A DNA stretch of 63,998 nucleotides, the filler included, from Jimgerdemannia flammicorona (lineage: Eukaryota): NCBI GenBank assembly GCA_003990765.1. It is 3 parts of 3 records of this genome, joined end to end, with 100 filler letters (N's around TTAATTAATTAA, not from the genome) between each part and the next. Parts side by side here need not be neighbours in the genome. Positions count along the whole stretch, not along the records: positions 1 to 21,349 come from RBNJ01001474.1; positions 21,450 to 42,794 come from RBNJ01001475.1; positions 42,895 to 63,998 come from RBNJ01001530.1. One strand, written 5' to 3'. The notes under the pieces were generated by a model. It searched no databases, was not told the DNA's origin, and worked only from the letters and a program-made list of their open reading frames with translations. Below, piece after piece: positions 1-63,998 of this stretch (position 1 is the first letter of the stretch; each line of letters opens with the position of its first letter). A program made the translations under genes and the position numbers.

Positions 1-16
1 GACAAAAAAAAAAAAC

Positions 17-130
17 TAAACAATAGCTAACCTAAGTTAATGGGGGGGCAGTGCTTGGTGGGTGGTGGGGGAAGGTTTTGGCCTATATAGTCTAGGTTCC
101 ATTCCAATAAAAATCCGCGGGACATGAGTC

Positions 131-164
<34 letters not shown>
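17..164 (+). mobile_element. 3' end and poly(A) tail of a poly(A)-tailed retroposon (family LINE-2), abutting an LTR-A copy
   Basis: AATAAA at ~107 and an A-tail at 135-164. It matches the reverse complement of 42895-43015. Confidence 0.65.
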
Positions 165-168
<4 letters not shown>

Positions 169-2090
169 AGTCAATATGAAGTCATGGAACACAAGATTTA
201 TATAAACAGAATCTTACCAATCAGGACTAAATGCATATATACTGAGCACCAAGATGCATTGAACAGAGAACTAAAACAAATAACAACCATAACTTCTAAA
301 CATACACAACCATAACCACTGAGATCTACAACCACATCCGTGCTGACATTTGGAATGCCATTGTCAACTGAGCCACACCTCCTCTACCCCTCATGAATAT
401 CCATAGCCTAACACCCCTCTACTTCATGGAAGCCTGATGGAATGCCCTGAACATGCTTAATGAGGTCCACCAAATTGGACAAATCTCAAGCTACTACTAG
501 ATTGGCTGCCTCCTAGAAGACATGGTCAAACACCACCATGATATGGACATTACCCAGATGTCTCAACACCAGAAGCTCATTGCCCACAAACATAGAGAAC
601 TCTTCTATGAGTATAGCACCTTTATTCTCTGCCTCTGAGTTACTATCAGTAAAATGGTTGCTACTCTATCCTATGGTCAAATCAATGACATGATATAAGA
701 ACTCAACCACAAGTACCTTGAGTACATCCAGACCACAGACAGAACCTTCCCATACCCTGATGACTACATCTTGCAAATGCCCCAAGTTGGATATACTATG
801 AAGGATGTCTATGATATAATCTGGTTCGATGAAGATGAAGCAGAAGATAATGATCTCTCTAACACTGATATGACCTCAAGCCAAGAATTCCTGCCAACAC
901 TAATCACACTACCAACCTTGCTGATGAACTTACAACAGTTTATAACCACCTATGAGACTTATTGGGACAATGACCACTGGCACAAATATCAACCCACATT
1001 CACCCCCAATTACTTCAACTACAATGAAGAGACTGGAGAACACAACCTGTACCTCCAGACAACCCTCGAGATCGAACCAACCACTCCACTACCCAAGTAT
1101 GAGTGACATGAACCACAGCCACCAGCATACTACAACCCTGCAACTCATAGTGCTGTAACCTATAGGAGGTATATAGATAGCGAATCCGATAAAAGCGAAG
1201 ACAATGTACCACTCCTTTGCCCCCCAATACCTTATTCAGCATATGAGACAGATGATGCTATCCTGTGGGATGGTGATGAAGTTCCAATATATTATTATCT
1301 CAGCAAACAAGGAGAAGTAATCTGTGAACCACTCTTTCTAGATAACTACTTCATCAGAGATGATGTCATCAATGGTGATGTCATCAAAGACTACACAGAT
1401 AGTGTCTAAATCTATAAATAGCTTAGCAGTCATAGTATAGTTAGATTAACCTTATATGACATGACTGTGAACTAACTCAGCAGTCAGACAATCTCTTGAC
1501 ATATCAGATCACTCTTGTACTATGACTGCATTCTGACTCAGTAAGGCACTTAGTGCTACATCCATATTTAGCATAGTCCAGATAGCCCCTCACTAGTATA
1601 AATACCCCCTCCCCCAGACCTCAGAATCTCAGACTTGAAAGACTTGAACACACAAGAACATTCCTGAATACTTCCCCACAATATCCCTTTATACAACTAC
1701 TCCTAGTATAGTAATATCATAAATAGTGAATAAACCTATTTAATAACCCACAAACTACTCTTAAGTAAATCTACTTCCCATTAGGCCCACTCCTAACCCC
1801 ATCATGAAATTTCCTAATTGGGTATTGTCTGTAGCGATATACCAATTCAACTAAGCTGGTCTTAGTTTCTTGAACTTCCTGAAATATGGAAAATCCTGAA
1901 CATCTAGAACTAGTCTGAAAAAGGACTTTGATTGAGATGTCAATCTAATTTTGAAATCAATAAGCATAGAGAATGTACTCTATACGAAATTGATCTTGAC
2001 CATAGAAAACAGTCTTCCAGAATATTCAGAACTTCCAGAAAACCCTTCCAGAACTATGTAATGGTTACCCTAAAAAGCAACCCTCTTATA
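165..2090 (+). repeat. LTR-A copy 1, lacking its first ~140 bp; no PBS follows, so it is a 3' or solo LTR
   Basis: Colinear with 49317-51376 and 53653-55713. It ends CCCTCTTATA (CA>TA). TATA motif GTATAAATACCCC at ~1596. Confidence 0.9.
312..1409 (+). pseudogene. LTR-A-internal accessory ORF (365 aa), copy 1
   Basis: 1098 nt, the same length as the other three copies. The start is ATG>ATA and the stops derive from CGA/CAG/CAA. Confidence 0.85.
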
Positions 2091-2299
2091 ATTAGAAACA
2101 GTATAAATTTATTTAGAAATTTACTTGTTAGTCACTACTAATTTATTTTAAATTTTATTTTGTTTTATTTTTTAATAAAAACCTATACTTGATCCCAGAC
2201 TTAAGCTAGAATATTATTTATTACATAATTGGGAAGATATTTGAATTGAAGAGACCAAAGATAAACTTTGTATAGTTTATAATAAAAACTATACTCCTT

Positions 2300-2961
2300 T
2301 ATCTAGATTAATTAATTGAATAAGTTCTAAAGATTATAAAGAAGTAGAAGATAATATCAATGCTATACTATATAAATATATATTTAATAAAAGATAAAAA
2401 CTGATAACAAATTCTGAGCAAGAGATAGATACTTATTTGAAAAGTAAAACTATTAAATTTCAAGTAAGAGTTGATATATTATTTTGATAGTAAGTGAGTT
2501 AGAAATTTATATTCAAATTAGATCAATTCAAAATATTATTTGAGTTTCTCTAATTGATTTAATTGATTGGAAATATTAGGACCATAGTAAAGATTTCTCA
2601 AATTTAGCAAAAATAGCATATAACTACTTAGCTATCCTAGTAACAAGTACTCTAATTGAGAGAGTTTTTTCAAGTAGTAAAGATCTTAAGTAGCTAAAAG
2701 AGGTACTTTAGACTTTAAAACAATTCATAAATATATGTATTTAAAGATATGTATAACAATTAATCTAATATTCCAATAATAATAGCTAATCCCAAATCTT
2801 AAAATATAGTTAAATTTTGAAATACTAAATAAATATAATACTTGGGTATCATATTATACTAGTATGACTCAAAATTTATAAATATACTATATCCAAATAT
2901 AATTTCTAAATATATATCTGATTGTTATATTTGAATATGATTTTTGTCATTTCTAGCCCTA
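2300..2961 (+). mobile_element. Heavily decayed hAT relic: C-terminal dimerisation domain and probable right end
   Basis: ~2550-2755 reads WK..HSKDFSNLAKIAYNYLAILVTSTLIERVFSS..RGTL, the hATC motif. It ends ...CTAGCCCTA (TAGGGCT-type terminus). Left boundary is approximate. Confidence 0.7.
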
Positions 2962-3109
2962 ATGAGATAAGTGAGATATCATTGTATCTATCCAGAAGTA
3001 CTATAGATAGATGACAAGTAGTATAAATTATATAATATATAGAATTTTGAATATATTCAAAGCTTAAGAATATATATTATATACTTAGTCACTATATCCA
3101 AAATACTTA

Positions 3110-3432
3110 TACTTATAAGCTTGTAAGCTCATAATTCTATAAGCAATAAGAATAAGTTGAGAGCTTCAAATATTATAATAAGCTTAAGCTAAGAGCTTTG
3201 AATATTGCAACAAGTACAAGACTACAATCTTGCAAGTAATAAAAGCCCATAAGCCTACAATCCTATAAGTAATGAATATAAGTCAAGAGCTTCAAATATT
3301 ATAATAAGTATAAGCCTGTAATTTTACAAGTAATAAGTATTAGCTGAGAGCTTCAAATATTGTAATAAGTATAAATCCACAAGCCTGCAAGCAATAAGTA
3401 TAAGCTGAGAGCTTCAGATATTACAATAAGTA
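3110..3432. repeat. Degenerate ~60-bp tandem repeat
   Basis: About five recurrences of GAGAGCTTCAAATATT.. ..AAGCAATAAG. Confidence 0.7.
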
Positions 3433-3764
3433 TAGATAAAATATATATATATAAATAAGCTGACTTTAATAATAATAAAAAACAAACCAAAAACTAAAAA
3501 CTAAAAAATAATCTCACCTTATAAAAAACTTCAATTCTATGTTAATCATCTTTCTAGAGTCTTTGAGAATATGAACTATACTATCAACAAGGTTGTTATT
3601 AGATTGAATAATGAAGAATCTAAGACTGATGATAAATATAAAAAGAAAAAGAAAAAGATTAAAGAAGTAATTAAGTAATTAATCTCAAGGATTAAATCTG
3701 AAGCTATCCCTCAGACTGCCCCTGAAGTCTCTACTTCTGAGACCTCTAAGACTCCTGAAGATAT

Positions 3765-4075
3765 TGCTCAAGCCTAAGCTATTACCTAAGCCCAAGTCAC
3801 TACCACCTTAGCCCAAGCCACTGCTCAAGCCCAAGCCACTATCTAAGCCCAAGCTACTCTCTAAGCCCAAGCTATTACTTAAGTCCAAGCTGCTGCCCAA
3901 GCTCAAGCTGCTGTCTAAGCCCAAGCCACTACTTAAGCCCAAGCTGCTGCCTAAGCCCAAGCTACTGCCCAAGCCCAAGTCTAAGCCCAAGGCCAAGCCT
4001 AAGCCCAAGCCCAAGCTACTGCCTAAGCCCAAGCTATTGTTCAAGCCTAAGCTGCTGATCAAGTCTAAGCTATAA
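3765..4075 (+). repeat. AAGCCC/AAGCTGCTGCCC low-complexity array, a decayed (Ala-Gln)n coding repeat
   Basis: One frame reads AQAQAAAQ with many CAA>TAA stops. Confidence 0.7.
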
Positions 4076-4264
4076 CAATTTTATAGTCATATTTAGTCTT
4101 AGTATATTTTTGCATCTTTTAGTTAATCTTTTCTTATTATTTCTTGAATATTCTACTATATTCCACCACCTTTTACTTGCTTAGAAACCTTCTCTTAGTG
4201 TCCAGACACCACTAGAATACTCTTATCTTTCCTTAGTATTAAGCATCTTATCTTAGCTAGTTAT

Positions 4265-5816
4265 TGTTATGTAGTGGTCGCTGAGTCCTTCAAATATGCC
4301 AGATTCTCTTCAAGGTATATCTCTTAGACTAACTCAAGTTTGTTATAAGCAAGTTCTTATTGGGGTGCCTTCCCAATATCTTATAGTCCTCAAACTTCTT
4401 ATCTTTAACTGTCTTGTTATCTCTTAAATTGCTTACAAGAAAGTATGTATAAGTGAAACCAGAACTGACTTTATTTCAAAGGAAATAAGAGGAGTATTTA
4501 TACAAAATATAATTCAATGGTTGCTAAGATATAAAGCTAAATATAAATTCTAATAACTAAAATAAAATGCCAGAACAGAAAAAACTGCTAAGTTCCAGGG
4601 TCAGTATTGATGGTTGTATAGGTTCAGGATACTGGTATAATTTGGTGTTATATCAAATGCCAGTGCTGGCATTATTCAGTGTTACATCAAATGCTGATGC
4701 TGGCATTATTCAGTATAACCAAGGGACTTAGAGCAGAATGTTCAGAACTATGGAGGCTTTATCTTTATCATCAGAGGTCAGGATATCTTCAAAGGAGATG
4801 AGGTCTGCAAATTTATCTTTGTTGTTGTTGTCATTATATAGATAGCACATCTCACGTGCTTTGATGTTGCACAGGATGACATCATTGCTGATGACATCAT
4901 TGCTGATGACATCATCATGTTCAGTAGCAGGGAAATTGAGAACAAGGAGATCTGAAGCTCTCCAGTCTATGAGGTTCTCTTCCACAAAATAGGAAACAAA
5001 TGTGGAGTCTTTGGGAGGTCTAATCTGGATGCTTGGGCCTTAGAATATTGAGATCAATCCTTGCAGAAATTGGTCTGGGTTGTCCTGGAGGATGGGGTGT
5101 CAGAAGTCTTCTACTTCATCACTATTGAGGGTGATAGTAGACTGGGCTTCTGTAGCCACTCTGACTTCTAGTACATTGATACAGCAGGATGACAGATCTC
5201 TGAAATCTGAGACTCTAACATACTCCAAGTTGGGGATCGACTATAATGTATGCCTGAAGATCTGGTGGATCTTTTTAGCTATCCTTGCCTCATGTATATC
5301 CATGGGAGTGGTATCTTGAGGACTAACTCCCAGCAGAGGAGATTTCTTATTTCATACTCCTGCCATATTTGGAGGCATTCAGTAGCAATGGTGATCCTTG
5401 TTTCCATTTCACAGCAGTAGAGAATATAGTGATAAGAGTCACCAGTACCCAGGTTAATACTAAGAGTCCTTCTTGAGTGTGTCCTCATGGCTCTTCTGAT
5501 GTCTTGGAACATCCTTTCATTGACTGAGATACCTTGGTGGTTTCTTGACCTTGAGGTTTGGCAGGCAGCAGGCATTTTGTTTGTGGTAAGTCTTTGAGCT
5601 ATTTTGAGATTAGTGGGTCTTATTGGTTGCTGCTACTGCAGTTCCTTGATCCTTCTTTTATATTCCTCAAGATATCATACTGTGGTCACAATGACTCACA
5701 GTTGGTCATCATTGCTTATCTCATATGCTGTATGATCTTCTTGTGCTCTGATCTGGTGGCTTGCAAGGAAAGACTATCTCCTGTGCTGATATCATCATTC
5801 TGGGATCACTGTTATA
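4265..5816 (-). repeat. 3' LTR of B1 (~1.55 kb, inferred)
   Basis: The outer end matches the 5' LTR stub next to the PBS at 42784. The inner end is inferred from PPT AGGAGGAAGA plus TGTAAC, whose context matches the family C PPT. Confidence 0.65.
4728..5575 (-). pseudogene. LTR-B-internal accessory ORF (~280 aa), copy 1
   Basis: ORF fragments 5279-5575 and 4728-4985. Homologous to the LTR-A ORF. Confidence 0.7.
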
Positions 5817-7646
5817 TCTTCCTCCTGAATAAGGATCTTCTCAAGCATCCTTATTTATTAGTCCAGTTCTAAAAAAATTGCTGATCTCATAATCTCTAGC
5901 AAGGGGTTGAAAAGTGGTATTTATAGGCTGGCATCTTCTCTTTGTATTTTGGCATAATGGTGAAGGGTTGCTCTCTTTATATAGAGCAAGGACCTGATCT
6001 GATCTTGACCAATCAGTTGATAGTTTGAACTCCTCTAGCTTTGAAAGTCTCACAGATGAGTAGCTGCTAGTACTGTATCCCTTAGAGAATAGTTCAGATA
6101 GATAGCCTGCTAGTCATGAGACATACTGTTATAATTCACAGACTAGAACCTCATGGGCAGTCATTACATTTTGCTTCTCTTATATAGGTTTATAGTACTT
6201 CTTGAGTCTGTTCCTATGTACCATGGTAGGCTATGGTCTCTGAGATTTTTCTAAGCCAGAAAGTAGTTTCCTTGATATCTTACATATAGAAGGGTTCTTC
6301 TCATTTGGGCTCCAGTTTTCATGACCATGAGACTTCTACTATATTTCGATACAGTAAAACCTTTTCTCTGATTTGGATGGGTTCTAGGGTCTTGTGATTC
6401 TTTTCTGCATTCTTCCTTGTTAGCACTTATGACTTGATAATATAATCTTCAGTCTTCTTCCTGATTTGGTATAGTCTCCTGATTTCTGCATTGACTCTTC
6501 TCCAAGTTAGGTCTAGATTTGTGGCTGAGGTTCCATCAGAATCTTCTTCTCCAAAGAGCAGTTCTCTTGAGGTAAAGTGTGTGCTCTGTGATTGTATATC
6601 TCATAGGACAGAGAGGGCAGTTGGGAGATAGTTATCTCAATTCTCATATATCTCTGAGATCTTTACCAGAATGTTCTTGAGGGTCTTATTGGTTCTCTCT
6701 ATCTGTCCATTTCCTTGAGAGTGGTACATAGTGGTCTTGATGTACTAGATCTTGTATTTCTGATACATTATCTTGTGGAATCTATTGACAAATTCTGTGC
6801 CATGGTCTATTGTGATTTTCTTTGGTGTCTTGTAGCAGCAGATGATTTCTCAGTACAGGAAGTTGGCTATAGAGAGAGCATTGACTTCTTGTAATGCTCC
6901 TGCCTCTATCTATTTGATAAAGAGGTCTACAATAACTATAATATAGCAGTTTCCTGATAGTATTACTGATAGTGGCCCAATAATATTCATTGTGATGTAG
7001 TGGAAGAGGATAGGCTCAATTCTTGATGACCCAGGTGTCTGATCTTGCTGATCTTGTTTCTGTTTGTAGCACTTGTCATATCCTTTGATAAATTGGCACA
7101 GGTCTTCTTCCATCTTGGGCCACTATATGGTTCTTCTTACTTTGTCATATGTGTTGGTTCCTCCTAGATATCCTTGCTTATATACTTCCTTCATTACTTG
7201 ATACTTCTTATATTCGGGTATTACTAGCTTTTTTTCTTTTCTGAGTATAGTGTTATCTAGTTCAAACTGTTTTCAAGTCCAGTTGATGATGGTGATTATC
7301 TAGGGTTTGAGGTGGTTGGGCATCTTCTGCTGCCCAAGATAGCTAATTAATCCATAGTATAGCTCCTTATTTATGTTAAATAGTCTTGATGAGAGTGTTT
7401 CAAGGTATCCTTGAGAGTGCATCAGCATTGGTATTGGTTCTTCCTGAGCAGTACTTGACAGTACAGTTATACTCTTGCAGCCTGTAGATCCATCTGATAT
7501 ATATTCCTTTGGGATTCAGTATGTGGAATAGCCAGGCAAGAGCAGAATAGTCTGTTTGAATGGTGAAGTGTTTTCCAGCTAGGTAGTAGTGGAACTTATC
7601 TACTGCCCAGACTACTGCTAAGCATTCAAGCTTGCATAACTTATAG

Positions 7647-9712
7647 TGTAAGAGGGTTACTTTTTAGAGTAACCATTATGTAGTTCTGGAAAGGTTTTCT
7701 GGATATTCTGGATGTTCTAGAAGACTGTTTTCTTATGGTCAAGATCAATTTTGTATGGAGTATATTCTCTATGCTTATTGATTTCAAGTTCAGGTTGATG
7801 TCTTAACCAAAGTCCTTTTTCGGACTAGTTCTGGATGTTCAGAATTTTCCGTATTTCAGGAAGTTCAAGAAACTAAGACCAGCTTAGTTGAATTGGCATA
7901 TCGCTGCAGACAATACCCAATTAGGAAATTTCATGATGGGGTTAGGAGTAGGACCTAATGGGGAGCGAATTTACTTCAGAGTGGTTTGTGAGTTATTAAA
8001 TAGGTTTATTCGCTATTCATGATATTGCTATACTAGGAGTAGTTGTTTGAAGGGATGGGGAAGTGTTCAGGAATGTTCTTGTGTGTTCAAGTCTGAGATT
8101 CTGAGGTCTGGGAGAGGGGGTATTTATACTAGTGAGGGGCTACATACATATCTGGACTATACTAGATGTAGATGTAGTACTAAGTGCTTTGCTGAGTCGG
8201 GATGCAGTCACGTAGTACAAGTATGATCTGACATATCAAGAGATTGTCTGACTGCTGAGTCAGTTCACAGTCATGTCATATAAGGCTAATCTAACTATAC
8301 TATGACTGCTTAGACTATTTATAGGTTTAGGCACTGTCTGGGTAGTTCTCGATGATATCACCATCAATTGTATCATCTCTGATGAAGTAGTCATCTAGGA
8401 AGAGTGGTTCGCAGATTACTTCTCCTTATTCGCTAAGATAATAATACATTGGAACTTCATCTCCATCCCACAAGATGGCATCATTAGTCTCATATGCTGG
8501 GTAAGGTGTTGGTGGACAAAGGAGGGGTACATTGTCTTCACTTTCATTAGTTTCACTATCTGCATACCTTCTATAGGTTATGGCACTATGAGTCACAGGG
8601 TTGTAGTGAGCTGGTGGCTATGGTTCATGTCACTCGTACTTGGGTGGTGGAGTGGTTGGTTCAATCTCGAGGGTTGTCTGGAGGTACAGGTTGTATTCTC
8701 CAGTCTCTTCATTGTAGTTGAAGTAATCGGGGGTGAACACAGGTTGGTATTCATGCCAGTAGTCATTGTCCCAATAAGTCTCGTAGGCTGTTATGAATTG
8801 TTGTAAGTTCATTGGCAAGGTTAGTGGTGTGATCAGGGTTGGCAGAAATTCTTGGCTAGAGGTTATGTCAGCATCAGAGGGATTATTGTCTTCTGCTTTA
8901 TCTTCATTGAAGTGGATTATATTATAGATATCCTTCATGGCATATCCAACTTGGGGCATTTGCAGGATATGATCATTGGGGTGTGGGAAGGTTCTGTCTG
9001 TAGTTTTGATGTACTCGAGATACTTGTGGTTGAGTTCTTGTATCATGTCATTGATTTGGCCATAGGACAGAGTAGTGACCATTTCGCTGGTGGTAACTCA
9101 GAGGCAGGGAATAATAGTACTGTACTTGTAGAAGAGTTCTCAATATTTACAGGCGATGAGCTTCTGGTGTTGGGACATCTGGGTAATGTCTGTATCATGG
9201 TGGTGCTTGATCATATCTTCTAGGAGGCAGCCGATCTGGTAGTAACTTGAGATTTGTCCAATTCGGTGGGCCTCACTAAGCATGTTCAGAGCATTCCATT
9301 GGGGTTCCACAAAGTAGAGGAGTGCTAGGCTATGGATATTCATGAGGGGCAGAGGGGGTGTGGCTCCATTGACAATGGTATTCCAAATGTCAGCATGGAT
9401 ATAGGTATAGATCTTGGTGGTCATGTTTGTGTGTTTGGAAGTTGTGGTTATTGTTTGTTTTGATTCTCTAATTTGATATGTCTTGGTGCTCAGTATATAT
9501 GTATTTGATCCTAATTGGTAAGATTCTGTTTATGTAAATCTTGTGTTCTGTGACTTCGTATTGACTCAGCTTTGTATGCTGTGACTTCAGTTTGACTCAG
9601 CTTCATGATCAAGCAGGTGATTTCCAGATTTGTTCAGAGGTCGCATGTGATTTCAGTGGTTTGTTCAGAGGGTGACATGTAATTTTGGTGGCTTGGAGGT
9701 TGTGCACTTACA
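7647..9712 (-). mobile_element. Complete solo LTR-A (2066 bp) inserted in the RNase H region of B1
   Basis: TGTAAG...CTTACA termini. 5-bp TSD TATAG/CATAG; the uninterrupted site ACTCATAGTTC is seen at ~38910. Confidence 0.95.
8327..9424 (-). pseudogene. LTR-A-internal accessory ORF, copy 2
   Basis: ATG at 9424 to TAA at 8327, 1098 nt, with a few transition-derived stops. Confidence 0.85.
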
Positions 9713-10879
9713 CATAGTTCTGTTCTGCTCTGTGGGTACCTCAGCTTGCATAGGAGATGACATATTCATGTCTATCTTTCTTCTGAGCTAAGACTGCTCC
9801 AAGTTCTATAGCACTTGCATCTATCTGCAGGATGAATTCTAGGTTCCAATCTGGTCTTCTGAGGATAGATACTTGGGTCAATCTGGTCTTGAGTTCATTG
9901 AAGGTTTCTTGGTATTCCTTGGTCTATTCAAATTTGGTCTCCTTCTTCAATAGCTCATAGATAGGTACTGCAATATTAGAGTATCCTTTGATGAACCTTC
10001 TGTAGTAGCTGGCCAGTCCAAGGAAGACATAGACTTCTATGGTTGTTCTGGGTCTTGGGTAGGTTACAACAGCCTCAATCTTCATAGAGTCTGTGTGGAT
10101 TCTAGTCTGATTGATGAGGTGTCCTAGGTAGGTGATTTCCTGAGCTGCAAACTTGCATTTCTTGGACTTGATGTAAAGGCCATACTCCTTGAGCTTCTTG
10201 AGGGCTAGCTGTATGTGATTGATATGTTTCCATGCAGTATTGCTGAAGACTCTATTCATTATTTACTAAAAACTTACTGGGACATTGCATATTCCAAATA
10301 GCATTCGCAGGTAGATATAGGTGTAATGAAGACTGATTTCTTACCGGCATCTTGAGTGAGACTAATCTGATGGAAGCCTGAGAACAGATCCAGGGTGGTG
10401 TAGTATTTGGCTTCACTTCTAAAAGTGGTGAGGATTTCTTGAATATTTGGCAAGGGCTGCCTATCCTTCTTGGTGATGGTATTGAGCTTCCTGTAGTCAA
10501 TACAGAGTCTTGGTGCAAACTCTCCAGGCTTGCTTCCTTTCTTTGGGGCAAAGATAATAGGTGAGGCCTAGGGGCTGATAGCTTGCTTGATAATTCTGGC
10601 TTCTTCCATTTCCTTGAGTTCTGCTTGCAGCCATTCTCTATAGGTGGTCTGACTTTCTGGTAGATGGGCTTGGTATCACCAGTGTCAACTTTGTGGTAGT
10701 ACTTAGGTTCTTGATTGTGGATATCTCTGAAGTCTGTAGCAAGTACTCCTTTATTCTGGTGCAGAATCTTGAGAAGTTGTTCTTCCAGGGGGAAGTTTTC
10801 TCCAATAGTGTATGTGTGCTTATTCTGGTCCTTGCCTTTCTTATGCTTAAGTTCAGTAATCTTGGTAGTGGCATAGGCT

Positions 10880-11300
10880 CCTCTTCCAGTAGATCCAAAG
10901 CCTTGTTCTCCTCTCTTAGTCTTGATGAGTTTGATGGCTTCTATGATCTTGGGCTTCTTGATTTCATAGATCAGTATCTGGTCAATCCTGTCATACTTCT
11001 TGACTTCGAATGGAGTAGTGGGGTTGTGATTCCTGACTATGAGAAAGATCTTGCCAGTGTAATCAGGATTAATTACTCCTCCTTCAACTGAGATTTTGCT
11101 TTTGGCCAGACTGCTCCTAGTCTTGATAATTCCAGCATGGTTTTCTGATAGCTTGACTCCAATTCCAGTGCTAAGTAGGGTAGTAGTCTGTGGTTTGAGG
11201 GTAGTATCTTGAATGCTGGCAAAGTCCATTCCTATGGCTCCTTCAGTCTTATATTCTGGGATCTTGGCTTTGGGGTGAAACTTCTTGACCTTGAGGGTGA
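10880..11300 (-). pseudogene. dUTPase domain of B1 pol
   Basis: AIGMDF, TRSSLA, GGVINPDYTG, DRI.Q and RGEQGFGSTG correspond to dUTPase motifs 1-5. Confidence 0.92.
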
Positions 11301-12799
11301 TGTCTGATTCTTGTTCCTCTTTATTATCACTGTCAGCCTGAAGCTCTGGGGGCTGGTCATCTTCTTCAGCTTTCTTTTTTGCTTTGGTGGCTTCTTGCTT
11401 GTGTTTCTGTTGGTGGATTTTCCTGACTTCACTAATATAGGACCAGCAGTCATTCAGGTGTTCAGAGTAGTACATCCTAGTACCATAGGGACATTTTCCT
11501 TGAGGGGTATAGCTATTGATGATCTTGTTGTACCACTGCTCATCTGTGAGCTTGGGTATCTTGTTTTTGTTCTTGTTCACCAAGTGCATAAAGACCTCTG
11601 TATCCTCTTTATCTCTTTTCTCTATGTCTGGTAGAACTTCTTTGTAGACATTGATAGAGACTCATATCTTTCTTCCTCTATAGTTGATCTGCATCTTCTG
11701 GGCATTGAGGTCAATGATGGCCTTGGCCTTGTAAAGCCATTGGTTGCTAATGAGGATGTCATAGTTGGTGGTACTTATAATAATCACATCTACTGAGATA
11801 GTAGCTCCTCCTATTTTGATGGAGACTTCTCGGATTTTGCCAAGGGGGGTAGCTCGTGTACCATCTGCTGTAACATAGACCATCTTGGCGAACTCTTCAA
11901 TATCCCAACCTAGGCAGTCAATTGCCTTCTTGCTCATAAGGCATCCTCCAGTACTGGTATCAATGATGGTATCAAAGATACAGTCTTCAATCTGACATGA
12001 GGTATAGGCTGATGTCTTATGCTGGTCTTTGGATTCTTCACCTAAGTTTTCAGATTCTTCCTATGCATTATGAGCTTCTACAATCTTGTACTCTTGATTC
12101 TTGGCAGTAGTTGTAAGTCCTACTCTTAACTGCTGTCTGAAGGCAGGGACTTTGGCTAGCTGTCCAAAGGTAGCATTGACCTTCTGTTCCTTGAGATTCT
12201 TGTAGATATCATACTGATGGATCTTGGTCTTGCACAGCTTCTGTTCCTTCTTACTTTTGCTTTCTTCTGAGACTGGAGTTATGTCTTTAATGATTTGGTG
12301 AGCAGCTTCATCTAACTCCATATCTTGATCAATCTCCTCAGGTTGGGTCTTACTTTGAATAGTGACAGCTGGGGTCTTCTTTGGTCTTCCAACTGGCTTG
12401 CTGTTGCTCTTCTTATCATAGAGCTTGGACTGGGTTCTGGTACCTTCAGTAGCAGGGTAGAATTTGAGCTCCTTGTAGTATTCTTCATCATTAGTGTCAC
12501 CAATCTCCTCAATGACTACTGCATTGGTTTGTTCTCTAGTTCTGCTAGCATTGCTTGGTTGGGCTTTGTGTCTTGTTTTGATCATACAATTCTTTGCATA
12601 GTGGCCTTCTTCTCCACATCTGAAGCATGTGATATTGTATTCTTCTATAGTAGCTGCAAATCTCTACACTGGTCTTCTGTTAGCACTTCAGACTTCTCTA
12701 ACAACATCACCAAGGTGTACAGTTATCTTGGCGAACTGCTTGGTGAGTTCTTCTACTGGGTCAGCTTTGGCTGCCTTGGGTAGTGCTCCAAATGAGTCA

Positions 12800-13120
12800 A
12801 TTCGAATCAAATCCGGATTCGATTCATCACATGACAGTTTGATCCAAATCTCAAATCCAAAGCCATCTGAATCAACTCAGATTAATCTGAATCACCTCAT
12901 CTGAATCACCCCATCTGAATCACTCATCCAAACCACCCCAATCTAAATCACTCAATTCAAATCACTCAATTCAAATTACTCAATCCAAATCACTCAATCC
13001 AAATCACTCAATCTGAATCCTCCAATTTAAATCCTCCAATTCAAATCCTCTAATTCGAATTCTTCAATCTGAATCCTCATCCAAATCCTTCAACTGAATC
13101 CTTCAATCCAAATTCTCCAT
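12800..13120. repeat. hAT left subterminal repeat array (~13-14-bp ATCYRAATCACTCA units)
   Basis: Direct inspection. A shorter related cluster lies at ~19150-19270. Confidence 0.85.
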
Positions 13121-13399
13121 ATGACTCATATGCCAGATACATCTATAATACAATATATATACATATATATAATATATACACATACATACACATGTACATG
13201 CAAACATGTAAACACACATATCAATAGATCAGTCTTCAACAGTTCACAGTACTGATGATACTTCAAGTTAAATATCTCTGATAGTTCCACACCTTCCATG
13301 CAATCCTTGCTCTGAAATCTGGCAACATTGTGCTAAGATAAGAGATGATGTTGTTTGTAATTATTGCAGATAAAAAATTAAGATGTACCTATTGACACT

Positions 13400-15826
13400 T
13401 TTTGTTTGTTTTGATACACACATAATATTGTTTCATCTACCCCCATGAACTACACTAGCCAGAAGTTCAAAATGCTTAGGTATACAACTTCGAATATGAA
13501 TCAATATATAAAAGACAAGTACTCTGACAAAATCAAAAAGAACATAGAGACAAATAAAATTGACATCCAAGCTATAGTGAGTATGTTTATCTGATTGCCT
13601 GACCATTTCTGTACCAATAATGCCATTTAATCAAAAATATTTAGCCATACTCTTTGGCAGAATTTTGAAATCAGCTCATTCACTGGATTGTGTGCACAGA
13701 CCAGCTATTCACAACCATCAAGAGTGATCAATTGCATAGCATCTTTGGCCTCCTCAAGCATGATTTATATTTGCCAAGTGCTGATACTATTTACAAAGAT
13801 GTCCTGAAGGTCTATAGAAAGGAGCATGACAATCTCCACCAGATACTTCAGATAAAATAAGAGCAGTACCATGACCTTTGCAAGCTGAATTATATAAAAG
13901 AGCTCACCAATTTAACCTCACATTCAATAAGCAGAATTTGGCAGACAAAATTTCATTTATGATCAATACATAGACATCCCCCAATGCAATTTCATTTCTG
14001 GGCATTACTGATTATTGGATTGACCTCAATTGGCAACTTAAATCTCTCACCCTTGACTTTGTCAAACTTGCTGGCCCTCATTCTGGAGACAACATCGCAG
14101 ATGCTTTTATTAGTTATATCCAGGAGCTTAGGATCACCACTAAGGTAAAAAAGGGGGGCTTGCCATCAGATTGGCATTTTGAGAGAGGTCCTAAACCAAA
14201 CTAGATTTTATTAGTTATTTATTTTCACATAAATTCGCTGACCGAATATTTCAAGTATAGATTTTGGCCATTATGACAGATAATACCACAAATAACTCAA
14301 CATTTTTCAAAGTTTTAGCAGCCAGCCTCAAACAGAAAAACATGGCCTTCAGTACAGAAAGCTACTGTGTATGATGCCAGGCCCACATACTGAACCTCAC
14401 TGTTCAGGACTATCTTACACACATAGACAAAACATCCAAGAGAGGAGGGGCTCTGAGTATAATTTCCAAGCTGTGCAACCTAGTTGTGTTAGTCTGATCA
14501 TCCCCACAATGATGAGACAAATTCGCTATGTAGTGTAGGGCAATCAGTTTAGCCCTGAAAGAGCTTATATTGGACATCTGTATGCATTGGAACTCAACAT
14601 TTGCAATGATCTAGCATGTGCTGGAGTTTGCTGTGGCATGCATCCTTTTTTTCTTTAGTCGGCTGAAGCAACTTGTTTCAGATAATTGAAGATTTATTTT
14701 TAAAAAAAAAAAAAAACTAAAAAAGCCAATAGATTCAATAGTGGCTGCCAACAAGAAAATATAGGCCAAGGCTCTAGGTGAAAACAAGTGAGATGTACTT
14801 AGGAATATTGTCAGAGTTTTGGAAATAAGTGGTGATTGCTCTGGCTCCACACTCATTTTGTCAGCCTCCACACTTATTTTGTCTACCTCCATACAATGCA
14901 ATATCTCACCACATATAACTGCCAGTGTTTCAACAATTGTATGAAGGATATAGTCAAACAAATGACCCCAACAATAAGCTCAGCAATACCAGTATACAAC
15001 CTTCTGATTGACCAGCTAGAGGACAAGCTTGAGGATAGACTGGAGGGTTGTGGTGATTTATGGTTGAGCCTGGATCAGAGAGATGCCATGGAGGTTGCTC
15101 TTAGCAAGCTCAGAAAGTACTACTCTCAAACAGATACCACCATATACTCAATTAGTACAGGTATATCAATGTCAGTGTATGGCTGTTACTCCTTCCAAAA
15201 CAGAGAAACCCTCACAAAAACTCACTCTCTCCTCTTCTTTGAACAGTGCTGGACCCATGCTTAAAGCTATAATACCATAAAGATCAGGGCTGAGAGCAGT
15301 ACTTCATTGAGAGAACCAAGCAGACCATAATCGAAGTATACTAGAAAAACTACATGCCACTACAAGGTTCTGGCTGAAGTCTGGATGAATATGCTGAGAG
15401 ATCCCTCCCATCCCACATTTACTTCAGCAGAAAGAGGAAGAGAGAGCCATCAGTGGAAGAGCTGCCATCAATAGATGAACTTACTATTTACCTCACCAGC
15501 GACCATGTGATCTTACTAGAGGGTGCAGAGATGCTCAACTGGTGGAAGGTGGGTTGTCAGGTGAGTATTGGGCCAATTTAACCCACCAATCTAACCACCA
15601 CTCTATCCACCACTCTATCTACTGGGGTGTGCAGCTGTGTCAAATGGACTTCTTCAGCCTATATAACATGGCTTGGGACTATCTGGCAATTCCTGCCTCC
15701 AGTGCTCCCATCGAGTGGGTGTTCTCAGTTAGGGTAGACCTTGTTGCCCCAAAGAGATATACACTGAATACTGAGACAATCTGGGTCTGTATATGTCTGA
15801 AGTCTTGGTGGAGCTCAGGCTGCTAA
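13400..15826 (+). pseudogene. Intron-containing hAT transposase
   Basis: Decayed BED-finger tail TTSNMN, then WIV.TDQ.F, ISF..N.*TSPN..SFLGIT.YWID, GPHSGDNIA, TDN..NN, C.AHILNL, HWNST, and hATC DYLAIPASSAPIE.VFS. GT-AG introns lie between the blocks. The start is approximate. Confidence 0.9.
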
Positions 15827-15939
15827 AATTTGGTGAGTCCTGGGGGTTTGCAGATAAGTTGGTTGGCCTTGTGGAATATTTAATACCTTTCAAAAAAAAA
15901 TAAAAAGGTAAAAAACCCTGAGGACTTGGCTTGGAGTTT

Positions 15940-16712
15940 GCAGCCCAAGTGGGTAGTGGTTAGTGGAGTTGGCGGCAGTGGTGGAGGGAGTGTGCAATAT
16001 TTGTGGCCCTCTGTCAGCAGCAAGGGATAGCCCCAAGCTGTCAGTGCCCAGGTCAGTGGATAGGTCAGCAGAGAGAGCATGCAAAATTTGTGGCCCTCCA
16101 CCGGCAGCAAGAGACAGCTCCAAGCCACAAGTGTCTCAGTCGGAAGAGTTGGCAGAGAGAGTGCACAAAACTTACGGCTCTCTGCCAGCAGTGAGGGGCA
16201 GCCCCAAGCTGTCAGCACTCAGGTTAGTGGGCAGGGTCAGTTGGTGGGGTTGGTGGGCACAGGGTCAGCAGAGAGAGTGTGCAAAATTTGTGGCCCTCCA
16301 TCGGCAGCAAGGGACAGCTCCAAGCCACAAGTGTCTGGGATGGGTGGGGTAGATAGAGGGAGCATACAAAATTTGTAGCTCTCTGCTAGCAGCAAGGGAC
16401 AGCTCCAAGTTGTCAGTGCCCAGGTCAGTAGGCAGGGTCAGTTAGTGGGATTGGTAGACATAGGGTCAACAAGGGAGCATGCAAAATTTGTGGCCCTCCA
16501 CTGGCAGCAAGGGGCAGCCCCAAACCACAAGTGTCCAGGATGGATGGGGCAGGTGGAGGGAGTGTACAAAATTTGTAGCCCTCTACTAGCAGTGTAGGGG
16601 CAGCTCCAAGCTACCAAGAAGTCTGGGGCAGAGGGTGCTTCTGGCAGTCAGAGAGTGCTTCTGGTAGTTGGAGGGTGCTTCTGGTAGTTGGAGGGCATTT
16701 CTGGCAGTCAAA
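15940..16712. repeat. GC-rich tandem repeat (~7 units of ~90-120 bp) plus a 20-bp repeat, between the two convergent hAT genes
   Basis: Recurrent GCAAAATTTGTGGCCCT..GCAGCAAGGGACAGCTCCAAGC, then GAGGGTGCTTCTGGYAGT four times. Confidence 0.88.
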
Positions 16713-16899
16713 GTTCACCACAGATTCAGGCCCCATTGCCAGTTCAGGTCCCATGGGCACTCTGGCCCTACATCATAGTGCCGCACCAGCAGCACTACAG
16801 AGCAGAGCTAAGGGGCCAGTAGGGCCCTGCATAATGGCTAAGCTAGTACTACAGAAGAGGTACCTGACCCAACCCCCTACATAAGACTGCCCAATCCAC

Positions 16900-18900
16900 A
16901 CAAAATGACTGCCTAACCCTTACAAAAGATTGCCTATCCCTCATAAAAGATTGTCTAACTCTCACAAAAACTGCTCCACCTACCAGTCCCAGGCCTTGAT
17001 GAGCCTATCATCTGTTGTGAGTACAATGACTATTGTGTCTGAGCTCTCCTTGAAGGTGATGGTGCCATAGTGGTCATGTAGTTGGAAGAGGATGGCCATG
17101 TTGACCACAAACAGGACCCTGAAACTATAGGTGAGATCATACCAGACTCCACCACTATCCTCCCAGGTTGGGCCCTTCCTTTCCAGGATATAAAACATTA
17201 CTGGGGTAATATTGTTATCTATATATATGGGTAGAGAAAGGTTGCACCTAATATATCCTAATGTGATATGAGCATATAGTTGGGTGAACTCTTGGCCCAG
17301 AATCTCATACTGCCAGGCTATACTGGTGGATACCTGTTCTTAGTCCAGCCCCAGAAGCTCTGGCTTGGAAACCTGCCAAAATAGATGACAACTGGTCAGT
17401 CTTTTTTGTGTGTGGGGGGGCAGAAACCCCCTAGGCTACAGAAACCCCCTGGGTCGCAGAAACTCTCTGGGCTGCAGCACCCCAAAAAAGTGGAGCTCCT
17501 CACCTCATATGGCACACTAAATTGTGCCAAGAATGTACATACAGCTATATCAAGATCACCACCAAGCTGGTCTGCTATATGCTCTACTAATCTACTCAAA
17601 GAACCCCAGATCATAGCCACCATCACTATATAGGCTGTGTTGTGCTTATGTGCAGTTTGCTCTTTGATGGTACTTCTAAAGTTCCAGTAGAGATACAGAA
17701 TCTTGTGCATCCCAGGATTTGTATCAAAAAGAGTATGTCAGTAAAGAGTGTAATTTATCTAGGGAGGAGTAAAAAAAAAGAGAGACAAGTGTGGGGGATT
17801 TCGGAACTTCAGAACTCACCCTTTGCCAGTGTTACAGTATACCCAATTCCTGTCCAAACTCCCCCTCTTTGCTTTTTTCACCCCCTCTTTCCTGCCACCT
17901 GATATTTGACACAATCCTTGCAAATCTCATTGATATGGTGGTGAAGCTCATTGCCATAGAGGTTCCTTATCACCATCACAACCACCTCTCCACATTTATT
18001 AATAAAGATATAGTTCTCTTCATTGTTGGTTACTCCTGCTGGCCAATGGACTCCTTGGTCAAGAACAATTAACTCTAATTCGAATATAGACCCCCAAGCC
18101 TTGATGATGATGCTGGTACTGCTTATGCTGAACATCTTCCCCTCAAATTTCTCTATTTGATCAGATGCCAGATATGGTTGAACTTGGATAACTTTGAACT
18201 CTCCTTTCCAATAGAACTGAGCCCTGATCTGAGGGACCGAGATAAGTATACAGATAGGTTGTATGTAGATAGGTTGCATGTAGATGGGTTGTATGTAGGT
18301 GAGTTATATGCAGGCAGGTGGTATGTGGGTATGGGTGTTTTTTAGGAGGAGACCACATAAAAAATGAAATTAAATAAAATATGGTAAGTGAGTGAGCTGC
18401 ATGCCAATGAGTTGCATGCTGATGAGTTACACGAGTTGTACAAGATTGCTCACAAAGGCTTGCTTCTATTCCTTTTGAGACCTCTGCCATATGATGTATT
18501 GACTCAACAGCTCAGCCACCAAAGGCATGCCCTGCAACATCCTCCAACCTTTCTTTATCTTGACCAGATATTGTGAATAAAGTTGGTAGATCTCATCATA
18601 GAGCTGTGGACCCTAAGAAGAGCATGAGGTAAATCAGATTGTGCTGGGGAAATTTAAACAAGTAAAAAGTAGCAGCAGAAAAGAGCAACCTACATCTACT
18701 ACTAGCTGCTTCAAAAAGGCTGCCACATATATAGCTATGAGGTCTGTGAATTCTGAGGTCCAAAAGGCCACCATGAGTTGTTGCCAGAATTCATCCTCAT
18801 CCCTGCCATCGCCATCACCATCACCACTGCCATCACCCCTTTGGCTCTTGATGAGCAGCTTGTATGCTGTCTATATGAGAAAAATCTAACATTGTCAGCA
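16900..18900 (-). pseudogene. Multi-exon passenger gene, putative TET/JBP-family 2OG-Fe(II) dioxygenase
   Basis: Exons read YIFINKCGEVVVMVIRNL..GGVWTGIGYT, LYWNF..AMIWGSL, and NLSLPI[Y<H]ID..GGVWYD.TY.FRV..ILFQ..DH[Y<H]GT..IVLTTDDRLIKAW. GTGAG donors and CTGAC..AG acceptors are present. Ends are approximate. Confidence 0.6.
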
Positions 18901-19957
18901 GAGAGTGCATTTCCACCTCAAATACTCCCTCTTTTAACAATTATTACAGGATGAAAAATGAGTAAACTGGACCAATATATGAATTAAGGGCTGCTGTTTT
19001 GTTTGCTTGTGATGTGGCAGGAAAGAATAAAGAAAAAGAACAAAGAAAAGAGAGAGAATAAAGGAAAGAGTGAGGTCACTAAAGTGTAGCAGGAAAAAAA
19101 AAAACAAGAGTGAAATAAACAAAAGAAAGAGTGATATCACCAAAGATTTCAATCTGGATGGATCAATTCAGATTAATCCAGATCAATCCAGATCAGATCA
19201 TGAGACCATCCAAGTTGATTTGAATCAATCATATGACGAACCTGAATTGAATCTCATCTGGATCAACTCCATTCATTCAGAGCACTAGCCTTGGGAGTAG
19301 GTGGGGTTGGTTGTCTGTTTATAACTGTGACAGGTATGATACTAGTTGGCTTTAATGGCTCCATCTTGATGTCAGTTATTTTCTCTATTGAATATTCAGC
19401 AGGGTGTCTGGTAGTCCAATATCTCTGTGCAAAGACCACTTTCTGATCAAGGATCAGTGCAGCTGGAGTGAACTAGATTGCTAGGGCAATTTCAGAGTGA
19501 ACTCCTTTGAGGAAGATTGAATCTGCTATTTGTTTCTTAAGGGTATTATCATAGCCAGCCAGGATAATCTGGTGGTAGATTTGAATATAGAATGAGTTGG
19601 GATCTTCACTAAGTCTCTGGCAGATAGTATTGAGTTGATCCTTGAGAGCTTGCTTGATCTCTTCAGTATAATATGTTGTTCTGAAGAAGGCCTTCATGTT
19701 AGCAAGTTTGGCTCACCAGCATCAGCAATAGTGACTGTATTGAATATATCTCTGATAGGTCCTCTGAGGCTGACTGGTAGAAGGGCCAATTGAGCATCCA
19801 TACCAAGGGCTCATATGGTGGCGAATTGTTCAAAGTCTTCAATGAAGGTCAGGATTGACTCTTCAGTAGTATATCTATAGAATGTGGGGGGACACATTTC
19901 CATCTTGTCTTGAATTCTTATAGGGGTAACTCTTGTAGTCAGGGTAGTTGTTGTGGG

Positions 19958-20000
19958 TAGTGCTCCTAATGAGTCAATTTAATTCGGATTGAATTCAGAT
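19958..20000 (+). mobile_element. Left end of a second, related hAT element, interrupted by Copia
   Basis: TAGTGCTCCTAATGAGTCAATT matches the TIR at 12781 and breaks B1 at the point equivalent to 42717. Confidence 0.85.
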
Positions 20001-21349
20001 TGTTGAGATTTCTAGCTAATCAACTCGGTATGTAGCTCACGTGAAGGTGGCGCAGCTCACGTGTGAGGACGTCATCAGTGGAAACGTCATCAATGCGTAA
20101 ATACGCGCTTCGCGCATATCAATAAAGATTGCTCCTTTATCCCTCAAATTCCAGTATTTCACAATAGGTTATGAGCCCCGGTTAGTGGCTAACCAAAAAC
20201 ACCTCTTTAATATATGCTACACTACTCTACGCGCAAAAGAGATGTCGAATACGCCAGGGAGTCCCTCGGCGGGTGCCGGAATGGGTACCGGAACGGGTGC
20301 CGGAACGGGTACCGGAACGGGTACCGGAACAGCCCCAGCGGCAACTACTACGACCGTCACGACGATGTCAATTCCAGCCCCAGCGGCTATTACGACAGTG
20401 CAAATGTCCAAGAGGTCCATCCCTGTCTTCGACGGGAAAGATTACGCAATCTGGGCCTATCATATGAAGAATCTCCTTATCGAATGTGGCTTGGCGGACT
20501 ACTGGAAGCCGCAAGCACAGATTACGGGATACAATATCACTAACGACGAGAGAGCCTTACGCGAGATTACGTTCACACTATCTAATGCATAACTGAAACA
20601 CGTCATCTACGCTATAACAGCAAACGAAGCCTGGGAGATCTTACGCGATCTATACCAAAAGGACTCCGCCTCGAACAGATTCCACTTGAAATAGCAACTA
20701 TTCAGCCTACGGATGAAGTCCAAGGAGATGATCCGTGAATACGCCGATCGGGTTGACGAGCTGACGAATCACATTAACGCTCTAAGTGCACTAGCGGATT
20801 ATGTCAAGGATGACGACAAGGTCCTGGCCCTTACACGTGGCCTTCCCGAGGCATATAATATCGTTGTCATCGCGATGAGGGAGAGCGGTAAGCTTTCGGA
20901 CTACAAACACATGATAACGAGCCTCCAGAATGTGGAATCTCAGGCACAGGAGAACGACGATGACGAAAGAGCACTCTACGGCTCGCGTGGACGAGGCAAA
21001 AAGCAGCGCAAGGGTCAACACGGCAAAAGCCAGCGCGACAAAAGCCAGCAAGGCCAAGACCAATCAGAGAAATTCGACGGGAGCTGCTATTATTGCAGCA
21101 AGTATGGACACCGTGTGAATGAATGCATGAAAAAGGAAAAGGACAAGGGTGGAAAGAAAGGAAAGAGTGGCAAGCAAGCGAATAGCGCAGATTCTAATGC
21201 CAATAAGGGAGGATTGTTCTTCGCCGATGTAGATTCGGACCCTTTTGGACCGGTGAAAAATGCGCAAGCCACCCCGACATCTACGAGATCTAGTTCTACA
21301 TCCACCAGCGCCAGTTCTACCTGCAAATGCGCTTGCTCGACATCTACGG
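20001..21349 (+). mobile_element. Young Ty1/Copia element: 5' LTR (20001-~20166), PBS and gag, cut by an assembly gap
   Basis: TGTTG start, ...CAATA end, then GGTTATGAGCCC (Copia-type PBS). CpG-rich. Confidence 0.88.
20242..21349 (+). pseudogene. Copia gag (UBN2-like region and CCHC knuckle)
   Basis: FDGKDYAIW..MKNLL, EAWEIL..LY, LTRGLPEAY and CYYCSKYGHRVNEC. Two stops, TAA at 20590 and TAG at 20692. Confidence 0.88.
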
Positions 21350-21449
21350 NNNNNNNNNNNNNNNNNNNNNNNNNNNNNNNNNNNNNNNNNNNNTTAATTA
21401 ATTAANNNNNNNNNNNNNNNNNNNNNNNNNNNNNNNNNNNNNNNNNNNN
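21350..21449. other. Assembly spacer N44-TTAATTAATTAA-N44
   Basis: Six-frame-stop linker inside an N run, identical at 42795. Confidence 0.97.
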
Positions 21450-23097
21450 TTTTTTAAACTCTTTCTTTTATAATAATAACTAACTGACTGATTGATATTT
21501 ATTTACTTAAATTATAAAGATATTTATATATATTAGCTAACTATAAGAATAATATAAAATAAAAAGATAAGAGTTGATAATAGAATAAAGAGAATAATAT
21601 AAGAAATATGTATAAAGTTATAGAGCTTTAGACTACTAGTAAGATTGTAAATATAGATATTATAATAATTAATCTCTCTCAAATATAAATACTATAACTA
21701 TCTAGTAATCAATCTTACTATCTAATCAGCTATCTTACTATATCTTTAGAAATAAATACTATTATCTATTTAAGTTATAGATCAGAGATAACTTATTGAA
21801 ATAAAGACTATAAAATAAAGATAATAAATATTCTATAAATATCAAATATAATATAGAGATAAGATAAATATAGATAAACTATAGAGATATATAAATAAAG
21901 AGAGAAATTAATACTAAATCAAATCTTAGACATTATCTTAGTTTGAGAGAACATTACTAGTTCTTAACTAATCTAGATATATCTTCATAGTCTCTATCAG
22001 AAATAGATATCAGAGATATAGAGATATATTTTTTTAAGTTTTTTCAAAAGAAGATAGAGTAGATAAAATGATCTATAGATAGTATTCTGATCAATTATCT
22101 TTTATAATATATTTTAAACTAAGAGAGATCTATAGATAGATAGATAACTGATAGATTCTAGATCTTGAGCTAGAAACTTCTTCTAATTCAAATTAGTAAT
22201 TATCTTTAGAAATTTCAAAATAGAAAGATTTCTCAGTAACTTTTACTGAGAGAAAAATCTCTTCTTCTAATATTAGAAGCTCAGATACTTACTAGTTAGA
22301 TTTTTATATAATATAATAGCTAGGGTAATTAATTGAGTAATATATAGCTCAAGTAGCTTCTTATAATACTTTATAATATAGTTTTTTAAAAAAAACCTCT
22401 ATAATACTTATATATAAGATAGTCTTATTGATTATCTTAAAGTAATATTTAGATATATAAGATAGTATAATAGTTTACTTTTACTATTATGATAATTATA
22501 TTCTCTAAGTTAATAATTTTTAGTATTAATAACTTAAAGATACTTATATCAGATATCTTTAGCTTGAAGAAGTGACTGTCTTAATACCTAAGTACTATCT
22601 ATTATACTTATAATTGATCTAGTCTTCTTCTGATAAACTATAATAAATCATTATATACCTATAAGTTACTGAAAATTCTGACAGAAATTCTGACAGAAAT
22701 TTCTATAGGAATTCTTATAGAGTTTCTAACTAGCAGTTATAGTTATCTAAAATAATATAAATATATATAAATATATTTAGTATATTATATTTAGTTATAA
22801 CCTTAAATATGTATAAATACTATCTATACTGAGTATATTGTAACCTCAGCTCTACTTTTCTCTCTTAAGAATAAATCAGTATTCTTATCTAAGAATCACC
22901 AGACCTAACTTATTAATGATTCTAAGTTTGATTAACTTGAGATACAAGTATAGTATTTTTTTTATATTCTATCAAAAGTAATACTTGGATAAGACTTATA
23001 CTATAGATACTTTGGAACTTAGTATTTTCTCAAAAACTCAGAACTTAGAGCTAATAGTCACTATTGACTATCTGTAATATATTAATTCTATAAATAT
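21450..23097. other. Extremely AT-rich decayed repeat tract, origin unassigned
   Basis: Near absence of CpG, TpA excess and no ORFs. Confidence 0.6.
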
Positions 23098-23569
23098 TGT
23101 GATGGTATAGCCAGATTTGGAAGAAGGAAATAGTGAACAGACACTTGATCACACCCAGTCCCAAAGTAGTATAGCCACATAGTTAGCAGTCCTCGATTCT
23201 GCCATTTGCTAAATATTTTGCAAAGTGTGAGATTGAGCTTCTCGATTTAGTATAGCATTTTGCAACTGATGAAATATTTTGCAAAGTGTTAAATGACTCA
23301 TAACTTAGCCATGTAACCCAGTAACCATCTCATAGCTAGTATGTAAACTTATATAAATAACCCAGTATCTTTGAGTGAATAAACCTCAGATTGAAATAGT
23401 TCAAAGCAAAAGAGATAGCAAAGGAACTAGTAAGCCTGCAGGCAGATACACTTCGAACTCACCCACCCTCTCCTGCAACTTCAAGAGACTCTGCGAGAGT
23501 CAGAACAGTCAAGTTTTCAAGATACAGAAATCTGATATACTTTCAAGAGTAAGTGTCCGCTATGTTACA
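23098..23569 (+). repeat. 5' LTR of C
   Basis: TGTGATGG...GTTACA, a direct repeat of 29350-29817. Confidence 0.95.
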
Positions 23570-23683
23570 ACTTGGTGCCCATTGGCTGGTAATTCAAGAT
23601 GAATCCCTCACTTTCAAGCTGAACAATGAACAACCACCACTACCCGAACAACCACATAAACTGAGCCCCAATACCCAGACAAG

Positions 23684-26600
23684 ATGGATATGAGACCACC
23701 AGTATTCCATAGATATACCTCAGACAAATCAATCATGACCTTCATTGATGATTTCGAACAGTATGCCACTGTAAGAACCCTGACAGCAGTACAGCAAGTA
23801 GCCCTCATGCCCTTCAGCCTATGAGGTTCTACCAGAGCAGTATTTACAGCCGCAACCTATACAGGAAATGATACCAATGCTATACTGACAGCACAGAAGA
23901 CCTGGCTCCGTAATACATATTATACAGATGAGATCAAGCAAGCCCTGAAGGATCAGCTCAATACAACATGCCAAGAAATGAGTGAGGATCCAAACACATT
24001 CTATATTAGAATTCGATATCAGATAATCCTTGCAGATTATGCTACTACTATCCAAGATCAAGTAGCCAAAGTAACCTTTATGAAAGGAGTCCATTTGGAA
24101 ATAGCCATGGCTATCTGCTCATCACCAGTGATTCTGGATTTGCCACAGAAGGTCACCTATACTCAGCGATACTGGATAGCTAGACATCCACAAGACCATA
24201 CAATGGAAAGGGTCACGGGAGTCAAAATTGAAGCACCCAAGGCAACCAGTGTGATCCCTACCACAATGATCAATCGAAACACACCTCAGCCAAAAGCTAC
24301 AGAGCAGCAAAAGAACAGTGACCCTATGGAGGAACTCACCAAAAGGTTTGCTGAAATGACTGCCCACCTGAGAGATGTGGTAAAAGAAATCTGAGAAAGA
24401 GATTGCTGCCCTATTCAGAAGTTTGCCACCACCTCAGACAAGAAGAAAGGTACCTGCTACAGCTGCAGAGAAGAAGGCCACTACTCCTATGAATACATGA
24501 GCAAAACCAAGTGCAAGGCTCAACCAAGCAATGCCACATGAAACAAGGAGCAGGCCAATATAATCACCTTTGAAGAAATTAGAGAATCTGATGAAGAGAA
24601 ATGGGAGGCCTATCCTGCTCAGACCACTAAGAAGGATGGTCACAAAGAACCCTACAAGAGACTGCTAGGAAGACCCAAGAAGAACCCAGTGGAAAAGCAG
24701 ATGGAAACTGTCACAGAAAGCCAAGCTGAAGAGATGGACCAAGATACAGAGCTGGAGCAAGCAGTTCAAGATATCATCTGAGGAACCACTCCAGCCAGTG
24801 AAGGAGAAAAAGAAAAGAAGCTTCACAAGACCAAGACCTTCAAGTTAGATATCTTCAAGGACCTCAGTCAATAAAAGGTCAATGCAACCTTTGGTCAGCT
24901 CATAGAAATCCCAACATTCAGACAGCAAATGAGGTTTGGACTTACCGAAACAACTAAGGAATAAGGATGGAAAATAACTGAGGCCAATAATGCTCAAGAG
25001 GACTTAGGAGAAAAAAGTGAGGACAATTGCAAAACCTCTGCATATGCAACATGCCAAATCGAAGATAGAATCTTTGAAGCCATCATCGATACAGGAGCAG
25101 GAGGGTGTCTCCTCAGTAAGAAGGCAGCAGACCACCTAGATTGGGATGTGGAAGAAGCAACTAAGCTGGTATTCATCACAGCTGATGGCACAAGAGCCAC
25201 ACCTCTGGGAAAGATCTGAGATGTTCCCATTAAGATTGGAGGAGCAACTATCCCAGTAGATGTAATTGTAACCAACGCCACCAACTATGACATCCTCATT
25301 GGCAATCAATGGCTTCACAAAGCCAAGGAAGTAATTGATCTCAATGCTCAGAAGATGCAGATCACCTACCGGGAACAGAAGATACAAATTCCCATCACTG
25401 TCAACAAAGGAGTCCTGCCTGATATGGAGGAAGAAGAGAGTGAGTAAGAGGAAGCTTATATGGTGACTACTCCAAAGAAGAAGAAAGTTGGATGGATAAG
25501 TGAAGAAGAATGGTACAAGAAGATGGCAGAAGGCTATGCACTACAAGGAGTCTGTTCTCATGGGATCAAGATATACTGTATGGAGCATGTCAATGATTGC
25601 TACCAGTGTACTATTGGAATCAGGAAGATCCACCAGGAAAGAAGGCAGAAAGCTCTTGAAAAACAGATCAGGAAAGAAGAGAAGGAGGAAGATAATGAAC
25701 CACCAGCTCTCCTGGAGGACAGTGATAATGAAGAAGAAATCAAGGTCAAGATTCGAAAGATCCACCCTGATGCAGTCTTGCCAGAATACAAGTCAGAAAA
25801 TGTAGCTGGAATGGACATCGCTACAGTAGAAGAGACTGTACTGGAACCCCAGACAACTACCCTACTCACAACTGGACTGGAGATGACCATCCCAAAGGAT
25901 CATGTTGGGATTCTCAAGACAAGAAGTAGCCTGGCTAGAAGTGAAATCACAATCAAAGGAGAAGTCATCAATTCAGACTATACTGGAGAAATTCTACTCA
26001 TTGCTAGGAATCACAATCCTACAATCCCATTTCCAGTCAAGAAGAAGGACCAATTGGCACAAATGTTGATCTTTCCAATTCTACAACCAAAGATCATAGA
26101 AGTTAAGAAGCTGGAGGAAATAAAAAGAGAAAAGAAAGGATTTGGATCCACAGGAAGAGGAGTATTTGCCAGCACCAAGATCACCGAACTCGAGCATAAG
26201 AAGGAGGAAAACACAAGCAAGCACAGCTACACCATCGGAAAGGAATTCCCACTCAAGAAAGAACTCAAGAAAATACTCCACAAATTCAAAGATATTCTTG
26301 TCATAGATTTCAAGAATATCAAAGGAAAGACCCCACACTACTATTATGAAGTAGATACTGGAAATACTGAACTAATTTATCAGAAGGCAAGATCTGTCCT
26401 GCCAGCCTACCAAGAATGGCTCAGAGAAGAAATCAAGCAGATGGAAGAAGCTGGTATCATTAAAGAAGCCAGCAGCCCCTGGTCCTCACCTGTTGTACTA
26501 GCCCCAAAAAAGGGCAGCAAGTCTGGAGAATTTGCCCCAAGACTCTGTATTGACTACAGAAAGCTCAACATGGTTACCAAAAAGGATCGCCAACCACTGC

Positions 26601-27676
26601 CCCTCATCAATGACATCCTCATAATACTGGGAGACGAAGCACAGTACTACAGCACTTTGGACTTATACTCAGGATTCCACCAAATCGGACTCACAGACAT
26701 GACAAGTGAAAAGTCAGCTTTCATCACCCCAGATGGAACTTACGTCTACCTACAAATGCTATTTGGAATGTGCAATGCACCAGCAAGTTTTCAGTAAATG
26801 ATAAACAAAATCTTCTGCTATGATATGGGAAGATGGATGATGGTCTATGTTGATGATGTAATCATCTACAGCCAGACACCAGAAGAATACCTATAGCACA
26901 TCCGGTAGATAATGGAAAGACTGAGAGAGCATGGCCTATACATCAAGCCCAAGAAATGCAAATTCGCAGAAATTGAGATCTCCTATCTTGGCCACATTAT
27001 CAACCGAGATAGAACACATACAGACCCCCTCAAGATACAAGCAGTGGCAGCATACCTAAGACCCACCACTGTTACAGAAGTCCAAACCTTCATGGGACTT
27101 GCCTCCTACTATTGCAGATTTATTAGAGGATTTTCTAATATTGCAGGACCAATCTACGAACTTAACAAGAAGGATATCAAGTTCCAGTGGACTGGCAGAC
27201 AACAAAAAGCATTCGATGAACTCAAGGTCAGACTGACCCAGGCACCCATCCTCAGAAGACCTGACTGGACTCAAGAATTCATCCTATAGACTGATGCAAG
27301 TGTACAAGGACTAGGAGCAGTCCTAGCTCAAAAGAAAGATAAAGTGGAGTATGTCATTGCATACCTCAGCTGTGGAACTTGAGGAGCTGAAAAAGAATAT
27401 GAATCCTACAAGTTGGAATGCCTCACAGTCATCTGAGCCATAGAAAAGTTCCACTACTACTTGGCTGAGAAACACTTCACTATTCAAACAGACCACTCAG
27501 CTCTCACCTGGCTACTGACAACTGGACAACCCAAAGAAATCTATGTCAGATGGATAATAAAGTTGCAAGCTTATGATGTAACCATTGTACACTGCTCAGG
27601 AAGAACAAATTCCAATGCAGATGCCCTCTCATGGATACCCTGAACTACCTCCAACCAACAAATCAATCATGAATAA
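23684..27676 (+). pseudogene. C gag-PR-dUTPase-RT-RNaseH, single frame
   Basis: CYSCREEGH knuckle, IIDTGA, dUTPase at ~25740-26160, LCIDYRKLN, VYVDDV, *TDAS and NADALS, all in one frame with transition stops. Confidence 0.92.
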
Positions 27677-28861
27677 GGAGCTCTACTATAGAATTATCAC
27701 ATACCTGGAACAGCGAAAGATGCCCCAACATCTGGAAGAATGGATACAAACAATTATCAACAGAACATGGAAACAATTCAAAACTGATGGAGAAATACTG
27801 AAGAAAGGAAAACTACTAGTCATACCAGAACACAAGAAGAAGCAAGTGATGAAATCAGTATATGAACTTGGCCATCTAGGAGGAATGAATACATATGACA
27901 AGGCAAGAAGAACAATATGGTGGCCAGGGATGGAGGAAGATATCAGATAATTTATCAAGACCTACAACAAATGCCAGAAACAGAAACAAGACCAACAAAA
28001 TCAAGCTCCAGGATCAGTACACATAGAACCAGTACCATTTGCCCACATTGCAATGGATGTAATCAGCCCTCTACCCTTGACTTTGACTGGCAACTGATAC
28101 ATCATCATCATTATAGACCTTTTTACAAAATGGATAGAAGCAGGACCCCTTATAGAAGCCAATACACAGTCAATTGCCGATTTCTTCCACAAAGAAATCA
28201 TCTGCCAGTTCAAGACCCCAAAACAAGTAACTATAGATAGAGGAACAGAATTTGTGAACTAGTTCTTCGAAGTTCTCTACAAGAAGTACAAGATCCAGCA
28301 TATTTGGACCACAGCATATTACCCTCAAGGAAACGGACAAGTAGAAAGGACCAACAAAACCCTCAAGAACATTATTGCCAAGATCTGTAATAACTATGAG
28401 AACTAGGATCACTATCTGCCAATAGCATTATCTGCTCTCCAGGATATCCAATCACAAGTACCCACTTTACCCCTCGAGAAATGCTGTTTGGAGAAGAATG
28501 TTCCCAGAAAACTCTATTATCTAATGGAGATACTGTATGGAAACATGTGGACATGAAAATACAGAAACTACACCAAATCAGGAAGAAGGCTGAGGATTAT
28601 ATAACTAAGACACAGACACTACAATGGAGGAATGTGGAAAAGACCCACAAATCCTTGGAGATTATCAAGATAAGAGACAAAGTCCTAGTGTATCAGAATA
28701 TGGTAGAAGCTTCATGGTCACGAAAACTGGAGCCCAAGTGGGAAGGACCTTACCTGGTGCAAGATATAAAAGAGATCACCTTTTGGCTACAAAAACCCTT
28801 AGGCACAATAATCCCCACCACCATTCACCGAAACCGACTCAAGAAATATCATGGCCAGTAA
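27669..28861 (+). pseudogene. C integrase, in the +1 frame with its own ATG
   Basis: MNKELYY, HHCC remnants (GHLG..KCQK), IAMDV, IDRGTEF, GQVERTN, KLEPKWEGPY. One 1-nt deletion near 28455. Confidence 0.88.
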
Positions 28862-29312
28862 CAAAAATACTGTGATGGTACTTAAGATCACTAGTACTGC
28901 CCAAAGAGCCATCGAGAGACAATGGTACACCACTGAGCCTCTGACCATAGAGGAGTCTTATGATAGTATCCAAAGTATTATGCAGACTCATCTCTCTCGA
29001 ATCTCACACTTCAAGGCCTATCAGCATCGAAATGAATTTCAAGAGTTCTTCAAACTTGGCCAAGTACTCAATCAAGACCCAGAAATGACCAAAGAAAATT
29101 GGATTGCAGAATGCCAGCTCTCCTATTCCCAGATCACCATTGCTAAGAGAATCTATAAGCTATTTTGAGAGGATGAATCAGCACTAGCCCATCTGTAAGG
29201 AGTAACCCCCTCAGACTTTGACCAAATTAGGCGATATCATTGGGAAACAGTAATGCAACAAATTGCACAGTACAAGACCATACAGACCATTGAAGCTTGG
29301 GAGTTTGAATAG
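28851..29312 (+). pseudogene. C accessory ORF (~153 aa) overlapping the integrase stop
   Basis: ATG at 28851. Reads FFKLGQVL..IAKRIYKLF*EDESALAHL*GVTPSDF..EFE*, with two transition-type stops. Confidence 0.75.
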
Positions 29313-29349
29313 ATGCTTCAGAGATGAGATCATCTATTCAGAAGGAAGT

Positions 29350-29817
29350 TATGATGGTATAGCCAGATTTGGAAGAAGGAAATAGGGAATAGATACTTGA
29401 TCACACCCAGTCCCAAAGTAGTATAGCCACATAGTTAGCAGTCCTCGATTCCACCATTTGCTAAATATTTCGCAAAGTGCGAGATCGAGCTTCTCGATTT
29501 AGTATAGTATTTTGCAACTGGAAAAATATTTCGTAAAGTGTTAAATGACTCATAACTTAGCCACATAACCCAGTAATCATCTTATAGCTAGTAAACTTAT
29601 ATAAATAACCCAGTATCTTCGAGTGAATAAACCTCAGATCGAAATAGTTCAAAGCAAAAGAGATAGCAAAGGAACTAGTAAGCCTGTGGACAGATATACT
29701 TCGAACTCACCCACCCTCCCCTGCAACTTCAAGAGACTCTGCGAGAGTCAGAACAGTCAAGTTTTCAAGATACAGAAATCTGACATACTTTCAAGAGTAA
29801 GCATTCACTATGTTACA
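29350..29817 (+). repeat. 3' LTR of C
   Basis: Follows the PPT. TG>TA at the start; ends GTTACA. Confidence 0.95.
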
Positions 29818-31396
29818 ATATATAGTTTTATTACAATTTGATAGTAGTAGAAGTTACTTCTTACTTATAAGTAATCTTTATTTAAGAATCTACTATAGAT
29901 AATCAGAATTAGTCAATATATATTATCAATATTGTTAATAATAGTTAAGAAGTTCTTTACTCTAAATACTCCTCAGACTTAAGCCAAAGAATCTAATAGA
30001 ATTATTACTAAGTAAACCAAACCCCATACTAGCCAAAAGGAGTTTGATAAACTCAATAATGAAACTATTTAAGAAGTATTCAACACCTTTCTCATACTCA
30101 ATAAAGAAGTCTCCTATACTACTAAACTTAAGTAGAAATTCAACAAGTTAATCAGTAGCTACTTTTATAAGAAATGTATATAAAAATCTATTGAGGCTAT
30201 AAGTGAATATTTTCTGAATCTTCTCTCTAATGATTACTACTACAAAGTCAAGACCTTTCTAAAATATAAGAGATACTATACTTATCAAAAAGAAATTCTA
30301 CTTTTATTATTGAATTCTTTATACATAAGTAAGAATAATCTAGTAATAAGAACTATAAGCTACTAGATATAGTAAGACCTCTACCATATTATCTAGACCT
30401 AGGAGAATAATTGAAGAGACATCTGAACCTAATATTGGTAGTTCTAATACTATTATAGAACTATTACTAAGAACTTCAAGCTTACTAAAAATTACAGCAG
30501 ATCTAATAGTTATCTCATCAAGACTACTAATCTATAAGCTCACCCATCTTAGTAATATTATAGAAGAGTCAACTCTAAATCACAATTGATACACTATAAT
30601 AATAGAAGAAGAATCCTAACTATCTTACTAAATAGGCAATAACAAGATAGCAGTATTGGCTGACTAAGTAGCTATACTTATACAAGCTCTTTACTTTAGT
30701 ATTGAAATAAACAAACTCATAAAAGGTCTCTACCTTATACTATTTGAAGATAAAGTAGACTAAGTAATAATATTTATAGGATAAGTTGATATTAATTATC
30801 ATACTAATGATAGATTGACAATTAGAATCCAGAGAGTACTCTTAACAATAATATACTATGAAATTGAAGATCTCTATATAACTACAGACTCATAAGTAGA
30901 GAAAGTTGTCACTCATTTTATAGATATGTATAACTACTCAGTAGTAGTATAATATATTACTATATCCTCTTATCTAATTAAGATTAATATTTCTTAGCTC
31001 TTTTTTATATTTTAATCTTATTTAGAGATATTTATTTATAAGATATAATTAAAAATTAAAATAAAGATATTTTAGTTAAAAATATATAGTATAATATACT
31101 AGCTCAATAGAAGTAAATTATAAGATTAGAGATACTATATAGATTAGCTTGAGCTCTCAGTTACTTTGTCAAAAATAATAAAATGTTTAATAGTTTTTAG
31201 TATCTTTATTAGTATTTAGTAATATAAAGACAACACTGAATTCTTAAGTGAGTTCTCTTGTTTATATAATGAATAATTTTGGCAATTTCCTAATTAAGAT
31301 AGTTCTTAAGTATAGTAGTAATTTGGGTAATATAAATGATTTATCTATATAGTATGAGTAGTTTTCTTATATAATTTCTATATAATAATCTCTATG

Positions 31397-32072
31397 TATA
31401 AGAGAGTTACTTGTTAGAGTAACTATTATGTAGTTCTAGAAGGGTTTTCTGGAAGTTCTGGATATTCTAAAAGACTGTTTTCTTAAGGTTAAGATCAATT
31501 TTATATAGAGTATGTCTTCTATGCCTATTGATTTTATAATTGGGTTAATGTCTCAACCAAAGTTCTTTTTTCAGACTAGTTCTAAATATTTAGAATTTTC
31601 CATATTTCAGAAAGTTCAAATAACTAATACCAGCTTAGTTGAATTGGTATATTACTGTAAACAATATCTAATTAGAAAATTTTATGACAGGGTTAGGAGT
31701 GAGACCTAACAAAGATTAGATTTACTTAAGAGTAATTTATGGGTTATTAAATAGATTTATTTGCTATTTATGTTATTACTATACTAGAAGTAGTTATATG
31801 AAGGGATATTGTGGGAAAGTGTTCAGAAATGTTTGAGTCTGTTCAAGTCTGAGATTCTAAGATCTGGGGGAGGGGGTATTTATACTAGTGAGGGGCTATT
31901 TGGACTATACTAAATATAGATATAGCACTTAGTATCTTGCTAAGTCAGAATATAGTCATATTATATAAGACTAATCTAACTATACTATGACTGCTAAGCT
32001 ATTTATAGATTTAGACACTATCTGGGTAGTCTTCAATGATATCACCATTGATGACATCATCTCTGATAAAGT
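31397..32072 (-). repeat. Decayed LTR-A fragment (3' third)
   Basis: Matches 7647-~8390 with additional transitions and a ~60-bp deletion. Confidence 0.88.
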
Positions 32073-32394
32073 CTGAGCAGTTTTCTAACTTCTGATATCA
32101 TTAGTTTCAAAGGTATCATCATCTCTATCTCTTGTAAAATTAAGACTATTCTTGGTGACAGTAGTTGTATAAGGATAACAGATCTTAGTTCTCTTTTTTT
32201 TTTAACTGCTGGTATATTTGTGAGGACTGACCATCCTTGTTTAGGGTGAGGGCTCCCAATATCATAGCTAGAGGTTTAAACCTCTCAGAAATGATATTTT
32301 CTATAATCTGAGACAATTTTTAGTAGTAATATCTGTCATATAGATGGGCTTGAGATTGGTTTTGATAATGTCAGCTTTCTTGAGTTCAGATGAA

Positions 32395-32398
<4 letters not shown>

Positions 32399-32465
<67 letters not shown>

Positions 32466-34185
32466 GTTACTTGGACTTCTTTCTTTATTAATATATCTGT
32501 CTATCTTCTAAATAATATACAGTGCCCAATTCTATCCAATCTTCCTAGGGGGGCCCCCCTTCCCTACTCTTACTTAATAAAAGACTACTTTGTCTAATAC
32601 TATCTCCACCCACCTACTACTCTGCTCACAGATCCCTTCTACCAGATAGCAATGTTGCCCACCCTGGGGACCCCAACCCACCCACAACCCAGTCAGCAGA
32701 TCCCCCATCAATCTCTTCCACCTTAACAACTTCTCTTGTAAATCCATCTACCACTCCTTCTTGAAAACAAAGAGCCAATGTCCAGCCAGTCCTACTCATA
32801 CTGCTAAAATCCACCCTACAGTGAGCCAACTATTGCCTATCCCACTCACTAGCTGAGATTTCAAATCCTCCCAGCAATCTCTCTCTCTATCCAGTCTTCT
32901 CTCCACATTCAGCCTATTTCCTACTGCTATCCAAAAATCTCCCAGGACCTCACACTCTCCTAGCCAATGTTCAGGCATCTGTACAAATCTCCCGATCTGC
33001 TCCACATTATAACACTCCTCACAATCCAATCAGCCATCTTCCACCAGATGTCCAGCATGGAAATTCAACATAATATTCCTCTGCAGCATCCACCACTATA
33101 CCACTCAGAACTTGGAAGGAAGCCACCTCTGTACCTCAGCACACTATGACCAGACATCTGCTCAGTCCCACTCCTCACCAATCCTTGCTACCTGCCAGCC
33201 ACTTGGCCAAAGATCCTGGCCAAGACCCTGCTGACACTCCACTCTATCCCCAAAATCAAACTCAGCAAGCAGAGCATCCCCCAGAAGTAGTCTGTCCCAT
33301 TGCCATATAGCTGGACCCCACAGCATCTCTCTCTTATTACCTCACCAGCATAGACCTATCTGGTGTGCTCCATCCACCACCCCCCACCAGAAGCCTCTAA
33401 ACCATAGCCTTCAACTTCCATTCAGCTCTACCAGAGAGAGCAAATCTCTCAAGAACCCTTGAGGGGAGGATCTCATCTCTCACACCTTCTGCATCAGTGG
33501 CACCCAATTCCCTCTCTGTAGCTCAACAGCTCTTTTCAACCACCAGGCTCACAGGCAGTGCAACCTCTTAGAGAAATCTATAAGGCCTAGTCCTCCCCTA
33601 GCTACTAGTGTTGCAAGAGTATCCCAACTGATCTGGGACCCCCTCTCTGCCCAAATCCAATCTCTAGCCATTTTTATCAGCCTCTTCATCACCTAAGCTA
33701 AGAAGTCTAAGTGGTAGGCCATATACCATAGCTTGGGGAACCAGTAAACATTCAGAATTGACACCTGCCCTACCAGGGAGATATGGCAATCCCCCCAACC
33801 TCTAAGGGCCTCCTCTCAAACAGTCACCCTCCTCTCTCATCATTCTCATGGTAAGACAGATCCATATACTGAAAGAAAGATGCCCAGATACTATATCACC
33901 TCTCCTGTAGAGATAATTGTTTCAATGATATCTCTATCTACTAGTCTATTCCCTAGCACTATTATCTCACACTTATGCCAGTTGAGCTTTGCCCCAGAGT
34001 ATACCTTATACCATTCCACCATCTCCTTAAGCACCTCAATATCTACTACAGAACCAAGTCCAACTACCATGTCATCAGCAAAAGCCCCCACCTTCCACAC
34101 TATACCATATATAGAGATCTCTGCCACCTTCTAGTAAATCCTATCTATCAAAGGTTCTAATGACAGGATATAGAGAATAAGAGAT
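32399..34185 (-). mobile_element. 5'-truncated L1/Tx1-like LINE (family LINE-1) with poly(A) and TSD
   Basis: Poly-T at 32399-32462. TSD AGATGAAGTAT at 32388-32398 and 34186-34196. RT motif AFADD. Homologous to 58101-59850. Confidence 0.92.
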
Positions 34186-34670
34186 AGATGAAGTATCTAT
34201 CATTTTTTAACAGAGATAATACAGATAGAGCAAATGAGATTATTTAAATATATTTTACTTCTGCTAAGTAATGAGATCTTTGTATAGTTGCAGTGTATTT
34301 TGGTCTTGAGTTGATAAGTATAGTTGATAAATCTTTGGTAGATAAGAGAGATACTTCTCATCTCAGTTTGAGTTTGGTACTTTAGTTTTCTTTTATAATA
34401 GTATAGTATACTAAAACTAGTTATAGAGGTATAGGGTTGGTCTTATGATTATAGTACTTCTTCTGATATTCTTGTATCTTGGTAATAGGTTCTCATACTT
34501 GCTGGCATATTTTGTATAACTAGATAATCTCTTTAGTAACTTATTTTATAGTCTCACATATAGTTTCCAAATTAGTTTTGAGGATAATATGCAATTTTGG
34601 TGGCTTAGAAATTATACACTTATACTATGAGTAGATTTCCTTATATATATAATTTCTATATGATAATTAT

Positions 34671-34747
34671 CTAAATTTAATAATCTTTAGCTTATTAGAT
34701 TCTCTTATATAAGAGAAATCTAATAAACTAAAGATTATTAAATTTGG
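34671..34747. repeat. 77-bp near-perfect palindrome flanked by TTAT
   Basis: The arms differ by two transitions and one indel, with no loop. Confidence 0.8.
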
Positions 34748-36022
34748 TTATATTTTTAATGAGTTATTATATTTCAAAAAATAGAGTTTGAATCAGACTC
34801 TCAATTTAATTTGAATTTAATTTGATTTAAATTAAATCTTAGTAATCTGATATAATATTGTAAATTTTGTAGAATTCTTTAATAAGTAGTAAGTTGGTAA
34901 ATTGGGTAGGATTTCTTAATAAGTAGTAAGTTGATAAATTTGATAGATAATCCAGATAATACAGATTCTTTTAAATTAGTAAATAACTTAAAAATAGTAG
35001 ACTTCTCTTCTTGACTAATAAAGTTATATTAATGACTACTTTATTTATATAAATAGATTCACTATAAAGGTATATCTTATATATATTAGACTAGCTTTAT
35101 GAGATAGACTTCTTTATATCAGAAAGTAGACCAAAGTGAAAATAAGACAAAGTTTATAATTTCTTTATAGTAGCTCATTAGTAGGTATATCTCTTAAGTA
35201 TTATAATTTTTCCTAAATTAAGTGGCTTTTGACAGATATTTCTCCTAAGTATATCAGATAATTAGCTTTTTGCTTTTGAACTTTTTGAACTGAGATTTAT
35301 TCACTCTTATCTCTAGAGATATTTTATATAGTTATAGTTATTATCTAATTTCTATATAGCTAACTATAGAATATATAGTAATACTATTTAGAGAAGAGAA
35401 TGACTAAGTGTATCTACTGAGTATAGATATGTCTAGTGGGCATAGATATATTTAATAAGTATAAATATATCTAATGAGTATAAGTATATTCTTAGAATAT
35501 AGATTAATAAATCTGATTTAGTATCTTTAGCTAATTATAAGTAGTATCATGTAGTGGTCACTGAGTCCTTCAAATATACCAGATTCTCTTCAAGATGTAT
35601 CTCTTAGACTAACTCAAGTTTGTTATAAGTAAGTTCTTATTGAAGCGCCTTTCCAAGGTCTTATAGTCCTCAAACTTCTTATCTTTAACTGTCTTGTTAT
35701 CTCTTAGATTACTTGCAAGGAAGTGTGTGTATTACACTGAGTTGACTGACTTTATTTCAGAGGAAATAAGAGGGGTATTTATACAAAATATAATTCAATA
35801 GTTGCTAAGATATAAAGCTATATATAAATTCCAATAACTAAAACTACTAAGTTTCAGGGTCGGTACTGATAGTTGTATAGGTTCAGGATACTGGCATTAT
35901 TTAGTATCACATCAAAATACTGCTGCTGGAATAATTTTGTGTTACCTCAGAATACCAGTGCTGGCATTATCCAGTGTTACATGAGAATATCAGTGCTGGC
36001 ATTATCCAGTGTTACAAAGAAC

Positions 36023-36845
36023 TTAGAGCAGAAAGTTCAGGACCATGGGGGCTTCATCCTCATCATCATCATCACTGAAGGAGATGAGATCTGTAAATTA
36101 ATCATTTTCATATATTTCGTCACATATCTCACATATGTCAATATCACATGGGATGACATTATCACCAATGATGTCATCATGTTCAGCTATGGTAGGGAAA
36201 TCAGGAACAAGATCTGGAGCTCTCCAGTCTATGAGGTTCTCTTCTACAAAATAGGAAACAAATGTGGGGTCTTGGAGAGGTCTAACCTAGATGCTTGGGC
36301 CTTGGAATACTGAGATCAATTCTTGCAGAAATTGGTCTGGGTTGTTCTGAAGGATAGGGTGCCAGAAGTCTTCTACTTCTTCACTGTTGAGAGTGATAGT
36401 GAACTGGGCTTCTGTAGCCACCCTGACTTCTATGGTGGGATGACAGGTCTCTGAAGTCTGAGACTCTAACATACTCCAAGTTGGGGATCAACCATAGTGC
36501 ATGCCTGAAGATCTGATGGATCTTCTTAGCTGTTCTTGTTTTACGTATATCCATAGGAGTGGCATCTTGTAGCTCTTGGGTGCTGGCCTGTGGGAACTTC
36601 TGGTAGAGGAGGTTTCCTATTTTGTACTCCTGCCACATTTGGAGGCATTCAGTAGCAATGGTAATCCTTGTTTCCATTTCATGGTGGTAGAGAATAAAGT
36701 GATAAGGGTCTATAGTACCTAGGTTGACACTAGGAGTCCTTCTTGAGCAGGTCCCCATGACTCTTCTGATGTCTTGGAACATCTTTTCCTCAACTGAGAT
36801 ACCTTGGTGATTCCTTGACCTTGAGGTTTGGTAGGCAGCAGACAT
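36023..36845 (-). pseudogene. LTR-B-internal accessory ORF, copy 2
   Basis: A 154-aa open stretch, MSAA..QEYKIGNLL..TAKKIHQIF..IPNL, then a small-deletion frameshift and an acidic tail. Confidence 0.75.
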
Positions 36846-37449
36846 TTTATTTGTAGTAAGTCTTTGAGCTATTTTGAGATTGGTGGTTTTTGTTGGTTGC
36901 TGCTACTGCAGTTTCTTGATCTTTCTTTTACATTCTTCAGGATGCTTATACTGTAGTCACAATGACTCACAGTTGGTCATCATTGCTCATCTCATATGCC
37001 ATATGATCTCCTTGTGCTCTAATCTGGTGGCTTATAAGGAAAGGCTGTCTCCTGTACTGATGTCATCATTCTGGAGTTACTGTTACATCTTCCTCCTGAA
37101 TAAGGATCTTCCTGAGCATCCTTATTCATTGGTCTAGTTCTGAAAAATTTGCTGATCCTATAACCTCTGGCAAGGGGTCGAAAAGTGGTGTTTATGGGCT
37201 GGCATCTTCTCTTTGTATTTGGCATGATAGTGAAGGGTTACTCCCTTTATATAGAGCAAGGGCCTGATTCTGATCTTGACCAATCAGTTGACAGTTTGAA
37301 CTCTTCTGACTTCGAAAGTCTCATGGATGAGTAGTTGCCAGTGCTATATCCCTTAGAGAATGGTCCAGACAGATAGCCTGCTGGTTATAGAATATGCTGT
37401 TATGATTTGCAGACTAGAACCTTGTGGGTGATCATCACGTTTGCTTCTC

Positions 37450-40400
37450 TTATATAGGTTTGTGGTCCTTCTTGAGTCTGTTCCTGTGTACCATAGTAGG
37501 CAGTATAGTCCCTGAGATTTTTCTAAACCAGAAGGTAGTTTTCTTAATATCTTGCACATAGAAGGGTTCTTCCCATTTGGGCTCCAGTTTTCGTGACCAT
37601 GAGGCTTCTATCATATTTCAATACAGTAAAACCTTTTCTCCGATTCAGATGGGTTCTAGGGCCTTGTGATTCTTTTCTGCATTCTTCTTTGTCAGCACTT
37701 GTGACTTAGTGATATAATCTTCAGCTTTCTTTCTGATTTGGTATAGTCTCCAGATTTCTGCATTAATCTGTCTCCAAGTTAGGTCTAGATTTGTGGCTGA
37801 GGTTCCATCAGAATCTTCTTCTCTGAAGAGCAGCTCTCTTGGGGTAAAATGTGTGCTCTGTGACCATATGTCTCATAGGACAGAGAGGGCAGTTGGGAGA
37901 TAGTTATCCTAATTCTCATATGTCTCTGAGATCTTTGCTAGGATGTTCTTGAGGGTCTTATTGGTTCTCTCTATCTGTCCATTTCCTTAAGGGTGGTATA
38001 CAGTGGTCTTGATGTGCTGGATCTTGTATTTCTGATATATTATCTCATGGAATCCATTGACAAATTCCATTCTACGGTCTGTTGTGATTTGCTTTGGTGT
38101 CTTGTAGTAGCAGATGATTTCTTGGTATAGGAAGTTGGCTATAGAGAGGGCATTGGCTTCTTGTAATGCTTCTGCCTCTATCCATTTGGTGAAGAGGTCT
38201 ACAATAACTATAATATAGCAGTTTCCTGATAGTATTACTGATAGTGGTCCAATGATATTCATTGCGATGTGGTGGAAGGGGATAGGCTCAATTCTTGATG
38301 ACCCAGGTGTCTGGTCTTGCTGATATTGTTTCTGTTTTTGGCACTTGTCACACCCTTTGACAAATTGGCACAAGTCTTCTTCCATCTTGGGTTACTACAT
38401 GGTTCTTCTTACCTTGTCATATGTATTGGTTCCTCCTAAGTATCCTTGCTCATGTACTTCCTTCATTACTTGATACTTCTTGTGTTTGGATATTACTAGC
38501 TTTCCTCCTTTTCTGAGTGTAGTGTTGTCTAATTCAAACTGTTTCCAAGTCTGGTTGATGATGGTGATTGTCCAGGGTTCAAGGTGGTTGGATATCTTCC
38601 GCTGCCCAAGATAGCTAATTAATCCATAGTATAGCTCCTTATTTATATTGAATAGTCTTGATGGGGGTGTTTTGGGGTGTCCTTGAGAGTGCATCAGCAT
38701 TGGTGTTGGTCTTTCCTGAGCAGTGCTTGACAGTACAGTCATACTCTTGCAGCCTGTAGATCCATCTGGCATATATTTCTTTGGGGTTCAGAGTGTGAAA
38801 TAGCCAGGCAAAAGTAGAATGGTCTATTTGAATGGTGAAGTATTTCCCGGCTAGTAGTAGTGGAACTTGTCTACTGCCCAAACTACTGCTAAGTATTTAA
38901 GCTTGTATAACTCATAGTTCTGTTCTGCTCTATAGGTACCTTGGCTTGCATAGGAGATGACATATTCATATCCATCTTTCTTCTGAGCTAGGACTGCTCT
39001 AAGTCCTATAGCACTCATGTCTGTCTGCAGGATGAATTCTAGGTTCCAGTCTGGTCTTCTGAGGATAGGTGCTTGGGCCAACCTGGTCTTGAGTTCATTG
39101 AAGATTTCTTGGTACTCCTTGGTCCATTCAAATTTGGTCTCCTTCTTCAGTAGCTCATAGATAGGTGCTGCAATGTTAGAGTATCCTTTGATGAATCTTC
39201 TGTAGTAGCTGGCTAGTCCAAGAAAGGCATGAACTTCTGTGGTTGTTCTGGGTCTTGGATAGGCTGCAACAGCCTTGATCTTTATGGGGTCTGTATGGAT
39301 TCTGGTCTGGTTGATGAGGTGTCCTAGGTAGGTAATTTCTTGAGCTACAAACTTATATTTCTTGGGCTTGATGTAGAGACCATGCTCCTTGAGCCTCTTG
39401 AGGGCTAGCTGTATGTGATTGACATATTCCCATACAGTGTTACTGAAGATGATCATATCATCAACATAGATAAAGAGCTATTTTCCAATCTCATTGCTGA
39501 AGACTCTGTTCATCATTTGCTGAAAACTTGCTGGGGTATTGCACATTCCAAATGGTATTCGCAGATAGATATAGGTGGCATCAGGTGTGATGAAGGCTGA
39601 TTTCTCACTAGCATCTTGAGTGAGACTGATCTAATGAAAGCCTGAGAACAGATCCAAGGTGGTGTAGTATTTGGCTTTGCTTCCAAGGGTGGTAAGGATT
39701 TCTTGAATATTTGGCAAGGACTGCCTATCCTTCTTGGTGATGGTATTGAGTTTTCTGTAGTCAATGCAGAGTCTTGATGCAAACTCTCCAGGCTTGCTTC
39801 CTTTCTTCAGGGCTAGGATAATGGGTGAGGCCCAGGGGCTGATAGCTTGCTTGATGATTCCGGCTTCTTCCATTTCCTTGAGTTCTGCTCACAGCTACTC
39901 TCTGTAGGCAGGTGGTATGGGTCTGGCTTTCTGGTAGATAGGCTTGATATCACCAGTGTCAACTTTGTGGTAGTACTTGGGTTCTTGATTGTGGATATCC
40001 CTAAAGTCTGTAGCAAGTACTCCTTCATTCTGATACAAGATCTTGAGAAGTTGTTCCTCTAGGGAAAAGTTTTCTCCAATGGTATATGTGTGCTTGTTCT
40101 GGTCCTTGTCTTTCTTATGCTCAAGTTTTGTAATCTTGGTAGTAGCATAGGCTCCTCTTCTAGTAGATCCAAAGTCTTGTTCTCCTTTCTTGGTTTTGAT
40201 AAGTTCAATGGCTTCTATGATCTTGGGCTTCTTGATTTCATAGATCAGCATCTGGCCAATCCTGTCATACTTCTTGACTTCAAAGGGGGTGGTGTGATTG
40301 TGATTTCTGACTATGAGGAAGATCTCACCAGTGTAATTAGGGTCAATTACTCCTCCTTCAACTGAGATTTTGCTTTTGGCCAGACTGCTCCTGGTCTTGA

Positions 40401-42663
40401 TAATTCCAGTATGGTTTTCTGGCAGCTTGACTCCAATTCTAGTACCAAGTAGGGTGGTGGTCTGTGGTTCAAGGGTAGCATCTTGAATACTGGCAAGGTC
40501 TATTCCTATGGCTCCTTCAGTCTTATATTCTGGGATCTTAGCTTCAGGATGAAACTTCTTGACCTTGAGGGTAATGTCTGATTCTTGTTCCTCCTCATCA
40601 TCACTGTTAGCTTGAAGCTCTGGGGGCTGATCATCTTCTTCAGCTTTCCTTTTTGCTTCAGCAGCTTCTTGCTCATGTTTCTGTTGGCAGATTTTCCTGA
40701 CTTCACTGATATAGGACCAGCAGTCATTCAGGTGTTTGGAGCAGTACATTCTAGTACTATAGGGGCATCTTCCTTGAGAGGCATAGCTATCGATGATCTT
40801 GTTGTACCACTGCTCATCTGTGAGCTTGGGTGTCTTGTTCTTGTTCTTATTCACCAAGTGTATGAAGACCTCTGTGTCCTCTTCATCTCCTTCCTCCATA
40901 TCTGGTAGGACTCTTTTGTGGACATTGATAGAGACTTGTACCTTTCTTTCTCTGTAGTTGATCTGCATTTTCTGAGTATTGAGGTCAATGATGGCCTTGG
41001 CCTTGTGAAGCCATTGGTTGCCAATGAGGATGTCATAGTTAGTGGTGCTTGTAACAATCACATTTACTGGGATGATAGCTCCTCCTATCTTGATGGGGAC
41101 TTCTCAGATTTTGTCAAGAGAGATAGCTCATGTATCATCTGCTGTAACATAAACCATCTTGGTGGACTCTTCAATGTCCCAATCTAGGCAGTCAATTGCC
41201 TTCTTGCTCATGAGGCATCCTCCAACATCAGTATCAATGATAGCATCAAAGATACAATCTTCAATCTGATAAAGAGTATAGGCTGATGTCTTGTGCTTAT
41301 CTTCAGATTCTTCACCTGAGTTCTTGGATTCTTCCTGTATATTGTGAGCTTCTACAATCTTGTACTCTTGATTCTTGGCAGTAGTTGCAAGTCCTACTCT
41401 CAACTGCTGTCTGAAGGCAGGGACTTCAGCTAGCTATCCAAAGATAGCATTGACCTTCTGTTCCTTGAGGTCCTTGTAGATGACATACTAGTGGATCTTG
41501 GTCTTATGCAGCTTCTGTTCCTTCTTGCTTTCACTTTCTCCTGAGACTGGAGTAGTGCCTTCTATGATTTGGTGGGCAGCTTCATCTAACTCTATGTCTT
41601 GATCAATCTCCTCAGGTTGGGTCTTGCTTTGAATAGTGACAGCTGGGGTCTTCTTTGGTCTTCCAACTGGCTTGCTTTTGCTCTTCTTGTCATAGGGCTT
41701 GGACCAGGTTCTGGTACCTTCAGTAGCAGGGTAGAATTTGAGCTCCTTATAGTATTCTTCATCATCAGTGTCACCAATCTTCTTGATGACTACTACATTG
41801 GTTTGTTCTCTGGTTCTGCTAGTATTGCTTGGTTGGGCTTTGCATCTTATTTCAGTCATATAACTCTTTGCATAGTGGCCTTCTTCTCTACATCTGAAGT
41901 ATGTGATATTGCATTCTTCTGTAGCAGCTGCAAATCTCTGCACTGGTCTCCTGTTGGCACTTTGGACTTCTCTAACAATATCACTAAGGTGTGCAGTCAT
42001 TTCAGTGAACTGCTTGGCAAGTTCCTCCACTGGGTCAGCTTTGGCTATCTTGGGAGTAGGTAGGGTTGATTGTCTGTTTATGACTGTGGCAGGTAAGATA
42101 TTAGTTGGCTTTGATGGCTCCATCTTGATGCCAGTTATTTTCTCCATTGAGTGTTTGGCAGGGTGTCTGGCAGTTCAATATCTCTGTGCAAAGACCACTT
42201 TCTGATCAAGGGTCAGTGCAGCTAAAGTAGACCAGATTGCTAGGACAATTTCAGAGTAAACTCCTTTGAGGAAGATTGAATCTGCTATTTGTTTCTTAAG
42301 GCAGTCATCATAGCCAGCCAAGACAATCTAGTGGCAGATTCAGGTATAGAATGAGTTGGGATCTTCACTAAGTCCCTGGCAGATAGTATTGAGTTGATTC
42401 TTGAGAGCTTGCTTGATCTCTTTGGTATAATATGTTATTCTGAGGAAGACCTTCATGTTGGCAAGTTTGGCTGCACCAACATCAGCAATGGTGGCTGTAT
42501 TGAACTTGTCTCTGGCAGGTCCTCTGAGGCTGACTGGTAGAAGGGCCAATTGAGCATCCACACCAAGGGCTCATATGGTGGCAAATTGTTGAAAGTCTTC
42601 AATGAAGGTCAGGATTGACTCTTCAGTAGTATATCCATAGAATGTAGGGAGATGCATTTCCAT
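37450..42663 (-). pseudogene. B2 gag-pol (PR, dUTPase ~40160-40575, RT, RH; IN in shifted frame)
   Basis: ORF-track fragments carry the canonical motifs. Confidence 0.92.
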
Positions 42664-42794
42664 CTTGTCTTGAATTCTTACAGAGGTGACTCTTGTAGTC
42701 AGGGTAGTTGTTGTGGGGGTTGTTCATTTTTCAGCTTGAAAGTGAGGGATTTGTCTTGAATCACCAGCCAATGGGCACCAAGTTGTCATATAGT

Positions 42795-42894
42795 NNNNNN
42801 NNNNNNNNNNNNNNNNNNNNNNNNNNNNNNNNNNNNNNTTAATTAATTAANNNNNNNNNNNNNNNNNNNNNNNNNNNNNNNNNNNNNNNNNNNN
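42795..42894. other. Assembly spacer
   Basis: N44-TTAATTAATTAA-N44. Confidence 0.97.
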
Positions 42895-44780
42895 TTTTTA
42901 ATAGACTCAATGTTTCACGGATTTTTATTAGAAGAGAACCTAGACTGTATAGGCCAAAACCCTCCCTCACTACCCACCAAGCACTGCCCCCCTATTAATT
43001 TAGACTAGCTATTGTCCAGTAGCTTGACCATACCAGGCACAGCAGGGCCTATAGCAGCCCATACCTCATTCTGTGCACCATGCTCTCCCTACTACCAGGG
43101 AAAACCCAACCATATGCCAATGACTGAAAGTGCATGCCTGAGAACCCAACGTATGTACAAGACCATGCCCAAGCCATATAGAATAGCCTCTATCACCCCA
43201 AAGAGAGTGACAGGTAAAGAAAAACCCTCATCAAAGCACAACATGGTGGATAGGGCCTGGTTCTCCCAGTCGAGATGAGTAAAGAACTTATACATGAGGT
43301 GGGAGAAGACCTCCAATACTCCACTACTCAAGCCTGTAGGTCTTGATCACGTTGCTATATCAGCTCCTAGTTCTAGTTGAGTGCAGTCAAGATACCTGAA
43401 ATGGGTAGCCTCAGGCCCTCCGACCCTCCCTGATGACCAGGGCCCAACCTGCCGAATCACCAAAAGAAGCCAAGAGTGAAACCTACCACCTAACTATGCT
43501 GTACTAATCAAAAGGCCCCACCAAAGCAGCACCTGTCTCAGCCCTGATGACCACCTCCAGCCTGGCACCCTACTGGTCTACTATAATTGCCCTTCCTCCT
43601 ATCTGTGATGGCCATCTCCCCTCCCATCCTGACAATACCCAAAAAGCAGTCACCTATGTCAGACCTGCACTTGCCAGAAAGCTTGCCAAAGCCAGAGAGC
43701 CCCACCACAGATACTAAGGACCTGTAGGTAACCTATACTGAGTACTTGATGTCCAAAGTTGGCCGACTCCCTATATAGCCCAAGACATACCGAGACAGCG
43801 CCTTGTTGGTGACAGCAAAAGGAAGAAGATACTACACCAAAATAGATATACTCCAGATACAGCTGAAGGCACCAGAAACTACAAAAAAGTGGAGAAGACA
43901 CTGATCCGATATCAATAAAGGGGCAACTTATCACCATTGCCCTCCTCTCATGCCCATATAGGCATAGCAAACCAACCTGAGATAGAGAGTGTAATAATAG
44001 GGAAAAGGGGACTTGGAAGGTTGCCTATCAAACTTTGTGACCAGTAAGATAGTGGAGAAAGGAGCAGACCTTGATTATATTACTATATCAGTTCTTAGTT
44101 CTAGTTAAGTATAGTCTAAACATCTGATCCAGATAGTCTTGGATCTCTCAATAATCTCAGATAATTGAAGTCTAATCTCATAGATTATTGAGAGCTATCA
44201 AGAGTGATACCTACTATCTAATTATCCAATACTAATCAAAAGGCTCTACTGATATAGTATCTATAATAATTCTAATATATAACTGCTATTAGTCTAGTAT
44301 TTTACTAGTTCACTATTATTGATCTTTCTCTTATCTATAATAGTTATCTCTCTTCTCATCTCAACTTTAACCAAAAACAGTTATATATACCAAAACTATA
44401 CTTGCTAGAAAACTTGCCAAAGCTCAGAGAGCTTATTATAGATATATATTGAGAATCTACTAGAACCTTTACTAATACTTAATATCTAAGGTCGGATAAC
44501 TCTCTATAAAGTCTATAATATACTATAATAATACTTATACTTCAGATATATATAGTCAGAAATATCAAAAACTGTAAAAGAGTGGAGAAAGTACTGATTT
44601 GATACTAATAAAGGAGCAACTCATCACCATTACCTTCCTTTTACTATTCTATAATAGATACAGTAAATCAATCTGAGATAGAAAGGGAATAAGTTATAAA
44701 AAAGAGACTTAGAAAGTTGCCTATCAAAATCTTATAATCAGTGTAATAAAAGAAAAAGAGGATGACTTGATGTATAGTTT
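42895..44780 (-). mobile_element. Family LINE-2 3' segment (to ~44070) followed by an older, more decayed duplicate (~44082-44780)
   Basis: The end matches 17-164 and 44082-44780 aligns to 43355-44070. No RT motif was seen, so the LINE call rests on the poly(A) end only. Confidence 0.55.
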
Positions 44781-45713
44781 CTTTATATATAATAGAATAA
44801 AGATATTATTCTTCTTTAGTAACTATAGTTATAAGAGACTTATTCTTACTATATATAGACTAAATCTCTTATAATTTAGATTTAAAGAAGTTTTCTTTTT
44901 AGCTTTATATATCAGTTCTTAGTTCTGGTAAAAGTTAGCTAGGCTTCTGAAGTTTAGTCAGAAATACTAAAGTAATTTAGATATTATTACTAAGAATTTA
45001 GAAGAATATATATAAAAGAGAGATTTGTATTTTGTACTAAACTAAGAGCTGGTTTATTTTAAATATATTTACTGAGATATTTATATATATTGGCTAAGTA
45101 ATATTTTATAGTTTTCTGGTTAAATAGATGTGACTAAATTGATATATAACTATTTTAGTAGTTTATTTATAAAATAAATAACTATTAGTTAAGTAATATA
45201 TAGTATCATATAGTGGTCGCTGAGTCCTTCAAATACACCAGATTCTCTTCAAGGTATATCTCTTAGACTAACTCAAGTTTGTTATAAGTAAGTTCTTATT
45301 GGAGTACCTTTCCAAGGTCTTATAGTCCTCAAACTTCTTATCTTTAACTATCTTGTTATCTCTTAGATTGCTTGCAAGAAAGTGTATATAGGTGAACTTG
45401 ACTGACTTTATTTCAGAGGAAATAAGAGGGGTATTTATACAAAATATAATTCAATGGTTGCTAAGATATAAAGCTAAATATAAATTCCAATAACTAAAAC
45501 TACTAAGTTCTAGGGTCGGTACTGATAGTTGTACAGATTCAGGATGCTGGTATAATTTAGTGTCACATCAGAATACCAGTGCTGGAACAATTTCATGTCA
45601 CCTCAGAATGCCAGTACTGGCATTATCCAGTATTACATGAGAATACTGGTGCTGGCATTATCCAGTGTTACATGAGAATACCAGTGCTGGCATTATCCAG
45701 TATAACAAGAAAC

Positions 45714-46511
45714 TTAGAGCAGAATATTCAGGATCATGGGGGCTTCATCATTATTATCATCATCACTGAAGGAGATGAGATCTACGAATTCATTGTTTTC
45801 ACATGCTTCAATGTCATGTGAGATGATGTCATTGCCAATAATGTCATCATGTTCGGCAGGGAAATCAGGGGCTCTCCAATCTATGAGATTCTCTTCTACA
45901 AAATAAGGATAAATGTGGGGTCTTGGAGAGGTCTAACCTAGATGCTTGGGCCTTGGAATACTGAGATCAATCCTTACAGAAATTGGTCTGGGTTGTCCTG
46001 AAGGATGGGATGCCAGAAGTCTTCTACTTTATCGCTGTTGAGGGTGATAGTAGACTGAGCTTCTGTGGCTACCCTGGCTTCTAGCACATTGATATGGTGG
46101 GATGACAGGTCTCTGAAGTCTGAGACTCTAATATATTCCAAGTTGGAGATTGAACATAGTGCATGCCTGAAGATCTGATGGATCTTCTTAGCTATCCTTG
46201 TTTCACATATATCTATGGGAGTAGTATGTATCTTGTAGCTCTTGAGTACTGGCCTGTGGAAACTCCCAGCAGAAGAGGTTTCCTATTTTGTACTCTTGCT
46301 ACATTTGGAGGCATTCAGTAGCAATGGTGATCCTTGTTTCCATTTCATAGTGATAGAGAATAAAGTGATAGGGATCTGCAGTACTCAGGTTGACACTAGG
46401 AGTCCTTCTTGTGCAGATCCCCATGACTCTTCTGATGTCTTGGAACATCCTTTCTTCAACTGAGGTACCTTAGTGATTCCTTGACCTTGAGGTTTGGTGG
46501 GCAGCAGACAT
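45714..46511 (-). pseudogene. LTR-B-internal accessory ORF, copy 3
   Basis: ATG at 46511, colinear with copies 1 and 2. Confidence 0.7.
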
Positions 46512-47029
46512 TTCATTTGTGGTAAGTCTTTGGACTATTTTAGGATTGGTGGGTCTTGTTGGTTGCTGCTACTGTGGTTCCTTGATCCTTCTTTTATATT
46601 CTTCAGGATGCTTGTACTGTGGTCACAATGACTCACAGTTGGTCATCATTGCTCATCTCATATACCATATGATCTTCTTGTGCTCCAATCTGGTGGCTTG
46701 CAAGAAAAGGCTGTCTCCTGTGCTGATGTCATCATTCTGGGGTCACTGTTACATCTTCCTCCTGAATAAGGATCTTCCTGAGCATCCTTATTTATTGGTC
46801 CAGTCCTGAAAAATTTGCTGATCCCATAACTTCTGGCAAGGGGTTGAAAAGTGGTATTTATGGGCTGGCGTCTTCCCTTTGTATTTTGGCATGATGGTGA
46901 AGGGTTACTCCCTTCATATAGAGCAAGGACCTGATTCTGATCTTGACCAATCAGTTGATGGTTAAAACTCCTCTGACTTCGAAAGTCTCATGGTATGTAA
47001 TGGTTACCCTAAAAAGCAATCCTCTTACA

Positions 47030-48885
47030 ACTTGGTAGCAGCAGTTTACAATTTAATTCCACTTCAAGACGCTTCCTCATCCTGCTACAAACCCTTCTGA
47101 GAATTCCTACAAGTTGGTATAAAGCCCAACCTCTGAACTGGAATTTATCCTGAACCATCTGACAATCTGGAGAGAATTGAACCTGACATATAAGAACAAT
47201 TTGACCTCCATACCTACAACAAGTAGGACAAACTTTATTCAAAGAAAGAAATACTCCAGTTAAATCAGCAAATAGGCAAAACCCTATTCACTGAACTCCT
47301 TACTCTACACCCAGCAAGTCAAGACAAAGAAGGTCTTATTGAAGCCTTCTTTACCCTTCTCAACAAGAGTTTTATCAGCTCTATAAATCCAAGTGACCTA
47401 GGACAACCAGCAGCAGTCTTTCTAGCCTTAGTCTCTCATGAAGCCCAAGTCTCTGTAGCCAAGTGGCTCAACTCTACTGACTTTCACCATACCAGGACCA
47501 AGACTGCACTATACTACTGATTCCAGAACAGTAAGGCCTGCCATATTCTTAAAGAAGAAGCAAGAGAAACCCTTCATCAACTACCTGACCCGGAACCAGA
47601 AACAGGCCCTACTACAGCTCTACCTGAATCTGAAACCAATACCAAACCAGAACTTGATTTTGAATTAAGTCCATCTGAAATCAGATATATAACTAATTCT
47701 GTCTACTTTGATGCTGAGCAAACCCAATTACACAGGGACCAAACCGAAGAGGAGGAAGAATATCTCAGTGAATTTGATCCCGGATACACCACCGAAGGAG
47801 ATGTACCTTCATTAGGCCAGAACATACCTATACAGCAACAAACAGCTATCTATCAAGCCCTTACTCTAGACCCACAACTACTACTTCAGCAACTTATACA
47901 GATCCAAAGAACACTCTCACACACTGCAACAGCACCAGACATAGCCACACTCTTATTTGACAACATCTTCCACTATCATGGTCTTCCTAAGATCATTGTT
48001 AGTGACCGAGATCCGAAATTCACCAGCCATTTTTGGAAAGCCCTCCATGCATACCTTGGAATGAAACTCACACTATCTACAGCCTTTCATCCTGAAACTG
48101 ATGGCCAAACTGAAAGAATGAACTGAACTCTAGAACAAATGCTAAGGAACTATGTTTCCTACAGACAAGATGATTGGCATGAACACCTCACTGCAGTCAA
48201 GTTTGTCTATAACAACAGCAAGCAAGCCTCTCTTGGAATGACCCCATTCTTTGCCAATACTGGACAAAACCCAAACACCCCTTTGACACTCATCTGAACT
48301 ACTGAAGAACTCTCCACAGTTGAAGCTGTTGAAGAATTCCTACTCTGAATGTGTAATCTAAGTCAGATTGCAATTGAGAATTTATTGCAAGCTCAAGAAC
48401 AACAGTCATAGTATGTTAACCAACACTGCCGAGAAGAAATCTTTGATATTGGAGAAAAAGTTCTACTAGATATTTGAGGATACCGAGTTGACAACCTCAA
48501 GCACAGACCATCTACAAAGTTGAACAGCAAGTTCATTGGACCATTCGAAGTTATCACACAAGTCTCTCCTACTTCTTACAAATTGGTGCTATCAGACACC
48601 ATTAAAATTCACCCAGTCTTTAATGTTCAACATCTCAAGCAATATAATAACAACAATAATGAGCTATTTCCAAACTGAACCATCAAACCACCTGCACCTG
48701 TCATTATTAATGACCAAGAAGAGTACAAAGTTGAACAAATCCTCAACAAACATGACCACAAGAACCACCCAGAGTACCTTGTTAAATGGAAAGATTATCT
48801 GATCCATGATGCAACCTGAGAACTCAAGACTAATCTCCAGAATGCCACTGACTTAGTTCAGGAATATGATTTCTTGAATAACTGA
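47030..48885 (+). pseudogene. In-frame fusion of 5' ORF with partial integrase and chromodomain, unit 1
   Basis: [70 protein letters not shown]. No PR, RT or RH. Confidence 0.9.
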
Positions 48886-49603
48886 AATCCGAATACTCTG
48901 ATACCTATCAGTATATACTATATATTACCCTCCTGAACATTATAATTATTATGAATGAAATCAAGAACTCAGAAAGTTAAGACATAAGAATACCAACTCT
49001 CTGGAAAAAATAGCAAAACTGAAAGCAAGCCTATTCTCCTCATACCACTGGTGGGAAACAAGGCATAGACATTTAAGAAGATTCTTTAGAGAAAATTCTC
49101 CAGCAGTAAATGACATCAGAATCACTTCCGGCACATAGCATCAAACACATGACCCTTAAATGTATGAATCCAATGCATTAGGCAACTGTACTATGAGCAT
49201 GCCACTTTCTGAAAAAATGGACTTTACTGGACTTTTGACCTCTCAAATGGTGTAACAACACTAGAACAAAATTAGAAGGCCCTGACAAGGATGTTGAAAG
49301 CTAAGAAGGGGAGAGTTATAAGTGCACAACCTCCAAGCCACAGAAATCACATGTCACCCTCTGAACAAGCCACTGAAATTACATACAACCTCTGAACAAA
49401 TCTGGAAATCACCTGCTCGATCACGAAGCTGAGTCAAACCAAAGTCACAGCATATAAAGCTGAGTCAATATGAAGTCATGGAATACAAGATTCATACAAA
49501 CAGAATCTTACCAATTAGGACCAAATGCATATATACTGAGCACCGAGACGCATCGAAACAGAGAATCAAAACAAATAACAAACACAACTTCCAAATATAT
49601 AAT

Positions 49604-50701
49604 ATGACTATCAAGATCTATAATCACATCTGCGCTGACATTTGGAATGCCATTGTCAACTGAGCCACACCCCCTCTACCCCTCATGAATATCTATAGTC
49701 TAGCACTCCTTTACTTTATGGAAGCCTGATGGAATGCCCTGAACATGCTTAATGAGGTCCACCAGATCGGACAAATCTCAAGCTACTACCAGATCAGCTG
49801 CCTCCTAGAAGATATGGTTGAATACCATCATGATACAGATATTATCCAGATGTCCCAACACCAGAAACTCATTGCCTGCAAACACAGGGAACTCTTCTAT
49901 GAGTATAGTACCTTTATTTCCCATCTTCGAGTTATTACCAGCAAAATGGTTGCTACCCTATCCTATGGCCAAATCGATGACATGATACAAGAACTCAACC
50001 ACAAGTATCTTGAGTACATTGAAATCATAGATAGAACCTTCCCACACCCTGATGACCATATCCTACAAATGTCTCAAGTCAGATACACTATGAAGAATAT
50101 CTACAATATAATCCGATTTGATTAAAATAAAGCAGAAGACAATGATCCCTCCAATGCTGACATGATCTCAAGCCAAGGATCTCTACCAACCCTGATCATG
50201 CCGCCAACCTTGCTGATGAACTTACAATAGTTCATAACTGTATATGAGACTTATTGGGACAATGACCACTGGCACGAATACCAACCTATGTTCACCCCCA
50301 ATTACTTCAACTATAATGAAGAGACCAGAGAACACAACCTATACCTCCAGACAACCCTCAAGATCAAACCAACCACTCCACCACCCAAGTATGAGCGACA
50401 TAAACCACAGCCACCAGCTTACTACAATCCCATGACTCATAGTGCTGTAACCTACAGAAGGTATACAGACAGCAAATCTGATAAAAGTGAAGATGATGTA
50501 CCCCTCCTTTGCTCACCAATGCCCTACCCAGCATACGAGACAGATGATGCTATCCTATGGGATGGTGACAAAGTTCCAATATATTACTATCTCAGTGAAT
50601 AAGGAGAAGTAATCCACGAGCCACTCTTTCTAGATGACTACTTCATCAGAGATGATGCAATTGATGGTGATGTCATCGAAGACTACTCAGACAGTATCTA
50701 A
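49604..50701 (+). pseudogene. LTR-A-internal accessory ORF, copy 3
   Basis: 1098 nt from ATG to TAA. Confidence 0.85.
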
Positions 50702-51376
50702 ACCTATAAATAGCTTTGCAGTCATAGTATAGTTAGATTAACCTTGTATGACGTAACTGTGAACAGACTCAGCAGTCAGATGATCTCTTGACATATCAGA
50801 TCACACTTGAACTACATGACTACATTCTGACTCAGCAAGGCACCTAGTGCTACATCCATATTTAGCATAGTCCAGATAGCCCCTCACTAGTATAAATACC
50901 CCCTCCCCCAGATCTCAGAATCTCAGACTCGAATACATAAGAACATTCCTGAATACTTCTCTATAATATCTCTTCATACAACTACTCCTAGTATAGTAAT
51001 ATCATAAATAGCAAATAAACCTATTAATAACCCACAAACTACTCTTAAGTAAATCTACTCCCCATTAGGTCCCACTCCTAACTCTGTTATAAAATTGCCT
51101 AATTGGGTATTGTCTGCAGTGATATGCCAATTCAACTAAGCTGGTCTTAGTTTCTTGAACTTCCTGAAATATGGAAAATCCTGAACATCCAGAACTAGTC
51201 CGAAAAAGGACTTTGGTTGAGACATCAACCTGATCTTGAAATCAATAAGTATAGAGGACATACTCCATACAAAATTGATCTTGACCATAAGAAAACAGTC
51301 TTCCAGAACATCCAGAACTTCCAGAAAACTCTTTCAGAACTACATAACAGTTATCCTAAAAAGCAACCCTCTTACA

Positions 51377-53232
51377 ACTTGGTAGCAGCAGTTTACAATT
51401 TAATTCTACTTCAAGATGCTTCCTCATCCTGCTACAAACTCTTCTGAGAATTCCTACAAGTTGGTATAAAGCCCAATCTCTGAACTGGAATTTATTCTAA
51501 ACCATCTGACAATCTGGAGAGAATTGAACCTGACATATAAGGACAACTTGACCTCCATACCTGCAACAAGTAGGACAAACTTCATTCAAAGAAAGAAATA
51601 CTCTAGTTAAATCAGCAAATAGGTGAAACCCTATTCACCGAACTCCTTGCTCTACACCCAGCAAGTCAAGATGAAGAAGGTCTTATCGAAGCCTTCTTTA
51701 CCCTTTTCAACAAGAGTTTTGTCAGCTCTACAAATCCGAGTGACCTAGGACAACCAGCAGCAGTCTTTCTAGCCTTAGTCTCTCATAAAGCCCAAGCCTC
51801 TGTAGCCAAGTGGCTCAACTCTACTGACTTTCACCATACCAGGACCAAGACTGCACTATACTACCGATTCCAGAACAGCAAGGCCCACCATATTCTTAAA
51901 GAAGAAGCAAGAGAAACCCTTCATCAACTATCTGACCTGGAACTAGAAGCAGGCCCTGCTACAGCTCTATCTGAATCTGAAATCAATACCGAACCAGAAC
52001 TTGATTTTGAATTAAGTCCATCTGAAATCAGATATATAACTGATTCTGTCTACTTTGATGCCGAGCAAACCCAATTACACAGGGACCAAACCAAAGAGGA
52101 GGAAGAGTATCTCAGTGAATTCAATCCTGAATATACTACTGAAGGAGATGTACCTCCATCAGGCCAGAACACACCTACACAGCAACAAACAGCTATCTAT
52201 CAAGCCCTTACTCCAGACTCACAACTACTACTCCAGCAACTTATACAGACCCAAAGAATACCCTCACACACTGCAACAGCACCAGACATAGCCACACTCT
52301 TGTTTGACAACATCTTTCACTATCATGGTCTTCCTAAGATCATTGTTAGTGACTGAGATCTGAAATTCACCAGCCATTTTTGGAAAGCCCTCCATACATA
52401 CCTTGGAATGAAACTCGCACTATCTACAGCCTTTCACCCTAAAACTGATAGCCAAACTGAAAGAATGAACCAAACTCTGGAACAAATACTAAGGAACTAT
52501 GTTTCCTACAGATAAGATAATTGGCATGAACACCTCACTGCAGTCGAGTTTGCCTATAACAACAGCAAGCAAGCCTCTCTTGGAATGACTCCATTCTTTG
52601 CCAACACTGGACAAAACCCAAACACCCCTTTGACACTCATCTGAACTACTGAAGAACTCTCCACAGTCGAAGCTGTTGAAGAATTCCTACTCCAAATACA
52701 TAATCTAAGTCAGATCGCAATTGAGAATTTATCGCAAGCTCAAGAACAACAGTCACAGTATGTTAACCAACACTGCTGAGAAGAAATCTTTGATATTGAA
52801 GAAAAAGTTCTACTAGACATCCAAGGATACCGAGTTGACAATCTCAAGTACAGACCATTTACAAAGTTGAACAGCAAGTTCATTGGACCATTCGAAGTCA
52901 TCATACAAGTCTCTCCTACTTTCTACAAATTGGTGCTACCAGACACCATTAAAATTCACTCAGTCTTCAATGTTCAATGTCTCAAGTGATATAATGACAA
53001 TGACGATGAGCTATTCCCAAACCAAACCACCAAACCACCTGCACCTGTCATTATTAATGACCAAGAAGAGTACAAAGTTGAACAAATCCTCAACAAATGT
53101 GGCCACAAGAACCACCCAGAGTACCTTGTTAAATGGAAAGATTACCTGATCCATGATGCAACCTGGGAACCCAAGACTAATCTCCAGAATGCCACTGACT
53201 TAGTTCAGAAATATGATTCCTTGAATAACTGA
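51377..53232 (+). pseudogene. 5' ORF/integrase/chromodomain fusion, unit 2
   Basis: Same junction and frame as unit 1. Confidence 0.9.
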
Positions 53233-53939
53233 AATCTGAATACTCCGATACCTATCAGTATATACTATATATTACCCTCCTGAACATTATAATTATCATG
53301 AACGAAATTAAGAACTCAGCAAGTTAAGATATAAGAATGGAAAAAATAGCAAAACTGAAAGCAAGTCTATTCTCCCCATACCACTGGTGGGAAACGAGAT
53401 GTAGACATTTAAGAAGATTCTTTAGAGAAAATTCTCCAGCAGTGAATGATGTCAGAATTACTTCTGGCATATGGCATCGAACATACAACCCTTTAACGTG
53501 TGAATCCAACATGTTAGGCAACTGTACTACAAGCATGTCACTTTCTGAAAAAATGAACTTTACCAGACTTTTGACCTCTCAAATGGTATAACAACACTAG
53601 AACAAAATTAGAAGGCCCCGACAAGGACATCGAAAGCTAAGAAGGGGAGAGTTGTAAGCACACAACCTCCAAGCCACAGAAATCACATGTCACCCCCTGA
53701 ACAAGCTACTGAAATCACACGCGACCTCCAAACAAATCTGGAAATCACCTGCTCGATCATGAAGCTGAGTCAAACTAAAGTCACAGTATACAAAGCTGAG
53801 TCAATATGAAGTCACAGAATACAAGATTCATATAAACAAAATCTTACCAATCAGGACCAAATGCATATATACCGAGCACTGAGATACATCAAAACAGAGA
53901 ACCAAAACAAATAACAAACATAACTTCCAAACACACAAT

Positions 53940-55037
53940 ATGACCACTGAGATCTACAACTACATCTGCACTGACATTTGTAATGCCATTGTCAACCAAG
54001 CCACACCCTCTCTACCCCTCATGAATATCCATAGCCTAGCACCCCTTTACTTCATGGAAGCCCAATGGAATGCCCTGAACATGCTTAACAAGGCCCACCG
54101 AATTGGACAAATCTCAAGCTACTATCAGATCAGCTGCCTCCTGGAAGATATGGTTGAACACCATCATGATACAGATATTACCCAGATGTCCCAATACCAG
54201 AAACTCATCGCCTGCAAATACAGAGAACTCTTCTATGAGTATAGCATCTTTATTCCCCACCTTTGAGTTACTACCAGTGAAATGGTTGCTACTCTATCCT
54301 ATGGCCAAATCGATGATATGATACAAGAACTCAACTACAAGTATCTTGAGTACATTGAAATCATAGACAGAACCTTCCCACACCCTGATGACCATATCCT
54401 ACAAATGCCTCAAGTTGGATATACTATGAAGAATATCTATAATATAATCCGATTTGATAAAGATGAAGTAGAAGACAATGATCCCTCTGATGCCGACATG
54501 ACCTCAAGCCAAGGATCTCTACCAACCCTGATCATGCCACCAACCTTGCCAATGAACTTACAACAGTTCATAATCACATATGAGACTTATTGGGACAATG
54601 ACCACTGGTATGAATACTAATCTGTATTCACCCCCAATTACTTCAACTATAATGAAGAGACCAGAGAACACAACCTGTACCTCTAGACAACCCTCGAGAT
54701 CAAACCAACTACTCTACCACCTGAGTATGAGCGACATAAACCACAGCCACCAGCTTACTACAATCTCATGACTCATAGTGCTGTAATCTACAGAAGATAT
54801 GCAGACAGCGAATCCGATAAAAGTAAAGATGATGCACCCCTCCTTCACCCACCAATGCTCTACCCAGCATATGAGACAGATAATGCTATCATATGGGATG
54901 GCGATGAAGTCCCAATGTATTACTATCTCAGTGAACAAGGAGAAGTAATCCACGAGCCACTCTTCCTAGATGACTACTTCATCAGAGATGATGCAATTGA
55001 TGGTAATATCATCAAAGACTACCCAGACAGTGTCTAA
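53940..55037 (+). pseudogene. LTR-A-internal accessory ORF, copy 4
   Basis: 1098 nt with three transition stops. Confidence 0.85.
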
Positions 55038-58000
55038 ACCTATAAATAGCTTAGCAGTCATAGTATAGTTAGATTAGCCTTATATGACATGACTGTGAAC
55101 TGACTCAGCAGTCAGATGATCTCTTGATATATCAGATCACACTTGTACTATGTGACTGCATTCTGACTCAGCAAGGTACCTAGTGCTACATCCATATTTA
55201 GCATAGTCCAGATAGCCCCTCACTAGTATAAATACCCCCTCCCCCAGATCTCAGAATCTCAGACTCGAATATACAAGAACATTTCTGAATACTTCTCCAC
55301 AATATCTCTTCACACAATTACTCCTAGTATAGCAATATCATAAATAGCGAATAAACCTATTTAATAACCCACAAACCACTCTTAAGTAAATCTACTCCCT
55401 GTTAGATCCCACTCCTAACCCTGTTACGAAATTGCCTAATTGGGTATTGTCTGCAGCAATATGCCAATTCAACTAAGCTGGTCTTAGTTTCTTAAAATTC
55501 CTGAAATACGGAAAATCCTGAACATCCAGAACTAGTCCGAAAAAGGACTTTGGTTGAGATGTCAATCTGATCTTGAAATCAATAAGCATAGAGGATGTAC
55601 TCCATATGAAATTGATCTTGACCATAAGAAAACAGTCTTCCAGAACATCCAGAAATTCCAGAAAACTCTTCTAGAACTACATAATGGTTACCCTAAAAAG
55701 CAACCCTCTTACATGATTCCTCCTAGGTGTCCTTGCTCATATGTATACTTCCTTTATTACTTGATACTTCTTGTATTTGAGTATTACTAGCTTTCCTCCT
55801 TTTCTGAGTATAGTGTTGTCTAATTCAAACTATTTTCAAGTCCAGTTGATGATGGTGATTGTCCAGGGTTTGAGGTGGTTGGGCATCTTCTGCTGCCCAA
55901 GGTAGCTGATTAATCCATAGTATAGCTCCTTATTCATGTTGAATAGTCTTGATGGGAGTATTTCAGGGTATCCTTGAGAGTGTATCAGCATTGGTATTGG
56001 TCTTTCCTGAGTGGTACTTGACAGTACAGTCATACTCTTGCAGCCTGTAGATCTATCTGGCATATATTTCTTTGGGGTTCAGAGTGTGGAATAGCCAGAC
56101 AAGAGTGGAATGGTCTGTTTGAATGGTAAAGTGTTTCCTAGCTAAGTAGTAGTGGAACTTGTCTACTGCCCAGACTACTGCTAAGCATTCGAGCTTATAT
56201 GACTCATAGTTCTGTTCTGCTCCATAAGTATCTCGGCTTATGTAGGAGATGATATATTCATGTCTATCTTTCTTCTGCTAGGACTGCTCCAAGTTCTATA
56301 GCACTCACATCTATCTGCAGGATGAATTCTAGGTTCCAATCTGGTCTTCTGAGGATGGGTGCTTGAGTCAACCTGGTCTTGAGTTCATTGAAGGTTTCTT
56401 GGCACTCTTTGGTCCATTTGAATTTGGTCTCCTTCTTCAGTAGCTCATAGATAGGTGCTGCAATGTTAGAGTATCCTTTGATAAATCTTCTGTAGTAGCT
56501 GGCCAGTCCAAGGAAGGTATGGACTTCTGTGGTTGTTCTGGATCTTGGGTAGGTTACAATAGTCTCAATCTTCATGGAATCTGTATGGATTCTGGTCTGG
56601 TTGATGAGGTGTCCTAGGTAGGCAATTTCTTGAGCTACAAACTTGCATTTCTTGGGCTTGATATAGAGACCATGCTCCTTGAGTGTCTTGAGGGCTAGCT
56701 GTATGTGATTGATATGTTCCCGTGCTGTATTGCTGAAGATGATCACATCATCAACATAGACAAAGAGCCATTTTCCAATCTCATTGCTGAAGACTCTATT
56801 CATCATTTACTGAAAACTTACTGGGGTATTGCACATTCCAAATGGCATTCGCAGATAGATATAGGTGGTATCAGGTGTGATGAAGGCTGATTTCTCACTG
56901 GCATCTTGAGTGAGACCAATCTGATGGAAGCCTGAGAATAGATCCAAGGTAGTGTAGTATTTGGCTTCACTTCCAAGGGTGGTAAGGATTTCTTGAATAT
57001 TTGACAAGGGCTGCCTATCCTTCTTGGTGATGGCATTGAGCTTCCTGTAGTCGATGCAGAGTCTTGGTGCAAACTCTCCAGGTTTGCTTCTTTTCTTCGG
57101 GGCAAGGATAATGGGTGAGGCCCAGGGACTGATAGCTTGCTTGATAATTCTGGCTTCTTCCATTTCCTTGAGTTCTGCTCACAGCCACTCTCTGTAGGCA
57201 GGTGGTATGGGTCTGGCTTTCTGATAGATGGGCTTGGTATTACTGGTGTCAACTTCATAGTAGTACTTAGGTTCTTAATTGTGGATATCCCTAAAGTCTA
57301 TAGCAAGTACTCCTTCATTCTGATGCAGGATCTTGAGAAGTTATTCCTCTAGAGGAAAGTTTTCTCCAATAGTATATGTGTGCTTGTTCTGGTCCTTGTC
57401 TTTCTTGTGTTCAAGTTTGGTAATCTTGGTGGCAGCATAGGCTCCTCTTTCAGTAAATCCAAAGCCTTGTTCTTCTCTCTTGGTCTTGATGAGTTCGATG
57501 GCTTCTATGATCTTAGGCTTCTTGACTTTATGGATCAGCATCTGGCCAATCCTGTCATGCTTCTTGACTTCGAAGGGGGTGGTGTAGTTGTGATTTCTGA
57601 CTATGAAGAAGATCTTGCCAGTGTAATCAGGGTCAATTACTCCTCCTTCAACTGAGATTTCGCTTTTGGCCAGACTGCTCCTAGTCTTGATAATTCCAGC
57701 ATGGTTCTCTGGCAGCTTGACTCCAATTCTAGTGCCAAGTAGGGTGGTGGTCTGTGGTTCGAGGGTAGTATCTTGAATACTGGCAAGGTCCATTCCTATG
57801 GCTCCTTCAGTCTTATATTTTGGGATCTTGGCTTTGGGGTGAAACTTCTTGACCTTGAGGGTGATGTCTGATTCTTATTCCTCCTCATCATTACTGTCAG
57901 CCTGAAGTTCTGGGGGCTGGTTATCTTCTTTGGCTTTTCTTTTTACTTTGGCAGCTTCTTGCTTGTATTTCTGTTGGCAGATTTTCCTGACTTCACTGAT

Positions 58001-58098
58001 ACAGGACCAGCAGTCATTCAGGTGTTCAGAGCAGTACATCCTAGTACTATGGGGACATCTTCCTTGAGAGGCATACCCATCGATGATCTTGTTGTACC

Positions 58099-58139
<41 letters not shown>

Positions 58140-58201
58140 GTCACTTGGACTCATCCTTTATTACACCCATCTATCCCATATAAGTACAGTGAACCCACCC
58201 C

Positions 58202-61200
58202 CTATCCAATCCCCCTAGGGGGGCCCCTCCCCTCTACCCCTTCTCGATAAAACACTACTCTATTGAATATAATTCCCACCCTCTCACCACTCTGTTCACA
58301 TATCCTCTCTACCAAACCCCACCATCACCCCCCTGAAGGACCCCAACCTAGCCACCATCTAGTCATCAGATCTCCCAACAGCTCCTCCCACCTTAAAACC
58401 CTCTCCTGCAGTCTCAACTACCATCTCTCCTCAAATATAAATAGCCAATGTTCTACCAATCCCACCCAAACTGCTAACACCCACCCAACAGTGAGCCAAC
58501 TATCACCCACCCCCCCCACTAGCTGAGATCTTAAGACCTCCCAGCAATCCCCCTCACCCTCCAGCCTGCACTCTACACCCAGTCTATTCTCTATTTCAAC
58601 CCAAAAGTCCCCCAAAACCTCAGCCAATATTCCAGCATCTGCACCAAACCCCCCAGTTTTCCCTATATTGTAACACTTCTCACAATCAAAACAGCCACCA
58701 TCTACCAGATGCCCAGTGTGGAAATTCAACATGACATTCCTCCACAGTATTTGCCACCACACCACCCAGAACTTGGGGAAAGCCACTGCTGTACCTCAGC
58801 ACTCCAAGACCAGATACCTGCCCAGTTTTACTTCTTGCTGATCCCAACTGCTTGCCAACCGCTTGGCCAAAGATCCTGGCCAAGACTCTGCTGATACTCC
58901 ACTCCATCCCCAATATCAAAAGTAGCAAGTGGAGTATCCCCCAGTAGCAGTCTATCTCATCGCCACATACTAGATCCCTACAATACCTCCCCCTTATTGC
59001 CTTGCCAATGCAGACCAATTCTGTGTACTCCATTGACCACTCTCCACCAAAAGCCCTTAAACCTCAGCCTCCAAATTCCATTGAGCCCTACCAAAGAAAG
59101 TAGATCTCCTGAGGACCCTCAGGAGGAGGTTCTCATCTTTCACACCTTTTGCAGCAGAGGCACCCAACCCCCTCCTCATAGTTCAGCTGCTCTCTTCAAT
59201 CACCAGACTTATAAGCAGTGTAACCTCTTAGGGAAATCCACAAGGCCAAGACCTCCCCTGACCACCAGTGTCACAAGAGTATCCCAACTGATCTGGGACC
59301 TCCTCCCTGCCCAAATCCAATCCCTAACCATCTTTGTCAGTCTCTTCATCACCCAAGCTAGGAAGTCTAGGTAGTAGGCCACATACCACAGCTTGGAGAA
59401 CCAGTATGTATTCAGAATGGATACCCACCCTGCTAGAGAGATATGGCAGCCTCCCCAACCTCGAAAGGTCTCCCTCCAAATAGTCACCCTGCTCTCCCAC
59501 TATACTTGTGGCAAGACAGAGCCATATATAGAGAGAAAGATGTCCAGATACTATACCACCTCACCAGTAGGGACAATTGTTCCAATGACATCCCCATCCA
59601 CCAGCCCATTCCCTAACACCATAGTCTCACACTTATACCAGTTGAGCTTTGCTCTAGAGTGATCCTTATATCATTTCACCATCTCCTTAAGTGTCTCGAC
59701 ATCTGCCACAGACCCAAGGCCAACCACCATATCATCTACAAAGGCTTCCACCTTCCATACTATGCCATAGATAGAGAGTCCTACCACCTTCCAGTGAATC
59801 CTATTCATCAATGGTTTCAATGAGAGGGTATAAAGAATAGAGGACAGGGGGTCCCTCTGAGGAACCCCTCTTCTCAAGGTAAATGCCAGACTATGGTGAC
59901 CATTATACATCAGCGCCACCTGACTGCCCTCTAACAGATTCAACATAGAAGTCTGAAATCCTGGAGGAACCCCAATATGATCCAACACCTTGCCCAGCCA
60001 AACCCATCAGACCCAGTCATAGGCCTTCTCCTGGTACAAGAAGACTAACCTTCCATCCAGGCCACAAGCCTGGGCCCCTTCAATGATACCATGCACCCAC
60101 GCAGTCCCATCTCTTATAAGTCTGCCTCTAACAAAACCCCACTGCTCCTCCCCCAGTACCTGTTGGACAACCTTCTGCAGCCTTGCAACAACCACCTTAG
60201 TCACCATCTTCCTGTTTATGTCCAAAAGCATGATTGGCCACCAGTTCTTCCAGTCTTCCCTCTTCCCTTTGTCTTTGTACAATAAAGCCACCAGCCCAAG
60301 GTCCTGCTCTCCAACCCACTCATCACTCTGAAGAACAAGATCACAGAGAGCAGTCATCTCACCTAAAATACCAGGAACTATAACCATTTTCTTCCAGAAG
60401 TCCCATGGTAGTCCATCCTCCCCTAGTGCTGTTCTATTTTTTGCTGCTGCAAGGATGCTCTGGACTTCCTCACCTCACACCAGTAAGGCCAAGTCACCCA
60501 GTCCTGCTGCTTGTGGTGGCCTCCATTCCCCTAATGTATCTTCAATAGCTACTTCATCAGCACCCCCTTCTTTCTCACTCCACAAACCCTGCCATCTCTC
60601 TTTCAAAGCCCCTAAGATTTGTTGCATGCCATGTACCATGTCTCCATTGGCATCTAGGACTCCATCCTACTGATGTCTCACCCTCCTAGCTTGGAGCAGA
60701 TGGGACAAATATCTAGAAGACTGCTCACCCTCCTTAAGCCCCTGCTACCTTAGCCTAGCAGCCATACCTCACATATACACCTCCTCCTCTTCTCTCAAAA
60801 CCTGTTGCAGTTCTATTATCTCCAGTTTAATCTGCTCTAACCTCTAATCCTCCACCCCTGCAGAAGTAAGCAAACCTGCCCAATCCATTTGCAATCTCCT
60901 CAGCCTGTTGGAAGTATACCTCGTACATTTCCTCCTCTGTCTCCCAGCTTCTCTCCCAGCTCCTCCCCAATAGACCCTTGCAGCCTCTTTCAATCTCATC
61001 CAATGGACAACCACTGACAAACCCTCACATCTCCAGTAAGAAACCTTTGCCTGAATGTTCTCTACCCACGAATCCCACAACTCCTTCTCAGCCAGCAGGG
61101 AGGAGTTAAGGTGCCAATGTCCAGGTCCATCTCCACTCCCCCCAAACTGCCCCTGTCCCAACAGTCCCCAGTGATCAGACCATGGGCACCATTCTACCTC

Positions 61201-61851
61201 CAATGTCTTCCAGACATCAGACCCCCAGCATTCTGCCATCAGAATCCAGTCAATTCTTGTACCTAAGCCATTCACCCAATGCATGTAGACCCTGGAGTTG
61301 CCCCATTGTATTCTGTCTATATCTCCTAAGGAGCTCAGCCTCTCCACCTCCTCCCATACATCCAGGCCTCCACTTCTCCCTCCTGTACCCCTCCCACCAT
61401 CAGTTTGGTCCAGATGCTGATCCCGAACCATATTAAAGTCCCCCTCAAGCATATTGACCCCTTTCACCAAGAGAATACCCCCCTCCAGCAGCTCCTTAAT
61501 CCAAGCAATCCTCTCACTCCTAACCACAGGGCAGTAGTAAGAGCCAACTCTCACCGATTCCCACCCTGGCCGATGCCAATCTCCCCAGACCAAGTAATCA
61601 CCCCAGCTCCCAATACCCCCCAAGTCTCCTCTACCCTTCCTCACCAGAATCACCACTTTTCCAAACCAAGCAGTAGCTCCACCCCATTCCCTAGTTCACT
61701 CAACCTGATCATTCTCATCCTCATACCAAATATCCTGTAGTAAAAAGAGATCAGCCTCCAATCCCTTGAGCCAATTAAAAATGTTCTTATGCCACCCAGA
61801 TCCCCTTAGCCCATTTACATTCAAAGAGAAAATATTGGTTGTACTGTTCAT
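58202..61851 (-). pseudogene. LINE ORF2: APE endonuclease, RT and Cys-rich C-terminus
   Basis: SLNVNGL, LLQD, GDFN, RID, SDH, NWWPIMLL, EKAYD.V, RGVPQ.DPLS, AFVDD; ends GPPRGIG*. Confidence 0.92.
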
Positions 61852-61879
61852 AAGAAATAATGTTATATACTGATCCCAT

Positions 61880-63885
61880 TCTCTACAAGTCCTCATTTGG
61901 CTCCTCCTGCACCAAGTCCAAGTCATGTTCAGCAGCTAGTTCCCTTTCTCCAGCTTCCTGTGCCTTCAACCCTCCCAGAAGTTCTACTATTGTCCCATCT
62001 TCTTGCTCTTCAAAGTCCTCACAATATTCCAGACAGGCCTCTGCCAGAACCACAAACCATATCACTCCACCCAACAGTATGCTGCCCACTCACCAGCAAC
62101 CACTACTAGCTCAGCCCTTCTCACCTCATCAACCTCATATCCTTCCTCCTTTAGGAAAATCGAAAGAATCTCCCCCTTCAGTGCCTCCACCACTCCCTCA
62201 CCATGCAAAATCTGTGCCCAGTACTCCTCAGGCATTACCTGCAGGTCCACTTCCCCCAAAGTCCCAGCTGTGAGGTTATCCATTACCTTGCTCATCCACA
62301 GCAAGTTCCCCACCTCCTTTCCTCCTGAAGTCCCTGGCCATCCTACATCCAACATTGTGGTGTCAGCCCCTACACTGGCAGCCTCATCCCACTCCTTCTC
62401 TGGGATATCCACCAGCTCATCCTCACCAACTGCCACCACCTGACCCCCTTTTTCTACATCAGGGACCCCAAAGTGCACTCGCTGGGCTCCCTTCATCGGT
62501 GTATCCTCTGTTGGCTGTCTCTTTCCAGCTGGGCCCCTCCTGATAAGAGGGGGGGGGGTTGCATCCAGCTCTGGCTCCCAGACCTCAAAAGTGTCATCAG
62601 TAAAGGGGTTCTTGCTCAGTAACTTTTCAGCCCCTTCCTTGCCTGCCTCCACCTCCCCAACTCCTTTACTCACCCAAACATTGGCTTTGATACCCCCAGA
62701 CTCTTCAGCTCCCACTGCCTTCTGCTTAGCCTCTACATTCATACTCACAAGTAGCTCTCTCTGCCTCCTGCACTCCTGTATCTGCTCCCACTGCTTCCTG
62801 TCAGTACAGAAGCATTTCCCATCCACAATCTCCAGATGCATCAACTCCTCATACATCTTCCAGGCCCTTGCCCTTCTCTCCACAGCTCCACTCATCTCCT
62901 CTAGCACCTCCAACAAGTCCTCCTCCTCCTCCTCACTCCCCTTCACCCTCGATACCTTACAGATGAATGCCCCCCACATCAGCACAGAAGGCCAGTCACT
63001 TGCCTTCCCTGTGGCCTCCTTGCCCACCAACCAAATCCTGACATCAATGTCGCTCATTCTGATCATTGTCCCCTCCCACACCTGAAAGCCAATGTCTACC
63101 ACATCACCATACTCAATCATCACCTCCTCCACCCTCTTTCTAGTCTCCTCCTTAGTCACTGTAGGCACCTCCTTCACCAGAAGCTGCACCACCCTGGGGT
63201 CCCATCACAAGCACCTCACCATGGGGACCACCACCTCCCTAACCACAATACCAGTCTTCAGTGTCTCATCCAGTGGGCCTGTCTCCTCAAAGCCCACCTC
63301 GACCCCCTCCAGACCCTTCAAGAACTTCACCAAGGCCACCCCAGCCACTTGCTTCGAAACAAGCCCCAGAACTATCCTTGCCGTCACCACCAAGCCCCAG
63401 AAGCACAAGGTTACTACAAACTCCAAGATCAACTTCTTGAGCAATGGGGTCACCGCCAGCCCTGTTACACCATCCGCCAGGTCCCCCTTCTGCATCGGGA
63501 ACCCCTGCCCCACCTGGCCATCAGCCATCACATCTCTTTTTTTTTCCTGATTCCCCATCACACTCCCATCAACAGTTACACCCCCAGCCACAGCACCTCC
63601 AGCGCCTATGCCTACACTCCCAGCCAGAGCACCACCCCCCCTCCCAAGGCTTGCCTTGTCCTTCCCCTCAGCAGCACCAGCCCTATTACCAGCTGGCCAC
63701 CCACTCCCCTTAACCTTGTTTATGAAGCTTGGGAGACCAGACCTTCCCCCATTACTACTGGACACCAGTCCCCCTCTAGAGCTTTCTCCATTCTTTGGTC
63801 CTCCGAAGGCCCCCATCCCCAGATCATAACCCCTCCCCACCTGCTGCCAGTCAAAGGCCCTAGATCTTCCCAACCTAGTACGCAC
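61880..63885 (-). pseudogene. LINE ORF1
   Basis: Long same-strand ORFs 63205-63885 and 62062-63192 upstream of ORF2. The EYGDVVDI segment is RRM-like. Confidence 0.7.
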
Positions 63886-63998
63886 ACCTATATAGTCATT
63901 GCTCTCTATATTGATATGTAAAATTCTTTACAAAAGTAATTATCAATTAATTATTTTATAAAATGAGTATATGATCTTACTTCTGAGTAAAACTTATT

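Follow-up and report, generated by a model that had tools for sequence, protein, structure and literature searches.

An accessory gene 3′ of pol in Ty3/Gypsy elements of Jimgerdemannia flammicorona, inside the LTR of one family and probably of a second

The window analysed here (63,998 nt of Jimgerdemannia flammicorona DNA, three contigs joined end to end) is made of nested, transition-decayed copies of Ty3/Gypsy elements. They fall into three families, A, B and C, each with one sense-strand ORF 3′ of pol. In family A this ORF has 365 codons and lies wholly inside a proven 2.06-kb LTR, 288 nt from the LTR start. The features of family A are:

312..1409 (+), A ORF in the LTR at the window start; start codon mutated to ATA, 6 internal stops
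7647..9712 (-), solo A LTR within RNase H of B copy 1; flanks CTATG/CTATA
8327..9424 (-), A ORF carried by the solo LTR within B copy 1; 5 internal stops
47037..49318 (+), A internal region, a deletion derivative; weak rve match, chromodomain by homology with the second unit
49319..51376 (+), A LTR; next come the PBS TTGGTAGCAGCAG and the second internal region (2.28 kb)
49604..50701 (+), A ORF in the middle LTR; 5 internal stops
52990..53229 (+), A chromodomain (PF00385, E 3e-15)
53653..55713 (+), A LTR, 2061 bp, TGTAAG...TTACA; PPT AAGAAGGGGAGAG just upstream
53940..55037 (+), A ORF of the tandem array, in its 3′ LTR; 365 codons and a stop, 3 internal stops

The A LTR has TG..CA ends, is preceded by a PPT and followed by a PBS, and also occurs as a solo copy flanked by a 5-bp target duplication; the identical LTR–PBS junction was found in sequencing run X3. 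Eight sequencing runs contain matching sequence in small shares (0.06–0.20), with no RNA run listed among them. Since the whole ORF is within the LTR, solo LTRs carry it too. In 4/4 copies CCAAT and TATATA boxes precede the A ATG by 96 and 77 alignment columns, and an AATAAA is located in the LTR 330 alignment columns past the ORF stop. No PR, RT or RH was found in the internal region at 47037..49318, and a 249-aa ORF of the A internal region (51607–52353) has no Pfam match and no similarity to the C-type IN. Family A is classed as a chromovirus, the class resting on the chromodomain found downstream of a weak rve match, at the IN C-terminus, in a copy without RT.

In family B the ORF has about 271 codons in intact relatives and starts ∼590 nt past pol. 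The window holds the following B features:

4731..5575 (-), B ORF, copy 1; split, two frames
10255..11661 (-), dUTPase-bearing pol segment of B copy 1 (PF00692, E 1e-25 to 1e-27)
35527..37437 (-), putative B LTR of copy 2; 3′ end fixed, start at 37437 or at purine runs 37214, 37097 or 36929
36026..36845 (-), B ORF, copy 2; open 154-codon N-terminal part (36381–36845), then a frameshift; intact relatives have 271 aa
39898..41103 and 57344..57874, dUTPase pol segments (PF00692) of other B copies
45717..46511 (-), B ORF, copy 3; split across frames

Every candidate start of the putative B LTR (1.6–1.9 kb) is upstream of the ORF. The 11 nt before the B PBS (42784–42794) match the B LTR end, and one metagenome contig from X4 joins this end to the PBS. 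No second LTR copy of B was found in the window; the 5′ LTR is missing from every B copy there, since the contig break falls 11 nt inside that LTR. The PPT-like runs, the 11-nt match and the metagenome contig suggest that the B PPT is upstream of the gene, which would place the gene inside the B LTR. A first-pass annotation of this DNA had put the gene in the LTR of both families; this holds for A, by the LTR ends, PPT, PBS and duplicated solo copy, and is probable for B.

The C copy is laid out differently, with the gene between IN and the PPT, as had been described:

23097..29818 (+), C element; 474-bp LTRs at 23097–23570 and 29349–29818, PPT AGAAGGAAG at 29340
25448..26794 (+), dUTPase pol segment (PF00692)
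28851..29312 (+), C ORF3; 153 codons and a stop, 2 internal stops; overlaps the pol end by ∼40 nt in another frame

The 153-codon C ORF3 starts in the end of pol/IN and stops before the PPT. L001, an intact C-type element, has ORF3 open and overlapping the IN end, and in a third lineage, present on a metagenome contig (L002), the gene for protein P0021 directly follows IN as C ORF3 does. The overlap of ORF3 start and pol end is 40–60 nt in C, L001 and L002, and a sense ORF 3′ of IN is found across the B/C/P0021 family.

Pol and PBS separate A from the other two families, in agreement with the first-pass annotation. In B, C and L001 a dUTPase domain (E 1e-25 to 1e-28) stands between PR and RT, while A has the chromodomain; the PBS of A is unlike that of B and C, and a C-type pol/IN query (tblastn, window) matched B and C and left the A internal region blank. 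B and C are sister dUTPase lineages, with 56–75% pol identity to one reference element.

That annotation had also quoted peptides of the proposed family, and fuzzy searching of the window in six frames located all 12 fragments:

345–671 (+), 49637–49963 (+), 53973–54299 (+) and 9221–9391 (-), A peptides
5190–5503 (-), 36441–36773 (-) and 46103–46439 (-), B peptides
29043–29228 (+), C peptides

The quoted strings are consensus sequences; single copies differ from them by 0 to 7 residues per fragment and by in-frame stops.

All copies in the window have stops or frameshifts, and gene status is read here from DNA sequence; these points would suit chance open frames in repeats. Such an origin is nevertheless highly improbable. 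Between the window copy and L001, C ORF3 has pN 0.189 and pS 0.72, and its pN/pS of 0.26 equals that of integrase (0.15/0.58 and 0.12/0.45 for two IN segments of the same pair). Across four copies the A ORF aligns over 1098 columns without a gap, against 14 gap runs in the remaining 1013 columns of the LTR, and its second codon positions changed 2–3.5 times less often than its third. Intact homologues come from several sources (for B, P0005 with 271 aa; for C, P0008 and 7 others with 153 aa), and L001 and L002 have the gene at the same position. The sole outside relative of A, P0007 (247 aa), corresponds to the C-terminal part of A only and is without the N-terminal domain. Judged by these comparisons the extra ORFs are real genes, purifying selection acting on them as strongly as on integrase, and the unnamed accessory protein family proposed at the outset does exist.

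Its membership is clear for B, C and P0021. B and C proteins match in BLASTP (E 0.001) and their profiles in hhalign (E 4e-5 over 102 columns, 1e-4 over 114 columns), with probabilities of only 58–69% from shallow profiles (Neff 1.2–1.7). The C profile retrieved P0021 with E 9e-5 among 1.84 billion proteins, and P0021 matches B over 98 residues (BLASTP E 8e-5). By these similarities the genes of B, C and P0021/L002 are homologues, with the P0021 lineage bridging B and C. The C-profile search also returned P0020 and P0022 (E 6.5e-7 and 2e-4; 6 and 4 stretches); these are repeat proteins and were set aside as repeat-driven. Nucleotide alignment of the B and C LTRs gave no usable similarity (scores 43–55 versus shuffle maxima of 45–49). 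Because B and C are sister lineages, vertical descent suffices for their sharing of the gene. It is explained by common descent, and the earlier reading of a mobile module is not supported for these two; that reading hinges wholly on A, and exchange between lineages would be called for only if the A link were proven.

The shared B/C/P0021 domain comprises ∼90 residues and is all-helical in the model. Its motifs are, in order, E-F/W-Q-E-Y-x-h-G-x-h-L, h-A-K/R-+-h-h-x-h-F and D-F. C-terminal to it is an acidic, aromatic-rich tail of variable length, strong in B (residues 141–271, net charge -26) and P0021 (126–165, -14); the A protein also ends in such a tail (126–365, -37). The acidic tails reported for A and B are confirmed, and the architecture of helical domain plus tail is supported. 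The C tail is short (net -3) and the acidic tail is thus not universal. The B tail has hydrophobic-acidic-serine runs, and residues 1–60 of B are arginine-rich (13 basic, 5 acidic), a stretch absent from C, P0021 and A. With C relatives alone the AlphaFold model was too poor for use (pLDDT 50); once B and P0021 joined the alignment, pLDDT rose to 67 (79–85 in the core blocks) and pTM from 0.34 to 0.59, which speaks for B–C homology. Signal peptides and transmembrane segments were not detected in A, B, C or P0021 (highest Kyte-Doolittle 19-residue mean 1.14). An env-like ORF3 was rejected on this hydrophobicity, with no segment above 1.14, and on the all-helical, soluble model.

Whether A belongs to this family is less easily settled. 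As the B/C profile grew, the hhalign E-value of A fell through 0.15, 0.017, 0.0036 and 0.002, the range 0.002–0.017 carrying probabilities of only 3–14%, with the A profile built from four near-identical decayed copies. None of 150 column shuffles attained the real score. With the merged HMM, a six-frame search of the window placed the four A copies next after B/C (E 0.012–0.34) in a common register, the best unrelated match being E 1.3. Thus the initial claim of one family in A, B and C is sound for B–C (hhalign E 4e-5) and only borderline for A (hhalign E 0.002–0.004, HMM E 0.012). The gap-free A–B alignment on which it had leaned is present as a 43-mer, with 10/43 identities in real sequences rather than 12, and 10/1000 shuffles reach its score.

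On this evidence, and given that in A too a helical domain precedes an acidic tail and that A and B share the unusual site in a roughly 2-kb LTR, we lean towards the N-terminal 125 residues of the 365-codon A gene being a diverged copy of the B/C domain. It could quite well be, on the other hand, that the family is B, C and P0021 only and that the A LTR gene is unrelated and independently acquired, its likeness coming from chance and a shared style (helical, I/L/Y/Q-rich, acidic tail). BLASTP gave no aligned match of A to B and only E 0.077 for A versus C; among 56 pairs (4 A copies against 14 B/C/P0021 proteins) none was significant, the best having E 0.07. A B-only profile HMM found no A copy at E<10, and the Y-x-h-G motif of A fell in different registers in two hhalign runs. 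There is also selection bias, A having been picked in the first place for looking similar. What independent acquisition would leave to coincidence is that the top non-B/C match of the merged HMM is A, in all four copies and one register, that the shuffles fall short and that the E-value improves with profile diversity.

Database searches gave leads at most. Against Pfam the window ORFs had, at E<=10, only a chance-level DUF3410 row (E 0.12), and P0005, P0008, P0021, P0007 and L001 ORF3 had no match at E<=0.01. The resemblance to DUF3102/DUF1016_N suggested earlier is accordingly not seen in either search; as HMMER filters lose most matches above E ∼0.1, a very remote relation may still exist. 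A PDB sequence search with the family profile listed 4 rows, all at E>=0.19, Foldseek versus PDB gave nothing at E<=0.001, and the best Z of a wide VIA-align search was 6.3, with ParB/KorB rows at 4.9, all within noise for helical models. In the ESM Atlas the best score was 0.83 for B and 0.95 for C, the latter to unnamed small helical clusters only; named rows for C (PF01818 Translat_reg and PF01785 Closter_coat, each 100% of members; DUF6192, 56%, and HTH_3, 15% of members) are leads only. Metagenomes scanned with the A domain yielded 183 pattern matches, none of them a relative.

Taken as a whole, the observations are best explained by a real extra gene, homologous in B, C and P0021, probably also in A, whose product would regulate the element itself; to this reading we assign a probability of about 0.6. 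Its last part is tentative and less likely than not. As proposed, the protein would be soluble and nuclear and would regulate expression of its own element, the helical domain binding nucleic acid or a host factor and the acidic/aromatic tail recruiting host machinery as retroviral transactivators do; it would be translated from a subgenomic or LTR-internal transcript rather than from the gag-pol message. The transactivator-like features seen in sequence and model are two, the acidic tails and the helical domain.

Other functions can be set beside self-regulation. An RNA-handling factor for export, stability or packaging of unspliced element RNA, in the manner of Rev/Rex or of CERV for Cer1, is rather unlikely. 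CERV is an LTR-retrotransposon accessory protein made from a spliced mRNA and needed for gRNA export (PMC10309623). The arginine-rich B N-terminus suits such a role, and so does the overlap of ORF start and pol end, which fits expression from a separate message. Yet Pfam and PDB sequence searches gave no similarity to any RNA-binding family, C, P0021 and A are without the arginine-rich stretch, and long acidic tails are atypical of RNA binders. We consider it more doubtful still that the tail binds host chromatin or a silencing factor, steering integration or blunting the silencing of new copies. The heavy transition decay of the copies is of the type left by genome-defence or methylation-linked mutation, so counter-defence would be under selection, and the B tails offer hydrophobic-acidic-serine runs; but the protein shows no homology to known suppressors, targeting in A is already served by a chromodomain, and all copies here are mutated nonetheless.

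Self-regulation could also be taken further, to the ∼2-kb A and B LTRs as self-contained genes encoding a Tas-like activator or anti-silencing product, which we regard as improbable in its full extent. The CCAAT and TATATA boxes would then serve as the A promoter and AATAAA as a poly(A) signal provided by the LTR itself. Solo LTRs, along with gutted non-autonomous elements like the A array, would go on making the factor available in trans; the gene would have moved between a chromovirus and a dUTPase lineage; and it would have entered or left the LTR by a mere shift of the PPT.

Extra genes are known in LTR retrotransposons, few with a function assigned. Retroviral accessory genes in, or running into, the U3 of the 3′ LTR include Tas/Bet of foamy viruses, Sag of MMTV and Nef of HIV; Tas combines a DNA-binding part and an acidic activation part, as does the protein in our model. 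Like these genes of vertebrate retroviruses, the gene described here lies 3′ of pol/env and reaches the LTR; unlike them, the A ORF is entirely in the LTR, hence its presence in solo LTRs. No retroviral protein was listed in PDB sequence and fold searches with the family. To our knowledge, sense genes wholly inside an LTR are familiar only from retroviruses. Our literature search found no paper on this protein family, nor one on a fungal-type Ty3/Gypsy element with a sense ORF in its LTR.

Among retrotransposons, the aORF/ORF3 of Vicient and Casacuberta (2020; PMC7264820) is similar: it is sense-oriented, conserved and 3′ of pol, most copies of a family have it, and its role is dispensable for the core gag-pol cycle. 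The sense aORFs described there are mostly env-like, unlike the protein here, which is without a hydrophobic segment, and two of our three families have the ORF in the LTR (B by inference); a search of that review for ‘in/within/inside the LTR’ returned nothing. Rodriguez, Kenefick and Arkhipova (2017; PMC5408684) describe single ORF3 types that recur across LTR-retrotransposon lineages of bdelloids, some with dUTPase, and read this as modular gene sharing. Those ORF3s are recognisable as enzymes or envelope proteins (GDSL lipase, DEDDy exonuclease, paramyxovirus-like env), while the present family matches nothing known, and sharing across lineages, reported for rotifers, is here only possible, for A versus B/C. 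A further parallel is CERV of Caenorhabditis elegans Cer1 (Sun et al. 2023; PMC10309623), an accessory protein of a Ty3/Gypsy-type element that is nuclear, novel and confined to its lineage and has its own message, and whose role in gRNA export was shown by experiment; no sequence relation of CERV to our family was found.

The family is selected, lineage-restricted and without known relatives. With the gene in the LTR of one family, and probably of a second, every solo LTR once carried a copy, and such LTRs, if so, are to be read as genes and not as promoters only. The protein is a concrete candidate for control by an element of its own expression, or for a response to host genome defence. If A shares the domain, modules would have been exchanged between distant Ty3/Gypsy lineages outside rotifers.

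The brtn gene of Boty/BcGypsy1 is antisense. With the ‘add. ORF’ that Novikova et al. (2010; PMC2864245) depict, without a known function, in certain fungal Gypsy elements, which we compare by its description, and with Retrosat2 ORF0, brtn of Botrytis (PMC8365987) belongs, as these sources present them, to the extra ORFs of fungal or plant Ty3/Gypsy elements, like the genes here. ORF0 is upstream of gag and so differs in position; it evolves much faster than pol (PMC3485330), and the ORF3 described here is likewise faster-evolving than pol.

On sequence comparison, the extra ORFs (ORF3) that follow pol in sense orientation in families B and C form one protein family, and the extra ORFs of all three families, A, B and C, are real genes. 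The peptides quoted for them in the first-pass annotation are all present in the window, and its observation, which had placed the three ORFs in a single unnamed accessory protein family, is largely right.

Self-alignment and Pfam scans (207 stop-to-stop frames, each of at least 70 residues) revealed that nested Ty3/Gypsy elements make up nearly the whole window. Two linkers (44 N, TTAATTAATTAA, 44 N) at 21350–21449 and 42795–42894 show that it is composed of three contigs in end-to-end order, with the second break falling 11 nt into the 5′ LTR of B.

Elements and extra ORFs in the window (LTR size range in A 2058–2066 bp)
49319–51376, plus strand: A LTR
53653–55713, plus strand: A LTR
7647–9712, minus strand: A solo LTR, flanks CTATG/CTATA
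1–2088, plus strand: further A LTR copy, ending at 2088
LTR positions 288–1385: A ORF, 365 codons, in all four copies, with 3–6 internal stops each
4269–12784, continuing at 19290–19957, minus strand: B copy 1
35527–42794, minus strand: B copy 2
45185–46997 plus 55714–58101, minus strand: B copy 3
36381–36845, minus strand: B ORF in copy 2, N-terminal 154 codons open, remainder frameshifted
23097–29818, plus strand: C element, with 474-bp LTRs
28851–29312, plus strand: C ORF, 153 codons

Families B and C share the domain order PR-dUTPase-RT-RH-IN (Pfam scans) and the PBS TTGGTGCCCATTGG, and their pol is 56–75% identical to that of L001, a metagenome contig carrying an intact C-type element; the L001 pol query gave no match in A. 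B and C are thus sisters, with A only distantly related to them. A dUTPase between PR and RT is already on record for fungal elements (PMC2864245). The A LTRs start with TGTAAG and end with TTACA, preceded by the PPT AAGAAGGGGAGAG and followed by the PBS TTGGTAGCAGCAG; the LTR-PBS junction also occurs in one contig of public sequencing run X3. In the tandem array at 47003–55713 (LTR stub, 2.28-kb internal region, LTR, internal region, LTR), which sits inside a B element with ∼1.1 kb of the B IN region gone between the two flanks, the internal region retains only a weak rve match and a chromodomain (E 3e-15). The Pfam scan found no PR, RT or RH there, and this region is a deletion derivative. 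A 249-aa open frame (51607–52353, plus strand) directly follows the A PBS; it matched nothing in Pfam, does not resemble C-type IN and may be what remains of gag.

The repeat copies of the window differ almost exclusively by transitions (173 versus 8 transversions between the two A LTRs of one array), and the same bias was seen in contigs from four public runs. In the A LTRs at 49319–51376, 53653–55713, 7647–9712 and 1–2088, C-to-T changes favour CpA, CpG and CpC (0.26–0.39 of sites) and are scarce at CpT (0.09), a signature of RIP-like or methylation-linked decay. As a result of this decay, every gene copy in the window is a pseudogene with stops. Some soil metagenome runs contain families A and B in very high abundance; in run X1, 6515 contigs were at least 80% alike to 45185–51376, most of them 90–99% alike.

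Intact relatives were found outside the window. Word-indexed searches of 5.8 billion proteins returned three relatives of the B protein (one complete, 271 aa), eight of the C protein (one complete, 153 aa) and one of the A protein, covering only the C-terminal 247 residues. In L001 the C-type pol is intact and ORF3 is open at the same overlapping position, and a second metagenome contig, L002, carries a 165-aa ORF (its product is called P0021) that is placed likewise, but behind a different IN. Between the window C copy and L001, pN and pS are 0.189 and 0.72 for ORF3 and 0.15/0.58 and 0.12/0.45 for two IN segments; the similarity of these values indicates that constraint is equal. The four copies of the A ORF align without a gap over 1098 columns, whereas the remaining 1013 columns of the LTR contain 14 gap runs; the differences between the ORF copies by codon position run like 63/23/84.

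The C ORF begins ∼40 nt upstream of the pol stop, in a frame other than that of pol, and closes ahead of the PPT at 29340. A start codon 40–60 nt inside the end of pol, in another frame, is conserved across three lineages (C, 28851–28891; L001, 4001–4044; L002, 126–187). In family B, where pol ends at about 37440, the ORF very probably lies inside an LTR of 1.6–1.9 kb, as three observations suggest: four purine runs, each followed by T(G/A), lie between the pol end and the ORF, and the stretch from the ORF to the end of the element has none; at the contig edge, the 11 nt that adjoin the PBS (42784–42794) match the 3′ end of the B element; and in one X4 contig this 3′ end is joined to the PBS. 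A second copy of the B LTR was not found in the window.

The kinship of B and C rests on several comparisons. BLASTP of B versus C gave E 0.001, and hhalign gave E 4e-5 (102 columns aligned) and 1e-4 (114 columns). When 1.84 billion representative proteins were scored with a profile built from C relatives, six matched at E≤0.001: three C relatives, P0021 (E 9e-5) and two repeat proteins, which were set aside. P0021 in turn matched B by BLASTP (E 8e-5, 98 residues). Once B, C, P0021 and L001 were combined into a single alignment, the AlphaFold pLDDT rose from 50 to 67 and the pTM from 0.34 to 0.59, with block means of 79–85 over residues 61–100.

Whether A belongs to the same family is a closer call, and we put its membership only slightly above even odds. 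As the B/C profile was diversified, the hhalign E-value against A dropped from 0.15 through 0.017 and 0.0036 to 0.002, and none of 150 column shuffles attained the real score (the reversed alignment gave E 0.16); still, the hhalign probabilities stayed at 3–14%, and two runs placed the Y-x-h-G motif differently. Searched against the window in all six frames, the merged B/C HMM placed the A copies, all four in the same register, immediately behind B and C (E 0.012, 0.081, 0.12 and 0.34), with the best unrelated match at E 1.3. Against this, a B-only profile finds nothing in A, BLASTP of the four A copies versus 14 other sequences gave no pair better than E 0.07, the A profile consists of four near-identical decayed copies, and a metagenome scan for more A domains found none. 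The gap-free 43-residue A–B match proposed in the first-pass annotation did prove to be the best diagonal; on the real sequences it has 10/43 identities, a score attained by 10 of 1000 shuffles. One family in three element families is proven for the sisters B and C, and a mobile module need not be invoked unless A is confirmed.

The predicted model of the C protein is all-helical (helices 2–22, 37–57, 60–75, 81–88, 92–105, 109–114, 120–125 and 128–151), and the ORF3 protein has no transmembrane-like segment. It has no Pfam, PDB sequence or Foldseek match and its VIA-align scores are at noise level, so the suggested likeness to DUF3102/DUF1016_N is not supported; an Atlas search returned only unnamed small helical clusters. 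Strongly acidic, aromatic-rich tails are present in B (residues 141–271, net −26), P0021 (126–165, net −14) and A (126–365, net −37); the C tail is short (net −3). An arginine-rich N-terminus is found in B alone.

A soluble helical domain with an acidic/aromatic tail would fit a regulator of the element's own expression, as would a start inside the pol end or a position in the LTR, either of which would call for a message of its own. Such self-regulation would be the most likely mechanism, as a reasoned guess. Retroviral transactivators provide one of the two closest working models for the ORF3 protein. The other is CERV, the Cer1 export factor (PMC10309623). The A LTR could be a complete transcription unit, given CCAAT and TATATA boxes 96 and 77 alignment columns upstream of the ATG and TATAAA and AATAAA motifs after the ORF stop, all in 4/4 copies; these motifs, however, turn up often in AT-rich DNA, and the copies are so similar that motif conservation carries no weight.

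Extra ORFs conserved 3′ of pol are well known from plants (PMC7264820), ORF3 types common to unrelated retroelements are documented in rotifers (PMC5408684), and fungal Gypsy elements have been drawn with unexplained ‘add. ORFs’ (PMC2864245). What is new is the protein family, together with its location within long LTRs; we found neither described in the literature searched, TE sequence libraries and the supplement of PMC2864245 lying outside that search.

Other features of the window include an insertion in B copy 1 (12785–19289) that carries a hAT C-terminal dimerisation domain (PF05699, E 7e-9) at 15479–15823 on the plus strand and a short tandem duplication near 16063–16610. A 230-aa frame that opens with ATG (20713–21405, plus strand) crosses from the end of the first contig into the linker. 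It was left out of the Pfam scan because it contains N; the shorter stop-to-stop frames that overlap it were scanned and had no match. A GC-richer repeat (0.48–0.49) at 58101–63998 and 32427–34183 has long minus-strand frames of 283, 380 and 240 aa with no Pfam matches, and a weak RVT_1 match at 59674–60006; it may be another type of retroelement.

Follow-up and report, generated by a model that had tools for sequence, protein, structure and literature searches.

The 2.06-kb repeat at positions 7647-9712 of the analyzed DNA (the window in the following, i.e., the whole stretch of 63,998 nt) is probably the LTR of a Ty3/Gypsy chromovirus family, the U3 of which carries a complete gene for an accessory protein of 365 codons. 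The whole ORF is situated inside the LTR. Such an arrangement is known from a few retroviruses; here it is found in a decayed element of the Ty3/Gypsy type in which every copy is broken, and all five LTR copies in the window are dead.

The 2,066-bp unit at 7647-9712 (minus strand, TGTAAG..CTTACA) sits in a copy of another Gypsy element, called 'A', and was confirmed as a solo LTR of the chromovirus family, called 'B', because it has TG..CA ends and is framed by a 5-bp TSD, and two paralogues of the host element lack an insertion at the corresponding site. The left flank reads ..AACTTATAG, followed by TGTAAG, and CATAGTTCTG stands to the right of CTTACA. The TSD is CATAG, with one transition between its two copies (TATAG at 7642-7646 and CATAG at 9713-9717), and in these two uninterrupted paralogues the empty sites (about 38910-38918 and 56202-56210) read AACTCATAGTTCTG and GACTCATAGTTCTG with a single CATAG each. 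Two further full LTRs were found on the plus strand at 49317-51376, which is common to two tandem internal regions (ORF at 49604-50701), and at 53653-55713 (ORF at 53940-55037), while the plus-strand LTR at 162-2090 (ORF at 312-1409) is devoid of about the first 140 nt and adjoins an A27 run. In blastn, the matches extend over 49319-51376, 53653-55713 and 162-2088, with identities to the solo copy of 86.1%, 86.8% and 86.3%, respectively. A minus-strand fragment at 31391-32072, consisting of the LTR 3' end and the last 19 ORF codons, is 82-84% identical (blastn), and of a truncated 5' LTR only the last 27 bp remain at 47003-47029 (plus strand), followed by a PBS-like site. The solo copy and the LTR at 53653-55713 have TG..CA termini with a short inverted repeat, and TG is changed to TA at the start of the LTR at 49317. 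Outside the window, short contigs 85-99% alike span all 30 bins of the LTR in three DNA-type runs (2,969, 442 and 425 contigs), hence these runs contain close relatives of the repeat. No long piece in these three runs points to the source organism itself.

The LTR limits proposed in the earlier note, which relied on the solo copy with its TSD and on the PPT and PBS at 49317-51376, were borne out, with the PBS recognized as a PBS-like site. Internal region 1 (47030-49316, plus strand, 2.29 kb) has this site, TGGTAGCAGCAG, at 47033-47044 and a PPT at 49303-49316; internal region 2 (51377-53652, plus strand, 2.28 kb) is 92.3% identical to it, with the corresponding positions at 51380-51391 and 53639-53652. 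The PPT AAGAAGGGGAGAGT adjoins both full LTRs, and ACTTGGTAGCAGCAG follows directly after the LTR at 51377 as well as after the 27-bp remnant at 47003-47029. The PBS-like sequence begins with TGG 3 nt past the LTR at both places and is a candidate primer-binding site. Within region 1, remnants of the C-terminal half of the integrase core, a Tf2-1-type SH3 domain and a chromodomain were detected in one frame at 47551-48900 on the plus strand (SH3_Tf2-1, E 8.4e-16; Chromo, E 1.9e-9; rve, weak, E 0.0014). An integrase with a C-terminal chromodomain marks the chromoviruses among the Ty3/Gypsy elements, which agrees with the assignment made earlier. Judged from these features, i.e., LTR-flanked internal regions of 2.28 kb with a PPT, a start resembling a TGG primer site, and remnants of integrase, SH3 and chromodomain, family 'B' is regarded as an internally deleted chromovirus of the Ty3/Gypsy type. 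No gag, PR, RT or RNaseH was recognized in the 2.28-kb internal regions, and the window contains no autonomous element with this LTR; the only one that retains an internal part is a deletion derivative, non-autonomous and arranged as a tandem array.

Element 'A' was considered as autonomous partner of 'B' and was rejected; it lies on the opposite strand, no B-type LTR adjoins it, and the integrase remnant of 'B' gave no tblastn match to 'A' at E up to 1e-3. Element 'A' carries a dUTPase between PR and RT, an order that hints at a fungal host (PMC2864245), and protein searches with its dUTPase-RT ORF returned no match in one case and one match in the other (a JGI metagenome protein, 82% identity). 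Furthermore, the window yielded no Rfam match and no tRNA gene, and no host gene was found among the 40 ORFs scanned in it.

In the solo LTR, the 365-codon ORF with its stop codon extends over 8327-9424 on the minus strand and contains premature stops at codons 95, 109, 265, 269 and 333. Previously, four copies with an exactly kept frame had been described, in which every stop should be a sense codon in another copy. Both statements hold: the frame comprises 1,098 nt without any gap in all four long copies (alignment columns 290-1388), and in each of the 13 columns with premature stops one or more copies have a sense codon, also at codon 109, which is a stop in three of four. The copies at 162, 7647, 49317 and 53653 contain six, five, five and three premature stops, respectively, all share the terminal TAA, and three of them start with ATG, which is replaced by ATA in the copy at 162. 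It is very improbable that the frame stayed open by mere chance, i.e., that any frame would look kept under a divergence restricted almost to transitions and free of indels. At least 90% of the differences among the copies are indeed transitions, and other repeats in the window likewise show ts/tv ratios of 10-81 and few gaps. However, the ORF frame has no column with a stop in all four copies compared to 4-18 in the other five frames, the longest series of codon columns that one or more copies leave open reaches 366 compared to 48-147, and its stops total 19 compared to 42-153. Moreover, all 11 indel events avoid the 1,098 ORF columns and fall into the 845 flanking columns (P about 1e-4 if uniformly placed), and a relative with only 59% identity has kept the frame open, all its gaps being in frame. 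The base composition is also of the coding type, G making up 25% at codon position 1 but 10% at position 2 and 13% at position 3. The existence of stop-free relatives elsewhere, with 84% and 59% amino-acid identity, supports the view that the ORF was once a real coding sequence, in line with the intact ancestral ORF that had been postulated.

The copies in the window have decayed by C-to-T and G-to-A hypermutation, with CpG hit hardest; about 90% of the divergence among them is C-to-T or G-to-A. The premature stops arose from CGA, CAA and CAG codons through the C-to-T process, while the frame remained untouched; the window hence displays how such hypermutation disables a gene. Classical RIP was rejected as the decay process (TpA/ApT 0.80-0.88; (CpA+TpG)/(ApC+GpT) 1.27-1.37), and the same applies to a plant-type CHG bias, with values of 0.26 for CAG, about equal to 0.27 for CAT, and 0.035 for CTG.

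Signs of selection on the protein are less clear. The variable columns are distributed as 98, 45 and 131 over codon positions 1, 2 and 3, and the codon-position bias of non-transition changes, for which the earlier note had asked, is visible in 9, 1 and 12 transversion columns (chi-square 8.8, P about 0.01 by our own arithmetic); however, the ORF is not poorer in transversions per site than the 3' non-coding part of the LTR. The bias is partly compositional; the variability of C/G-bearing sites amounts to 0.45, 0.34 and 0.54 at the three codon positions, 0.35 in the 3' and 0.54 in the 5' non-coding part. On branches with pre-insertion history the N/S ratio is about 0.85-1.07 in the ORF frame and 2.6-4.6 in the other two frames for the same columns. 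The underlying N:S counts are 22:26 for the internal branch, 60:59 for the branches of the copies at 162 and 7647, and 43:26 (1.65) for the branches of the tandem pair, which are presumably neutral. The difference has the direction expected under purifying selection, but the signal within the window is weak (Fisher P 0.09 and 0.13 in the comparisons with the tandem pair).

The weak signal bears on the alternative that the ORF is a passenger, i.e., a host gene or retrogene that was captured in the U3 of a master element and amplified without any role for the element, P0003 (see below) then being the host gene or its orthologue. We consider such an origin unlikely, although the ORF is no better conserved than the non-coding LTR; its divergence of 9.6-15.5% even exceeds the 7.0-10.4% of the 3' non-coding part. 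Against a passenger stands the complete absence of indels from the ORF. Furthermore, the contigs 85-99% alike in the three DNA-type runs cover the ORF and the 5' end of the LTR alike, hence ORF and repeat spread together.

HMMER, run exhaustively against 1,835,955,588 proteins, gave two matches, both metagenomic. P0004 (128 aa) corresponds to residues 1-128 with 84% identity; it is free of stops over this part, in which the copies of the window contain 1-5. Residues that are Cys, His, Gln or a stop in these copies are Arg in P0004, which is the pattern expected from CpG decay of CGN codons. P0003 (247 aa) corresponds to residues 115-365, of which 148/251 are identical (59%) and 199/251 similar; it contains no stop, its gaps are restricted to two of 2 residues each, and it has the same C-terminus as the window ORF. 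Thus, the frame is open in diverged relatives with in-frame gaps only, as expected for a coding gene. These two short fragments are the only homologues among 1.84 billion proteins, hence no conserved host family is visible, and P0004 at 84% is a less decayed member of the same family; both points speak against the passenger. In its favour, P0003 and P0004, encoded on contigs of 998 and 1,180 bp, are known as proteins only: DNA relatives sought in metagenome, genome and viral contigs were not found.

The passenger would also agree with the orphan character of the protein, which has no domain of retroelement type. Pfam contains no family passing the cut-off for P0001-P0004; the one sub-threshold match was of P0001 to RAMP (E 0.067), whereas P0002-P0004 yielded nothing, in the case of P0003 and P0004 even with E values up to 0.1 admitted. 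PHROGs gave no match, and the best match of the PDB sequence search had E 0.084. The ESM Atlas entry for P0003 has a pLDDT of 0.39, a TM of at most 0.30 and no usable feature match. The AlphaFold2 model of the whole protein had a pLDDT of 32.1; that of residues 1-128 reached 51.8 and found no match in PDB with Foldseek at E up to 0.001. The product would be acidic (pI about 4.4) and rich in Tyr, Asp, Pro and Glu. The low-confidence models display only a helical N-terminal part, probably of about 140 residues, which would be followed by a poorly ordered remainder.

In LTR orientation, the ORF occupies positions 289-1386, followed by TATAAATA at about 1585, AATAAA at about 1705 and the LTR end at 2066. 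The ORF is probably located in U3, because it lies upstream of AATAAA and of TATAAATA, which is invariant across the long copies. A second TATA downstream of the stop codon had been noted before and was found again as TATAAATACCCC (8117-8128 in the solo copy, minus strand), which is identical in all four copies and probably represents the promoter of the LTR and thereby the 3' limit of U3; AATAAA at 8005-8010 (minus strand), also downstream of the stop codon in all four copies, is a candidate polyadenylation signal in R. Upstream of the ORF, the CCAAT and TATA elements claimed earlier do exist as motifs, CCAAT at 9514-9518 and the TATA-like CATATATAC at 9493-9501 (minus strand), and represent a candidate promoter of the ORF. 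However, the upstream motif fails the strict consensus TATAWAW, which two downstream sites pass, and CCAAT occurs 5-8 times per LTR. The conservation of these motifs carries no weight, because they consist of A/T only and such sites barely vary here (6/511 ORF columns, 6/375 3' non-coding columns). The A/C-rich leader of about 70 nt listed in the earlier note does not stand out, since the sense strand of the solo LTR is A/C-rich as a whole (A 725, C 542, T 495, G 304). A separate promoter of the ORF would rely on short A/T-only candidate motifs.

If the upstream TATA-like motif were the true LTR promoter, the genomic RNA would start with the ORF as its first cistron, within an R of about 1.5 kb. 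The pair of CCAAT and CATATATAC 70-95 nt upstream of the ATG, and a leader without upstream ATG in three of four copies, would suit this option. It is nevertheless quite improbable, as it requires such a long R and the bypass of AATAAA in the 5' LTR, whereas the stronger TATAAATA with AATAAA about 120 nt further on corresponds to the usual layout of U3 end and R; moreover, conservation of the A/T-only motifs is uninformative. No RNA run on record was found to contain the stretch. In run X6, for which the label 'RNA' is a guess, the summed depth was 127-1,133 over 7716-8060, 0.26 in 8061-8129, 0-10 in the ORF bins and 48-68 in 9441-9712, but contig depth cannot rank parts of the stretch, the run may be DNA or come from a different organism, and the ORF, being more diverged, is at a disadvantage under the 85% threshold. 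Four contigs of this run end about 16 letters past 8054. The profile would agree with transcription beginning downstream of TATAAATA and lends no backing to the upstream promoter, and it is given no weight in either direction.

The likely chromovirus LTR with an accessory gene in U3 would be organized as follows: about 288 nt of 5' U3, the ORF, about 200 nt with TATAAATA, R with AATAAA, and U5 up to position 2066. Reverse transcription copies U3 to both element ends, so that the gene would be present twice per insertion and once per solo LTR. The ORF could be expressed from its own promoter within the initial 290 nt of the LTR, in which case the mRNA would be about 1.45 kb long and terminate at the AATAAA of the LTR, or from a spliced subgenomic RNA, and its product may act in trans for the element, like the accessory proteins that retroviruses encode in U3 or at the 3' end. 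It is possible, albeit doubtful, that promoter, 365-codon ORF and polyadenylation signal form a self-contained gene kept wholly inside the LTR. In this regard, the proposal that solo-LTR formation leaves a complete gene cassette applies to the layout, with ORF and AATAAA in one LTR, but the solo copy at hand has five premature stops. A self-contained LTR gene would double at each insertion and outlive the LTR-LTR recombination that deletes gag-pol, so that the genome would be dotted with numerous independent units expressing an orphan protein that acts in trans. This protein could serve the family including its non-autonomous derivatives or be raw material for domestication by the host.

Accessory genes of LTR retrotransposons are normally internal and are lost on collapse to a solo LTR. 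With a full gene in U3, the gene copy number would track the number of LTRs instead of elements, and non-autonomous or solo copies could still supply the protein. The U3-gene layout is otherwise known from MMTV, a retrovirus that manipulates its host through this gene; a chromovirus case, probably in a fungus-like soil eukaryote, would show an independent origin of the arrangement outside the retroviruses. Moreover, it offers a concrete orphan protein for tests of a role in transposition or in the escape from silencing.

Among known systems, some additional ORFs (aORFs) of plant LTR retrotransposons are located between pol and the 3' LTR. The ORF0 of Retrosat2, RIRE3 and RIRE8 is found upstream of gag-pol in the internal region (PMC3485330). 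The ORF described here resembles such orphan, fast-evolving extra ORFs on Ty3/Gypsy elements, some with long LTRs and without assigned function (PMC7264820, PMC3485330), but it lies inside the LTR instead of the internal region, a placement not mentioned in the relevant passages of the review on plant aORFs (PMC7264820). Fungal chromoviruses can also carry extra domains; PosPlaTy3-5 has a dUTPase between PR and RT, and an 'add. ORF' of unknown function appears in a figure legend of the same paper (PMC2864245). The chromodomain integrase of 'B' and the dUTPase position in the neighbouring 'A' match these elements, whereas an LTR-borne ORF is not mentioned in the pertinent passages (PMC2864245). 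Bdelloid rotifer LTR retrotransposons are likewise reported to have captured ORFs beyond gag and pol (PMC5408684). In the Creative Commons papers of PMC and in bioRxiv, no description of a Ty3/Gypsy LTR that encloses a complete ORF was found, in agreement with the earlier view that such genes are unusual in this group.

With HIV/SIV nef and foamy-virus bel/bet, the ORF would share the character of a 3'-end accessory gene that uses U3 sequence. These viral genes begin before the PPT and merely extend into U3, whereas the present ORF lies entirely within the LTR, 288 nt from its start. In the betaretrovirus MMTV, the sag ORF in the U3 of the LTR encodes a superantigen. The chromovirus ORF differs from it in its carrier, a chromodomain Ty3/Gypsy retrotransposon instead of a retrovirus, and in sequence, as the Pfam and PDB searches revealed no relation to Sag or another retroviral accessory protein. 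In both cases, a complete accessory ORF resides within the LTR, upstream of its TATA box (in the chromovirus, the likely one), so that the gene is present in both LTRs and in solo LTRs and, given the probable placement in U3, would here also lie at the 3' end of the genomic RNA, as it does in MMTV.

On either side of the 2,066-bp unit at 7647-9712 (-) lie parts of a Gypsy element (element A; 4269-7647 and 9710-10249) that are collinear with a second copy (35549-38918 and 38910-39449), and the same window self-comparison revealed a third collinear copy at 55714-56739. The collinearity with uninterrupted copies identifies the unit as an insertion into element A. It starts with TGTAAG, ends with CTTACA and is bordered by TATAG and CATAG; both uninterrupted paralogues have a single CATAG, which indicates a 5-bp target duplication followed by one later transition. 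Since no internal sequence is joined to it, the unit represents a solo LTR, and its termini, the target duplication and the empty paralogous sites bear out the LTR limits proposed in an earlier note. Comparison with the window by blastn identified three further long copies at 162-2088 (86.3% identity to 7647-9712, first ~140 nt missing), 49319-51376 (86.1%; full LTR 49317-51376) and 53653-55713 (86.8%), and a fragment at 31391-32072. A run of ~27 A at 135-161 directly adjoins the 5'-truncated copy at 162, possibly as the tail left by a poly(A) retroposon that truncated this LTR.

When the four long copies are aligned with MAFFT, the ORF (columns 290-1388) is free of gaps, hence all of them keep a frame of exactly 1098 nt, as had been claimed before. 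The ORF starts with ATG, replaced by ATA in the copy at 162, and ends with the same TAA in all four. The 6, 5, 5 and 3 premature stops per copy are spread over 13 codon columns, none of which is a stop in all copies (codon 109 is one in three of four), so that every stop is indeed a sense codon elsewhere. In the five other frames of the same columns, 4-18 columns are stops in all copies, and the total number of stops rises from 19 in the ORF frame to 42-153. Uninterrupted runs of codon columns that are open in one copy or more reach 366 in the ORF frame versus 48-147 elsewhere in the LTR. Moreover, all 11 indel events fall into the 845 flanking columns and none into the 1,098 ORF columns (P ~1e-4 under uniform placement). 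A chance open frame is ruled out by these stop counts, the length of the open run and the absence of indels; the observation is therefore real.

All ORF copies in the window are inactivated. At least 90% of the differences between the LTR copies are transitions, and 268 of the 274 variable ORF columns lie at sites with C or G in some copy, compared with only 6 of 511 columns variable where all copies have A or T. C/T mismatches depend on the 3' neighbour (CpG 76%, CpA 27%, CpC 20%, CpT 6% of comparisons), and the CpG observed/expected ratio of the LTR is 0.26. A plant-type CHG process was rejected because the C/T mismatches display no CHG pattern; classical RIP was likewise discarded, its indices not being reached in the LTR copies. 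The decay is a methylation-deamination or RIP-like process with an unusual context preference. It acts generally on repeats of this genome, since other families in the window show transition/transversion ratios of 10-81 (measured, together with the LTR copies, on 162-2090, 7647-9712, 49317-55713, 4269-12784, 35549-42057 and 23097-29818). Most stop columns have CGA, CAA or CAG in another copy, hence most stops fit C-to-T/G-to-A decay.

Inside the window, the signal of selection is weak but agrees in direction with a coding gene. G makes up 25% of codon position 1 versus 10% and 13% at the others, and variable columns are distributed as 98, 45 and 131 over the three positions. The proposed check of codon-position bias among non-transition changes gave 9, 1 and 12 transversion columns. 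The N/S ratio is 0.85 on the branch splitting the tandem pair (49317 and 53653) from the other copies and ~1.0 on those leading to 162 and 7647. The two branches within the tandem pair, where neutrality is expected, have a ratio of 1.65 (Fisher P 0.09 and 0.13 versus the other branches). Reading these columns in the two alternative frames gave 2.6-4.6. Two observations speak against selection: divergence is higher in the ORF (9.6-15.5%) than in the 3' non-coding LTR (7.0-10.4%), and the codon-position bias largely tracks C+G content.

The best evidence for a gene comes from relatives found elsewhere than in the window. One X-read translation, used as query in an exhaustive HMMER search of 1.84 billion representative proteins, returned two proteins, P0003 and P0004, and no further relatives. 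P0004, a 'hypothetical protein' of 128 aa on a 1,180-bp JGI/IMG metagenome contig, matches residues 1-128 with 84% identity; it is stop-free where the window copies have one to five stops, and carries Arg at several positions that are Cys, His, Gln or stop in these copies. P0003 (247 aa, 998-bp contig, ENA metagenome) covers residues 115-365, with a C-terminus identical in position to that of the ORF product, and aligns at 148/251 identical and 199/251 similar residues with two 2-residue gaps and no stop. A frame kept with only in-frame gaps at such divergence would argue for past coding constraint, with the caveat that only copies still resembling ORFs enter the databases. Collectively, the frame controls and the stop-free relatives support the notion of an LTR containing a whole, once-intact gene. 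Its product is an orphan protein: searches assigned neither it nor its relatives to a Pfam or PHROGs family (the sole Pfam match, RAMP in the tested sequence P0001, was sub-threshold with E 0.067), no PDB sequence matched below E 0.08, and no fold match was obtained with Atlas and AlphaFold2 models of low confidence, whose only common feature is a set of four or five helices within the first ~140 residues. The product is acidic (pI 4.0-4.4) and hydrophilic, with a high content of Tyr, Asp, Pro and Glu. It might act in trans as an accessory protein of the element, in analogy to the products of retroviral U3 or 3'-end genes.

The family owning this LTR (family B) is also present as a tandem array, in which 47003-51376 recurs as 51350-55713 with 91.8% identity. 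The array consists of a 27-bp LTR remnant, a 2.29-kb internal region, the LTR 49317-51376, a 2.28-kb internal region and the LTR 53653-55713. AAGAAGGGGAGAGT immediately precedes each LTR (49317, 53653) and ACTTGGTAGCAGCAG opens each internal region, in agreement with the PPT and, as a candidate site, with the PBS described earlier. One frame of the internal region encodes an integrase core, represented by its C-terminal half (E 0.0014), an SH3 domain of the Tf2-1 type (E 8.4e-16) and a chromodomain (E 1.9e-9), with no Pfam match upstream of them; these matches make family B a chromovirus and confirm its assignment to Ty3/Gypsy. The array copy is an internally deleted, non-autonomous derivative with a truncated first LTR. 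The array at 47003-55713 takes the place of ~1.1 kb of an element A copy, the equivalents of 37329-38427 being missing, and looks like the result of unequal LTR-LTR recombination plus deletion.

In LTR orientation, the ATG is located at 289 and the stop at 1384-1386, followed in all four copies by TATAAATACCCC at ~1585 and AATAAA at ~1705. This is the usual layout of U3 end and R, therefore the ORF most likely lies wholly within U3. In that case the genomic RNA would carry it near the 3' end but not at the 5' end. Regarding the suggested promoter-like elements, CCAAT (9514-9518) and CATATATAC (9493-9501) are present 70-95 nt upstream of the ATG, and the leader between them and the ATG is ATG-free in three of four copies. 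A putative own promoter is possible but unsupported, because each LTR contains 5-8 CCAAT motifs, CATATATAC fails the TATAWAW pattern that two downstream sites pass, the A/C-richness of the leader is shared by the solo LTR's sense strand as a whole, and A/T-only motifs are conserved by default in the LTR copies. Expression via a spliced subgenomic RNA is equally open, and a working gene cassette in solo LTRs may be hypothesized. In run X6, whose RNA label is only guessed, contig depth was 127-1,133 over 7716-8060 and 0.26 in 8061-8129, and four contigs stop a few letters past 8054, ~50 nt downstream of TATAAATA; this step is suggestive of an LTR transcription start but not usable as evidence.

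Element A (35527-42717; also 4269-12784 plus 19290-19957) encodes a gag zinc knuckle, PR, dUTPase, RT, RNaseH and IN. Its low-coordinate boundary is identical in three copies, but a comparison with word size 9 and an E threshold of 1e-3 gave no terminal direct repeats. Either element A lacks LTRs, or these are very short or too diverged to be detected. A third Gypsy element (23097-29818), ~70% identical to A, has dUTPase-RT, RNaseH and integrase zinc-finger matches and is flanked by 474-bp repeats of 92.6% identity (23097-23570, 29349-29818), which are short LTRs too small for the ORF. In these neighbouring elements a dUTPase domain (E 1e-24 to 5e-27) lies between protease and reverse transcriptase, at 10255-11661 (-), 39898-41103 (-) and 25448-26794 (+); the only database relative found for this dUTPase-RT region was one metagenome protein (82% identity). 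The stretches between elements (2089-4268, 34184-35526, 42718-45184 and about 30000-31400; GC 26-30%) are mutually dissimilar, some with internal tandem repeats (3124-4073, 43342-44941), and probably represent unique background of an AT-rich genome. A C-rich region at 58101-63998, partially repeated at 32427-34183 (77.6%), has GC 48-49%, a GC skew of -0.41 to -0.46 and long open frames on both strands; Pfam gave only a weak RVT_1 match (60010-60474), and the region is probably another retroelement.

Among known systems, the sag gene of MMTV is a complete ORF lying in U3; nef and foamy-virus bel/bet merely overlap U3. Like sag, the ORF of family B appears to be placed as a whole in U3, as judged from the motif layout. 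The relevant passages of a survey of fungal chromoviruses (PMC2864245) describe some with a dUTPase between PR and RT, the same arrangement as in element A, and also mention an additional ORF. The aORFs of plant LTR retrotransposons and ORF0 of Retrosat2 are situated in the internal region, according to the pertinent parts of a review (PMC7264820) and of PMC3485330, whereas the family B ORF lies inside the LTR. Our literature search, which covered Creative Commons PMC papers and bioRxiv, found no report of a Ty3/Gypsy LTR enclosing a whole ORF. Family B is best classed with those LTR retrotransposons that carry an accessory ORF, which here is most likely U3-placed as in MMTV.

Follow-up and report, generated by a model that had tools for sequence, protein, structure and literature searches.

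The locus examined here is a decayed hAT DNA transposon that carries, besides its transposase, a second gene on the opposite strand. It is embedded in the nest of retroelements that constitutes the window (i.e., the whole stretch of DNA analyzed, which is 63,998 nucleotides in length, filler included), and Pfam scans of 45 long frames detected pieces of Gypsy-type protease, reverse transcriptase, RNase H, and integrase within it. The same scans also placed a dUTPase domain on four of these frames and recognized a Copia gag. The hAT insertion itself extends over 12781–19289 (6,509 bp), has the termini TAGTGCTC, and is flanked by identical 8-bp target-site duplications (TSDs) of GCCTTGGG at 12773–12780 and 19290–19297. 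Its boundaries are evident from the window itself, where an uninterrupted Gypsy copy provides the empty site (42015–42090): the left flank of the hAT at 11600–12780 matches 40874–42054 (88%, 1181 nt), while the right flank at 19290–19957 matches 42049–42717 (91%, 669 nt). Because these two flanks are contiguous in the second Gypsy copy, 12781–19289 must be an insertion. The junction alignment with this copy, which also delimits the right TSD, reveals a single ATCTTGGG at approximately 42047–42054, whereas GCCTTGGG is found on both sides of the hAT. The inserted DNA starts with TAGTGCTCC and ends with GAGCACTA. Homology to Gypsy ends at 12780, immediately before the left terminal inverted repeat (TIR; 12781–12803, plus strand), which mirrors the right TIR (19267–19289, minus strand, ..TCATTCAGAGCACTA) when the termini are aligned. 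A preliminary description of this DNA had proposed a TSD-bounded hAT, and the duplications, the empty-site Gypsy paralog, and the transposase domain described below confirm it.

The element exhibits the typical hallmarks of the hAT superfamily. Its TSDs are 8 bp in length. A 7-bp reading with an extra G on the right end is formally admissible from a single insertion, but it breaks the symmetry of the TIRs. The short TIRs of hAT elements follow the consensus YARNG, and those of the present element read TAGTG... and ...CACTA. The transposase (13415–15826, plus strand) is decayed into many short frames, of which the C-terminal portion retains the dimerization domain Dimer_Tnp_hAT (PF05699) within 15479–15826 (E 6.9e-9, 35.8 bits versus a cut-off of 21.4). 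Judged by eye, the open reading frames upstream of this domain have hAT-like wording and appear to be the remains of the catalytic core. In Pfam scans of the open reading frames from 12781–19289, Dimer_Tnp_hAT was the only transposase domain detected and no KDZ transposase was encountered. Tandem Repeats Finder additionally identified short subterminal repeats on the left side of the element, composed of 14-nt AATCACTCAATCCA-like units (12865–13117), as well as 2.7 copies of a 200-nt tandem repeat (16063–16612) separating the transposase from the second gene. A second copy of the family is represented nearby by its terminus at 19958–19979 (plus strand), where 26 nt at 19954–19979 are 96% identical to 12777–12802; therefore, this hAT family is repeated in the genome. 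Homology between this terminus and the left end of the first copy is lost after approximately 20 nt, and a young Copia begins at about 20030.

The second gene is located on the minus strand and is convergent with the transposase in a tail-to-tail arrangement, ending approximately 1.1 kb from the transposase end. It is first apparent as three stop-free stretches in three different frames, at 16980–17339 (119 aa), 17396–17737 (113 aa), and 17878–18303 (141 aa), and the resulting gene model consists of exons at 18228–17820, 17718–17504, and 17372–16962 together with a tentative upstream exon within 18466–18612. Exon 1 (17820–18228), which follows a cag acceptor at 18231–18229, encodes the N-terminal strands, a helix, and a GGVWTGIGYT loop, as judged from a tblastn match to aa 92–167 of the intact relative P0005 (E 1e-10) and from alignments A2 and A5. 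Intron 1 (17719–17819) has a GTGAGT donor in phase 1 and a degraded acceptor, and occupies the same position and phase as an intron of the metagenomic homolog L001. Since its acceptor now reads caa, exon 2 (17504–17718) can be assigned only a probable start at 17718. This exon specifies a helical insert (GMHKILYLYWNF...FSVPYE) and was recognized via tblastn to P0006 and to aa 167–227 of P0005. Intron 2 (17373–17503; GTGAGG...CAG, phase 0) likewise has a counterpart in L001 at the same position. Exon 3 (16962–17372) encodes the catalytic half of the protein with the HxD and distal-His positions, is 67% identical to P0001 along 132 aa (17363–16968), and extends from a cag acceptor at 17375–17373 to a terminal TGA at 16964–16962. 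The three stretches of translation quoted in the preliminary description are all present, although its exon 3 has to be extended further upstream to 17372. The possible upstream exon (18466–18612, minus strand) is proposed by eye, as its ..YLVKIKKGW has similar counterparts in L001 (..RKLKKEF) and P0005 (..HLKAKF); tblastn of the relatives produced no match to it at E < 1, and it has no intact donor site.

Evidence for the reality of this gene comes from its relatives. When the 119-aa stretch was compared with 1.84 billion representative proteins using exhaustive HMMER, five proteins were recovered at E <= 0.001, with P0001 as the best match (136 aa, 67% identity, E 1.3e-49), followed by P0002 (43% identity, E 9.9e-22) as well as P0003, P0004, and the full-length, 374-aa P0005. 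A second search with P0005 as the query added P0006. By tblastn, the three stretches line up colinearly along P0005, with its aa 92–167 at 18042–17818, aa 167–227 at 17713–17504, and aa 254–337 at 17312–17061. Furthermore, a metagenome scan with a 5-row alignment yielded 23 pattern matches containing two loci, L001 and L002, the former of which is an intact homolog encoded in separate exons by a gene having introns with GT..AG ends. Two of these introns share both their positions and their phases with the GTGAGT at 17819 and the GTGAGG...CAG at 17503–17373 of the window, and a third intron, preceding the '..R.QF' exon, can be read as common to both sequences. The other open reading frames of L001 located 3' of the gene have neither a Pfam family nor a match in the window. 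The relatives belong to clusters of exclusively unnamed or 'hypothetical' metagenomic proteins, including a cluster of 28 members for P0003. Taken on their own, the window pieces are far less informative: they match nothing in Pfam or the Atlas, where the best score for the 141-aa piece was 0.89 and provided no lead, and word-based protein searches returned 44 candidates for the 119-aa piece and 51 for the 141-aa piece, none of which was significant. The minus-strand gene facing the transposase, as had been suggested previously, is thus confirmed: it is genuine, spliced, and carried as a passenger by a hAT with TSDs at its boundaries.

The copy residing in the window is dead. Both of its iron-binding His positions are now Tyr, it contains three in-frame stop codons and at least one degraded splice site, and CpG has nearly disappeared throughout the element. 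The first iron-ligand position, corresponding to the His of HxD, is a TAT codon at 17223–17225 (minus strand), a single C>T from the CAT that would encode the His found in P0001, P0002, P0003, P0005, P0006, and L001. Here, the intact relatives read PTHTDNN or THVDED, whereas the window reads PIYIDNN. The distal position, which is the His of HG[ST] in aligned relatives, is also TAT (17067–17069, minus strand), such that LHGT or PHGS in intact relatives corresponds to HYGT in the window. Both codons had been singled out from the sequence as one step removed from CAT, and the relatives bear this out by having His at each site. Among the stop codons, the TGA at 17878–17880 in exon 1, which had already been read through in the preliminary description, corresponds to a Lys in the relatives according to tblastn and the splice-site reading. 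Two further stops in frame, both located by tblastn, can be added to that description: a TAA at 17340–17342 in exon 3, aligned to a Glu of P0001, and a TAG at 16980–16982 near the C-terminus, where P0001 has a Trp (all three on the minus strand). Over 132 ungapped residues, the window differs from P0001, its closest relative, at 43 positions, and 32 of these are compatible with one C>T or G>A change towards the window (17 C>T and 15 G>A, compared to 4 T>C and 1 A>G). P0001 is a relative rather than an ancestor, and what this comparison reveals is a strong GC-to-AT bias of the window copy, which includes both His-to-Tyr changes. In agreement with the intense C>T decay noted at the outset, the ratio of observed to expected CpG is 0.06 in the second gene and 0.09 in the transposase, but 1.15 in the adjoining young Copia (approximately 20030–21340); the old elements of the window range from 0.04 to 0.09. 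Being a fossil, the window copy provides no functional test by itself.

In a 12-row alignment of the family (A5), the intact members keep the His of HxD, the distal HG[ST], and a few residues that follow the first His (T-P-V, R-x-G, GG, Y-G, N). The complete H-x-D ... H triad is present in P0001, P0002, P0005, P0006, and L001, while P0003 has H-x-N. A candidate 2OG-binding Arg is found approximately 20 residues past the distal His in four sequences, namely P0005, P0001, P0002, and the window copy (DDRL); P0006 has it in a shifted position, while L001 and P0003 lack it. Consequently, this predicted residue is conserved at no single column, which bears out the caution originally expressed about it. 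Profile searches, which had been suggested as a check, did not recognize the family: neither Tet_JBP (PF12851) nor any other 2OG profile reached E <= 1 with 10 open reading frames of the window or five of the relatives, or E <= 10 with the 12 members of the alignment. Similarly, the L001 exons gave no relevant Pfam row, PHROGs contained nothing relevant for the family, and PDB sequence searches found no relevant match for two single pieces and nothing at E <= 10 for the family profile. The WD-repeat-like PDB match of DDRLIKAWD (Tako8, coatomer) was dismissed as a single chance match. In the Atlas, the top cluster (score 0.96, 209/256 features) is from Basidiomycota and has PF20515 (2OG-FeII_Oxy_6) on 15% of its members, and a cluster with Tet_JBP on 16% of its members is found at rank 11, both of which we treat solely as leads.

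Two AlphaFold2 models of P0005 were produced from alignments of 9 rows (model 1; mean pLDDT 49.0, pTM 0.54) and 12 rows (model 2; mean pLDDT 45.6, pTM 0.46), both being of low confidence and the latter no better than the former. Each was compared with 48,161 chains in a wide structure search independent of Foldseek, and in both cases NgTET1 (5cg8_A) was the top match. For model 1, NgTET1 was the sole row at Z >= 8 (Z 10.0, rmsd 4.2, 193 aligned), led the row below it by 2.3 Z, and was exceeded in coverage by TET2 alone; TET2 was found at rank 5 (Z 7.2) and CcTet at rank 17 (Z 6.6). For model 2, NgTET1 (Z 9.5, rmsd 4.4, 174 aligned) was followed by a bacterial prolyl hydroxylase (8.8), vCPH (8.4), P3H1 (8.1), and FTO (8.0), while TET2, CMD1, and CcTet were found at ranks 13, 20, and 21, respectively. 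In both lists, the rows named by function are nearly all Fe/2OG oxygenases. Foldseek searches of the PDB with the P0005 model had no match at E <= 0.001, and their best rows, with E values of 6e-3 or higher, were the 2OG oxygenases PHD2 and P3H1. NgTET1 (5cg8), TET2 (9hxv), CcTet (7vpn), and CMD1 (7cy4) are thus best or high-ranking matches to the predicted fold of P0005 and share its order of H-x-D and distal His. However, the structural alignments amount to 8–13% identity on low-confidence models and are accompanied by no sequence-level match, and the putative 2OG-binding Arg is unfixed in the P0005 family. From these predictions, we consider the double-stranded beta-helix fold of Fe/2OG oxygenases to be well supported for the family, whereas kinship to TET/JBP is a reasoned inference that is moderately supported. 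For the TET/JBP-type 2OG-Fe(II) fold named in the preliminary description, the double-stranded beta-helix is predicted and NgTET1 ranks first in both wide searches (with CcTet among the top 50), but in model 2 it is tied with a prolyl hydroxylase, and no Tet_JBP or 2OG profile and nothing in Foldseek at the above threshold matches.

A precedent for such an arrangement already exists. The pairing of a hAT with a TET/JBP gene had initially been thought undescribed, but a survey of transposons in rust fungi is already in print (Kojima 2025, Biology 14:1741, PMC12730594) and documents complete DNA transposons with internal TET/JBP genes from seven lineages in the Pucciniomycetes, namely hAT7, Dileera, IS3EU, PHISTA, EnSpm, ESTA, and Helitron. 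A full-text literature search found no further paper on hAT elements with TET genes in fungi. According to the portions of the survey considered here, the hAT7 lineage comprises twenty families in six Puccinia species, and the transposon-borne TETs of rusts are proposed to permit escape from both methylation silencing and C-to-T hypermutation. Like hAT7, the element of the window belongs to the hAT superfamily, lies in a fungal genome that is rich in repeats and subject to CpG decay, and carries a second gene of a TET/JBP-like family with an H-x-D...H triad, for which escape from methylation is likewise the proposed role. It is nevertheless distinct. The TSD reads as 8 bp instead of the 7 bp of hAT7; its termini, TAGTGCTC, are unlike the CAACGGTGGGCC or CAGCGATGGGCA with which the hAT7 consensus sequences in parts 1 and 7 of Table S1 begin (PMC12730594); and its second gene is downstream and convergent, whereas for three hAT7 families the survey describes a TET gene that precedes the transposase and shares its orientation. 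The survey also mentions KDZ (Kyakuja-Dileera-Zisupton) transposons of Basidiomycota, in which a transposase and a TET/JBP gene are mobilized as a pair; the present pair resembles these except that its transposase belongs to a hAT. A fourth difference is the dioxygenase, which has diverged much further.

Motif order is all that the dioxygenase shares with the published PU-type domains included in this comparison. By eye, both have a strand, a helix, a G-x-[MLY]-x-x-[IA]-G-[FWY] loop, a long helical insert ending in ..N.P.F, and then H-x-D, GG, and a distal H or HG[ST]. Some PU-type domains also appear by eye to have a His at the R/H-x-G-x-S-x-Q site corresponding to the 2OG-binding Arg (Table S1, PMC12730594). 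Of eight exact family motifs judged diagnostic, none was found in the whole of Table S1. LHGT occurs there three times, with two displayed passages belonging to PE-type Zisupton domains, and WYDL occurs five times, with the displayed passages belonging to AG-type Kyakuja domains.

Several other explanations of the second gene deserve consideration. It is extremely improbable that its stop-free stretches arose by chance in decayed repeats and never constituted a gene; such a notion could draw upon the failure of the isolated window pieces to match anything in Pfam, the PDB, word-based searches, or the Atlas, but it is already refuted by the E value of 1.3e-49 to P0001, the colinearity with P0005 over three frames, and the conserved intron positions. 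A more serious concern is that the gene might be no regular part of the hAT family, having been captured once by this copy or belonging to a separate element nested in it. A single full hAT copy forms the basis of our description, the 3.7-kb contig of L001 has no hAT transposase, and a likeness between the L001 end and the hAT terminus was dropped as evidence, since blastn at word size 7 did not report it at E <= 0.1. Even so, no TIR or TSD pair brackets 16900–18900, where an inverted-repeat scan gave only chance-level pairs of 70–78%, and a nested element around the gene was ruled against given the absence of convincing inverted repeats. Moreover, CpG decay is uniform over the transposase, the spacer, and the gene, as expected from joint arrival, and the published TET-carrying hAT7 families are a precedent for stable two-gene hATs (PMC12730594). 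We consequently regard a one-off capture or a nested element as quite unlikely.

Somewhat harder to dismiss, although still unlikely in our estimation, is the scenario in which the passenger encoded a Fe/2OG oxygenase outside of the TET class, such as a prolyl-hydroxylase-like or AlkB/FTO-like enzyme acting upon protein or upon alkylated or N-methylated bases and not upon 5mC. It is in keeping with PHD2 and P3H1 as the top Foldseek rows, the failure of the Tet_JBP profile to match, and the four enzymes that follow NgTET1 within 1.5 Z in model 2. Indeed, because the bacterial prolyl hydroxylase lies within 1 Z unit of NgTET1 in that model, the TET sub-class is not separated. The opposite conclusion is favored by the first place of NgTET1 in both wide searches, its lead in model 1 and its coverage there, second to TET2 alone, and the order of elements in common with published PU-type domains (by eye). 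In addition, TET/JBP enzymes are the only dioxygenases reported inside fungal DNA transposons in the portions of the survey considered here (PMC12730594).

On balance, we think it fairly probable that the fossil hAT contains a passenger gene for a TET/JBP-like Fe(II) double-stranded beta-helix dioxygenase, which was likely a 5mC oxidizer. The two-gene organization of the element and the iron-ligand motif in its intact relatives are directly observed. The active ancestor would presumably have been a hAT with its transposase on the plus strand and, converging upon it, a gene of three or four exons, the latter encoding a product of approximately 370 aa. As predicted from the models, this protein would have been a dioxygenase of the Fe(II)-dependent double-stranded beta-helix type, structurally closest to the TET/JBP enzymes. 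To judge from the TET transposons of rusts, its most likely substrate would have been 5-methylcytosine on the DNA of the element itself, and oxidation of this base could both ease methylation-based silencing and slow methylation-driven C-to-T decay. A transposon-borne demethylase is a direct counter-measure to genome defence, and fungi are the only place where transposons with a demethylase of their own are known to be common. The fossil copy has lost both of its iron ligands to the same C-to-T decay that its enzyme is thought to counter.

With this element, the published list gains a probable second hAT lineage and a highly diverged family of dioxygenases, which suggests that the survey, for which one Puccinia TET served as the seed, overlooks distant types (PMC12730594). 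A further, more doubtful possibility is that P0005, P0001, and L001 represent an unrecognized fourth type of transposon-borne TET/JBP-like dioxygenase, which would be missed by Pfam, would fall outside of the published PU/AG/PE survey, and would be carried by a canonical hAT with 8-bp TSDs rather than by hAT7. In this scenario, the family and its conserved introns would occur in two or more eukaryotic sources that differ in composition. If it were true, the unfixed 2OG-binding Arg would leave room for a different co-substrate or a different chemistry, as is the case for CMD1.

The full-length hAT element is not the only copy of its family here, because a second hAT terminus (TAGTGCTCCTAATGAGTCAATT) lies at positions 19958-19979 and is preceded by a flank, GTTGTGGG, unlike that of the full element. 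Therefore, the hAT family accounts for at least two insertions within 7 kb of the same Gypsy element. Along the window, this truncated terminus is followed by a young Copia-type element (20030-21450, start approximate; gag match at 20695-21348), whose CpG observed/expected ratio is 1.15, whereas its neighbours range from 0.04 to 0.09. Two masked N runs occupy 21350-21393 and 21406-21449, within the joining filler. Four Gypsy-type pol frames, located at 10252-11661, 25448-26797, 39895-41103 and 57341-57874, include a dUTPase (E 1e-25 to 1e-27), which in all four is placed between the protease and the reverse transcriptase.

Within the full hAT element, the space between the convergent genes is occupied by a GC-rich (54%) 200-nt tandem repeat at 16063-16612 and by two arrays with units of 20-21 nt at 16629-16974. 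For exon 3 codons of the dioxygenase pseudogene (17030-17110), a codon list read by eye shows 17 differences of the C>T type from P0001, its closest relative protein rather than its ancestor; the next base is A in 11 of them (CpA to TpA) and G in only five. If real, this majority would argue that decay of the pseudogene was not purely CpG-driven.

The end of the metagenomic contig L001, which carries an intact spliced homolog, contains GATTTGA-type short repeats followed by ..GACTCGTTGGAAGCTCATCA (3480-3640). By eye, this end resembles the subterminal repeats and terminus of the window hAT; by blastn, the two share no significant likeness. The protein segment that exon 3 of the L001-type homolog encodes is represented by the P0003 cluster, with 28 near-identical members on many metagenome contigs, which suggests that this homolog belongs to a multi-copy element of an AT-rich soil eukaryote.
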